From contig NIVC01000353.1 in NCBI GenBank assembly GCA_002269645.1, positions 62,001 through 126,000 of the forward strand: a stretch of 64,000 nt of DNA, read 5' to 3'. The notes below the pieces were generated by a model. It worked only from the letters and a program-made list of their open reading frames with translations, was not told where the DNA came from and searched no databases. This document shows, piece after piece, positions 1 through 64,000 of the stretch; the stretch's first letter is position 1, and the number at the start of each line of letters is the position of its first letter. Origin of the DNA: Macrostomum lignano. Its lineage: Eukaryota. A program made the position numbers and the translations under genes.

Positions 1-1
1 C

Positions 2-6743
<6,742 letters not shown>

Positions 6744-8538
6744 ATAATATGTATAAATTCAACGGAGCAGGTCTGACAAAGTTCTCGGTAAATTACCTAT
6801 TCAATTCATGTTGCATATCTCTGACTTGAAAGCTTTATTCAAATTTAATTCACTGAACACGTACATTTTGTACCCCGTGTTGTACATTTTCTGAAACGAA
6901 TCAATAAGGAATAAAAACTTGAAACAGGTATAGTTAGGGTCCCAATGGTTTCAAAAAACAGGGCTTCTGCGAATTCTACGAACCAGCGTGTATACAAAGT
7001 TTCAAAAAACCATGGCACTTTCATTGTCGTCATTTTAGTGTTTTGTGATTGGACGTTTAAGTTAAAATATACACTCCAAGTAAAGCAAATCTTTGTGATA
7101 TCTTCATTGAAAGGCTCTTTTTAATGTGCGCAACTTTAATTAATTTAATGTGTTTTAATGACAGTGGTTCAGACTTCTTTCTAGATCGCAGTCGCTAATG
7201 GTCACTGTTGCCGGCTAGAATATAAACTGCTGCTTGAACTTTCACTTACCGACTTGGCAACTGCCTGTCTACCTGAAATACAGTGCTTAGTAATTCGAAT
7301 CACGCCATATTTTTTAGAAATTTTCTGTCCTAACCGTTGAGCTGTTATCAGCAGTCTTCACTGTTTTTAGATTAAACAGAGTGAGAGATTAAAAATGAAA
7401 TGAATGATCATTTCTTTAGCACCGTATATATAGATATCTTGAAAAATCCCGCGTCTTAGATATTTACCTTACATGACATTGGCTTTTCATGACTGGGTGT
7501 TGCTATAGAACTCCGTTTTTATAAAAGTTTTCTCTGTTTAATTTGGCTTGAAGTGTCGTGAAGATGACGAGCGAAATGCGCTGGCGAAGTGATAAGCCGA
7601 GTGATAAGCCCATTATGCACGGTGGGCTTAGTTTGCTAGGGTCGAGGGAGCCGGCTGAGGGGGCTGTTGAGAGTCGCTTGATTTTGTATAGACTAAAGCT
7701 GCCACCTGCACCAGGTCGCGAATACCCTCGTACAGTCCAGGATTTCGGGAGCCGACTGAAATGACTTTGATTCGATTGGCCTCAATAGTTACTCGTATTG
7801 TTCGTTTGCATCATTGAGCCCAGAAATTAGAACCGTTTGATTGAAGCAATTCCTCGAGAGGAGCTGGTGGACTTCTTTAACTCATCAAACTTTTACAGTC
7901 CTTGGCGGCAGGGTGAAGTCAGAGATTGGTTCATTTGGTGCTAGCCGCAGGGCAAAGAATGTTCTTTGGGTTTAGGTACGCTTGCACGGCGGTGTTGATT
8001 TCATCAAAAGTCAGGTCGGTCACGGGTGTTGGGGCGATTATGCTTTGTATCTTGTGAGCTTGGTGAGCTGCGTTAATACTCCGCGTTAAGTCGAAGACCG
8101 TTATTAGCTGAGCATAGGTAGTTTTAACGAGATAAGTCAAGGTGATATAGGATAAAATTATGATCCCAAAAAATCGTATGCACGTATCGTTCAAGCTTTC
8201 ACAAAAATATTAATTCTTCGCGAATATTACTACTCAGTAGAGAATAAGAAAAATGACTATCACACAGCCGCGAGCCATAGACTATTTACAAACCTTAAGC
8301 CAAGGTTAACCAAGGCTCTAAGTTTACTCAAGTCCAAGATTGCTAAGTTTTAGTTGAGCAAGAATTTCTGGCATAAAAAGCATCGACAATTGGAGAAGTT
8401 CTAATCTAAGGGATTGAAGTTATTTCACTAACAGGTTGGTAATCGAATGGTTATTTAATTATATTAATGTGAATCATTTAAGCTTTGAGATAAAAAAAAT
8501 TGTATAGGTATAACTTACAATTTATTTATTTCTTACAG

Positions 8539-8771
8539 CCAGCTGCAGCAATTTGACAATGCTGGACGAACTCGAAGAGGAGTTCTTCATCTTGGAAGTG
8601 GAGGCTGGCTATGTTGGCTACTTGCGCGAGACCACCCTGTTAAACAACATGATCGCCCTACCTTTTGCTCTGTTCACCGCCGCATTGATTTGCCTAATTA
8701 TCACCTTTGCTATGGTGTCCAAGGTTACGTGGGAAAAGAAGATGCAGCCTACTGATAAACAGCAATTATAA
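8539..8771 (+). other. Possible orphan terminal exon with a hydrophobic helix
   Basis: Polypyrimidine tract plus TACAG ending at 8538, an open frame containing IALPFALFTAALICLIITFAMV, and a stop at 8771. No recognisable homology. Confidence 0.25.
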
Positions 8772-9034
8772 GCAAATTAATTCAACTTCAATCTTGCGAG
8801 AAAATATTACAAAGTTATTATAGCTTTGGAGTGTAGTCTTACCAATGACTTTTGATTTGTAGTAAAGTGTATATTTGACGCATGCCCTGTCCTTTTAGAC
8901 TTTTAGGGCAGCTGGGACCACGGCGCCCCGATCGCTCCACAAATATTTCGCTCATCCAAAAACTAGATGAAATGGGTAAGCAATTTCTATCGACACATGA
9001 CAGCAGCTCAACTTTTTCCAACCCTTAGTCATGG

Positions 9035-10650
9035 CTAAGAGACAGGGACAGGGACGTCCACCAAGAGACAGGGACAGGGACGTCCACCAAGAGACAGGGG
9101 CGCCAACCAAGAGACAGGGGCGCCCACCAAGAGACAGGGGCGCCAACCAAGAGACAGGGGCGCCCACCAAGAGACAGAGACGTCCACCAAGAGACAGGAA
9201 CGCCCACCAAGAGACGGGGACGCCCGCCAAGAGACAGGGACGCCCACCAAGAGACGGACGCCCATCAAGAGACAGGGACGTCCACCAAGAGACAGGAACG
9301 CCCACCAAGAGACGGGGACGCCCGCCAAGAAACAGGGACGCCCACCAAGAGACAGGGACGTCCACCAAGTGACAGGGACGCCCACCAAGAGACAGGGGCG
9401 CCCACCAAGAGACGGACGCCCACCAAGAGACGGGGACGCCTACCAAGAGACAGGAGCGCCCACCAAGAGACAGGGGCGCCCACCAAGAGACAGGGGCGCC
9501 CACCAAGAGACAGGGGCGCCCACCAAGAGACAGGGACGCCCACCAAGAGACAGGGACGCCCACCAAGTGACAGGGACGCCCACCAAGAGACAGGGGCGCC
9601 CACCAAGAGACGGACGCCCACCAAGAGACGGGGACGCCTACCAAGAGACAGGAGCGCCCACCAAGAGACAGGGGCGCCCACCAAGAGACAGGGGCGCCCA
9701 CCAAGAGACAGACGCCCATCAAGAGACAGGAGCGCCCACCAAGAGACAGAGGCGCCCACCAAGAAACAGAGGCGCCCACCAAGAGACAGGGGCGCCAACC
9801 AAGAGACAGGGGCGCCCACCAAGAGACAGGGGCGCCCACCAAGAGACAGGGGCGCCAACCAAGAGACAGGGGCGCCCACCAAGAGACGGACGCCCACCAA
9901 GAGACAGGGGCGCCCACCAAGAGACAGGGGCGCCCACCAAGAGACAGGAGCGCCCACCAAGAGACAGAGGCGCCCACCAAGAGACAGGGGCGCCCACCAA
10001 GAGATGGGGACGCCCACCAAGAGACAGAGACGCCCACCAAGTGACAGGGACGCCCACCAAGAGACAGGGGCGCCCACCAAGAGACGGACGCCCACCAAGA
10101 GACGGGGACGCCTACCAAGAGACAGGAGCGCCCACCAAGAGACAGGGGCGCCCACCAAGAGACAGGGGCGCCCACCAAGAGACGGACGCCCATCAAGAGA
10201 CAGGAGCGCCCACCAAGAGACAGGGGCGCCCACCAAGAAACAGAGGCGCCCACCAAGAGACAGAGGCGCCCACCAAGAGACAGGGGCGCCCACCAAGAGA
10301 CAGGGGCGCCCACCAAGAGACAGGGGCGCCCACCAAGAGACAGGGGCGCCCACCAAGAGACAGGGGCGCCCACCAAGAGACGGACGCCCACCAAGAGACA
10401 GGAGCGCCCACCAAGAGACAGGGGCGCCAACCAAGAGACAGGGGCGCCCACCAAGAGACGGACGCCCACCAAGAGACAGGGGCGCCCACCAAGAGACAGG
10501 GGCGCCACCAAGAGACAGGGGCGCCCACCAAGAGACAGGAGCGCCCACCAAGAGACAGGGGCGCCCACCAAGAGACAGGGGCGCCCACCAAGAGACGGGG
10601 GCGCCCCCAAGAGAACCAAGAGACAGGGGCGACCACTAAGAGACAGAGGC
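9035..10650. repeat. GC-rich 20-bp minisatellite (CAGGGGCGCCCACCAAGAGA)n, ~1.6 kb
   Basis: The 20-bp period is read directly and explains the long repetitive ORFs in several frames. Confidence 0.95.
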
Positions 10651-10926
10651 GCTACCATGTCTACATTTGGCGGCTTCAGTGACTCTTATAATCTAACAAG
10701 AGATCTTTTCAGATCAAGCTCAACGTCGTCCGTCATGACAGTGGAGTTGTGCTACAAATCGTGCGTCGCAGGCAACTTTACCTGCTTTGGAGTGCGGAAC
10801 AGTAACCAATGCTACTGCAACAACGGCTATAGTGCAATTGAAGTGGCACAATCTTTATGCTACCTGACATGCGCCGGGAATTCCAATCCAATTTGTGGTG
10901 AACAGCATCTGTAGGATTCGTGAGTC
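10651..10926 (+). pseudogene. Degenerate WSC-domain exon
   Basis: VY(I)GGFSD...MTVELCYKSCVAG...FGV...QCYCNN...C...CAGNSNPICG is collinear with the 16217 gene. It has an extra T at ATTTGG, loss of the first Cys, a frameshift near the end, no signal peptide, and a retained GGATTC|GTGAGT donor. Confidence 0.75.
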
Positions 10927-11501
10927 GCTTACATGTAACTCCTCTGCATCAGAAGTCGGCAAACTCAAGCTCATGGCTGCGGGCCAGATATGAGGAGAGA
11001 GGATAGGAGAGAGAGAAGATGAAAGAATAGATTTTGTTATAGAGGCAGGGGGGTTGTGTGCACCCTAGTGCACTTTAAGCGACATTGTCACACAACCGGC
11101 GAGAGGCATTACTGCCCGTTCCGCCGACTCCCCTGAGCAGGCACACAAGCGCGCGGATACGTACGCAGTCATACGCACCGGCACACACTCACACAGGAGT
11201 GTACAGCGGCCCTAACTTTATTTATCGTTAGGCATGTACACTTCACTGTGCCTTGGGGGTTGGCCCTCAAGCTGGGCGTTAATTGCACGAGCAGAGCCAA
11301 GCCGAGATTCCAACTTAGCCCCAAGCCAAATTAATGTGACTGCACTTGGAGTCGAAGAGAGAGGAGAGAAGATGGGAGAGAGGGAGAGAGAAGAGGTGAG
11401 AGAAGAGAATTACAGAGCTGAGAATAGACACAAATCTTGAGCAGGCCGGATTGCTATTATGAAATTTCCAAGGACCCGAGGGCCGGATAGAGAGGCTCTG
11501 T

Positions 11502-12057
11502 GGGTCTACGACAATTGACTGCCACAATTCGACTGCCAAAAATGACTGCCAAAAACACTCCAAGCTCTTTGTTCATGATCGTATTTATGCAAGGCTAGCA
11601 AGGCTTTTACATGAGCAAAAATGCAAGCTAAATTTGGCTTTCAAAAATACGTGCATGTATATCTACTAATGTTCAAACGGATCCTGTACATGTAGCTGTG
11701 TTCCATGAAAGCTGTTTATAGAGCTAGCCGCGCGCTAGCGTATCATTAACTTTAGCTTTGACTAGGCCTAATAAGAAAGCCAAATGTAGCTTGCAAAGCA
11801 TTGCTAGCCTTGCATAAATACGATTAGGAATAAAGAGCCTGGAGTGTTTTTTGGCAGTCAAATTGTGGCAGTCAAATTGTGGCAGTCAAATTGTGGCAGT
11901 CAAATTGTGGCAGTCAAATTGTGGCAGTCAAATTGTGGCAGTCAAATTGTGGCAGTCAAATTGTGGCAGTCAAATTGTGGCAGTCAAATTGTGGCAGTCA
12001 AATTGTGGCAGTCAAATTGTGGCAGTCAAATTGCTCGGCAGCAATTGTCGTGCACCC
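11502..12057. mobile_element. Foldback/MITE-like element with ~100-bp inverted arms and an expanded 14-bp subterminal repeat (GGCAGTCAAATTGT, 11853-12033)
   Basis: Left arm GGGTCTACGACAATTG...GACTGCCAAAAACACTCCAAGCTCTTT...CGTATTTATGCAAGGCTAGCAA matches the reverse complement of 11797-12057. The TSD is not clear. Confidence 0.7.
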
Positions 12058-12609
12058 TTGTGGGCCGCATGTGGACTGCAGGTCGGAGTTTGCCAACACC
12101 TGCTTCACATATTTTTCTAATCGGATTTAATCATAAAAAAACAAGAAGAATGGAGGCAAGAAATGCAGGTAAATCTATTTTTTACCGTTAAAGACGGTTA
12201 TTTTTTCTTAGTATAATTTGTTGTTTTTTGTAATTCAAGACTTGATAATAACTTTATGAATCATTACTCTATGAGTTCACTGCTTTACCAAATATAGATA
12301 CTGCTTATCTACATGTTCAGTTTAAATATCGTTAAGTTGAATCAGCAAGTCTGTTGCAGAGATCAGGAAACTGGTCATGGGACTGGCGTTCTAAAAGCTA
12401 TTAAGCGTAAGCCATGTCTCTCAGATATTTAAGTCTGTGAGGGGTAAGTTTATTAATAGCTGTGTTTTAGTTCCTTTTGCTGAAGTCGTGTGACCAATTA
12501 GTGATGAATTAATGTACAGTATGCAGATTAGCAGGCTCAAAAAAGTACAATGGTTTGACATCTGCACGAGTTCGAATCCTCAGTAGCTTTGTGTTTGTAA
12601 GCGATCCCC

Positions 12610-13540
12610 ACATTCCTGACATTCCTGACATTCCTGACATTCCTGACATTCCTGACATTCCTGACATTCCTGACATTCCTGACATTCCTGACATTCCTGA
12701 CATTCCTGACATTCCTGAAATTCCTTACATTCCTGACATTCCTGACATTCCTGACATTCCTGACATTCCTGACATTCCTGACATTCCTGACATTCCTGAC
12801 ATTCCTGACATTCCTGACATTCCTGACATTCCTGACATTCCTGACATTCCTGACATTCCTGACATTCCTGACATTCCTGACATTCCTGACATTCCTGACA
12901 TTCCTGACATTCCTGACATTCCTTACATTCCTGACATTCCTTACATTCCTTACATTCCTGACTTTCCTGACATTCCTTACATTCCTGACATTCCTGACAT
13001 TCCTGACATTCCTGACATTCCTGACATTCCTGACATTCCTGACATTCCTGACATTCCTGACATTCCTTACATTCCTGACTTTCCTGACATTCCTTACATT
13101 CCTGACATTCCTTACATTCCTGACATTCCTTACATTACTTACATTCCTGACGTTCCTGACACTCCTGACATTCCTGACATTCCTTAAATTCCTTACATTC
13201 CTGACATTCCTGACATTCCTGACATTCCTTAAATTCCTTACATTCCTGACATTCCTTACATTACTTACATTCCTGACGTTCCTGACATTCCTGACATTCC
13301 TGACATTCCTGACATTCCTGATATTCCTGTCATTCCACACATTCCTAACATTCCTGACATTCCTTACATTCCTGACATCCTTACATTACTTACATTCCAC
13401 ACATTCCTAACATTCCTGACGCTCCTGACACTCCTGACACTCTTAAAACTCCTGAAATTCCTGACGCTCTTGATAATCCTGACACTTCTGAAATTCCTGA
13501 CATTCTTGACAATATTGACATTCCTCACATTCCTGACAAC
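12610..13540. repeat. 9-bp minisatellite (ATTCCTGAC)n, degenerating rightwards
   Basis: Read directly; source of the IPD/NVR/SGM repeat ORFs. Confidence 0.95.
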
Positions 13541-13889
13541 TTGAAAACACTTACTTGCCAGTATTTATTTTCTTATTAGTTTCTCAAATCGAATTAAGCT
13601 TCAAGAGTTGCCCTGACTGGTGGAAATCGTGAAATGTTTGTTTTATAACAAATATACTCGAATTATGGCTCAAACAATTTATTTATCCGGGGTTTGTTTC
13701 ATGGGAATTTAAATTGTGCAAATCTATTATTTTTTATCACGTCAAGATAAACAACGCCTTTTGCAACAATGTTAGAACAAGTGAATGAATTTACCTTGAT
13801 TTTTACCTTTTTCCTTTGGCTTTTATACTTTTTTCAATTTGCAGAATAGCTAGATGGGTTGATTAGAGAGTAGAATAGGTTGGACTTAC

Positions 13890-14265
13890 CAATTTGGTAG
13901 ACGCTGTTCTTGCTTAAGTCGCCGCAGATGAATTTTGAATCTCCACTACAGGCCATGCTGCACTCAGCCTCAGGCAATGGTCCGCCATGTTTGCCGTAGC
14001 TGTTTCCGCAGTAGCACTCCCGGCCGTACTGCAGGCCGAAGTACTTGCTTCCGGAAGAATTACTACAGAAATTATAACAGTAGTCAGCTGTCATGGAATT
14101 TATGTCAGTCAATCTTGGGCCAGAAAAATCTCTGTCGAAGACTCTATCTTCAAAGCAGCCAATGTGGCTGTACTGGTTGCTTACAACATTTCTGAGCGCA
14201 CCTCTGCAACCATTTGCGAGCGGCAGACAAAATAAGATTGCTGGTAAAAGTTTCCAAAGCAACAT
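13890..14265 (-). CDS. Secreted WSC-domain protein, first coding exon (signal peptide + WSC)
   Basis: MLLWKLLPAILFCLPLANGC, then YSHIGCFED...MTADYCYNFC...YFGLQYGRECYCGN...C.MACSGD...ICG...NSVYQI. Phase-1 donor G|GTAAGT at 13889. Confidence 0.85.
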
Positions 14266-15053
14266 GGCTTGGTGGCTTTCTCTCCCTATAACAGGAAATT
14301 CTGACCGCTTTGCTCTGCTCAATTCAGACAGCCTGCTTAACTTAGTGAAAGGCAAGTTTTTCTAGCTGATAGACTGCTTTTTGCATGGTGACTAAAATGC
14401 TTCCTGTTTGATCAACTTTCGCTGAAAGCCAGTCGCATTCGACAAACTTACTGGCGGTTGCATTTCATCCTTTGTCAATTAGCAAATCAAACCATGTCTT
14501 CTAAATGTATTCAACCCCAGGACTGGCTGAGCAAAGCAAATACGAGTTGGCAAAATGAAAAAAAGGAAATCGAAAAATAAGCCATTACATAATTTGATGC
14601 ATAGTTTGCATCATGCATAGATGCATAGATTTTATCGGGTAGTCGCTAGATAGTGCTCAGAGCATGTGTACTCTAATAAATAAAATAAATGAAAAATTAA
14701 ACCGCTCAAAAAATTACTAATTCCAGTAACAACTGCTTAGCAATCAAGTTATATTTTCTTTCATTCGATTTTTTATTACAGACAAAATCGACAAAAGTAG
14801 AACAAGTTTGTTTTCGCGATAAAAATCAATTAAACATACTTACCAGACTTACCACTCTTATGCATGATACTCTTAATTATTTGATGAGACACCTGGCTAA
14901 ATGTGCTCGGTCCAACAATCCGAAGTGAGGGGCGCAGGGGGTTTCTTGGCGGTCTGAGGGAGATGGGGCTTTATCGTCTCAATTGGGGCTGACTCAAAAA
15001 CAGACTCCACACCACTTGGCCCCAAACTCTCTCTCTGGATCTGCGGTACTCAC

Positions 15054-15330
15054 GAATCCTGTAGACGCTGTTGGCATATGAGCCACCGCAGATTAAATTG
15101 GAATCTCCGGTGCAGGTTCTGTAGCAGCTGTATGGGGATTTTCCCCCGTACTTTCCATAGCTGTCACCGCAGAAGAATTCTTCGCTATACTGCAGCCCGA
15201 AGTAGCTGTAGCCGCTTGTGACCCACGATTTGTAGCACAGTTCCGCTGTCATGCTTGAGGACTTCCAATTCGAGCCAGAAAGATCCCTTGGATGATACCA
15301 GTCACCGAAGCAGCCAATGTAGACATAATT
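15054..15330 (-). pseudogene. WSC exon, inverted paralog of the 16217 gene, probably degenerate
   Basis: NYVYIGCFGDWYHPRDLSGSNWKSSSMTAELCYKSWVTSG...EEFFCGDSYGK. Two conserved Cys are lost (C>W, C>F), and an in-frame stop lies upstream with no signal peptide. The donor C|GTGAGT at 15053 is retained. Confidence 0.7.
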
Positions 15331-15616
15331 TCTGCTTTTATTAACTTGAGGATCTACTAATATGTGGCACAGTCATGCTTTATCGTCCGAGGCAGCTGTG
15401 ACGTAGCATTAATTGCTTTGCTTTGCTGAGTCAGTCCTGTATACTGGATACATGTAGAACAAAGGGCTTTATTTGACAATTGAGAACGGTGGTTGAGATG
15501 CAGGCGCCCCTCAGTTTGTCGAGCGTAACTCGCTTTCAGACAAACGACAAACAGGAAGCGTTTTAGTCACCAGAAGACAGTGTTTAAGCTAGAAAAACAT
15601 AAAAAAGACAAAGTTT

Positions 15617-15817
15617 TTACCAGCAATCCTATTTTGTCTGTCGCTCGCAAATGGTTGCAGAGGAGCGCTCAAAAATTTTGTAAGCAACCACTTCAGCTAC
15701 ATTGGCTGCTATGAAGATAGAGTCTTCGACAGAGATTTTTCTGGCCCAAGCTTGACTGACAGAAATGCCATGACAATGACAGCTGACTACTGTTATAATT
15801 TCTGTAGTAGCTCGTAA
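15617..15817 (+). pseudogene. Truncated WSC fragment, inverted paralog of the 13890-14265 gene
   Basis: LPAILFCLSLANGCRGALKNFVSNHFSYIGCYEDRVFDRDFSGP...MTADYCYNFCSSS*; no start codon, and homology stops mid-domain. Confidence 0.75.
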
Positions 15818-16216
15818 TTCTTCTGGTACAGATGATAGAAGCATGACTGTCTTACATACAGGTAGTTCATTCATGTGGTAATGTCTCAACTATCTAGAGT
15901 AAAATTGATTAGAAAATTATTTTCAGCCTCAGCCATCTTCTAATTAGGAAGCACTGCTGCCTCGTTAAACACGCAATTTTGGCTCAGAACCTCAGTAGAA
16001 GCCATTCAGTCAAGACAAAGGTGCGCAACTTCAAACAAGTTCTGGCAAAACAATAGCCGTGTAAGCAACTGTCTAAGAAATGCAGACAAGGCTAAAATTA
16101 ACGGCAATAAATAATTTATTAAGGTACCAGCCAACTAGACCCTTGCTAGTTCTTCAATGCAGCATGTTAATAAGGAACAGAAAACTTCCAAATGACATCC
16201 ATTCTCAACGAGAGCA

Positions 16217-16598
16217 ATGGGACCAGATATGCATCGGCTGCTACTTTTCAAGAGGATTTCTGCTCTGCTTCTTCTGCTGTGCTGCGGAACATTGGAAGCA
16301 AGTCCGAGCAATGCTGTGAGCGACCACTATGTCTACATTGGCTGCTTCGGTGACTTGTATCATCCAAGGGATCTTTCTGGCCCGAATTGGAAGTCCTCAA
16401 GCATGACAGCGGAACTGTGCTACAAATCGTGCATCGCAGGCGGCTACAGCTACTTCGGGCTGCAGTATAGCGAAGAATGCTACTGCGGTGACAGCTATGG
16501 AAAGTACGGGGGAAAATCCCCATTCTGCTCCAGAACCTGTGCGGGAGATTCCAATTTAATCTGCGGTGGCTCGTTAGCCAACAGCGTCTACAGGATTC
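16217..16598 (+). CDS. Secreted WSC-domain protein, first coding exon
   Basis: Hydrophobic ISALLLLLCCGTLEA, then YVYIGCFGD...MTAELCYKSC...YFGLQYSEECYCGDSYGKYG...C...CAGD...ICGG..ANSVYRI. Phase-1 donor C|GTGAGT at 16599. Confidence 0.87.
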
Positions 16599-17469
16599 GT
16601 GAGTACCATTGACCAGAGAGTGGTGTGGAGTCTGTTTTTGAGTCAGCCCCAATTGAGACCCTGATGAACCCCCATCAGACCGGTAAGAACCTCCCTCTGC
16701 TCCCTGAGTTCGAATTTTTGGACTGAGCACATTTAGCCAGATGTCTCCACCAAATAAGTGAGAGTATCGAGCATCACAGTGGTAAGTCTTGTAAGTACAT
16801 GTATTTTTGTACTTGATTTTTCATCCTAAATGATAAAATTATTTTATTGCATAATTCCATCGATTCGGTCTCTCTGTAATTAAGTACCAGCATGTATGAA
16901 ATATAATTTGACTGTCAAGCAGTTATCATTGAAATTTGTCATTTTTTGAGCAAACTGATCTTTCTATTCATTTACGAGCTAATATACCTGTAATTTATTA
17001 CAATTACATTAGAATTGTTTGCATCTATCTGTAATCGTGCAAGTAGTTCTGAATTCATTCCGTCACAGTTCATCTACTACCCGAAATAAATGGAAAGTAT
17101 GGAGAGTGGCGCGGATAGCTTGTATGACGAGATTGTAAATTCAGAGTACGCATTTAAGTAGAAGTTCTGTCCCCTGGCTATTGACTGGAGTCCAGCACAT
17201 GGTTTCCATTCCCCGTTTACACGATTGAATGTACAAACATCTACTGAACTTGACTGCAGGCAGGTAGATTCAAGAAAAACTAAAACAAGACCAAAACAGT
17301 TTTGGTTTGCAGCAACAATAAAATACAGAAAGTACATTACATCGACTGAATATATTTCGTCTCTTAATCAGTACAGACACACCCACAAAGGCTAGAAATT
17401 ATTTATCGTAACACCAAGCAACGTACACGTATGTCATATATGAAGAAGAGAGTTAAATCGTGACAAGAA

Positions 17470-20400
17470 TCCTATATACTAAAAATGAAAATCTTGCTTG
17501 CTTGCTTGCTTGCTTGCTTGTAATCGATTAGAGAAAAAATGGCTTAACCGATTTTCATGAGACTTGCACTGTTCGATCAGAAATTTTCCCGTGACGGTAC
17601 ATGTGTCTTGGCTAAGAAATTGCTCGATGCTAAAGGCATTAAATACTCGAAAAACATGCTTTTTTGCAAAGGTCAAGCAAACTTTTCGACTTGAAATGCA
17701 TTGTAAGAATGCTAGAAAAAAATTGACTGGTTGAATTCTGATTCTAAAATAGATTGCATCATAACTGAATTGTAACTCCGACTTGAATTGCGTCACAGTA
17801 TTGAAAATGCAGTGTGGAAGCGAAACACCAGACGTGATTTAGATTGCGTAACCATATTGTTAACTGATACTGACTGACTGAGAAATTGATTATGTCATAA
17901 CTGCCTCGTGTGATTTACTCCATGCTTGGAGTTTTGAAACTTATAATTATAAGTGCTAAAATTCATATTATCAAAACGATGAGAGCTAGCCTAGAGGTAA
18001 ACAGACTGACTGCTAAATGCAGGGACGATGGTTCGAATTTTTAGAGAGTGGAATTTTTTTAATTAAAGCTTTTTAACACCAAAAAGAAAACTAAAAAATC
18101 ATAGAAGCGTCATGTAAAAAATCATAGAAGCGTCATGTAAAAATCATAGAAGCGTCATGTAAAAAATCATAGAAGCGTCATGTAAAAAATCATGGAAGCG
18201 TCATGAAAAAATCATAGGAGCGTCATGAAAAAATCATAGAAGCATCATGTAAAAATCATAGAAGCGTCCTGCAGAAATCGTAGAAGCATCATGTAAATTC
18301 ATAGAAGCGTCATGTAAAAAATTGTGGAAGCGTCATGAAAATATCATAGAAGCGTCATGTAAAAAATCATAGAAGCGTCATGTAAACAATCATAGAAGCG
18401 TCATGTAAACAATCATAGAAGCGTCATGTAAACAATCATAGAAGCGTCATGTAAAAAATCATAGAAGTGTCATGTAAACAATCATAGAAGCGTCATGTAA
18501 AAAATCATAGAAGCGTCATGTAAACAATCATAGAAGCGTCATGCAAAAAATCATAGAAGTGCCATGTAAAAAATCATGGAAGCGTCATGTAAAAATCATA
18601 GAAGCGTCATGAAAAAATCATGGAAGCGTCATGTAAAAAATCATGGAAGCGTCATGAAAAAAAATCATGGAAGCGTCATGTAAAAATCATAGAAGTGTCA
18701 TGTAAAAAATCATGGAAGCGTCATGTAAAAAATCATAGAAGCGTCATGTAAAAAATCATGGAAGCGTCATGAAAAAATCATAGAAGCGTCATGAAAAAAA
18801 CATAGGAGCGTCCTGAAAAAATCATAGAAGCGTCATGTAAAAATCATAGAAGCGTCATGTAAACAATCATAGAAGCGTCCTGCAGATATCGTAGAAGCGT
18901 CATGAAATAATCATTGAAGCGTCATGTAAAAAGCATAGAAGCGTCATGTAAAAAATCATGGAAGCGTCATGTAAAAATTATAGTAGCGTCATGTAAAAAT
19001 CATAGAAGCATCATGAAAAAATCATAGAAGCGTCATGAAAAAAACATAGGAGCGTCATGAAAAAATCATAGAAACGTCATGTAAAAATCATAGAAGCGTC
19101 ATGTAAAAATCATAGAATCGTCATATAAAAAGCATAGAAGCGTCATGTAAACAATCATAGAAGCGTCATATAAAAAGCATAGAAGCATCATATAAACAAT
19201 CACAGAAGCGTCATGAAAAAATCATAGAAGCGTCATGTATAAATCATAGAAGTGTCATGTAAAAAATCATGGAAGCGTCATACAAAAAGCATAGAAGCGT
19301 CATATAAACAATCACAGAAGCGTCATGAAAAAATCATGGAAGCATCATGTAAAAATCATAGAAGTGTCATGTAAAAAATCATGGAAGCGTCATGTAAAAA
19401 GCATAGAAGCGTCATGTAAAAATCATAGAAGTGTCATGTAAAAAATCATGGAAGCGTCATGTAAAAAATCATAGAAGCGTCATGTAAAAAATCATGGAAG
19501 CGTCATGTAAAAATCATAGTAGCTTCATGTAAAAAATCATGGAAGCGTCATGAAAAAATCATAGAAGCGTCATGAAAAAATCATAGGAGCGTCATGAAAA
19601 AATCATAGAAGCATCATGTAAAAATCATAGAAGCATCCTGCAGAATTCGTAGAAGCATCATGTAAACAATCATAGAAGCGTCATGTAAACAATCATCGAA
19701 GCGTCATGAAATAATCATAGAAGCGTCATGTAAAAAGCATAGAAGCGTCATGTAAAAAGCATAGAAGCGTCATGTAAACAATCATAGAAGCGTCATGAAA
19801 AAATCATAGAAGCCTCATTTAAAAACTAATGAAAGCATCATTTAAAAAATTAAGAAGCATCATGGAAGAATAAAAGAAGTGTAATGTAAAAATCAAAAGA
19901 AGCGTCATGTCAGACATGAAGGATGTCATGTAAAAATGAAATGCAGCTATAATGCTGTGCTGGGAAGAAAAACTGAGACGTAAAGGCTCTCAGAGAATAA
20001 CTGAGATTACGAGGGGGGGGGGGTTGTTTCTGGGATCTCAAAGCAAAAGTCAGAAGCTACTTCAAAGTTCATGTACTTTACTCAATTTTTTATTGCATTC
20101 TTTGTTGGCTCGCCATGGGGGGGGTGCTGATAGAAGAAGAGTCATGTAAAAAATAAAAGTAGCACTATGTATACATAAAAGACAAGTCATGTCGAAGTTA
20201 AAAGATTCATTTGGGAATTGCTACGATGTCAAAGCTTGGTGGAAATCGTTATAGTGCTGTGATTCTTAAAGAAGGAATCACTAAAATGTCAAGGCTTAGG
20301 GGAGAAGAATTGCTGAGATTTCAATAAGGCTTTAGGTTGGGTTAAAGTTAGGTTTAGGTCAGGTGTGGGTTGAGGGTTATATTTTATCGGGTTTCAAGGT

Positions 20401-20970
20401 TAACAGTGGATTTTTTAGATTTCAAGGTTTATGGGGGCCATCGCTGACATGTCAAAGCTTACGGACGGGGGGGGGAATAGCTGAGATGTCAAGGCTCACG
20501 GGGGTATAAATGAGATTTCAAGGCTAAAGTCAGAAGCTACATGTAGTTTATTGAAAACTTTTTATTACATTATTTGATGCCTCCTCAGGCGAGGGATCGC
20601 TGATAAAAAAAGCGTTATGTAAAAAATGAAAGAAGCTTATCGCTATAATGCTGTAGTAGTGCTATAATGACTCTTAGAGAGAATTACTGAAATTTCAATG
20701 CTTTAGGGTTAGGTTAGGGTTAGGGTTAGGGTTAGGGTTAGGGTTAGAAGGTTGACAGATATTTTTAGATTTCCAAGGCTTATTGGGGGCATTGCTGAGA
20801 TGTCAAGGGGGGAAGTTGATATGTTAAAGCTGGGGGGGGGGAATTACTGACATGTCAAGGCTTACAAGGTTTGACAGGAGATTTTTTAAGATTTCAAGGA
20901 TACATGTAGCTTATTAAAAAAACGTGTATAGCATTTCTTTGGCTCCCCAACGGGGGGCGTAGATTGCTAG
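17470..20970 (+). mobile_element. Helitron array unit U1, non-autonomous type B (satellite ~18095-19810; TTAGGG tract 20703-20747)
   Basis: A|TCCTATATACTAAAAATG at 17470; ends GCTCCCCAACGGGGGGCGTAGATTGCTAG at 20970. Confidence 0.93.
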
Positions 20971-22395
20971 TCCTATATACTAAAAATGAAATGTCTGTAA
21001 CTAACTAGCTATGCGATAGATTTCAGAAAAATTGGCTCAACCGATTTTCTTCAAACTTGCACCATTCGATCAGAAATTTTCCATGGACGGTACATGCATC
21101 TTGGCTAAGAAATTGCTCAATGTTAAAGGGATTAAATATTCGAAAAACATGCTTTTTTGCAAAGGTCAAGCAGCTCTTTCGACCTGGAATGCATTGTATG
21201 AGTTGTAAGAATGCTAGAGAAAAAACCTACTGGCTGAATTCCGATTGTGATAAAGATTGCATCACAACTGAATTGTAACTCCGACTTGAATTGCGTCACA
21301 GTGTTGAAAACACTCTGTGGAAACATAGCACGAGACTTGATTTAGACTGCGTAACCATATTGTTAACTTTAATTAGAACTGATACTGACCGATTGAAAAA
21401 TTGATTATGTCATAACTCTCATAACTGCTTCGTGTTCATCTCTGCTTCGTGCTCATCTCGATCGCGTTAAACATACGAGTAAAAGAAGCGTTATGTAAAA
21501 CGCTTAGTGGGGGAATTGCTGAGATGTCGATGCTTACTCCAGAACCAAGAACCAAATGTTTCATTTCAAGCATAAGTAGCTCATGTAAAGCATAGAATAT
21601 AAACGAATATTCCATAACACATGCCTTTCTGCAAGGGTCAACAGAACTTTCTACTGCGAGCCATTCTGACTGGAATTAAACTAGGCAGCGTCAGTAAATT
21701 AGTATTTTTTGTCGCCACTCTAGAGAATTATAAATGTACACTGCGAGAAGAGATGTGTATTATAAAATGTTCACGTGCACAATTAACAAACTAACTTTAA
21801 AAGCTGGAAATAGGGAGAGTGAGAGAGTGAAACACATACGAGCGTACGAGTATATTTAATCGATTCACATCGCAAGCTAAAGCTAAAGAAACCTGAGTTG
21901 CCTTTTCATATGCGATATTCAAGACCCCCAATCTATAGGCTAAAGTACGTTTTAGTAAGACCGTCGTATCATAAAAAGTGCATACCATCCATCGATAAAT
22001 AGAATTATTATTAAATGCCACAGAGATGTACATTGGCTACTGAGATTTGCGCCTCCTTCAGAAAATTTATCTCAATCCTTTAACATGGGAGAGTTAGCCT
22101 TAGGCTTAAAAATTCATTACAGTACTGGGCCAAGGTGTTTTAGAGAGAATATTAAATAATAAAAAGTCCTGACCAATTAGCAGGCGGGTGTTGGAGACAG
22201 AATTTAGGCTTGCTGTACACACTGACAGTCTGACGACAGTGTACAAATGGTGTCCAGCTTTTTGGGGTTGTGTGGTTGATGAGTTTAAAACGCGTGACAT
22301 GATAGATTTCATACCATACTCTTTTCTCGCACACAACCCCCATACTATTTTTTCATTATCACTCAAAATTCTTATTTTTCAATTCGAATTCCAAT

Positions 22396-25300
22396 ATGGC
22401 TCGACGTGGCACCAGCGCATTGAAGAAGAGCAGAGATGCCAAGAAGAAGCGTCAGCAAGAGAGTGCCGTTCAGCGAGAAGAGCGCCTGATGAGACTCCGA
22501 CAGCAGGAGGCTGAGCGAAGAGCAAGTGAAACCGATGCTCAGCGAGAAGAGCGCCTGACGAGACTCCGACAGCAGGAGGCTGAGCAAAGAGCAAGTGAAA
22601 CCGATGCTCAGCGAGAAGAGCGCCTGACGAGACTCCGACAGCAGGAGGCTGAGCAAAGAGCAAGTGAAACCGATGCTCAGCGAGAAGAGCGCCTGACGAG
22701 ACTCCGACAGGAGAATGCTGAGCAAAGAGCAACTGAAACAGACGCTCAGCGTGAAGAGCGTAGATCTGCAGACAGAATTCGTGCAGAGAAGCGACGCGCT
22801 TCAGAAACCGAAGATGAACGAAGAGCTCGAATCGAAGCCGAACAAATTCGCCGTCGAGGAGTGTCGGTTAGCAGGTAGGATGACGTTTTAATCTGAGCTA
22901 TTATATATTTCTGTGATCATTCTTAACACACTGTGACCGTTAAATGATAATAATCAATGTGCCCGTTGTGTTCATGTTTATTCTTTTATGGGTATTTTGT
23001 ATTGTAGTTGTTGTTTAATTGGTACATAGGCTTATACTGAAAAACTAGAGCCCATTTCTAAGTCTTTTAACGCAATTTTTCTCATATTTTTGAGATAGGC
23101 TTCCAGGAATTATACATATGAGATAAGTATTTTAGATAGAATCTACAATTAAAATATATTCGGTTTCTAATAATATTAAGTTTCGAAGCCTGTTTCTAAG
23201 AATATTATATGTGTGAGTCGGCTTCGAAGAATCTTAAATCTATGAGATAGGTATTTAATATAACAATATTAATTTATGAGAATCGGTTAAGCATTTTTTA
23301 CTGATGAAAATGGTTTTCGAAGAATCTTTGTTTATAATGCAATTACATTTTAGACTGGTTTGTAAGAATGTAGAATGGCATAAAAATATTCTTCACTATT
23401 CTAAGAACCGCCAAATGAAGTTGTGTATAATCCAAATATACTAAATCTTTATTTCCTCTATTCCAGGTTTGATAGTAGTGAGTTGGCCACACCGTCTGTG
23501 GTACCTTTTGATGCGTTGCGCATAATTCGAATTCCTGGTGATGGGAACTGTTTTTTTCATGCAGTCTGTGACCAGTTGCAGGGCACTCCACTTGAGACCG
23601 ATGCAGCATCTTTAAGACACGAGCTGACGAGCCGTGTAGTGCAGATTATGCCAGAATTGATTGAACAAGGCTTTGTTTTGCCAGAAAATGCTGATTTCAT
23701 TGTTGATTCATCTTTTTCTGAAGGCACATATGTGCCTGATGAAGTTGTTCCGCTTTTAAGCCGTTGTTTTAATGTTGATCTGGTAATTTATCAAGAAAAT
23801 GGCAGTGTATTGCAGTACTGTATGTCCCCTTTGCAGCCACCGATTGCAATCGTCCGAATTCTTTTGCGTCATGAGCATTATGAGTCATTGCGATTTGCTA
23901 ATCCGATTTCAGTTTCTGAGCCCATTGCAGATGCAGAGGAGCCAAGATTAACTCAGCAGAGTGCAGGTCATTTTGGCGCAAGACCTGCTCAAGAGAGGTA
24001 GGTCATTGGTGTGACTGGTCATCATAATTTATTTGTCATCGAAATCAAGTTTTAAGTTTTATTCTAATATTTTTTTGTAAAATGAAAGATTAACCGGGAA
24101 AACTATTTGCCATTAATCCTTCCTAATCCTAATCCTTCCAATCACAGGCCAGAACGGATTATCAGGCCTGAAGCGCCAGCCCATAACTGTGGCCCAATGG
24201 ACAGAGCATGCGACCAATGCGGTGCATTACTTTGGTGCTCTGAGACGAGGAATTTCTGCTGCGCCAAAGGCAAGGTAAAGCTACCCAGCCGCACCGTGCC
24301 TCAAGTGCTGGCGGATCTGTACATGGGGCAGCACAGAATGAGTGCTGAGTTCCTGACCAACATTAGAAGTTACAACTCGGCGCTGCACCTGACATCGCTG
24401 GGTGCCAAACTGCGGTTGGTGCCAGGCTGGTGTCCCAGCTTCATCATCAGCGGCCAGTTGCATCACAACACGGCGTCGCTGTTTGCAGAAGATTCAGCTG
24501 AGCCCCATGGCTGGCAAGTGTATTTCAATGATCGCGAACTTGAAAGCCGCCAGAGTCTCAGCCAGAAGGTGAAGCCGGAGCTACTGGAGCTGCTGCAGAC
24601 GCTGCTTCACGAGTGTAACGGCTATGTCCGCAGCCTGAGGGCAGTCGCTCATCGAATCAGTCAAGATCCGGAGTTGGGAGATGCGCGAATCGTGATTCAC
24701 CCTGACCGTCGACCATCTGGGGAACACATTCGGTATGTCTGCAAGACACTTTAATAACATATTTTGCGTAATAAAGTATCTAATTATCCAATTTGTACAG
24801 ACTCTGTATCCCACAAAATCCGTTTGAAATCAGGCGCTACAACTTGCCTACGGCGAACGAGGTCGGTATCCTGATCGTTGAGGACAATGAGAACACACCG
24901 GCCAGTCGGGACGTCGTGATTCAGCTGCGTGGAGGCGGTTCCCAGCGAATCAGTGAGACGCACCGCTCATACGACCCGCTGGAGTATGTGCTGCTGTTCC
25001 CGAATGGCGAAGATGGCTGGCACCCGGAGTTGCTGATGAGTAATGGCAAGAAATTAACGCCCATGAAATACTATGCGAGCGAAATCATGGTGCGAGCGGG
25101 CCAGTTCAGTGTGCTGCACTATGGCCGAAGATTATTTCAGCAGTACTTGGTGGACATGTGTGCCAAGATTGAGGCAGAGAGGCTGCTGTATTTGCGGACC
25201 CATCAGCAGGACCTGCGCAGCGAGACGTATAGCGGTCTGCGGGACGCTTTGTTTGCGGCTGATGGCAGGTCTACCGACAGAGATCCGAGTGACATAGGCA

Positions 25301-28300
25301 AGCCCGCGCATGTGCTTCTGTCTTCGAGCTTCGTTGGCGGGCCAAGGTACCTGATGGAGAGGCTACAAGACGCTATGACCTATGTTCACAAGTTCGGTAA
25401 GCCGGACCTGTTTGTCACCGCAACGTGCAATCCGAAATGGCCGGAGATCAGCGCCCAGCTGCTGCCTGGACAGCGGGCAGAAGACCGGCCCGACATTGTT
25501 AGCCGAGTCTTTGAAATGAAGAAGAAAGCTCTGCTGGCCCAGTTGACCAAGCGCTATGGGAAAGAGGCCGCTCACGTTTGCTCACTGGAGTACCAGAAGC
25601 GTGGTGAGTAAAAATTCTGACTTGCAAGAATCAAAGTTTTAAGATTTATTGAAATTTAGATTTACAAAGGTTTGTGATTTTTTCTACTTTTTTGACGCTC
25701 CAGGTCTTCCTCATGTGCACTTTCTGCTGTGGCTCGTGAGCGGTCAGCGAGTGACTCCGGACCGATACGATGACATCGTGTCTGCCGAGATTCCGGACCC
25801 AGAGCAGCAGCCCGTGCTGTATGAGCTGGTGAAGACGCACATGATCCATGGCCCCTGCGGCAAGGACAATCCAGCGTGCCCTTGCATGGAGAATGGCGAA
25901 TGCAGCAAGGGCTTTCCTAAAGAATTCCAGCAGGTGACGCTGACCAGCGATACAGGCTACCCACTGTACCGCAGACTGTCGCCTGAGATGGGCGGATTTA
26001 CAGTGGACAAGCTGTTTAAAGGCCGGAGCATTCGCATGGACAACAGGGGAGTTCAAACGCTAATATATTGCTCAGTTGTGCTTTGCTGCTTTTGTTTCTG
26101 AAAGTTAATGATATTATTTTTTCATTAAAACAGGTGGGTCGTTCCGTACAGCCCTGACCTGTTGCTCCAGTTTGTATGCCACTTGAACGTCGAAGTTTGC
26201 GCCACTGTGAAGTCGGTCAAGTACGTGATCAAGTACCTGCTAAAGGGTGGCGACATGGCGACGTTCAAAGTCGATGCCAATAGGAATCCAACTGAACCGA
26301 GAGAGCAGGCAGTGGGTGACCAGCAGCCGACGCAAAGGACAGGAAATGAGCCACGTGATGAGATCAAAGAGTACCTGTCCGCGCGCTACATTGGTCCAAT
26401 GGAAGCCGTGAATACCATCTTGGGCTTTGAAGTAATTCGCATTTTAATTATTATTGGCTCATTTTAACCAGAGCTGTGAACACCTCGTCATAGTATAAAT
26501 TGAATTTCCATTGAAACTTAAAGGCTGTATATTTCCTTCCACTTTCTGATCAGGTGCACAACAGATTTCCGGCGGTCATCCGACTCTGCGTTCACAAGTC
26601 GGAAGAGCAGCTCGTGTATTTCAACGAGGGGACCGCAAGAGCAAAAGCGAGAACGCCGAAGGATTCGACGTTGACGGCATTTTTCAAGCTGTGCCGTATT
26701 GACGAATTTGCTGGGTCCTTGCTCTACACGGAGGTGCCGTCCTACTTTGTGTGGCACTCCAGCGAAAGAGAGTGGCGGCGGGCCAAGCAGGGTGTGCGAG
26801 TCGATGGCCATCCGGGTGTAGTGCGGAACAAAAACGTTGCACGCATGTACACGGTGAGTCCAAGAGCAGGTGATTTATTTTATGTTCGAATGCTCCTTTT
26901 GAATGCTAGGGGACCGACTAGCTTCGAGGCGCTGCAGACCGTGGACGGCGTTGTGCATCCGAGCGCCAAGGCTGCTTGCATGGCACTTGGCCTGCTGCAG
27001 CGAGATGACCACTGGCGGCGGTGTCTAGCTGAGGCCGTTCAGTCAAGAATGCCAAGAGCCCTGAGACATCTTCTGGCCGTAATTCTCATATGGGGTGAGC
27101 CTGAGGATGGCAGCGACCTCTGGTGCAGTTTTGCCGAGGATCTCAGCGAGGACCTGCGGTTTCACCACCGAGACTTGAGCACCGAGGAGATTACTGACCT
27201 GGCGCTGCGTGAGCTTCAGAGCATGCTGATCTCCATGGGCGGGAGAAGCCTGCCAGAGTACGGCCTGCCTGCGGCCTCCGTGACACCTCAAGATGGACCA
27301 ATGCAGTTTGATACGGTTGAGCAAGCACTGATTACTGAGGCGCGCTTACCAATGCTGACAGATGAGCAGAAAGCGGTGTACGAGTCCGTGACTCAGAATC
27401 TTGTGGACGGCGCCAGCGGCTTGCACTTCCTGGACGCACCTGCTGGCACTGGCAAGACCTTCCTGCTGGAGGTTCTGCTAGCCTTCGTGCGCAGCCGGGG
27501 TGAAGTCGCCCTCGCCGTTGCGGCTTCTGGAATCGCAGCGACTCTTTTGCCAGGTGGACAGACGGCGCATTCAACGTGAGTAATTTATTGTCAATATTTC
27601 AAAAAGCAGTTGTAAATATTTCGTGTGCTGTAAATATGTTCGGCATGGTGAAACTATTTGTCTATGCCAGGTTCAAGATACCAATTCGGGCGATCCGTTC
27701 GAGCAAAGACGTGTGCGCTGTTGGAGCGCAGTCCAAACAGGCCGCTTTATTTCGGACAGTGCGTCTAATTGTCTGGGACGAGATTTCTATGACAAACCGG
27801 AAGGATTTGGAGGCCGTCGACCGGTGCTTGCGAGACGTGCGGAAGCAGGACGTGCCATTCGGCGGAGTGGTTTTCGTTTGCGCTGGGGACTTTCGCCAGC
27901 TGCTGCCCGTTGTGGTGCATGGGACTCGAGCCAACAGCGTCATGGCGTGTGTCAGCAGATCCCCACTGTGGAAATTTTTCCGGCGGCATCGCCTTACAAG
28001 AAACATCCGATTGCTGAGCAGTTCCGATTCTGCAACGTATTTGAGATACACCGAGCTACTCAAGCAGGTAAGTTTGTTTTCATCAGTTTATTTATTGGAA
28101 GATTTAAGGATGTTCGGTTTCTTTCGTGTTGAGAGCTCCATTTTAAAAATTGTGGCTTATTCAAGAATGCCTTGCTTAAAGTCTGTCTAGCGTTTTAAAT
28201 ATTTTACTTTTAACTCCCCCAGATCGGATCCGGAACAATTGAGCAGGATGCAGAGGAGAAAGTGTCTCTTCCTGCTGAGATCATTATTTCTGCGGAGGCG

Positions 28301-28987
28301 CCGCTCAATGATCTGATAAATTTTGTGTACCCATCGTTTGAGGCCTCAGTGGAGAGGGACGGCTACTTTGCAAGCCGAGCGATCCTGGCGCCGTACAATG
28401 ACTCAGTGGATGCCATCAACGAGACGTGCCTGGGCATGTTCCCCGGCAGCCTGCGGGAGTACCGCTCAATAGACAGTGTGGCCGATGAGGATGCCGCTAC
28501 GCACTTCCCGCCTGAGTTGCTCAACCAGCTGGATGCCCCGAACTTTCCGATTCACTTGCTGAGGCTAAAAGTGGGTATGCCAGTAGTTCTTCTCAGGAAC
28601 ATCAACCCGCCACGATTGTGCAATGGTACGCGGCTGATCATACTCGCAATGGGCGAGAACGTGCTTAGATGCAAGATTGCCGCCGGCCAGTTCACGGGAG
28701 ACGAGATTCTTCTGCCGCGAATCCCGCTGATTCCTAGCAATGCGGACCTCCCCGTCAGTTTTAAGCGGCTGCAGTTCCCTGTGAAGCCGAGTTTCTGCCT
28801 GACGATTCACAAGTCGCAGGGACAGTCTCTGGACACAGTTGGCATTGACCTGTCAGTCGGTTGCTTCACGCATGGCCAGCTGTACACGGCGCTGTCACGA
28901 GCAAAGAACGCGGCAAATGTTCGCGTCCGGATTCCGGGAACAAGGACCAGAAACGTTGTGTTTCCAGAAGTTCTCACTGAAGACTAA
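22396..28987 (+). CDS. Helitron RepHel transposase: 23-aa charged repeats + OTU protease + Zn-binding motif + HUH/Y2 Rep + PIF1 helicase, ~1729 aa. Exons 22396-22874, 23467-23997, 24148-24732, 24834-25603, 25704-26046, 26134-26431, 26554-27575, 27671-28067, 28223-28987
   Basis: OTU motifs IPGDGNCFFHAV...HEHYESL; CDQC..CC; Rep motifs PDLFVTATCNP, EYQKR|GLPHVHFLL and KYVIKYLLKG; helicase motifs DAPAGTGKT, IVWDEISM, GDFRQLLP, TIHKSQGQSL and HGQLYTALSR. The spliced length of 5190 nt is a multiple of 3, and conserved motifs are rejoined across introns. One donor (26047) reads GG instead of GT. Confidence 0.93.
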
Positions 28988-30129
28988 TTTATTTATCGTA
29001 AAAAATGAGGGGTGAGCAATAATTTTCCTTATTATTGCAAAAGGCTAGAAAGTATATTCATTTATTTTTAAGGAAAAATAGAATAATTATTTCCCATCTC
29101 TCTTAAGTAATAGCTCTCATTCTCTAAAGCAATAGCTGTCAATAGCTCTCATTCCTAAAAGAATCGCAGGAAACTTATTGCCCCAACCTCATTTCTAACG
29201 AAGCGTAGATATTGCATGGCAGTGAGTACGAGCTAATAGCTAATGAACTTTATGTTGAAGCTCAATTAGGCTTATTTTATTCATTGTATAAATTTTTACA
29301 GTCAATTTGCACTTTACAGTTAATTTGTATTTTAAGGCAATTTCATATAGCCGAAAGTAACTTTTGAAACAAACCTTCTTTTGCACTGCTTTTAATGAAT
29401 TCAATCTTTGATGAGCAGTTAATTTTGTCTTTTATTTTTCCCCTGAAATTTCATCATAATTTGTGTAAAAACTTTACTTATTTTATATCGCAAATTTATG
29501 CAAAAGACGAAACAACTTTGTTTTTAGTTTTCCAAGGTTCGCAAAAACTTAACATTAGAGTGAATTTTAGTATATGGATTTTTACGCAAACTACGAGTGA
29601 CAGTCTTTTTTTCAAAAATCAAAAATATCTCAAGTCACCTGTAACAACTGTGGACTGTAAGCTCATAAAAAACGATTTGCATCAACTTGCGATGGGGCCT
29701 TCGTCTTCCATATATTGAAAGTTGAATAATATACGAAACTCACAAGATGTCAATTTTAACTAAGGCGAAGGCCCTGAATGAAGCTTTTGTCTTACTTCAT
29801 TTCTTAATCTTTGGCGAAACAAATATGAATAGTCTGTGGCAAAGCGCAAAGGCTAAGGAAATAGAGCCGAACTGATTGTTCTGACTATAGATTTGAGGGC
29901 AGGAATGAGCGAATCAGAGGGCTGCGACTATAGACTAACGTAGAGTATTAAAGGAACTCATCTGGTCACATGCAGCCATTGCACACGCTATGTATACGTG
30001 ACATATCGGTTGTACTTTTAATGCCATGTTCATAAGTTTCACTTTGTACTTTTCAAGTTTATTCGCAAAAAAATACAAAAAATTCTTGCGTTACAAACGT
30101 CAAAAACGTTTAACAAACGTTAAAAATTA

Positions 30130-30880
30130 AAGAGCCACCATGCCAAACATTAAAGAGCCACCATGTCAAACATAAAAGGACCAACATGTCAAACATTAAA
30201 GAGCCACAATGTCAAGCATAAAAGGACCACCATGTCGAACATTAAAGAGCCACCATGTCAAAAATTAAAGAGCCACCATGTCGAACATTAAAGAGCTACC
30301 ATGCCAAACATTAAAAAAGAGCCACCATGTCAAAAATAAAAAAGCCACCATGTAGAACATTAAAGAGCCATTATGTCAAACCTAAAAGAGCCACCATGTC
30401 AAACATTTAAGAGCCACCATGTCAAACATTAAAGAGCCACCATGTCAAACATTAAAGAGCCACCATGTCAAACATTAAAGAGCCACAATGTCAAGCATAA
30501 AAGGACCACCATGTCGAACATTAAAGAGCCACCATGTCAAAAATTAAAGAGCCACCATGTCGAACATTAAAGAGCTACCATGCCAAACATTAAAAAAGAG
30601 CCACCATGTCAAAAATAAAAAAGCCACCATGTAGAACATTAAAGAGCCATTATGTCAAACCTAAAAGAGCCACCATGTCAAACATTTAAGAGCCACCATG
30701 TCAAACATTAAAGAGCCACCATGTCAAACATTAAAGAGCCACCATGTCAAGCATAAAAGGACCACCATGTCGAGCATTATAGAGCCACCATGTCTAACAT
30801 TAAAGAGCCACCATGTCGAACATTAAAGAGCCACCATGTCGAAGATTATAGAGCCACCATGTCGAACATTAAAGAGCCAC
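30130..30880 (+). repeat. Type-A 23-bp satellite (GAGCCACCATGTCAAACATTAAA)n in U2, followed by 18-bp (GGATGCTTGCTATCTGGG)n at ~30880-30970
   Basis: Read directly; a ~300-bp block of variant units is itself duplicated (about 30190-30480 and 30480-30780). Confidence 0.92.
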
Positions 30881-31111
30881 CATGCTTGCTATCTGGGGGA
30901 TGCTTGCTATCTGGGGGATGCTTGCTATTTGGGGGATGCTTGCTATCTGGGGGATGCTTGCTGTCTTGGGATGATTTCTTTTTGCATTACACTTTATTTG
31001 AGCAGTTTGTCTGTTGTCTTTGTCAAGGCTTTATTTGGCTGTCTTTTTGTTACTTGTAGAGAACAGAGATTCTATACAGATGCCCCCCAACGGGGGGGCG
31101 AAGATTGCTAG

Positions 31112-33466
31112 TCCTATATACTAAAAATGAAATGTGTGTCTCTGTGAGATAGATTTCAGAAAAAACGGCTTAACCGATTTTCTTCAAACTTGCACCATTT
31201 GATCAGAAATTTTTCTGGGACGGTACATGCATCTTGGCTAAGAAATTGCTCAATTTTAAAGGGATTAAATATTCGAAAAACATGCTTTTTTGCAAAGGTC
31301 AAGCCAAATTTTCGACTTGAAATGCATTGTAAGAATGCTAGGGAAAAAACTGACTGACTGAATTCCGATTGTGATAAAGATTGCATCACAAAAAGTTGAA
31401 AACAGTGTCAAAGAAATGCACACACGACTTGATAGAAATTGCGTAACCAATATTGCTAACTTAAATTGGACTGATACTGGCTGACTGAGAAATTGATTAT
31501 GTCATAACTTTTTACTCCAATTGACTTGCTGTAAGAATTGAATTATAAGGGCCACAATTCATGTTCTCAAATTAAAAAGAGATAGCCTAGATGCGAGTAG
31601 ACTGGACTGCTAATGTAGTGACCTGGGTTCGAATCTTAGTAGAGCAAAATAATTTTTTTGTTAAAACACCCTCAAAACACAAAATGCTAAACATAAAAGG
31701 GCCATCATGCCAAGCATATACGTGCCTCCATGTCGAACATTAAAGAGCCACCATGTCAAACATAAAAGAGCCACAATGTCCAACATTAGAGCCACCATGT
31801 CGAACATTAAAGAGCTACCATGTCAAACATTAAAGAGCCACCATTTCGAACATTAAAGGGCCACAATGTCAAAAATTAAAGAGTTACCATGTAAACATAA
31901 TAGAGCCATTCATGTTGAACATAAAGGAGCCACTATGTTGACATTAAAGAGCCACCATGTCAAACATTAAAGAGCCACCATTTCAAACATAAAAGAGCCA
32001 CTATATCAAACATTAAAGAGCTACCATTTCAAACATAAAAGAACCATCATGTCAAGCAGAAAAGAGCCACCATGTCAAACAATAAAGAGCCACCATTTCA
32101 AACATAAAAGAGCCACCATGTCAAACATAAAAGAGCCACTATGTAAAACATATATGTGACTCTATATCAAACATATACGTGACTTCATGTTGAACATTAA
32201 AGAGCCATCATGCTGAACATTAAAGAGCCACCATGTCAAACATATAAGAGACTTTATTTCAAACAAAAAGAGCTACCATGTTGAACATTAAAGAGCCACC
32301 ATGTCTGATATAAAAGAGCCACCATGTAGAACATAAAAGAGCCACCATGTTGAAAATTAAAGAGCCAACCTGTAAAACATTTAAAAGATTCACCATGTCA
32401 AACATATAAGTGACTTCATTTCAAACATAAAAGAGCCACCATGTCAAACATTAAAGAGTCACCATGTCAAACATATAAGAGTAAGAGACTTTATTTTAAA
32501 TATAAAAGAGCCACAATGTTGAGCATTAAAGAGCCACAATGTAAAACATAAAAACAACCATTTCGAACATTAAAGAGCCACAATGTCGAACATTAAAGAG
32601 CTACCATGTCAAACATTAAAGAGCCACCATGTCGAACATTAAAGAGCCACCATGTCGAACATTAACGAGCCACCATGTCAAACATTAAAGAGCCACCATT
32701 TTGAACATTAAAGAGTCATTATGTCAAACATTAAAGAGCCACTTTGTTGAATATTAAAGAGCCACTATGTCAAACATTAAAAAGCCACCATGTCAAACAT
32801 TAAAGAGCCACCATGTCGAACATAAAGGAGCCACCATGTTGAACATAAAGGAGCCACCATGTCGAACATAAAAGAACCACCATGTAGAACATAAAAGAGC
32901 CACCATGTCTGATATAAAAGAGCCACCATGTAGAACATAAAAGAGCCACCATGTTGAAAATTAAAGAGCCAACCTGTAAAACATTTAAAAGATTCACCAT
33001 GTCAAACATATAAGTGACTTCATTTCAAACATAAAAGAGCCACTATGTCAAACATAAAAGATACACAATTCAAAATGTAAAAGTGAGTGAATTTTAAAGG
33101 AGCCACTATAATGCTAAGGAAATTGTCTGGTGGATGCTTGCTATTTGGGGATGCTATCTATCTGGGGATTCTTGCTATCTAGGGGGTGCTTGCTATCTGG
33201 GGGATGCTTGCTATCTGGGGGATGCTTGCTATCTGGGGATGCTTGCTATCTGGGGGATGCTTGCTATTTGGTTGATGCTTGCAATCTGGGGGATGCTTGC
33301 TATCTGGGGGATGCTTGCTGTCTTGGGATGATTTTTTTTGCATTGCACTTCATTTGAGTAGTTTGTTTGTTTTCTTTGTGAAAGCTTTATTTGGCTATCT
33401 TCTTATTACTTGTAGAGAACAGAGATTCTATACAGATGTCCCCCAACGGGGGGCGAAGATTGCTAG
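31112..33466 (+). mobile_element. Helitron array unit U3, non-autonomous type A (satellite ~31690-33060; 18-bp repeats ~33130-33330)
   Basis: TC start after CTAG. The 5' diagnostic GAATTCCGATTGTGATAAAGATTGCATCACA and the 3' end GGCGAAGATTGCTAG are shared with U2; no coding region. Confidence 0.92.
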
Positions 33467-33487
33467 TCCTATATACTAAAAATGTGA

Positions 33488-33525
<38 letters not shown>

Positions 33526-36500
33526 ATAGATTAGAGAAAAAATGGCTGGACAGATTTTGTTCGAACTTGCACTGTTCGATCAGAAATTTTCCCGTGACTG
33601 TACATGCATCGTGGCTAAGAAATTGCTCGATGCTAAAGGCATTAAATATTCGAAAAAACATGCTTTTTTGCAAAGGTCAAGCAAACTTTTTGACTTGAAA
33701 AATGCATTGTAAGAATGCTAGAGAAAAAAATGACTGGTTGAATTCTGATTCTGAAATAGATTGCATCATAACTGAATTGTAACTCCGACTTGAATTGAAA
33801 ATGCAGTGTGGAAGCGTAGCACCAGACTTGATTTAAATTGCGTAACCATATTGTTAACTGATACTGACTGACTGAGAAACTGATTATGTCATAACTGCTT
33901 CGTGTGATTTACTCTATGCTTGGATTTAAAAGTGTTGAGTTATATAAGTGCAAAAGTTGATGTTATCAAAACGATGAGAGCTAGCCTAAAGGTGAACAAA
34001 TTGAACTGCTAAATGCAGTGACGATGGTTTGAATTTTCATAGAGTATAATTTTTTTAATTAAAGCTTTTCAACGTCAGGAAAACTAAAAGACTTTTTAAA
34101 AAGAAGCGTCATGTAAAAATCATAGAAGCGTCATTTACAAAATCATAGAAGCATCATTTAAAAAATCATAGAAGCGTCTTGTAAACAATCATAGAAGCGT
34201 CATTTAAAAAATCATAGAAGCGTCATGTAAAAAATCATAGAAGCGTCATGTTAAAAATCATAGAAGCATCATTTAAAAAATCATAGAAGCGTCATGTAAA
34301 AATCATAGAAGCGTCATGTAAACAATCATAGAAGCGTCATGTAAACAATCATAGAAGCGTCATGTAAACAATCATAGAAGCGTCATAAAAAAACCATAGA
34401 AGCGTCATGTAAACAAGCATAGAAGCGTCATGTAAAAATCATAGAAGCGTCATGTAAACAATCATAGAAGCGTCATGTAAACAATCATAGAAGCGTCATG
34501 TAAACAATCATAGAAGCGTCATGTAAACAATCATAGAAGCGTCATGTAAAAAAATCATAGAAGCGTCATGTAAACAAGCATAGAAGCGTCATGTAAAAAT
34601 CAAAGAAGCGTCATGTAAACAATCATAGAAGCGTCATGTAAACAATCATAGAAGCGTCATAAAAAAACCATAGAAGCGTCATGTAAACAATCATAGAAGC
34701 GTCATAAAAAAACCATAGAAGCGTCATGTAAACAAGCATAGAAGCGTCATGTAAACAATCATAGAAGCGTCATGTAAACAATCATAGAAGCGTCATGTAA
34801 AAATCATAGAAGCGTCATGTAAACAATCATAGAAGCGTCATGTAAACAATCATAGAAGCGTCATGTAAAAAATCATAGAAGCGTCATGTAAACAATCATA
34901 GAAGCGTCATGTAAACAATCATAGAAGCGTCATGTAAACAATCATAGAAGAGTCATGTAAACAATCATAGAAGCGTCATGTAAACAATCATAGAAGCGTC
35001 ATGTAAACAAGCATAGAAGCGTCATGTAAACAAGCATAGAAGCGTCATGTAAAAAATCATAAAAGCGTCATGTAAAAAATCATAAAAGCGTCATTTAAAA
35101 AATCATAGTTGCGTCATGTAAAAATCATAGAAGCGTCATGCAAACAATACTAGAAGCGTCATGGTAAAATCATAGAAGCGTCATGCAAACAATCATAGAA
35201 GCCTCATATAAAAACTAATGAAAGTGTCATTTAAAAAATTAAGAAGAATAATGGAAGAATAAAAGAAGCGTCATGTAAAAATCAAAAGAAGCGCCATGTC
35301 AGACATGAAAGGTGTCATATAAAAATTAAATGAAGCTATAGTACAGTGCTGTGCTGGGGAGAATTACTGAGACGTCAAGGCTCACAGAGAATAACTGAGA
35401 TTACAGGTGGGGGGGGGTTTCTGAGATGTCAAAGCAAAAGTCAGAAGCTACTTCAAAGTTCATGTACTTTACTCAATTTTTATTACATTCATTGTTGGCT
35501 CGCCACAGGGGGGGGGCGCTGATATAGAAGCAGAGTCATGTAAAAAATAAAAGTAGCACTATGTATACATATAAGAAAAGTCATGTCGAAGTTAAAAGAT
35601 TCATTTGGGAATTGCTACAATGTCAAAGCTTGGTGGAAATCGTTATAGTGCTGTGATTCTTAAAGAAAGAATCACTAAAATGTCAAGGCTTAGGGGAGAA
35701 GAATTGCTGAGATTTCAAGGCTTTAGGTTCGGTTAAAGTTAGGTTTAGGTCAGGTGTGGGTTGAGGGTTATATTTTATCGGGTTTCAAGGTTAACAGGGG
35801 ATTTTTTAGATTTCAAGGTTTATGGGGGCCATTGCTGACATGTCAAGGCTTACGGGGGAATAGCTGAGATGTCAAGGCTCACGGGGTATAAATGAGATAT
35901 CAAGGCTAAAGTCAGAAGCTACATGTAGTTTATTGAAAACTTTTTATTACATTATTTGATGCCTCCTCAGGGAGGGATCGCTGATAAAAAAGCGTAATGT
36001 AAAAAATAAAGAAGCTTCATGTCGAAGTTAAGAGATTCATTTGGGAATCCCTACGATGTTGAGGCTTGCAAGGAATCGCTATAATGCTGCAGGGGCGTAG
36101 CCAGGAATTTTGTTTGGGGGGGCCTTGAGTTAGGGGGCGCCAGCTTCTTATAGGGGGGGGGGGCGCCAGTTTCTTGTAGGGGGGCGCCAGTTTCTTTTAG
36201 GGGGCGCCAGTTTCTTTTAGGGGGCGCCAGTTTCTTTTAGGGGGGCGCCAGTTTATTTTAGGGCGGGCGCCAGTTTCTTATAGGGGGCGCCAGTTTCTTT
36301 TAGGAGGGGGGGCGCCAGTTTCTTTAAGGGGGGCGCCAGTTTCTTTTAGGGGGGGCGCCAATGCCAGAGTTGGTGATTATGGGGGGGGCCACGGCCCCCC
36401 TTGCCCCCCCTCTGGTTACGCCCCTGTAATGCTGTAGTAGTGCTATAATGACTCTTAGAGAGAATTACTGAAATTTCAATGCTTTAGGGTTAGGGTTAGG

Positions 36501-36751
36501 GTTAGGGTTAGGCTAGGGTTAGGGTTAGAAGGTTGACAGATATTTTTAGATTTCCAAGGCTTATTGGGGGCATTGCTGAGATGTCAAGGGGGGAAGTTGA
36601 TATGTTAAAGCTTGTGGGGGGGGATAACTGACATGTCAAGGCTTACAAGGTTTGACAGGAGATTTTTTAAGATTTTAAGGATACATGTAGCTTATTAAAA
36701 AAACGTGTATTGCATTTCTTTGGCTCCCCAACGGGGGGCGTAGATTGCTAG
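33467..36751 (+). mobile_element. Helitron array unit U4, non-autonomous type B (satellite ~34100-35200; TTAGGG tract 36484-36528)
   Basis: TC...hairpin-CTAG termini; the 5' part closely matches the solo element at 519-3293. Confidence 0.93.
36090..36426. mobile_element. hAT-type MITE nested in U4
   Basis: 15-bp TIRs CAGGGGCGTAGCCAG / CTGGTTACGCCCCTG and an 8-bp TSD TAATGCTG (36082-36089, 36427-36434). The empty site is visible in U1, U6 and the solo element. Internal GGGGCGCCAGTTTCTTTTA repeats. Confidence 0.9.
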
Positions 36752-39700
36752 TCCTATATACTAAAAATGAAAATCTTGCTTGTTTGTACGCAATCGATTA
36801 GAGAAAAAATGGCTGGACCGATTTTCTTCGAACTTGCACTGTCCGATCAGAAATTTTCCCGTGACGGTACATGCATCTTGGCTAAGAAATTGCTCCATGT
36901 TAAAGCGATTAAATATTCGAAAAGCATGCTTTTTTGCAAAGGTCAAGCAAACTTTTCGACTTGAAATGCATTGTAATAATGCTAGAGAAAAAACTGACTG
37001 GTTGAATACTGATTCTGAAATAGATTGCATCATAACTGAATTGTAACTCCAACTTGAATTGAAAATGCAGTGTGGAAGCGTAGCACCAGACTTGATTTAA
37101 ATTGCGTAACCATATTGTTAACTGATACTGACTGACTGAGAAACTGATTATGTCATAACTGCCTCGTGTGATTTACTCTATGCTTGGATTTTAAAGTGTT
37201 GAATTATATAAGTGCAAAATTTGATGTTATCAAAACGATGAGAGCTAGCCTAGAGGTGAACAAACTGAACTGCCAAATGCAGCGACGATGGTTCGAATTT
37301 TCATAGAGTATAATTTTTTTAATTAAAGCTTTTCAACTTCAGGAAAACTAAAAGACTTTTTAAAAAGAAGCGTCATGTAAAAAATCATAGAAGTGTCATG
37401 TAAACAATCATAGAAGCGCCATGTAAAAAATCGTAAAAGCGTTATATAAAAAATCATAGAAGCGTAATGTAAAAAATCATAGAATCGCCATGTAAAAATC
37501 GTAAAAGCGTTATATAAAAATCATGGAAGTGTAATGTAAAAAATCATAGAAGCGTCATGTAAAAAATCATAGAAGCGTCATGAAAAAATCATAGAAGCGT
37601 CATGTAAACAATCATAGAAGCGTCCTGCAAACAATCATAGAAGCGTCATGTAAAAATCATAGAAGCGTCATGAAAAAATCATAGAAGCGTCATGTAAACA
37701 ATCATAGAAGCGTCATGCAAACAATCATAGAAGCGTCATGTAAAAGTCAAAAAAGCGTCATAAAAAATCATAGAAGCGTCATGAAAAAATCATGGAAGCG
37801 TCATGAAAAAATAATAAAAGCGTCATGTAATAATCATAGAAGCGTCATGCAAAAATCATAGAAGCGTCATGAAAAAATCATAGAAGCGTCATGTAAAAAT
37901 CATAGAACCGTCATGTAAACAATCATAGTAGCGTCATTAAAAATCATAGAAGCGTCATGCAAACAATCATAGTAGCGTCATGTAAAAATCATAGAAGCGT
38001 CATGCAGACAATCATAGTAGCGTCATTTAAAAAATCATAGAAGCGGCATGTAAACAATCATAGAAGCGTCATGTAAAAGTCAAAATAGCGTCATAAAAAA
38101 TCATAGAAGCGTCATAAAAAATCATCGAAGTGACATGAAAAAATCATAGAAGCGTAATGTAAAAAATCATAGAGGCGTCATGAAAAAATCATAGAAGTGA
38201 CATGAAAAAACCATTAATGCGTCATGTAAACAAGCATAGAAGCGTCATGTAAAAATCAAAGAAGCGTCATGTAAACAATCATAGAAGCGTCATGTAAACA
38301 ATCATAGAAGCGTCATGAAAAAATCATAGAAGCGTCATGTAAAAAAAGCATAAAAGCGTCTTGTAAAAAATCATAGAAGCGTCATGTAAACAATCATAGA
38401 AGCGTCATAAAAAAACCATAGAAGCGTCATGTAAACAAGCATAGAAGCGTCATGTAAAAATCATAGAAGCGTCATGTAAACAATCATAGAAGCGTCATGT
38501 AAACAATCATAGAAGCGTCATGTAAACAATCATAGAAGCGTCATGTAAAAATCATAGAAGCGTCATGTAAAAAAATCATAGAAGCGTCATGTAAAAATCA
38601 TAGAAGCGTCATGTAAAAAAATCATAGAAGCGTCATGTAAACAAGCATAGAAGCGTCATGTAAAAATCAAAGAAGCGTCATGTAAACAATCATAGAAGCG
38701 TCATGTAAACAATCATAGAAGCGTCATAAAAAAACCATAGAAGCGTCATGTAAACAATCATAGAAGCGTCATAAAAAAACCATTGAAGCGTCATGTAAAC
38801 AAGCATAGAAGCGTCATGTAAACAATCATAGAAGCGTCATGTAAACAATCATAGAAGTGTCATGTAAAAAATCATCGAAGCGTCATGTAAACAAGCATAG
38901 AAGCGTCATGTAAACAATCATAGAAGCGTCATGTAAACAATCATAGAAGAGTCATGTAAACAATCATAGAAGCGTCATGTAAACAATCATAGAAGCGTCA
39001 TGTAAACAATCATAGAAGCGTCATAAAAAAACCATAGAAGCGTCATGTAAACAAGCATAGAAGCGTCATGTAAAAATCATAGAAGCGTCATGTAAACAAT
39101 CATAGAAGCGTCATGTAAACAATCATAGAAGCGTCATGTAAACAATCATAGAAGCGTCATGTAAACAATCATAGAAGCGTCATGTAAAAAAATCATAGAA
39201 GCGTCATGTAAACAAGCATAGAAGCGTCATGTAAAAATCAAAGAAGCGTCATGTAAACAATCATAGAAGCGTCATGTAAACAATCATAGAAGCGTCATAA
39301 AAAACCATAGAAGCGTCATGTAAACAATCATAGAAGCGTCATGTAAAAAATCATAGAAGCGTCATGTAAACAATCATAGAAGCGTCATGTAAACAATCAT
39401 AGAAGCGTCATGTAAACAATCATAGAAGAGTCATGTAAACAATCATAGAAGCGTCATGTAAACAATCATAGAAGCGTCATGTAAACAAGCATAGAAGCGT
39501 CATGTAAACAAGCATAGAAGCGTCATGTAAAAAATCATAAAAGCGTCATGTAAAAAATCATAAAAGCGTCATTTAAAAAATCATAGTTGCGTCATGTAAA
39601 AATCATAGAAGCGTCATGCAAACAATACTAGAAGCGTCATGGTAAAATCATAGAAGCGTCATGCAAACAATCATAGAAGCCTCATATAAAAACTAATGAA

Positions 39701-41213
39701 AGTGTCATTTAAAAAATTAAGAAGAATAATGGAAGAATAAAAGAAGCGTCATGTAAAAATCAAAAGAAGCGCCATGTCAGACATGAAAGGTGTCATATAA
39801 AAATTAAATGAAGCTATAGTACAGTGCTGTGCTGGGGAGAATTACTGAGACGTCAAGGCTCACAGAGAATAACTGAGATTACAGGTGGGGGGGGGGGTTT
39901 CTGAGATGTCAAAGCAAAAGTCAGAAGCTACTTCAAAGTTCATGTACTTTACTCAATTTTTATTACATTCATTGTTGGCTCGCCACAGGGGGGGGGCGCT
40001 GATATAGAAGCAGAGTCATGTAAAAAATAAAAGTAGCACTATGTATACATATAAGAAAAGTCATGTCGAAGTTAAAAGATTCATTTGGGAATTGCTACAA
40101 TGTCAAAGCTTGGTGGAAATCGTTATAGTGCTGTGATTCTTAAAGAAAGAATCACTAAAATGTCAAGGCTTAGGGGAGAAGAATTGCTGAGATTTCAAGG
40201 CTTTAGGTTCGGTTAAAGTTAGGTTTAGGTCAGGTGTGGGTTGAGGGTTATATTTTATCGGGTTTCAAGGTTAACAGGGGATTTTTTAGATTTCAAGGTT
40301 TATGGGGGCCATTGCTGACATGTCAAGGCTTACGGGGGGAATAGCTGAGATGTCAAGGCTCACGGGGGTATAAATGAGATATCAAGGCTAAAGTCAGAAG
40401 CTACATGTAGTTTATTGAAAACTTTTTATTACATTATTTGATGCCTCCTCAGGGGAGGGATCGCTGATAAAAAAGCGTAATGTAAAAAATAAAAGAAGCT
40501 TCATGTCGAAGTTAAGAGATTCATTTGGGAATCCCTACGATGTTGAGGCTTGCAAGGAATCGCTATAATGCTGCAGGGCGTAGCCAGGAATTTTGTTTGG
40601 GGGGGGCCTTGAGTTAGGGGGCGCCAGCTTCTTATAGGGGGGGGGCGCCAGTTTCTTGTAGGGGGGGCGCCAGTTTCTTTTAGGGGGGCGCCAGTTTCTT
40701 TTAGGGGGCGCCAGTTTATTTTAGGGCGGGCGCCAGTTTCTTATAGGGGGCGCCAGTTTCTTTTAGGAGGGGGGGCGCCAGTTTCTTTAAGGGGGCGCCA
40801 GTTTCTTTTAGGGGGGGCGCCAATGCCAGAGTTGGTGATTATGGGGGGGGGCCACGGCCCCCCTTGCCCCCCCTCTGGTTACGCCCCTGTAATGCTGTAG
40901 TAGTGCTATAATGACTCTTAGAGAGAATTACTGAAATTTCAATGCTTTAGGGTTAGGGTTAGGGTTAGGGTTAGGCTAGGGTTAGGGTTAGAAGGTTGAC
41001 AGATATTTTTAGATTTCCAAGGCTTATTGGGGGCATTGCTGAGATGTCAAGGGGGGAAGTTGATATGTTAAAGCTTGTGGGGGGGATAACTGACATGTCA
41101 AGGCTTACAAGGTTTGACAGGAGATTTTTTAAGATTTTAAGGATACATGTAGCTTATTAAAAAAACGTGTATTGCATTTCTTTGGCTCCCCAACGGGGGA
41201 CGTAGATTGCTAG
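36752..41213 (+). mobile_element. Helitron array unit U5, non-autonomous type B (satellite ~37370-39680; TTAGGG tract 40947-40991)
   Basis: TC...hairpin-CTAG termini; 5' half near-identical to U6, 3' half near-identical to U4. Confidence 0.93.
40574..40889. mobile_element. hAT-type MITE nested in U5 (same insertion site as in U4)
   Basis: Same TIRs and the same TAATGCTG TSD at the homologous position. Confidence 0.9.
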
Positions 41214-44200
41214 TCCTATATACTAAAAATGAAAATCTTGCTTGTTTGTACGCAATCGATTAGAGAAAAAATGGCTGGACCGATTTTCTTCGAACTTGCA
41301 CTGTCCGATCAGAAATTTTCCCGTGACGGTACATGCATCTTGGCTAAGAAATTGCTCCATGTTAAAGCGATTAAATATTCGAAAAGCATGCTTTTTTGCA
41401 AAGGTCAAGCAAACTTTTCGACTTGAAATGCATTGTAATAATGCTAGAGAAAAAACTGACTGGTTGAATTCTGATTCTGAAATAGATTGCATCATAACTG
41501 AATTGTAACTCCAACTTGAATTGAAAATGCAGTGTGGAAGCGTAGCACCAGACTTGATTTAAATTGCGTAACCATATTGTTAACTGATACTGACTGACTG
41601 AGAAACTGATTATGTCATAACTGCCTCGTGTGATTTACTCTATGCTTGGATTTTAAAGTGTTGAATTATATAAGTGCAAAATTTGATGTTATCAAAACGA
41701 TGAGAGCTAGCCTAGAGGTGAACAGACTGAACTGCTAAATGCAGCGACGATGGTTCGAATTTTCATAGAGTATAATTTTTTTAATTAAAGCTTTTCAACT
41801 TCAGGAAAACTAAAAGACTTTTTAAAAAGAAGCGTCATGTAAAAAATCATAGAAGTGTCATGTAAACAATCATAGAAGCGCCATGTAAAAAATCGTAAAA
41901 GCGTTATATAAAAATCATAGAAGCGTAATGTAAAAAATCATAGAATCGCCATGTAAAAATCGTAAAAGCGTTATATAAAAATCATGGAAGTGTAATGTAA
42001 AAAATCATAGAAGCGTCATGTAAAAAATCATAGAAGCGTCATGAAAAAATCATAGAAGCGTCATGTAAACAATCATAGAAGCGTCCTGCAAACAATCATA
42101 GAAGCGTCATGTAAAAATCATAGAAGCGTCATGAAAAAATCATAGAAGCGTCATGTAAACAATCATAGAAGCGTCATGCAAACAATCATAAAAGCGTCAT
42201 GTAAAAGTCAAAAAAGCGTCATAAAAAATCATAGAAGCGTCATGAAAAAATCATGGAAGCGTCATGAAAAAATAATAAAAGCGTCATGTAATAATCATAG
42301 AAGCGTCATGCAAAAATCATAGAAGCGTCATGAAAAAATCATAGAAGCGTCATGTAAAAATCATAGAACCGTCATGTAAACAATCATAGTAGCGTCATTA
42401 AAAATCATAGAAGCGTCATGCAAACAATCATAGTAGCGTCATGTAAAAATCATAGAAGCGTCATGCAGACAATCATAGTAGCGTCATTTAAAAAATCATA
42501 GAAGCGGCATGTAAACAATCATAGAAGCGTCATGTAAAAGTCAAAATAGCGTCATAAAAAATCATAGAAGCGTCATAAAAAATCATCGAAGTGACATGAA
42601 AAAATCATAGAAGCGTAATGTAAAAAATCATAGAAGCGTCATGAAAAAATCATAGAAGTGACATGAAAAAACCATTAATGCGTCATGTAAAAAATCATGG
42701 AAGCGTCATGCAAAAATCATAGAAGCGTCATGAAAAAATCATAGAAGCGTCATGTAAAAATCATAGAAGCGTCATGTAAAAATCATAGAAGCGTCATGTA
42801 AAAAATCATAGAAGCGTCATGTAAACAATCATAGAAGCGTCATGTAAACAATCATAGAAGCGTCATGAAAAAATCATAGAAGCGTCATGTAAAAAAAGCA
42901 TAAAAGCGTCATGTAAAAAATCATAGAAGCGTCATGTAAACAATCATAGAAGCGTCATAAAAAACCATAGAAGCGTCATGTAAACAAGCATAGAAGCGTC
43001 ATGTAAAAATCATAGAAGCGTCATGCAAAATTCATAGAAGCGTCATGTAAAAATCATAGAAGCGTCATGTAAAAAAATCATAGAAGCGTCATGTAAACAA
43101 GCATAGAAGCGTCATGTAAAAATCAAAGAAGCGTCATGTAAACAATCATAGAAGCGTCATGTAAACAATCATAGAAGCGTCATGAAAAAATCATAGAAGC
43201 GTCATGTAAAAAAAGCATAAAAGCGTCATGTAAAAAATCATAGAAGCGTCATGTAAACAATCATAGAAGCGTCATAAAAAAACCATAGAAGCGTCATGTA
43301 AACAAGCGTAGAAGCGTCATGTAAAAATCATAGAAGCGTCATGTAAACAATCATAGAAGCGTCATAAAAAAACCATAGAAGCGTCATGTAAACAAGCATA
43401 GAAGCGTCATGTAAAAATCATAGAAGCGTCATGTAAACAATCATAGAAGCGTCATGTAAACAATCATAGAAGCGTCATGTAAACAATCATAGAAGCGTCA
43501 TGTAAAAATCATAGAAGCGTCATGTAAAAAAATCATAGAAGCGTCATGTAAAAATCATAGAAGCGTCATGTAAAAAAATCATAGAAGCGTCATGTAAACA
43601 AGCATAGAAGCGTCATGTAAAAATCAAAGAAGCGTCATGTAAACAATCATAGAAGCGTCATGTAAACAATCATAGAAGCGTCATAAAAAAACCATAGAAG
43701 CGTCATGTAAACAATCATAGAAGCGTCATAAAAAAACCATAGAAGCGTCATGTAAACAAGCATAGAAGCGTCATGTAAACAATCATAGAAGCGTCATGTA
43801 AAAATCATAGAAGCGTCATGTAAAAAATCATAGAAGCGTCATGTAAACAATCATAGAAGCGTCATGTAAACAATCATAGAAGCGTCATAAAAAACCATAG
43901 AAGCGTCATGTAAACAAGCATAGAAGCGTCATGTAAAAATCATAGAAGCGTCATGTAAACAATCATAGAAGCGTCATGTAAACAATCATAGAAGCGTCAT
44001 GTAAACAATCATAGAAGCGTCATGTAAACAATCATAGAAGCGTCATGTAAAAAAATCATAGAAGCGTCATGTAAACAAGCATAGAAGCGTCATGTAAAAA
44101 TCAAAGAAGCGTCATGTAAACAATCATAGAAGCGTCATGTAAACAATCATAGAAGCGTCATAAAAAAACCATAGAAGCGTCATGTAAACAATCATAGAAG

Positions 44201-46605
44201 CGTCATAAAAAAACCATAGAAGCGTCATGTAAACAAGCATAGAAGCGTCATGTAAACAATCATAGAAGCGTCATGTAAACAATCATAGAAGCGTCATGTA
44301 AAAAATCATAGAAGCGTCATGTAAACAATCATAGAAGCGTCATGTAAACAATCATAGAAGCGTCATGTAAAAAATCATAGAAGCGTCATGTAAACAATCA
44401 TAGAAGCGTCATGTAAACAATCATAGAAGCGTCATGTAAACAATCATAGAAGAGTCATGTAAACAATCATAGAATCGTCATGTAAACAATCATAGAAGCG
44501 TCATGTAAACAAGCATAGAAGCGTCATGTAAACAAGCATAGAAGCGTCATGTAAAAAATCATAAAAGCGTCATGTAAAAAATCATAAAAGCGTCATTTAA
44601 AAAATCATAGTTGCGTCATGTAAAAATCATAGAAGCGTCATGCAAACAATACTAGAAGCGTCATGGTAAAATCATAGAAGCGTCATGTAAACAATCATAG
44701 AAGCGTCATGTAAACAATCATAGAAGAGTCATGTAAACAATCATAGAAGCGTCATGTAAACAATCATAGAAGCGTCATGTAAACAAGCATAGAAGCGTCA
44801 TGTAAACAAGCATAGAAGCGTCATGTAAAAAATCATAAAAGCGTCATGTAAAAAATCATAAAAGCGTCATTTAAAAAATCATAGTTGCGTCATGTAAAAA
44901 TCATAGAAGCGTCATGCAAACAATACTAGAAGCGTCATGGTAAAATCATAGAAGCGTCATGCAAACAATCATAGAAGCCTCATATAAAAACTAATGAAAG
45001 TGTCATTTAAAAAATTAAGAAGAATAATGGAAGAATAAAAGAAGCGTCATGTAAAAATCAAAAGAAGCGCCATGTCAGACATGAAAGGTGTCATATAAAA
45101 ATTAAATGAAGCTATAGTACAGTGCTGTGCTGGGGAGAATTACTGAGACGTCAAGGCTCACAGAGAATAACTGAGATTACAGGTGGGGGGGGGTTTCTGA
45201 GATGTCAAAGCAAAAGTCAGAAGCTACTTCAAAGTTCATGTACTTTACTCAATTTTTATTACATTCATTGTTGGCTCGCCACAGGGGGGGGGGCGCTGAT
45301 ATAGAAGCAGAGTCATGTAAAAAATAAAAGTAGCACTATGTATACATATAAGAAAAGTCATGTCGAAGTTAAAAGATTCATTTGGGAATTGCTACAATGT
45401 CAAAGCTTGGTGGAAATCGTTATAGTGCTGTGATTCTTAAAGAAAGAATCACTAAAATGTCAAGGCTTAGGGGAGAAGAATTGCTGAGATTTCAAGGCTT
45501 TAGGTTCGGTTAAAGTTAGGTTTAGGTCAGGTGTGGGTTGAGGGTTATATTTTATCGGGTTTCAAGGTTAACAGGGGATTTTTTAGATTTCAAGATTTAT
45601 GGGGGGCATTGCTGACATGTCAAGGCTTACGGGGGGAATAGCTGAGATGTCAAGGCTCACGGGGGTATAAATGAGATATCAAGGCTAAAGTCAGAAGCTA
45701 CATGTAGTTTAATGAAAACTTTTTATTACATTTTTTGTTGGCTCCTCAGGGCTCACTGATAGAAAAAGCATAATGTAAAAAATAAAAGAAGCTTCATGTC
45801 GAAGCGAAGAGATTCATTTGGGAATCCCTACGAGGGAATCGCTATAACGCTGTAGTAGTGCTATAATGACTCAGAATTACTGAAATTTCAATGCTTTAGG
45901 GTTAGGTTAGGGTTAGGGTTAGGGTTAGGGTTAGGCTAGGGTTAGGGTTAGGGTTAGGCTAGGGTTAGGGTTAGAAGGTTGACAGATTTTTTTAGACTTC
46001 AAGGCTTATTTGGGGCATCGCTGAGATGTCAAGGGGGGAGTTGATTTGTTAAAGCTTGTGGGGGGAATTACTGACATTTCAAGGCTTACAAGGGACTTCT
46101 GAGGTATATTGCAAAGAGATGCTACATGTAGTTTATTACAAAACTTGTACTGTATTTTTGGCTCCCTAACGCTAAGATACTAAGCTAAAAAATACTACTA
46201 GCTCTTCACAAACTTATGCAGATGTCAGGCTGTAGGGTTAGTGTTAGGGTTGGTATTAGGGTTTAGGTTTAGGGTTAGGTTCAGGGTTATTGCGTTAAGA
46301 TTCGGGTTAGGGTTAGGGTTAGGGTAGCTTATAACTTGGCTCATTTAGCTTATTAAAAATGTTTATCATGGAAGCATCATGCAAAAATAATGGAAGCGTC
46401 ATGCAAAAACAATGGAAGCGTCATGCCAAAAATCATAGAAGCATCGATCATGCAAAAACTCATGGACAAAATATTGAATTTAGGGTTTTGGTTAGGGTTA
46501 GAATTTTGACAGGAGATTTTTTAAGATTTCAAGGCTACATGTAGCTTATTAAAAATACGTGTATTGCATTTCTTTGGCTCCCCAACGGGGGGCGTAGATT
46601 GCTAG
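41214..46605 (+). mobile_element. Helitron array unit U6, non-autonomous type B (satellite ~41830-44990; TTAGGG tracts 45896-45974 and ~46235-46325)
   Basis: TC start after CTAG; ends ...GGCGTAGATTGCTAG|T at 46605, closing the A|T target opened at 17469. Confidence 0.93.
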
Positions 46606-46715
46606 TCTTACCTGTAGTACTTACTGCTTCTGTTTCAGCTTCTGCGTGCCTTTAAAGCGATTTTGCTAGTTAATTTTTTGTTTTAGAAAGCTCAAACAAA
46701 TCTCTGATCATTTAC

Positions 46716-47094
46716 CAATCTTGTAGACGCTGATCCTATGTGCATCGCCACAAGCTGTCATTGAGTCTCCCGTGCAGGGCATGTTGCAGTCAGACTCGGC
46801 ATTTGCGGCACCATGTCTGTCGTAGCTGTTGCCGCAGAAGCACTGCTTGCCAAATTGCAAGCCGAAATAAGAGTAACTGTCGTGGACACACCTTTTGTAG
46901 CAGTATTGAGCTGTCATATCTCTTTCTGACTCGTACCAATGTTCAGAAAGAGCCCTAGAATTTGAATCGTCAACGTAGCAACCAACATAAGTGAAATGAT
47001 TGCTAGCAGCGTTGATCAGTGCGGCTACAAGCATTGTACCGCTTTGATGTAGCAATAGCAAAGCAAAAATTAAGGAAAACTTTGCCATTGCCAT
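46716..47094 (-). CDS. Secreted WSC-domain protein, first coding exon
   Basis: MAMAKFSLIFALLLLHQSG..., then FTYVGCYVD...MTAQYCYKRC...YFGLQFGKQCFCGNSY...C.MPCTGD...ACG...RISVYKI. Phase-1 donor G|GTAAAT at 46715. Confidence 0.87.
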
Positions 47095-47973
47095 GATTTG
47101 AGTATAACCTTAAAAACTTAAAAAGAGAGTAAAACAGGTAAGCCACAAACAGCTGCCTTATATCTCAGAAGCTATTTGATGAGATCCTCAGCAATCAATC
47201 TTGAGAAGAAAATTCACCTTTTAACCTAAGAAACTCTGATGGCGGTGCAATTGTCAGCAAAACCAGCTTGTGACGTGACCCTCCTGAAAGACGTACAGAA
47301 ATTACAAATGACAAAAGAAAACTGACGGATGAGCTCATGCGCTATGAGAAGCTGCTGGATACTTTACTGCTTGAGGAATGCATGAAAATGCTTTTAGATA
47401 GTTTTCTCTTTGCTGAAAAACCTCTAGGAGATAGGAATACGGGTTACCTGTAGGGAAAAACGGTTGAAATATTGAAAAGAATAAGAAGCCCAGGTTGATA
47501 AGCCTATCAAAGCAGAAGCGTTTCTGGTTCCACTATTAGAATTTTTAAAAAGATAGAATGGGTTTAGAATAGTGACCATCGTAGTATACTACTACACGAT
47601 CAAATTTCAAGTAGTAAAAAAAGAGCTTTGCTAGAATTCGGCTAATCTACTCTTTCTATCTCCTTGCTGAAATGAATGATGGACAAGACTGCATGGTGAA
47701 GAAATTGAGTATCGGTAGGAATGTAGGATTTTTGAGAACCGTTGCAGATTCTGCAGCAATTGCATGACAGCTGTCTTTCCCTATGTTTGAGTCGCCACTT
47801 TCCCCAGCCATATCCATTCACTCCACTGTGTTGGGATAATTCCGTGGGAATTGCAAGCCAGTTTGTCAGCTTGTCACGGCAATTGTTATCTTGCTTTGTG
47901 GATAAAACATCTTGGCATGGCTGTCGCCTTTGGTTGCTGTAAAATTCCGTTCGAAAAATTTCTCTGATACAAC

Positions 47974-48355
47974 ATGAAACTGCGCTTCGTGTTAGCAAGC
48001 TTAATTCTCCTGCAAATGCTCCTTGGCAGCGCGGTGCTTTTGGCAAAAGCAAAGAGCAACGCAGATAGCAAGCATTTCACCTATATTGGCTGCTATAAAG
48101 ACAAGCTTTTAAATAGGGATTTCCCCACAAGTAAGTCTTTATGGTCTGATCTGACGGCCGAGAACTGCCACAGGTTCTGTGTCAAAGGACGCTACTCTTA
48201 CTTCGGTCTACAGTACGGCAAGAAATGCTATTGCGGCAACAGCTACGGCAAACATGGCTCTGCGAAATCTCCATCAGAGTGCAGCTATTCCTGCTCTGGA
48301 GACGCCAAGATAATCTGTGGAGGCTGGAGTAGGAACAGCGTCTATCGGATTATTG
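47974..48355 (+). CDS. Secreted WSC-domain protein, first coding exon (or single exon to 48423)
   Basis: MKLRFVLASLILLQMLLGSAVLLA, then FTYIGCYKD...LTAENCHRFC...YFGLQYGKKCYCGNSYG...CSYSCSGD...ICGGWSRNSVYRI. G|GCAAGT sits at the position of the paralogs' GT donor. Confidence 0.87.
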
Positions 48356-49020
48356 GCAAGTGTGCTCAAACCTTTTTATTCAATTCAGCTTTCCTAGAAA
48401 GATTAACATTTGAATGCTGGTAAGTTTCCAGGTAAGTTTATTATGCAGTTTGTAAACTTATCAATGTCTCGAATGTTTCGTATTTTTTCAAAATACATTG
48501 ATTCAAGATTCTTGTTTTCTGAGAACAAAACTGCCCCATTGTGCTTTGTCATTAAATTTGAAAGTAGAAAAAAAAGTTTAAATACTTCTTTTGACGTGAA
48601 ATGATGAAACAATGATAGATTTGTTTGGTATTTGTATGGTACTAGAGAGTGCACCTCTCTCGAGTATTTATGCTTATTGTTTACCGATAGTATCCTATGA
48701 ATGAGATTATTGTTACTATCGTTTAGCATACATGACTAGAAACATTGTTTAACGCCAAAGCGTTGTTTAATGCGACTGTTTAACGATGCCCCAGCGAATC
48801 AGAAACGTTCTTTCAGAGATTTTGGCCATAGACATACATCAGACCGCTACAGCTGTGCCATAGACTAAGGAGTGAAAAATGCAGAGGAATCCAAAGTGCT
48901 TTGGTTTAATTTTTATAAGCTTGGGTTGGTTTCATTGTTTACTCTTCTCTAGAATGCATCAAATAAATTGGAAAAACTTGACAAACAAACTCCCTTTAAC
49001 GGAGTGTCTCTGCCAAAGAA

Positions 49021-49668
49021 ATGTATTTTCTTTCTATGTTGAGTGCAAAGGACCACGCTGATGACGCTGATCTAATGAATTTTATTCACTACCTAAAACA
49101 TTCTACCAATGATGACCAGTTGCCACTAAACACTCATCAACCGGATCTACCAGAGGACGCTGCTCTGTCGGTTATTGATCTAGATCGCGTTGAAATCGAC
49201 TGGCTGGTATATGTTCTAGCATGGTAAGGCATTCGCGGAGTTTCTAGAAAGGCAAATTGGAATGTCCCTGTGAGAATATCGCAGCCCATCCTAAATGAGT
49301 TTCTACGTTTCTGTTTGAAGAAAGTAGACGGTGGAGTTTACTCACCTGCTTCCTTGGTTTGCATGCCTGACGACGATGCGTGGAGCGATTCAGAGATTCA
49401 GGCATTCAGAGATATTTCTGCCTGGTTCTCAAGCGCTCTGTCAACATATTTTCTGGAGACGAATTTGCTGCCGCTAATCGAATGCTGCGCGTCAAAGTAC
49501 GCGAGTACATTGGATCTGGCTCTGTCAGAAGACAATATCCACCAATCGAGGAAGGTGACCTGGTGCGAGTGTGCAAATACTTTGACAGAAGTACAGCAAG
49601 AGCGCCTTCAGGATGAAGTGATATTCATGCTACTGAATTGTTTGTCTTTTCTCGGGGTGGCTTGGTAG
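49021..49668 (+). other. Two adjacent unassigned ORFs (68 and 132 codons)
   Basis: Protein-like composition in unique sequence; no recognisable motif, and no in-frame splice model found. Confidence 0.2.
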
Positions 49669-52434
49669 GTCTGTGAATCCCACCGCTGCCACCAGTGTAG
49701 TGTTTATTATTTACTTCCCGACTTACAGGCACTTAAAAACCGTGTGCAGATTTGCGGCTCAACGTGCAGGGCGTCTCGTCAGCAGATCCTGCGGGGCTTA
49801 ATGGGCGGTTGGGACGGCTGTGTTAGCCTCTTATTGACTGGGCTTTTGGATTTTTGGTCAGGCAAACAAAGAGAGGGTTAAGTTGTACGCACACAGAGAA
49901 GCAACAGAGAGGCTAGGAAATCGGAAACGTCTAGACCGGAAACTAGACAGGAAAAAGGACTGAAAAAGGAAAATGAAAAGGAAACGGATCCTGAACCATG
50001 GGTGAGGAGGTTCCGTATTTATAGCCTGGATTCACCACTGCCCCAATGCGCACAAGACCTCGTGACTTTGTTCTATTTTTAGAACTGACGTCACTTGGGG
50101 TCTCTGGGCAGAATGCACTAGGCGGTGACTCAGTGTCTATTTTTAGAAATATGAGTCACTACTTTCCTTAGAGAAGGGAAGGGCTTTAGGCACGTGATTT
50201 CCCGTAAACACGGACTAGCGAGTGCAGTAAACATGTTTACTGTACTTTTAGGACTGCAAAGCAAGGCTTGCCATGTGACTTGCTCACATGACAAAGGAAA
50301 CAGGCCACCACCGTGACCTTGGGACAAGAGCAGCTGCCACGGCAGAGAAGCTCATGGCTGCAAAAGGGAGCAGAAACAGACAGAAAAGGCGCGGGAACAG
50401 CAGGCAGACGGCCAGACAAAGGGGAGTGGGAAGCTGACCAGCGACAGACAGTAACCCAGGGCAAGGGCGAGGGCGAGGGAAACTGCTGACAAAAGGGGAC
50501 GCCTAACACCAACTAGCGAATCACTACACTACTCTCTACGTTAGGTGAACCGTTAGGTGAACGCAACCAAGAACAAATGAAGTATCTGAAGAAGAAGGAT
50601 ACTTTGGTTGAAGGAGTAGACGCTGATGGCCAAGCATATCTGCATGAGCCTATTGGATATAAAAAATCAATCGACTGATCCGACGCGTGCTAAGAACAAC
50701 ATAGCAAAGCTCGTCTCTATGGGCAGCAGCGAGAGCTTCTCGTGTACTACTGCAATCTCCTCTACCTGAGAGCACAAAGGATTCATCATTTTTGCCAACA
50801 ATGGAAGCGGCAACCTGCGTTTCTCAGTCAACCAAGTTCGAGGCATTAACAGTAGGAATACCAAGCCATTTTCCGCCCCTGACAATGGAATCATCCCCCT
50901 GACAGTTTTTTGCTGCGCCGTATAGGAGCAACGCAGGCACACGAAGTTCAAGAACACGGGCTAACTTTTTGTTGCGCACCTTCTCAAACAAGAATCAAGT
51001 CGCCAGCCCTCCGGACCGTCGAGATATTCGACGATTCTGCCAGAAGGTCGGATTTTTCACATAAGCGCTAGTGTATTGAGGACACCCCTGTGCGCCAATC
51101 AGCACTGCGCCTCAGTGCAGCCTTGCCAAGCCTCCAAATTTCCTCAGCACGTCAACCACATGTGTCTGCATCAGCGCTGGCTTCGTTGGGCACTAGCCTT
51201 CACCCAGGCAGAGCTTCTGGACCTTCAACAGATGACACCAGGTGACTAAGAACACCCTGATGCGAATTTCTCTAGTTTCGCTGATCAAGCCTCGACAGTG
51301 GGCAAACCTCAACTGCTGGACATCCTCAGCTAGTCTCTCAAGCTGAGGAGATAGTCACATCGGCTTTCGCGTGATGTTCGGAAATTAATATGCAAACAAA
51401 ATACTTTTGTGGTGAAGCGGAGCAGTAGTTATGAAAATTCGATCTGCATACATATCGCGAGAGGGCTGATCGGGCATTCTGTCTATATTCTGTCGTTTTG
51501 TCTGTCTTTGATTAAATTACCGCATGAGAAAAATTAAATTTGAATGCCAAGCAGTTGTTATTGGAATTTTCCTTTTTTGAGTGAATGTATTTTTTAATTA
51601 TTAAATTTACCTGTAATTTATTACAATTGAATTACAATAATTTGCAACTATTCTGTAATCGTACAATTAAATCTGAATTCGATCCGTAAGAGTCGTGAAA
51701 TGTGAAAGTCGCGAAATGATGACGTGACACTATTTTCAGTGAACTCACCGGCTTCTAAAAAGTTTTGAGCAAGGCATTTTGCACCAGCTAGATCTTCCCG
51801 CCTGTCCCCGCCGGTAGGGTGCCTGCAGAAGCTCTGGCACCGTCTGTGGGCAGTACGACTTGAGCAATGATAATGATCTATTGACCAGCAGCTGTAGCTA
51901 TTCCTCTGTTGGAGCCATTCAATGCGATCATCAGAGACAGGCCTGACAGTTGTCCTTGAGGCCTGATCGCAGAAAAAGGGAGAAAAAATGTCACCTGATC
52001 AGCTGTATGAATAAATGAAAGGAAAAAAACAATGAAACATATCTGAGCAGTCACTCAAACGCTGCTAATTAATCCTTTCGCCTCTTAGACAAATCCGTAC
52101 CGTTCGGTAAGCCTTCTGTGACGCCTTTGTTATTTGATTTTCGAGAGCTGAGTTGTTATCGGCGGTTGTTGATCAATTGATTTCTGTTGAATTATGAATT
52201 AAAGGCCTCCTAAGCCCTAAGCGATTAGATAGGAGCCTTTGGATCGATTCCGATACTCTTAATTAGACGATTAGTTGATTTCTGATTGACGGCCGCCTTC
52301 AGAATCGAAGAGACGAACCCCCACGCTACGAAGAACCTGCGCTACAAGAAGGAGCCCACAGCAGTAAATGATTACTAAATTTAGTTCCAAGACTGGTTTG
52401 GAAGTGGGAGTTCGTGCGTTTAGACACCAGACCC

Positions 52435-52607
<173 letters not shown>

Positions 52608-54135
52608 ATTCTCTAGTGTGTTAAAGTCGAACTCTTCATTGCCACAGATTTTAACCCAGTCGACTACTTCAATGACTGTTTGTAGCCAAGCCAAGCTTCC
52701 TTTGTTTTGCTGCCCTATAGACGTCTCAACTCTCTAGCCGGTTCTGGTTGGCTGGCGGCGAGCCGTACATGACTGAGGCTTTGTGAATCCCCTGTCCAAT
52801 GTGCTCAGTGTCGCCAGCCGATTCTTAAAGAATTCTCTCCGTAAGCCTTAATACGTCAGCAATTCCTCACTCCCAAGAGCATTTCAGAAATTACCCCGTG
52901 AGCGTTTACATCTTAGCAATTTCCCAATAAAGCTTTTGCATGGTTGATATGACGCTACTTTCATACTGGGCATTAGGCTTCTTTCACGTTGGATGTGACG
53001 CTTCACTAACTCTTTATTTTTGCGCGTCTGTCTAAAAAATAAAAATTTATTGATAAACTCCAGCCAAGGACAAGCTTCGCCAAGTATGAGGTCCATACTT
53101 CAGTCGTCATCGCTCAAGCGTATCCTGACACTATAGAAATGCTATAATTTAGTTCCACCAGTTGCTCACTCAATAAAAGTTGTGCTATACAGCCAGCAGG
53201 AGGAGTTATCAAGCACTGGGGCATTAAGCGAATGTCGTCAGAATTTCCCTGGGTTGGTTCGTTGCTACCAGACATGCAAAACAACTACAATCCAATACTA
53301 GAAAATAGACCTTGCATACTTACAGGCTGAAAAATAGGGCCCAAATTCCCCCCTTGGGTCCTGCAGTCGCGGATGACTGACAGACATAAGCAACACTCTA
53401 TCGCAAATTTTGCAACAGGGGCAGTTTTATTTTCATCCATGCACCTGACAGTTTAAAAGTAACAACAGCCTTATATAAAGTGTCAATTCTCATCTTTCCA
53501 ATCGCTATAAAAACTAAAGATTATGACGTAATCATTACGTACTTTGACGTAAAAGGCAAACTACTAACTACATGTACCATTAGCCGAACGAGTTCTGAAG
53601 CTGCAAATTCTTTGTGTGACTTTTAGTTTGTGCATGCCACTTTATTAATGTTCGAAGAAGACAAACTTTTACGTAGCCGTGGAAGTGGAACAAAAAAGAG
53701 CGATTGAAGTTGGTTGGGCGCATTTTTCATTGTTTATTTATATCAAAATAATCGTTCTGACGCCTCGTAGCAAGACAGATATACAGTAGATGAGTCCACT
53801 TACCGTTGAAACTTACCTTGTCAAGTAGAAAATTTCTTATTCCTGAGACAAACCAATCATAAATAATTATAAGTAGAAAGACCATTGCACGCATGAATTG
53901 TGCGTTTTTCAATTGCGACCGTTGTCGTTGTCATTTCAACCACAAATTAATCAAACTTCCCATTGTTAACCTTCGAATAACAGATGAATTCGCTATGCTT
54001 CCGGCTTTCTTCAAATGTTTTAACAAAATTAAGAAAACTCTAATTACATCTAGTGCAATTTGTTTGAAAATTGCAAAGCATCTTTCTACTTCAGTTTTTC
54101 ATGCACAAGCATGGCCCAGATGCCCCTAACCTCAC

Positions 54136-54522
54136 CAAAAAGCCGGTTAGCAAAGACGCTGTTAGTCCATGAGCCTCCACAGGTCACGAGGGCATCTCCA
54201 GAGCAAGCCATGTTGCACATCCGCTTTACCCCATCAGCCAAGCCGTATTTCCCATACGCATCGCCGCAGAAGCAATGCGAAGCATATTGCAGTCCAAAAT
54301 AGGCATAATTACGGCAGAAGGCGTAGCAAGTATCGGGTGTTTGATTTTTGCCGTCAAAGGTTGGCCCAGTCAGGTCCCTGCTGCTCTCGTCCATGTAGCA
54401 GTCAATGTAGTTAAAGTTCGGACTGGTTCTGTAGGGCAGCAAGGTGCAGTTCACCGAGCTGATTGAGACCGCAATTGCAACGCTTAGCAGCAGGATGCAG
54501 CTCAGAGGCTAGACCGACTCAT
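54136..54522 (-). pseudogene. WSC-domain gene with a 1-nt frameshift in the signal peptide (pseudogene or sequence error)
   Basis: ATG AGT CGG TCT AGC CT / CTG AGC TGC ATC CTG CTG CTA... (LSCILLLSVAIAVSIS) is out of frame by one base. The intact WSC follows: FNYIDCYMD...QTPDTCYAFC...YFGLQYASHCFCGDAYGK...CNMACSGD...TCGGSWTNSV. Phase-1 donor G|GTGAGG at 54135. Confidence 0.75.
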
Positions 54523-55334
54523 TTTGCTCAGAGATACCTCGAAAAAGATGTGCGCAATTAGACTTTTATTGCTAGTTGTTTCTGTCTCAATATTCATTCT
54601 CTATCCAATTAAAAATAGGAAATTTGCAAGTCTCTCCTAATTGGTCCAGGTGCATAAGTAGCTCTCGTTTTATCAGAAATATGAGTTATTTAAGATATTT
54701 TCATGTACAAGGGGTTTCCCGATGAGAGCAGGTAAAAAATCGATTGTACCAGCTGAACGCAAAATCAAAATTTTATGCACGAAAGCCTGAATCCACAATT
54801 CTCTGCAGTTACCATGGAAACACCATTCCTTGTAATTGATTTCGTTTGCAGTGGACTCTCCCAGCTCCATTTTCACGGGCGGCATGACTTCTCTGGGAGT
54901 CTTAATTAACGCTTTTTAGTTAAAAAAAACTGCACTAAAAGCAAGAAATTCCTACATTGCTAATGCGTTTTGGCAAAATAAGCGACCCTTTTTCCTCTCG
55001 AATTGCGAGAGCTGTCCGGACTCTCCCACAAATCCCTTATTTAACACCATCCATAAAAATTCCATGAGATATTGAGCAGTGTAAGGAAGAATAATCGATA
55101 TTCCCGAGTAATTCTAGACCCACACACTGCACACACGGGCAATACGCGTTAGTGCTTAAGGTACTCAAATAAAAATCTTGCTAAGAATTCACCCGATATC
55201 ACAGTGCCCCAAGGACAAGACAAATATTGGCCAATGGGATGAATCCAGCTCTGGATGAACCATGTGAGGCTATAATACAAAGTGCCTTGAATCTCCCATG
55301 GCTATACCAGTGAGTTTCTGCGGTAAACTAACTA

Positions 55335-55749
55335 ATGAAAAGTTGTCAAGTCATGTTTGCGACTAACCAATGTCTCCTTATTACTTTATTTATAGCTTTC
55401 CATTGCTCGAGCGCACTGCTTGAGTACCGAAACGGAGTTGGCTTTGATTACGTCGGCTGCTTCGTTGACGGCACGCGAAGAGATTTAAGCGGGACATCAG
55501 CCTCTAGCTCCGACAGCCAGACTCCCGCTGCATGCTACGCGCACTGCTCTGGACAGAACTACGCCTACTTTGGAGTCCAGTACGCGAGTCAGTGCTTCTG
55601 CGGCAATACTTACGGCAGTCACGGGCGGGCGGGAGCGAGTAGCGAGTGCGGGTCGCCCTGCTCCGGTGACAGTTCAGTCGCCTGCGGAGGCACCTGGAGG
55701 AACAGCGTCTATCAAGTCAGTGACTTCGCTCGGCTGCATCATACTACAG
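55335..55749 (+). CDS. Secreted WSC-domain protein, first coding exon
   Basis: CLLITLFIAFHCSSA, then FDYVGCFVD...QTPAACYAHC...YFGVQYASQCFCGNTYG...CGSPCSGD...ACGGTWRNSVYQV. Phase-1 donor G|GTAATG at 55750. Confidence 0.85.
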
Positions 55750-55859
55750 GTAATGTGATAATCTTTAATTTCACTGTTTCGAAATAACAAATATAGTTTG
55801 AGCTGACGTAAGACTTCGAAGTAGTGGTAAATCCTTGACCCTCCAGGACTCTCAAGGCT

Positions 55860-56280
55860 CACTCCCCGCGACCCTCACTCTCCCCATGACCCTCTCTCCC
55901 CGTGACCCTCTCTCCCCGTGACCCTTTCTCCCCATGACCCTCTCTTCACGTGACCCTCTCTCCCTGTGACCCTCTCTTCACGTGACCCTCTCTCTCCGTG
56001 ATCCGCTCTCCCCATGCCCCTCTCTTCACGTGACCCTCTCTCCCCATGCCCCTCTCTTCACGTGACCCTCTCTCCCCGTGACCCTCTCTCCCCGTGATCC
56101 GCTCTCCCCGTGACCCTCTCTCCCCGTGACCCTCTCTCCCCATGACCCTCTCTCCCCGTGACCCTCTTTCCCCGTGACCCTCTCTCCCCACGACTCTCTC
56201 TCGCTCAATGACCCTCTCTCTCATGTGACACCCTCTTCCCTCTCTCCCCGTGACCCTCTCTACCCTCTCTGCCCTCCATG
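55860..56280. repeat. 16-bp pyrimidine-rich minisatellite (TGACCCTCTCTCCCCG)n
   Basis: Read directly. Confidence 0.9.
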
Positions 56281-57899
56281 ACCTTGACTGCGTGATTTTA
56301 TGGCTTTCTCGTATTAAGTAACTTTAATGGAAAAATATTCGTATTGCAAAATTCCACTTTTTCGAAGTGTTCCCATCAATGGTCTTGAATTCAGAATTAA
56401 GCAAAGGATCAATGACCAGTACAAGAAAGGTAAAAACCCAGGTAAGGATATTCTTCGTTAACCTCAACGTGTTATTCCATGTCTAAAAGTAGATGCAAGG
56501 CACGAACCACGTGATTTAATTAGATTCTTTGTGCTCAGAGCCGGATTTCTGGTTTTCCGGCCCGGTTATTATTGACTGTGTGGCGTAAATTCTCCGTTAA
56601 ACTTTTTGTACGTGATATTTCTCAGACTTATGTCGGACTAATTGTTCATGCATGATCAGCAATTCATGATTATTTTTAGCATTACAAGAAGAATATTGAT
56701 GAATAAAATTGAGCAATTGTTGCGACTTCTGACTTTTCCTGTAGAGCTATAGGAATGAGGGCAGATAAAGATGATTGATTGTTTTCATTTTTGTCTGTTG
56801 TATCGATTTTTCAAGCTGTGTTAACAAATAAATGCAAGGCGTTCATACAGAGTTTTACAGAATTTCACTAAATGAGTTACTTATCTTTGCCGGGCGTCAA
56901 AAACTTTATTAAAAAGCAAAATGTCTGCCATTTTTCCTGAGCTGACTGTAGTATGTTTGAATAAATAGGTATGAATAAAATCGATGAGTTGTTGGATGAA
57001 GCTCACATATTTCAGGAAAGTATCCAGTTAAGTATTGACAAACGTTGCAACGAAATTTTCCAACAAGGACTGTCATTTCATTCACAAAAGGTCTCAAATG
57101 ACACAGAATTAACAGAAACTCAACTCTATATTGTGCAAATACTTCGCTATTGGAAGTACTGCAGCTGGTTAAAGCAATTGAGATACGAAATAATGCTTCT
57201 GTCAACTTCCTATACAATTTAATGATGATGGTTAGTTGTTTTTGTTGCGATGAGCAGATCCAAAGACAGGGAAAATGTAAGCCGATAAAGGCATCCTCTA
57301 CAGATGAGGAAGGATATTTTAAACTATTGATATTCATAAAGCTTTTCGTTCAGAAAATTAGAATTCTATGTCAATTTTTTATTTTACGGACATTTCCTGT
57401 ACCTAAAAATCATAAAAATGCAGGGCACAGCTAGACTCTGGTTTTATGGATCTATTTTATAATCCCTGTTACACATGTTGTACGTTACACAGTCAGCTAA
57501 GAACGATAGAATAGATTTATAAAACCAATGAGCAGAGCCGTGCCATTGTAATGGTTTTAATATTGTACGTAGATATGTCATGCAAAAAATAATATAGAAT
57601 CCTAATTTTCTGAACGAAAAGCTTTATAAATATCAATAGAGCTGTAAGAAAGGCACAGAAGATGAACGTTGGGTCTGCCTCCCATCGAAAGTAATAACAA
57701 TATTGTGCTTTAAAAATTAAAACTTCCTATCTCCGTAGTGTATTTTTCTGCGAAAAGTGGCCTTCAAAACTTTTCCCCCATAGATTTTGTTTTGAATGTT
57801 GCGTCATTCTACTTTGGTAGTCCTTAGGTCCGACCATTGCAGAAACTTTGTTTGGTTACCGCTCTCTGCCTCTGTGAGCAGGCAGCAACAGCAAAACAA

Positions 57900-58060
57900 C
57901 GGGTTCGCGCTTGGCCTCGCCCGAGAGGACCCTGCAAGGTGAGCAGCAGGACGTCCTGCAGAGGCTGGGTGCAGCAGTCTTAGACTCAGACCACGTAGCC
58001 CGCCAGTTGAAACATTCTCTGCGCCCTCCTCTCCATGTGGAGCACCAGACTGTCGAGGTT
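57900..58060 (-). mobile_element. Decayed 3' fragment of the same RTE-like LINE family as 59626-63425
   Basis: CAACTGGCGGGCTACGTG...CAGGACGTCCTGCTGCTCACCTTGCAGGG...GGCCAAGCGCGAACC aligns with 59790-59900 and contains stop codons. Confidence 0.75.
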
Positions 58061-58835
58061 GGTGAGCCGCTGGCATGGTTATGGCAAAGTAAACTGTTGG
58101 CACCCTGCCGCAGGCATGTAGCGCTGTGGCAATTCTGCTCATTCCTGAGCACGCAACACGCACACAGGGTGTACAGTGGCACTGACTTTCTAATTTTCAT
58201 GCATGCACACTCTGTGCCTTGCGGGTTTGGCCATCATGATTGCAAATCGCATGACAACACCCCCGGGAATTTTCGTGTCCAAGCTCCAAATATATCTGGC
58301 CGCGCACGAAAGCGAAACATCGCAAGCTGAGTAGGTCTGCCAACGACTCTGAGTAGTTGCTCCGTGGATTATGGATTATAAAGCGCCTTTTACTTCAGTA
58401 CTCGTATTTCTGAGCATATAGAGGACCAGCAGTTCGTGCGATATATTTACCAGACAAATCAGATAATGTTGATTTTGATTACAGAACCGGTGCTCCGATA
58501 TCATTTCCTTTCTTGGCTATTTGCTTTTCTATGAGCATACTATGGATTTAACCAGCCCGATCGAGTAAACAGAAACTTTCTTTGCAGTTGTAGCGAATCT
58601 ACTACGCAGTGTGCTGCATGGCTGGTTACACAACCCAGGTTCCTAATTTTCTCTAAGCCGTCCGCTAACGGGCTACGTGATCAGCCAGTGCTGACGGCAA
58701 CTCTACCGACTCCGCTGACTCCTGACATACTGTACGCAGGCACGCACTCGTACACATGCTCACACGGAGTGTACAGCAGCCCTAAATATCGTCATGCATG
58801 TGCGCAATTTCTGTCTTCGTGGTTTGCCCACGACC

Positions 58836-59077
58836 TCGACCCAGTCGGAACAATTTGTGTCCTTGAGAGCAAGACACTTAACTCTGCATTGCTTCAGTTT
58901 ACCCAGCTGTAAAATGTGGTGTGTGTGGCGACCCCCCAGTCCTTGGACTGAACAGCCGTACAGTCCAAGTGCAATAGCTGCGGCTGAGCTGTCGGTTGCA
59001 CATCTGCCCATTAGTACAGGTGTAATCAATTATTATTATTGTTATTGTTATTATTATTATTATTATCATTATTATTA
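58836..59077 (+). mobile_element. 5'-truncated copy of the tRNA-derived SINE with a (TTA)-rich tail
   Basis: TCGACCCAGTCGGAACAATTTGTGT...CCCAGCTGTAAAATG...GGCGACCCCCAGTCCTTGGACTGAACAGC matches the minus strand of 3590-3780. Confidence 0.75.
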
Positions 59078-59625
59078 CGAGGGGTGTCCCAAAAATAGTG
59101 GGAAAAACTGATCCACAGACTGAATGTGAAATCAGAATTTTATGTAACATGCATCACTGAACTCTCAAAAGAGCCAATCGAAGCACGATGAAAAAGTGTG
59201 AAATAATGACCGCAAAATTGTGGAATAATGACATCAGTGCCGGGCATAAGTGTACGTACAATGGGCTTACTTAGCATGTAACTTCGTTGAATAATGACCA
59301 GAACACTCGCGCGACAGAGGCAATCTCGGAAATCGACGTGGTGTTCGCGTGGAAGACGATACTGTTGAGTTTGGCATTTTCTTTTTCTCATTCAGTTGTT
59401 CAGTGTTTCGTCGAAAGAAGGTCAACGCCAGTTCGTGTACTCCCAGTGGAAATTGGGGAAGCGAATTAGCGAAATTGTTAGCCAGCTGACTGAAATTCAC
59501 GGAGTGAGCGCGATCTCAGAGTGCTGTTTATCGCTGGCTTGAAGAGCTCAGTCAAGGACGAACAGACGTTGCTGACGACACAGCAAACCGTGGCCGTCCG
59601 GTTTCTCCTTCAACGAAGACACTGG

Positions 59626-62600
59626 CAACAACAACAACAACAACACAATACGCGGCCCCGCAAGCAAAGTCAGTTAGAGCAGGGCGCGTCAGATAGCGCG
59701 CCGCAGAGCCTGGGAGCGAACGAAATCCGCTCCGTTGGCAGTGTCGGGCGCCCCAGCGTCGCACAGCAGGCAGTCCACGTATCGACGGGTTCGGGCCTGA
59801 CCCCGCCTGAACGGGCCCTGCAAGGTGAGCAGCAGGACGTCCTGAACGGGTTGGGGGCAGTAGCCCTCGGCCCGGATCACGTGGCCCGCCAGTTGGAGTC
59901 GCCGTCGGCGCAGGATGGTGGACGGGCGCTGCAGCTTGGCCCGATCGTACAGGGCCTTGGTCCTGACGCTCTCGTCAGCTCGAAAGGCCGCACGGAGCAG
60001 CCCTGAGTGCGCCGAGTCCAGCTGCCGCTCCAACGTAGCCGTCAGCGTCCACGTCTCGGCGTTGTAGAGCAGGACGGTTTCGACCACCGCCTGCCACAGC
60101 CGAGCCCTCTGGCGGTCGGGCAGCGCTTCGGACTGGAGGACGGCTCGGATCGAACGAAAGGCCGCTCAGGCAAGTCCTCTGCGCCGCCGGAGGTCTTCTT
60201 CCACGTGGGGCACCAGACCGCCGAGGTAGGTGAACCGCTGGCAGCGTGCGAGCCTGGTCGTCTGCCCGTCTGCGCCGCGGCATGTCAGGTCTGCTGGGAC
60301 AGTCAGCACCTCGGTCTTTAGCGTGTTGACAACCAGACCGACGCTCGATGCTACCTCGACCAACCTGTCGATCTGGCGTTGGGCGCCTCCAACAGACGAG
60401 GACAGGAGGGCGAGGTCGTCGGCGTAGCCAAGCACGCTTAGGCGCTTTTCGCCGTGGCGGCGACCGATGCGTCTGCGCAGCAGGAAGCCGTCATTAGCCG
60501 AGAGGAGTGCGGTCCGAAGCACCCAGTCCAGCAGCAGCACGAAGAGGAACGGCGCCAAGGTGTCTCTCTGCAGAACTCCTGATGAGGTGTCGAACAGGTC
60601 AGACAGGCCGTCCGCCGTCACCACAGCAGCTCGAGTATCGCAATACAGCGCCATGACAGCGTCGATTAGCTGCTGGGGCACCCGGTAGGCTCGAAGGACG
60701 AAGGGGAGAGCGGCTCTCAACACCGAGTCAAACGCCTTTCGGAAGTCAACGAAGACAATGATCAGCGTAGACTGGCGGATGCGCGCCTCCTCGATGACAC
60801 GGCGGAGTGCGAGGATCTGTGTCACTGTACCGCGTTGCGGCCGGAATCCGTTCTGCTCGTACCGCAGGTACGGGTCCAGCACCGACTGGAGACGATCGAG
60901 CAGCAGCCGGTTGAAGAGCTTCGCGGTGCAGGACATCAGCGAGATCCCGCGGTGGTCTTCTTTCCGCGTTGTCCCTGCCTTCTTCGGGATTGGCACGATG
61001 TGCGCGACGGTCCACTCGGTGGGCGCAGGAGCGCCGGCGAGCACGCGGTTCATGACGCCTGTGACCTGGGAGGCCACACAGCGGAGCCGCAGCGCTTCGA
61101 CCGGGACTTCGTCGGGGCCGAGCGCCTTGCCGCCTGATGTTTTCCGAGCGAACAGCACAACGTCCTCCGTGGTGACTAGTCTGGTGCAGAAGTCCTCCTC
61201 AGCTGGGAGCGGCGTGTCCAGTGGGAGCGCAAAGCTGGCGGGCAGCGGCGATGCGGGCGCGTTCACGATGCCGGCGAAGAAGTCGCGCAATTCATTCCTG
61301 CGCTCCTCCGGAGTGTCGCCGGCCAGATTCAGCGCCACGCGCTTTTTGCGCCCCGTCAGAGTCCGGACGGCCGTCCACACTGCGCGGCTCTTCACGTCGG
61401 GGCCGGCTGCAGTGATGAACCTAATGGCGTCGTCGACAGCGGCCTGCTGCCGCTCGTCAAGAAGGCGCTCAAATGCGTCTTCAGCTTCGCCTGTGGGCCT
61501 CCGGTTTCTGCGGAGTCGCTCGATGTTGAGCCGCGCCTGCCTGATGGTCGGGTCGCTCTGCCAGACAGGCAACGATTTTTGCGCTGGCCGCATCAGCGGG
61601 ACCGTCTGCTCTGCAGCAGCTCTAACGGCGGTGCTGATGTCGGAATACTCCGCCTCGCGCTGGTCTCCAAGCGCGCTGACGAAGGCACCCGTGAATTGAC
61701 GCTTTACGTGGGTGTCCAACAGTGCGCGATAGTAGCGCCGTGGCCGCTGCTTTGGCGGTCGGTAGAGCTGGTCGCGGAGCCGCAAGTCGCAGATCAGGAG
61801 TCGGTGGTCTGACCGGAGAGCCAGCGGAGCCATGGTGTCGCAGTTGGTGACGCGGCGGCGCTCGCGAGTGCGAACCAGCGCATGATCGAGTTGCGCCAGT
61901 CTCCTCGTGGCATTCCGCCCGCGTGCGTTCCGCCGCCTTCTCTTGCAGCCCGCAAAGGTAGCCAGGCGGGCAGGGGGCTTGCGGAACTGGGTGTTCGCGG
62001 ACACCAGGTCCAGCCGGTCAAGCAGGTCCTCCAGCGCATCGGTGTTGGCGTTCTCGCGTCCCGCGATAAAGGGCGAGCGCTCGGACCTCCGCGGGACTGC
62101 GTTCAGGTCTCCGAGCACTGCCAGCGTGTCGCGGTTTGGCACCTCTTCCAGCTGCCCAGCCAGGAAGTCGAAGAAGGCACGCGCCTCCTCGGGGTGAGCA
62201 GCGGTGGGTGCATACGCGCAGAACAGCCGGATGCAGCGGGCGCGTAGTCGCAGGTCGACCCGCATCAGTCGCGGGGACAGCGAGATGCAGTGCACGCTCT
62301 GCCGGAGGCGCGGTCCGATCAGTACGCCGACACCGCCCCGGCCGCGGTTGTCTGCCGACGTGTACAGGAGGCTCCAGCCGGCTCCGAGGTCCTCAGAGTG
62401 GAGCCCCGGCTCGGCCACGATAGAGACCTCCTGCAGTGAGACGAGGTCCAGCTGTAGGTCGTGGGCCAGCTGGACAAGGATGGTGCGACGCCAGGGGGCC
62501 TTCAGAGTTCGGCAGTTCATCGTGCCGAGTCTGAGGCGGCCTCCTGGTACAGCTGGGGCCAGATGGAGGTTGGCCTCATGGTCCCCGGCGCCACCCGGCG

Positions 62601-63425
62601 GATCCATAGTTGAGGTAGCAGGGACTGGGGACAACAGGCGCCTGGCCGCGCCACGGAGTCGCCCTCGCCGGTTGCGCTCGCGCCGCCGCTCAGTTCGACG
62701 TTGCGCGCTGCGCTGACCTCTGCGAGTCCCTGCTGTGCTGAGCTTTGCTGCCGCAGCCGAAGCGCGGCCGTCCGAGCCAACCGAGGTCATCCGCGGCCTG
62801 ATGATCTGGCCGCGATGCCAGGAGGTGTCAGCACGATTTGCACGGGTGTGCAAATAAAATGGCTCTGCAAATAAAATGGCTCTGCAAATAAAATGGCTCT
62901 GCAAATAAAATGGCTCTGCAAATAAAATGGCTCTGCAAATAAAATGGCTCTGCAAATAAAATGGCTCTGCAAATAAAATGGCTCTGCAAATAAAATGGCT
63001 CTGCAAATAAAATGGCTCTGCAAATAAAATGGCTCTGCAAATAAAATGGCTCTGCAAATAAAATGGCTCTGCAAATAAAATGGCTCTGCAAATAAAATGG
63101 CTCTGCAAATAAAATGGCTCTGCAAATAAAATGGCTCTGCAAATAAAATGGCTCTGCAAATAAAATGGCTCTGCAAATAAAATGGCTCTGCAAATAAAAT
63201 GGCTCTGCAAATAAAATGGCTCTGCAAATAAAATGGCTCTGCAAATAAAATGGCTCTGCAAATAAAATGGCTCTGCAAATAAAATGGCTCTGCAAATAAA
63301 ATGGCTCTGCAAATAAAATGGCTCTGCAAATAAAATGGCTCTGCAAATAAAATGGCTCTGCAAATAAAATGGCTCTGCAAATAAAATGGCTCTGCAAATA
63401 AAATGGCTCTTTTCCATTTCCAGTG
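59626..63425 (-). mobile_element. RTE-like non-LTR retrotransposon (APE + RT), ORF ~62790-59689 with one in-frame stop
   Basis: Endonuclease motifs LGTMNCRTL, SLQE, AYAPT, LGDLNA and SDH; RT motifs YEQNGFR, FVDFRKAFDS, GVLQRDTLAPFLF and LGYADD; C-terminal RRRRLQLAGHVIRA. TGA at 60168-60166 with the frame continuing. (TTG)n tail at 59626-59648; 11-bp TSD GAAGACACTGG (59615-59625, 63426-63436). Confidence 0.92.
62850..63410. repeat. Perfect 17-bp tandem array (CAAATAAAATGGCTCTG) x ~33 at the LINE 5' end
   Basis: Read directly; lies between the LINE ORF start and the 5' TSD copy. Confidence 0.95.
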
Positions 63426-64000
63426 GAAGACACTGGAAATGTAACAGAAATGTGACAGAGTCATTCGGGAAAATCCCCGTGTGACTGCAAGAGAGTTGGG
63501 GGATCGACTGGGCAGACCAAAAACCTCAATTCATCAAATTTTTCCTCTGCTGAAGAAGCACCTGTGTGGGCGCATCTTTGACCACGGCGACAACTTGGAG
63601 GGAGAGAAGTCCGGCGAGTTCTGATGCACGAGATTCCGCGTCGAGCTTATGCAGATGCCATCAATGTACTCTTCACGCGATGGACCAAGTGCTGCAAGCT
63701 GAGGGGTGACTTCGTCAAAAATTGTTCAATCGATGGCGATGCTGAGTAGCCGACCTTGCTGGGCTTGACTTGGTGTAACTCTGCTCCTTAACCCCTGTTC
63801 TACTTTTAGCCATATTTTTGAAGGAAATAACATTTTGTCAAAATTAAAAAAGCAATAAAACTGTAGAATAGTTATCAATTCAGTGACGCATGTTACACTA
63901 AATTCTGATTTCGCATTCAGTCTGTGGATCAATTTTTCCCACTATTTTTGGGACACCCCTCGTATTATTATTTCATTGATTCTATAACGTTGCGTGAAAT

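Follow-up and report, generated by a model that had tools for sequence, protein, structure and literature searches.

A mixed train of six Helitrons at a single A|T site in Macrostomum lignano, with evidence favoring homing to resident left ends

INTRODUCTION

By what process could six Helitrons of two subfamilies come to stand head-to-tail at a single site? The question is raised by a train of 29,136 bp (positions 17470-46605 of a 64-kb window) on contig NIVC01000353.1 of the Macrostomum lignano assembly. Tandem Helitron arrays in bat (Helibat), silkworm, maize, and Arabidopsis have been explained by bypass of the terminator or by rolling-circle concatemers (PMC5876387, PMC4067079, PMC11934779, PMC12628747). 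A sequence-only reading of the present locus had proposed repeated independent insertions at the left boundary of a resident element, with the train growing leftward from a landing pad that autonomous and non-autonomous elements would both use.

RESULTS

Anatomy of the train. The six units (U1 to U6, from left to right) are joined by 27-nt CTAG|TC junctions, GATTGCTAG|TCCTATATACTAAAAATG (the bar marks the joining point), all five of which are exact, while none is expected by chance. The leftmost of the six left ends begins at 17470 after an A, and the final CTAG ends at 46605 before a T. The features are as follows (+ and - denote the strand).

17469 (+): host A, 5′ base of the A|T target; sequence in the empty paralogs, GACAAGAA|TCTTACCTG
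17470-20970 (+): U1, non-autonomous B-type Helitron, 3501 bp; apparently the youngest of three dated units
20971-31111 (+): U2, A-type RepHel-coding Helitron, 10141 bp
31112-33466 (+): U3, non-autonomous A-type Helitron, 2355 bp
33467-36751 (+): U4, non-autonomous B-type Helitron, 3285 bp
36752-41213 (+): U5, B-type chimera, 4462 bp; U6-like on the left, U4-like on the right
41214-46605 (+): U6, B-type Helitron with a rearranged 3′ module, 5392 bp; apparently the oldest of three dated units and the likely founder of the train
46606 (+): host T, 3′ base of the A|T target
20962-20988 (+): junction U1|U2, B-type right end to A-type left end
31103-31129 (+): junction U2|U3, A|A
33458-33484 (+): junction U3|U4, A|B
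36743-36769 (+): junction U4|U5, B|B, duplicate of the U5|U6 junction
41205-41231 (+): junction U5|U6, B|B, duplicate of the U4|U5 junction
18092-19910 (U1), 34102-35299 (U4), 37366-39777 (+) (U5), 41828-45075 (U6): B-type 23-bp satellite arrays, homologous
30122-30884 (U2), 31689-33061 (U3): A-type satellite arrays
519-3293 (-): U0, solo B-type Helitron with A|T flanks, 2775 bp; the seventh copy, whose 3′ flank TATCAAACTAGAAAA has the target motif

All seven copies in the window begin with TCCTATATAC and end with GATTGCTAG, and in every unit a GC-rich hairpin ~10 nt ahead of the 3′ end is predicted directly from the letters (CCCC-AAC-GGGGGG, then CG(T/A)AGATTGCTAG). The B-type satellite is built on the 23-mer AGAAGCGTCATGTAAAAAATCAT and the A-type satellites on a distinct 23-mer, AAACATTAAAGAGCCACCATGTC, together with an 18-mer. 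The initial description of the locus was borne out in these respects: the zero-spacer junctions of six units were reproduced, both bounding bases were found, the subfamily order B-A-A-B-B-B held when the units were compared, and the internal satellites do differ between A and B units.

One unit had been described as RepHel-coding, and this was confirmed for U2 by Pfam domains, catalytic motifs, and a match to Helraiser.

22306-28987 (+): U2 coding region of ~9 exons, with STPR repeats, an OTU-like stretch, Helitron_like_N (Rep), and PIF1 helicase

Pfam matches include Helitron_like_N (3.5e-46), PIF1, and Pif1_2B, the OTU-like stretch being a weak hit under the curated cutoff, and for the Rep exon the match to Helraiser 7LCC has E = 4e-45. 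The HUH motif (HVHFLL) starts at nt 25712, the tyrosine pair (YVIKY) at nt 26222, and the Walker A motif (GTGKT) at nt 27445. From these exon-level matches, U2 is predicted to encode an autonomous-type Rep (HUH plus two tyrosines) fused to a PIF1-type helicase.

Empty sites and genomic setting. On two paralogous contigs the site is uninterrupted (C1177:58906|58907 and C997:356342|356341), so that all 29,136 bp represent precise insertion at one A|T without target duplication. The elements display the hallmarks of canonical HLE1 Helitrons: a TC 5′ end, a CTRR 3′ end, and A|T insertion without target duplication, as judged from empty sites. A second train of three units (9.8 kb, contig C34) is wholly missing from the allelic contig C3339, with a 300-bp flank that is 100% identical. 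No shorter, intermediate allele was seen among these comparisons, as both paralogs of the main train and C3339 are completely empty; stepwise growth is thus reconstructed rather than observed. The train is intergenic, lying ~100 bp past the stop codon of the right-hand of two convergent neighbors.

16196-16612 (+): left neighbor, small WSC-domain gene
46708-47109 (-): right neighbor, small WSC-domain gene

A nine-base match to GATTGCTAG at 46998-47006 is due to chance and falls within the latter gene. The host flank immediately 3′ of the train, TCTTACCTGTAG, has CTG at +7 and represents a weak version of the family target motif described below.

Divergence and relative age of the units. The 5′ modules of U1, U2, U3, U4, and U6 differ from one another by 5-18% (82-95% identity), whereas divergence between the flanks of the train and the empty paralogs is a mere 2-4% (96-98% identity). 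The units therefore could not have diverged in place, and their heterogeneity is primary. Near-identical monomers on arrival, as expected of a rolling-circle concatemer, were not found, given two subfamilies and this range of 5′ module identity.

Relative age was compared for the three B-type units U1, U4, and U6 of this one train, using the closest non-self relatives of their 500-bp 5′ cores. For the U1 core, three further copies in the genome match exactly (0 differences), while ~3 differences separate U4 from its closest relative and ~9 of 500 positions separate U6 from its closest non-local one; equal ages are rejected (p = 0.005). The order of distances from left to right, U1 < U4 < U6, is the order that leftward growth predicts, as observed for three B units in one train. 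The proposal of leftward growth with U1 as the youngest unit agrees with relative distance in these three units. Daughter copies derived from U1 could make U1 look young. In a sample of 55 5′ modules, nearest-neighbor identity did not differ between G-preceded and A-preceded copies (p = 0.88), a comparison of low power.

U5 departs from this pattern. Over its left ~1.4 kb it matches U6, and over its right ~1.9 kb it matches U4, in both cases at 99-100% identity and with differences (3 in 600 from U6 and 1 in 1175 from U4) that are within consensus error. The regions around the U4|U5 and U5|U6 junctions share 99.5-99.9% identity, and the crossover zone appears to fall within the U5 23-bp satellite (37366-39777). 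U5 accordingly reads as a U6-left/U4-right chimera, from unequal exchange or duplication in that satellite or from misassembly, with a separate insertion excluded. Only the U4/U5/U6 segment of the train behaves as a local copy; a second case of local duplication is the pair L009/L010 on contig C13. Repeated independent insertion, as first proposed, is hence the favored reading for U1-U4 and U6 and does not extend to U5.

Junction frequency and partner choice. Genome-wide, 1,911 exact left ends were identified, preceded by A (863), G (703), or C or T (345), and ~35% of them abut a right end. The G-preceded left ends almost all (~96%) follow ...AG, mostly within recognizable right ends, and only ~27 lack A at -2. 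The exact 27-mer junction is present in 452 copies on hundreds of contigs. Viewed from the other side, 2,159 A/B-type right ends are followed directly by an exact left end in ~18% of cases, and by an exact or variant one in ~34%. Random use of ~10^8 A|T sites would place ~10^-5 of ends in junctions; the excess over an average A|T is on the order of 10^4-fold as a rough estimate, or thousands of times random use.

The subfamilies joined were tabulated for a sample of 35 of roughly 700 junctions, giving AA 10, AB 7, BA 6, and BB 7, a distribution indistinguishable from random pairing (Fisher p = 0.7). Near-identical dimers at different loci were rare (one pair among 595 pairs), suggesting that each junction is newly formed and that ready-made dimers are not what is copied. 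Left ends whose internal sequence is of another kind ("?" types) account for 31% of A-preceded ends and only 6% of those downstream of junctions (p = 0.01), suggesting that the 18-nt word alone is insufficient to make a pad.

Target motif and near-miss products. In host DNA 3′ of insertions, the motif T-N5-7-CTAWANNT is present at 69% of 109 sites, compared with a background of 3.7% at A|T sites within the non-Helitron parts of the window. CTA occupies +7 to +9 in 75 of the 109 flanks (p = 6e-53 for the first 72, replicated in 26/37), and all but one (108/109) begin with T. When aligned on CTA, the motif CTA-W-A-N-N-T matches CTAAAAAT of the element's own left end (T-N8-CTAAAAAT), with spacing off by 1-3 nt, since CTA begins at +10 in the left end and at +7 to +9 in hosts (+10 in 1/72 host sites); by our own estimate, the chance probability of this resemblance is roughly 0.02. 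On the 5′ side of host sites, the only preferences are A at -1 and A/T at positions -2 and -3. A precedes the insertion at ~69% of host sites, a less strict usage than in the textbook rule, and G does so at ~3%.

Several near-miss products were also found. Fragments of 9-16 nt of the left end stand directly before a full left end; A|TCC|TCC... occurs at one side and CTAG|TATATACTAAAAATG at the other, their downstream barcodes being different; and in a further example, CTAG is joined ~22 nt within an A-type 5′ region. These products show integration within resident left ends.

DISCUSSION

The train is probably a stack of no fewer than five canonical Helitrons from a single RepHel family (two A-type, including the RepHel-coding U2, and three B-type) that arrived separately and homed to resident left ends, with U5 as a later exchange product. 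Homing is favored, short of proof, as the best-supported reading on the strength of the junction excess, random subfamily pairing, a 3′ motif resembling the left end, the near exclusion of G, and the three-unit age order. A landing pad common to autonomous and non-autonomous partners, as originally suggested, belongs to this best-supported reading.

Under homing, the founder, U6, would have integrated at an ordinary intergenic A|T, creating host-A|TCCTATATACTAAAAATG. The family transposase would itself read a CTAAAAAT-like word located a few bases beyond the joined T, on its 3′ side, and would prefer a 5′ A, a combination that makes a resident left end after a host A an exceptionally good target. 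Elements arriving singly would then insert there, each bringing its CTAG up to the TC of the resident and presenting a new A|left-end pad one unit to the left. Internal left ends, now preceded by G, would almost never be used, so that growth would occur mainly at the head. U5 would have been made later, by unequal exchange between the U4 and U6 satellites. RepHel naturally cleaves the right boundary, CTAG|T, as well, and this counts against left-end homing. Whether the RepHel family reads one CTAAAAAT-like word, 3′ of the joining T, both in its own left end and in its target, such that A-preceded resident left ends act as self-renewing pads catching ~1/3 of new insertions of any subfamily, is a proposition that we hold in even balance.

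An unlikely alternative is that a mixed multimer was formed beforehand, with RepHel linking the right-end 3′-OH of one element to the tyrosine-linked 5′ end of another in trans, and entered one A|T at once. Chemically, joining two elements in trans would not differ from closing a circle. The junctions have the sequence known from Helitron circles, CTAG|TC (PMC5876387), occupancy is all-or-none at both comparable loci (the main train and that on C34), and random partner choice fits equally well; however, the apparently unequal ages of the three dated B units (0, ~3, and ~9 differences per 500 bp) speak against it, and near-misses that are bordered by host DNA at one end and by a left-end fragment at the other require a chromosomal resident as target. 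Such a multimer also leaves unexplained the resemblance between motif and left end, as well as the avoidance of G at hosts when G is universal at junctions.

It is distinctly improbable that the train grew rightward, with new elements entering at a resident CTAG|T through the leftover host motif or RepHel cleavage and the rightmost unit being the youngest. The host motif does remain intact just 3′ of CTAG|T after a first insertion, cleavage occurs naturally at the right end, and imprecise junctions with shortened right ends occur (e.g., ...GATTGCT|TCC and ...GAAGA|TCCT|TCC). Yet G is rare as the 5′ base of host insertions, six units accumulated here despite a weak host motif (CTG rather than CTA), and the age order is the reverse of that predicted.

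An assembly artefact, in which the order or number of units (above all U5) results from long-read misjoins in common satellites or 5′ modules, is very improbable. The units do have 600-bp modules and kilobase-long satellites in common, and U5 is exactly what a false satellite loop would yield; nevertheless, the hundreds of identical junctions on separate contigs, mutually distinct units, and flanks unique to this paralog argue otherwise, and misjoins would produce neither a target motif nor an age order. Local amplification as the sole mechanism (one or two insertions followed by rolling-circle concatemerization or unequal crossing-over and later divergence) is scarcely credible and was rejected, for although U5 and L009/L010 are such products and arrays elsewhere are ascribed to concatemers (PMC5876387, PMC11934779, PMC12628747), it cannot place A beside B, the 5-18% unit differences exceed the age of an insertion younger than the 2-4% paralog divergence, and genome-wide pairing is random by subfamily.

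Homing to resident left ends can be set against several known systems. The train shares with the tandem arrays of bat, silkworm, maize, and Arabidopsis its head-to-tail order, precise zero-spacer CTAG|TC junctions, canonical TC...hairpin-CTAG structure at A|T, and, in U5, local duplication. It differs in having mostly unlike monomers, random subfamily pairing, B units of unequal age, and about one-third of the family in junctions, none of which is predicted by a single-circle concatemer.

Mixed adjacency had been taken to be unheard of, which is too strong: PMC4067079, with reference to Thomas et al. and a maize survey, mentions distantly related Helitrons that directly adjoin in bat and maize. 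There, too, Helitrons of different families are adjacent, suggesting that Helitrons attract Helitrons. As cited there, those neighbors come without a mechanism, and to that account the present data add the zero-spacer junction rule, a one-sided, left-end-like target motif, base usage that excludes G, and an age order. If homing is correct, mixed Helitron arrays in general, including those of bat and maize, may arise by end-homing rather than from rolling-circle concatemers.

Transposon dimers in Drosophila have been explained by double insertion via insertion-site preference (McGurk and Barbash, as summarized in PMC12628747). According to that summary, repeat insertion at one site likewise gives tandem copies able to seed longer arrays, but the elements are cut-and-paste or retro-elements forming mostly same-element dimers, whereas here the pad would be the element's own end, renewed at each step and common across subfamilies.

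The bacterial HUH single-strand transposons IS608 (IS200-IS605) and IS91 offer another comparison. In these elements, the target word is the word that flanks their own cleaved end. One protein-DNA reading serves both end cleavage and targeting, such that a resident end can recreate a target, and target duplication is absent, as it is here. Their integration is site-specific (PMC5876387). IS608 and IS91, however, read a 4-nt word 5′ of the joining point, while the word found here lies 3′, inside the element's own left end, and the enzyme, in an animal host, combines a two-tyrosine Rep with a PIF1 helicase in one fusion. If the proposed reading is right, Helitron target choice would be sequence-directed, as in IS608 and IS91, with the difference that the word is read on the side of the transposon.

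Structure of the train and its insertion site

All five zero-spacer junctions proposed from the sequence alone were recovered by exact search at the expected positions, the 27-nt string GATTGCTAG|TCCTATATACTAAAAATG occurring five times in the window where chance would give none. A sixth left end (the 18-nt 5′ terminus) begins at 17470 and is preceded by A, and the final CTAG of the train ends at 46605 and is followed by T. Every unit carries a GC hairpin (CCCC-AAC-GGGGGG) about 12 nt upstream of CTAG, and sequence comparison bore out both the subfamily order B-A-A-B-B-B and the differing internal satellites. The right flank was considered as a seventh unit and rejected: its GATTGCTAG at 46998 has no hairpin and lies within a WSC-domain coding region, and is a chance 9-mer. 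An Rfam scan of the window gave no match.

Features of the window
519-3293, minus strand: U0, solo seventh copy with A|T flanks
744-805, minus strand: (TTAGGG) run of U0
4539-5030, 11852-12033 and 62849-63410: tandem arrays (AGTT)123, 14-mer x13 and 17-mer x33, 100% matches each, outside the Helitrons
9073-10614: GC-rich 20-bp satellite, 1.5 kb, outside the Helitrons
12610-13538: 9-bp array, 0.9 kb, outside the Helitrons
15593-15817, 16196-16612, 46708-47109 and 47968-48423: cluster of small secreted-looking WSC-domain genes
17470-20970: U1, 3501 bp
20971-31111: U2, 10141 bp
31112-33466: U3, 2355 bp
33467-36751: U4, 3285 bp
36752-41213: U5, 4462 bp
41214-46605: U6, 5392 bp
17488-17525, 20989-21030, 31130-31160, 33485-33525 and 36770-36795: hypervariable stretches next to left ends (also in sampled loci L001-L060, near position 1519-1570)
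20714-20743 (U1), 36484-36507 (U4), 40947-40970 (U5), 45907-45930 and 46307-46324 (U6): (TTAGGG) runs
22306-28987: coding region of U2, about nine exons

In the assembly (764 Mb, 5,269 contigs), two paralogous copies of the train locus were found, in each of which the two 800-bp flanks of the train are directly joined, reading ...GACAAGAA|TCTTACCTG... at the empty site. Since the site is uninterrupted in both paralogs, the entire 29,136 bp is a precise insertion in one A|T, without duplication or deletion, as had been claimed; it is younger than the 2-4% divergence of the paralogs. The insertion lies outside genes, with a pair of small, convergent WSC-domain genes around it. The WSC gene cluster is present on three paralogous contigs (C353, C997 and C1177) that are 2-4% divergent, C997 being without about 120 bp found at window 47000-47121; a lookup of the flanking WSC protein in other assemblies returned no record.

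Two sequence features of the units deserve separate mention. Directly 3′ of the invariant 18-nt left end lie 15-50 hypervariable nucleotides with lineage-specific microsatellites, among them (CTTG)n, (TA)n, (CTAT)n, (GGTA)n and (GTAT)n. A conserved block comes next, which is GATTAGAGAAAAAATGGCT in B-type and GATTTCAGAAAAAATGGCT in A-type units; the hypervariable stretch is a natural lineage barcode. Every B-type unit has (TTAGGG)4-5 in forward orientation about 260 bp upstream of its 3′ end, with additional runs in U6, so that a telomere-type repeat is dispersed by a non-autonomous B-type Helitron.

The coding unit

The train units are canonical Helitrons. The single RepHel-coding unit recognized in the sequence-only reading was identified as U2 from domain matches and catalytic motifs: its exons encode STPR repeats, an OTU-like stretch, Helitron_like_N and a PIF1 helicase (Pfam; OTU weak, below the curated cutoff), the HUH, two-tyrosine (YVIKY) and Walker A motifs are all present, and the Rep exon has a match at 4e-45 to the Helraiser transposase, whose structure is solved. 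The first exon (22306-22878) is a series of STPR DNA-binding repeats (Pfam 2.7e-13) built from a 69-bp tandem repeat, and the second (23405-24001) carries the OTU-protease match; the two exons may belong to the RepHel protein or encode products of their own. A RepHel with 85% amino-acid identity in the Rep exon occurs in other sequencing runs (Logan runs SRR31628392-SRR31628436; loci L083-L087), with the exon layout of U2 and, downstream, an RPA-like OB-fold gene that is absent from U2; no Helitron termini were found on the Logan contigs carrying it.

Genome-wide junctions and partner pairing

The 18-nt left end occurs 1,911 times in the genome, preceded by A in 863 cases, by G in 703 and by C or T in 345. 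Only about 27 of the G-preceded ends have no A at -2, so approximately 96% follow ...AG, mostly recognizable right ends (3′ termini ending in CTAG). Counted against solo ends, as had been proposed from the sequence, junctions are in large excess: the exact 27-mer is present in 452 copies, and a rough estimate puts the preference per site at ~10^4 against ~10^8 A|T sites. Among 2,159 A/B-type right ends, an exact left end comes next in ~18%, and an exact or slightly variant one in ~34%. Selection alone, through purging of insertions elsewhere, cannot lift ~10^-5 to ~0.35 and was rejected as the cause of zero-spacer junctions.

Tabulation of the subfamilies joined, also suggested earlier, indicated random pairing: the 35 junctions typed on both sides comprise AA 10, AB 7, BA 6, BB 7 and a few other types (Fisher p = 0.7). 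Near-identical both-sided junctions from different loci account for 1 of 595 pairs, about the chance number. Together, these results indicate that junctions are made afresh between random partners, and are therefore neither copied dimers nor products of one circle.

Left ends leading into other internal sequence (L031, L035, L039, L043, L049, L056, L058 and others) make up 10 of 32 after host A vs 2 of 35 downstream of junctions (p = 0.01). If homing is right, namely that new copies insert at the A|TC left boundary of a resident Helitron, the 18-nt word is not enough for a landing pad, which may also need the ~450-bp 5′ module common to A and B (~80% identity); the scarcity of these types at junctions may reflect such a need or a difference in age.

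Target recognition and near-miss products

Host flanks were collected with degenerate patterns (≤35 places) printing the 20 nt 3′ of the right end, which yielded 109 different flanks. All except one begin with T (108/109), and 75 (69%) have CTA starting at +7 to +9, the corresponding figure for A|T sites of the window outside Helitrons being 3.7% (first sample, n = 72: p = 6e-53; second sample: 26/37). Aligned on CTA, the motif reads CTA, A or T, A, two free positions, T (72%). The left end itself, T-CCTATATA-CTAAAAAT-G, contains the same word, at +10 rather than at +7 to +9. On the host 5′ side of insertions, only A at -1 and A/T at -2 and -3 are apparent, the 5′ base in host contexts being A in ~69%, C or T in ~28% and G in ~3%. 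Target recognition is thus one-sided, 3′ of the joining point and left-end-like, which gives a reason why a resident left end behind a host A should be a very good target; internal left ends and the CTAG|host-T boundary are expected to be poor ones because of the G on their 5′ side.

Near misses occur in both directions. Some left ends are directly preceded by left-end fragments (9, 11, 12, 15 or 16 nt, or just TCC), and some right ends are joined to TATATACTAAAAATG, the left end minus its first three bases; the barcodes downstream of these joins differ, which marks the joins as independent events. A cut after C3 of the left end sets CTA at +7 from the new T, the modal host geometry. In one further case, a right end abuts a point ~22 nt into an A-type 5′ region. 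These products are reciprocal, and they show that chromosomal residents have themselves served as integration sites near their left boundary.

Other junctions are imprecise, with shortened right ends or (TCCT)n stutter. Junctions without the last two right-end bases (GATTGCT|TCC) recur, and many left ends come after runs of (TCCT)n or (TTCC)n, whether the sequence before the run is host DNA or CTAG (C6:1068673, C24:174184, C31:304281, C194:148786, C221:161490, C312:312766 and others; assembly contigs, prefix G000), resembling a stutter of the element's first four bases. In the upstream 400 bp of L032, L041 and L054, left ends lie at one shared internal point of the B-type 5′ module, GCGTAACCATA|TTGTTAACTGATACT, ~384 bp in (window ~33850 in U4) and with two different inserts; the sequence at this site, T-N6-CTGATACT, nearly matches the target motif.

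Probable local duplication within the train

The sequence-only reading proposed repeated independent insertion for the whole train. This probably holds for U1, U2, U3, U4 and U6, which differ mutually by 5-18% in the 5′ module, more than insertion age allows, and were therefore already unlike on arrival. U5 was reassigned to unequal exchange. Over its first 600 bp it is 99.5% identical to U6 and over its last 1200 bp 99.9% identical to U4, compared with 94.4% for U4 vs U5 at the 5′ end and 94.8% for U5 vs U6 at the 3′ end; windowed global alignments place the switch within the 23-bp satellite, with ~1.4 kb on the left U6-like and ~1.9 kb on the right U4-like. Such a pattern is expected if the satellites of a neighbouring U4 and U6 exchanged unequally, and a false assembly loop would produce an identical one. 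A second local duplicate is L009/L010, in a train on contig C13. Solo Helitrons have also been duplicated with their host flanks, as tandem segmental duplications, at L046/L047 (C19:1185394, 1194912; spacing 9.5 kb) and L050/L051 (C23:439875, 443671; 3.8 kb).

Age order and proposed growth of the train

The 30+30 locus sample is too sparse for dating units. The genome was searched with 500-bp 5′ cores from U1, U4 and U6, the three B units that are not duplicates.

Closest relatives of the 5′ cores elsewhere in the genome
U1: three identical copies and two with 1-2 differences
U4: ~3 differences, six copies
U6: ~9 differences, U5 excluded

The hypothesis that U1, U4 and U6 are equally old was rejected (p = 0.005). 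The order U1 < U4 < U6, youngest on the left, matches the leftward growth proposed earlier with U1 as the youngest unit; the order is based on three units from a single train, and U1 could seem young because of daughter copies derived from it. Arrival of the train in one step is argued against by the unequal distances to closest relatives, and rightward growth by the position of the youngest unit on the left rather than the right. An age test of G- vs A-preceded 5′ modules (nearest neighbour, 55-module sample) gave no signal.

The three copies 100% identical to the U1 core lie on contig C2090 (30862-31361, 42742-43241 and 56396-56895, minus strand; G000), 11.9 and 13.7 kb apart, a pattern suggestive of either a very recent burst or the repetition of an entire train as a higher-order unit.

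The flanks of ten other train heads, searched as one concatenated query in which one flank is a repeat, revealed no partial train among homeologs and one additional empty site: a 3-unit, 9.8-kb train on C34 is entirely missing from C3339, with an identical 300-bp flank and the site CTATAAATA|TATCTCTCTAAAACTG. Alleles intermediate in unit number were found neither at the train locus (two paralogs) nor in C34 vs C3339. Stepwise growth of the train is what we infer. Homing to the resident left end is the best-supported reading and probably the correct one, with U5 removed from the separate arrivals.

Significance and comparison with known systems

The origin of Helitron arrays has hitherto been answered by analogy with rolling-circle concatemers, not by test. 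The present family makes it directly testable, offering hundreds of mixed zero-spacer junctions, a measurable left-end-like target word and paralogous empty sites. If true, homing would explain Helitron clustering, provide a safe haven for elements while sparing host genes, and build long satellite-bearing arrays which, enlarged by unequal exchange, form a route from transposon to satellite DNA. It would also suggest that a eukaryotic HUH transposase has an integration step directed by sequence, which is relevant to tools for targeted DNA insertion.

Head-to-tail Helitron junctions and tandem arrays are known, and concatemers or terminator bypass have been given as their source (PMC5876387; PMC11934779; PMC12628747). 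In bat and maize, Helitrons of distant relationship have been noted immediately beside each other (PMC4067079), and double insertion is described as a source of transposon dimers in Drosophila (via PMC12628747). A left-end-like target word, G exclusion, random choice of zero-spacer partners or age order within a train was not found in the literature compared here. Site-specific integration has been reported for IS608 and IS91 (PMC5876387). Their integration is the closest mechanistic analogy to the proposed homing. The target word of these elements is the word beside their own cleaved end.
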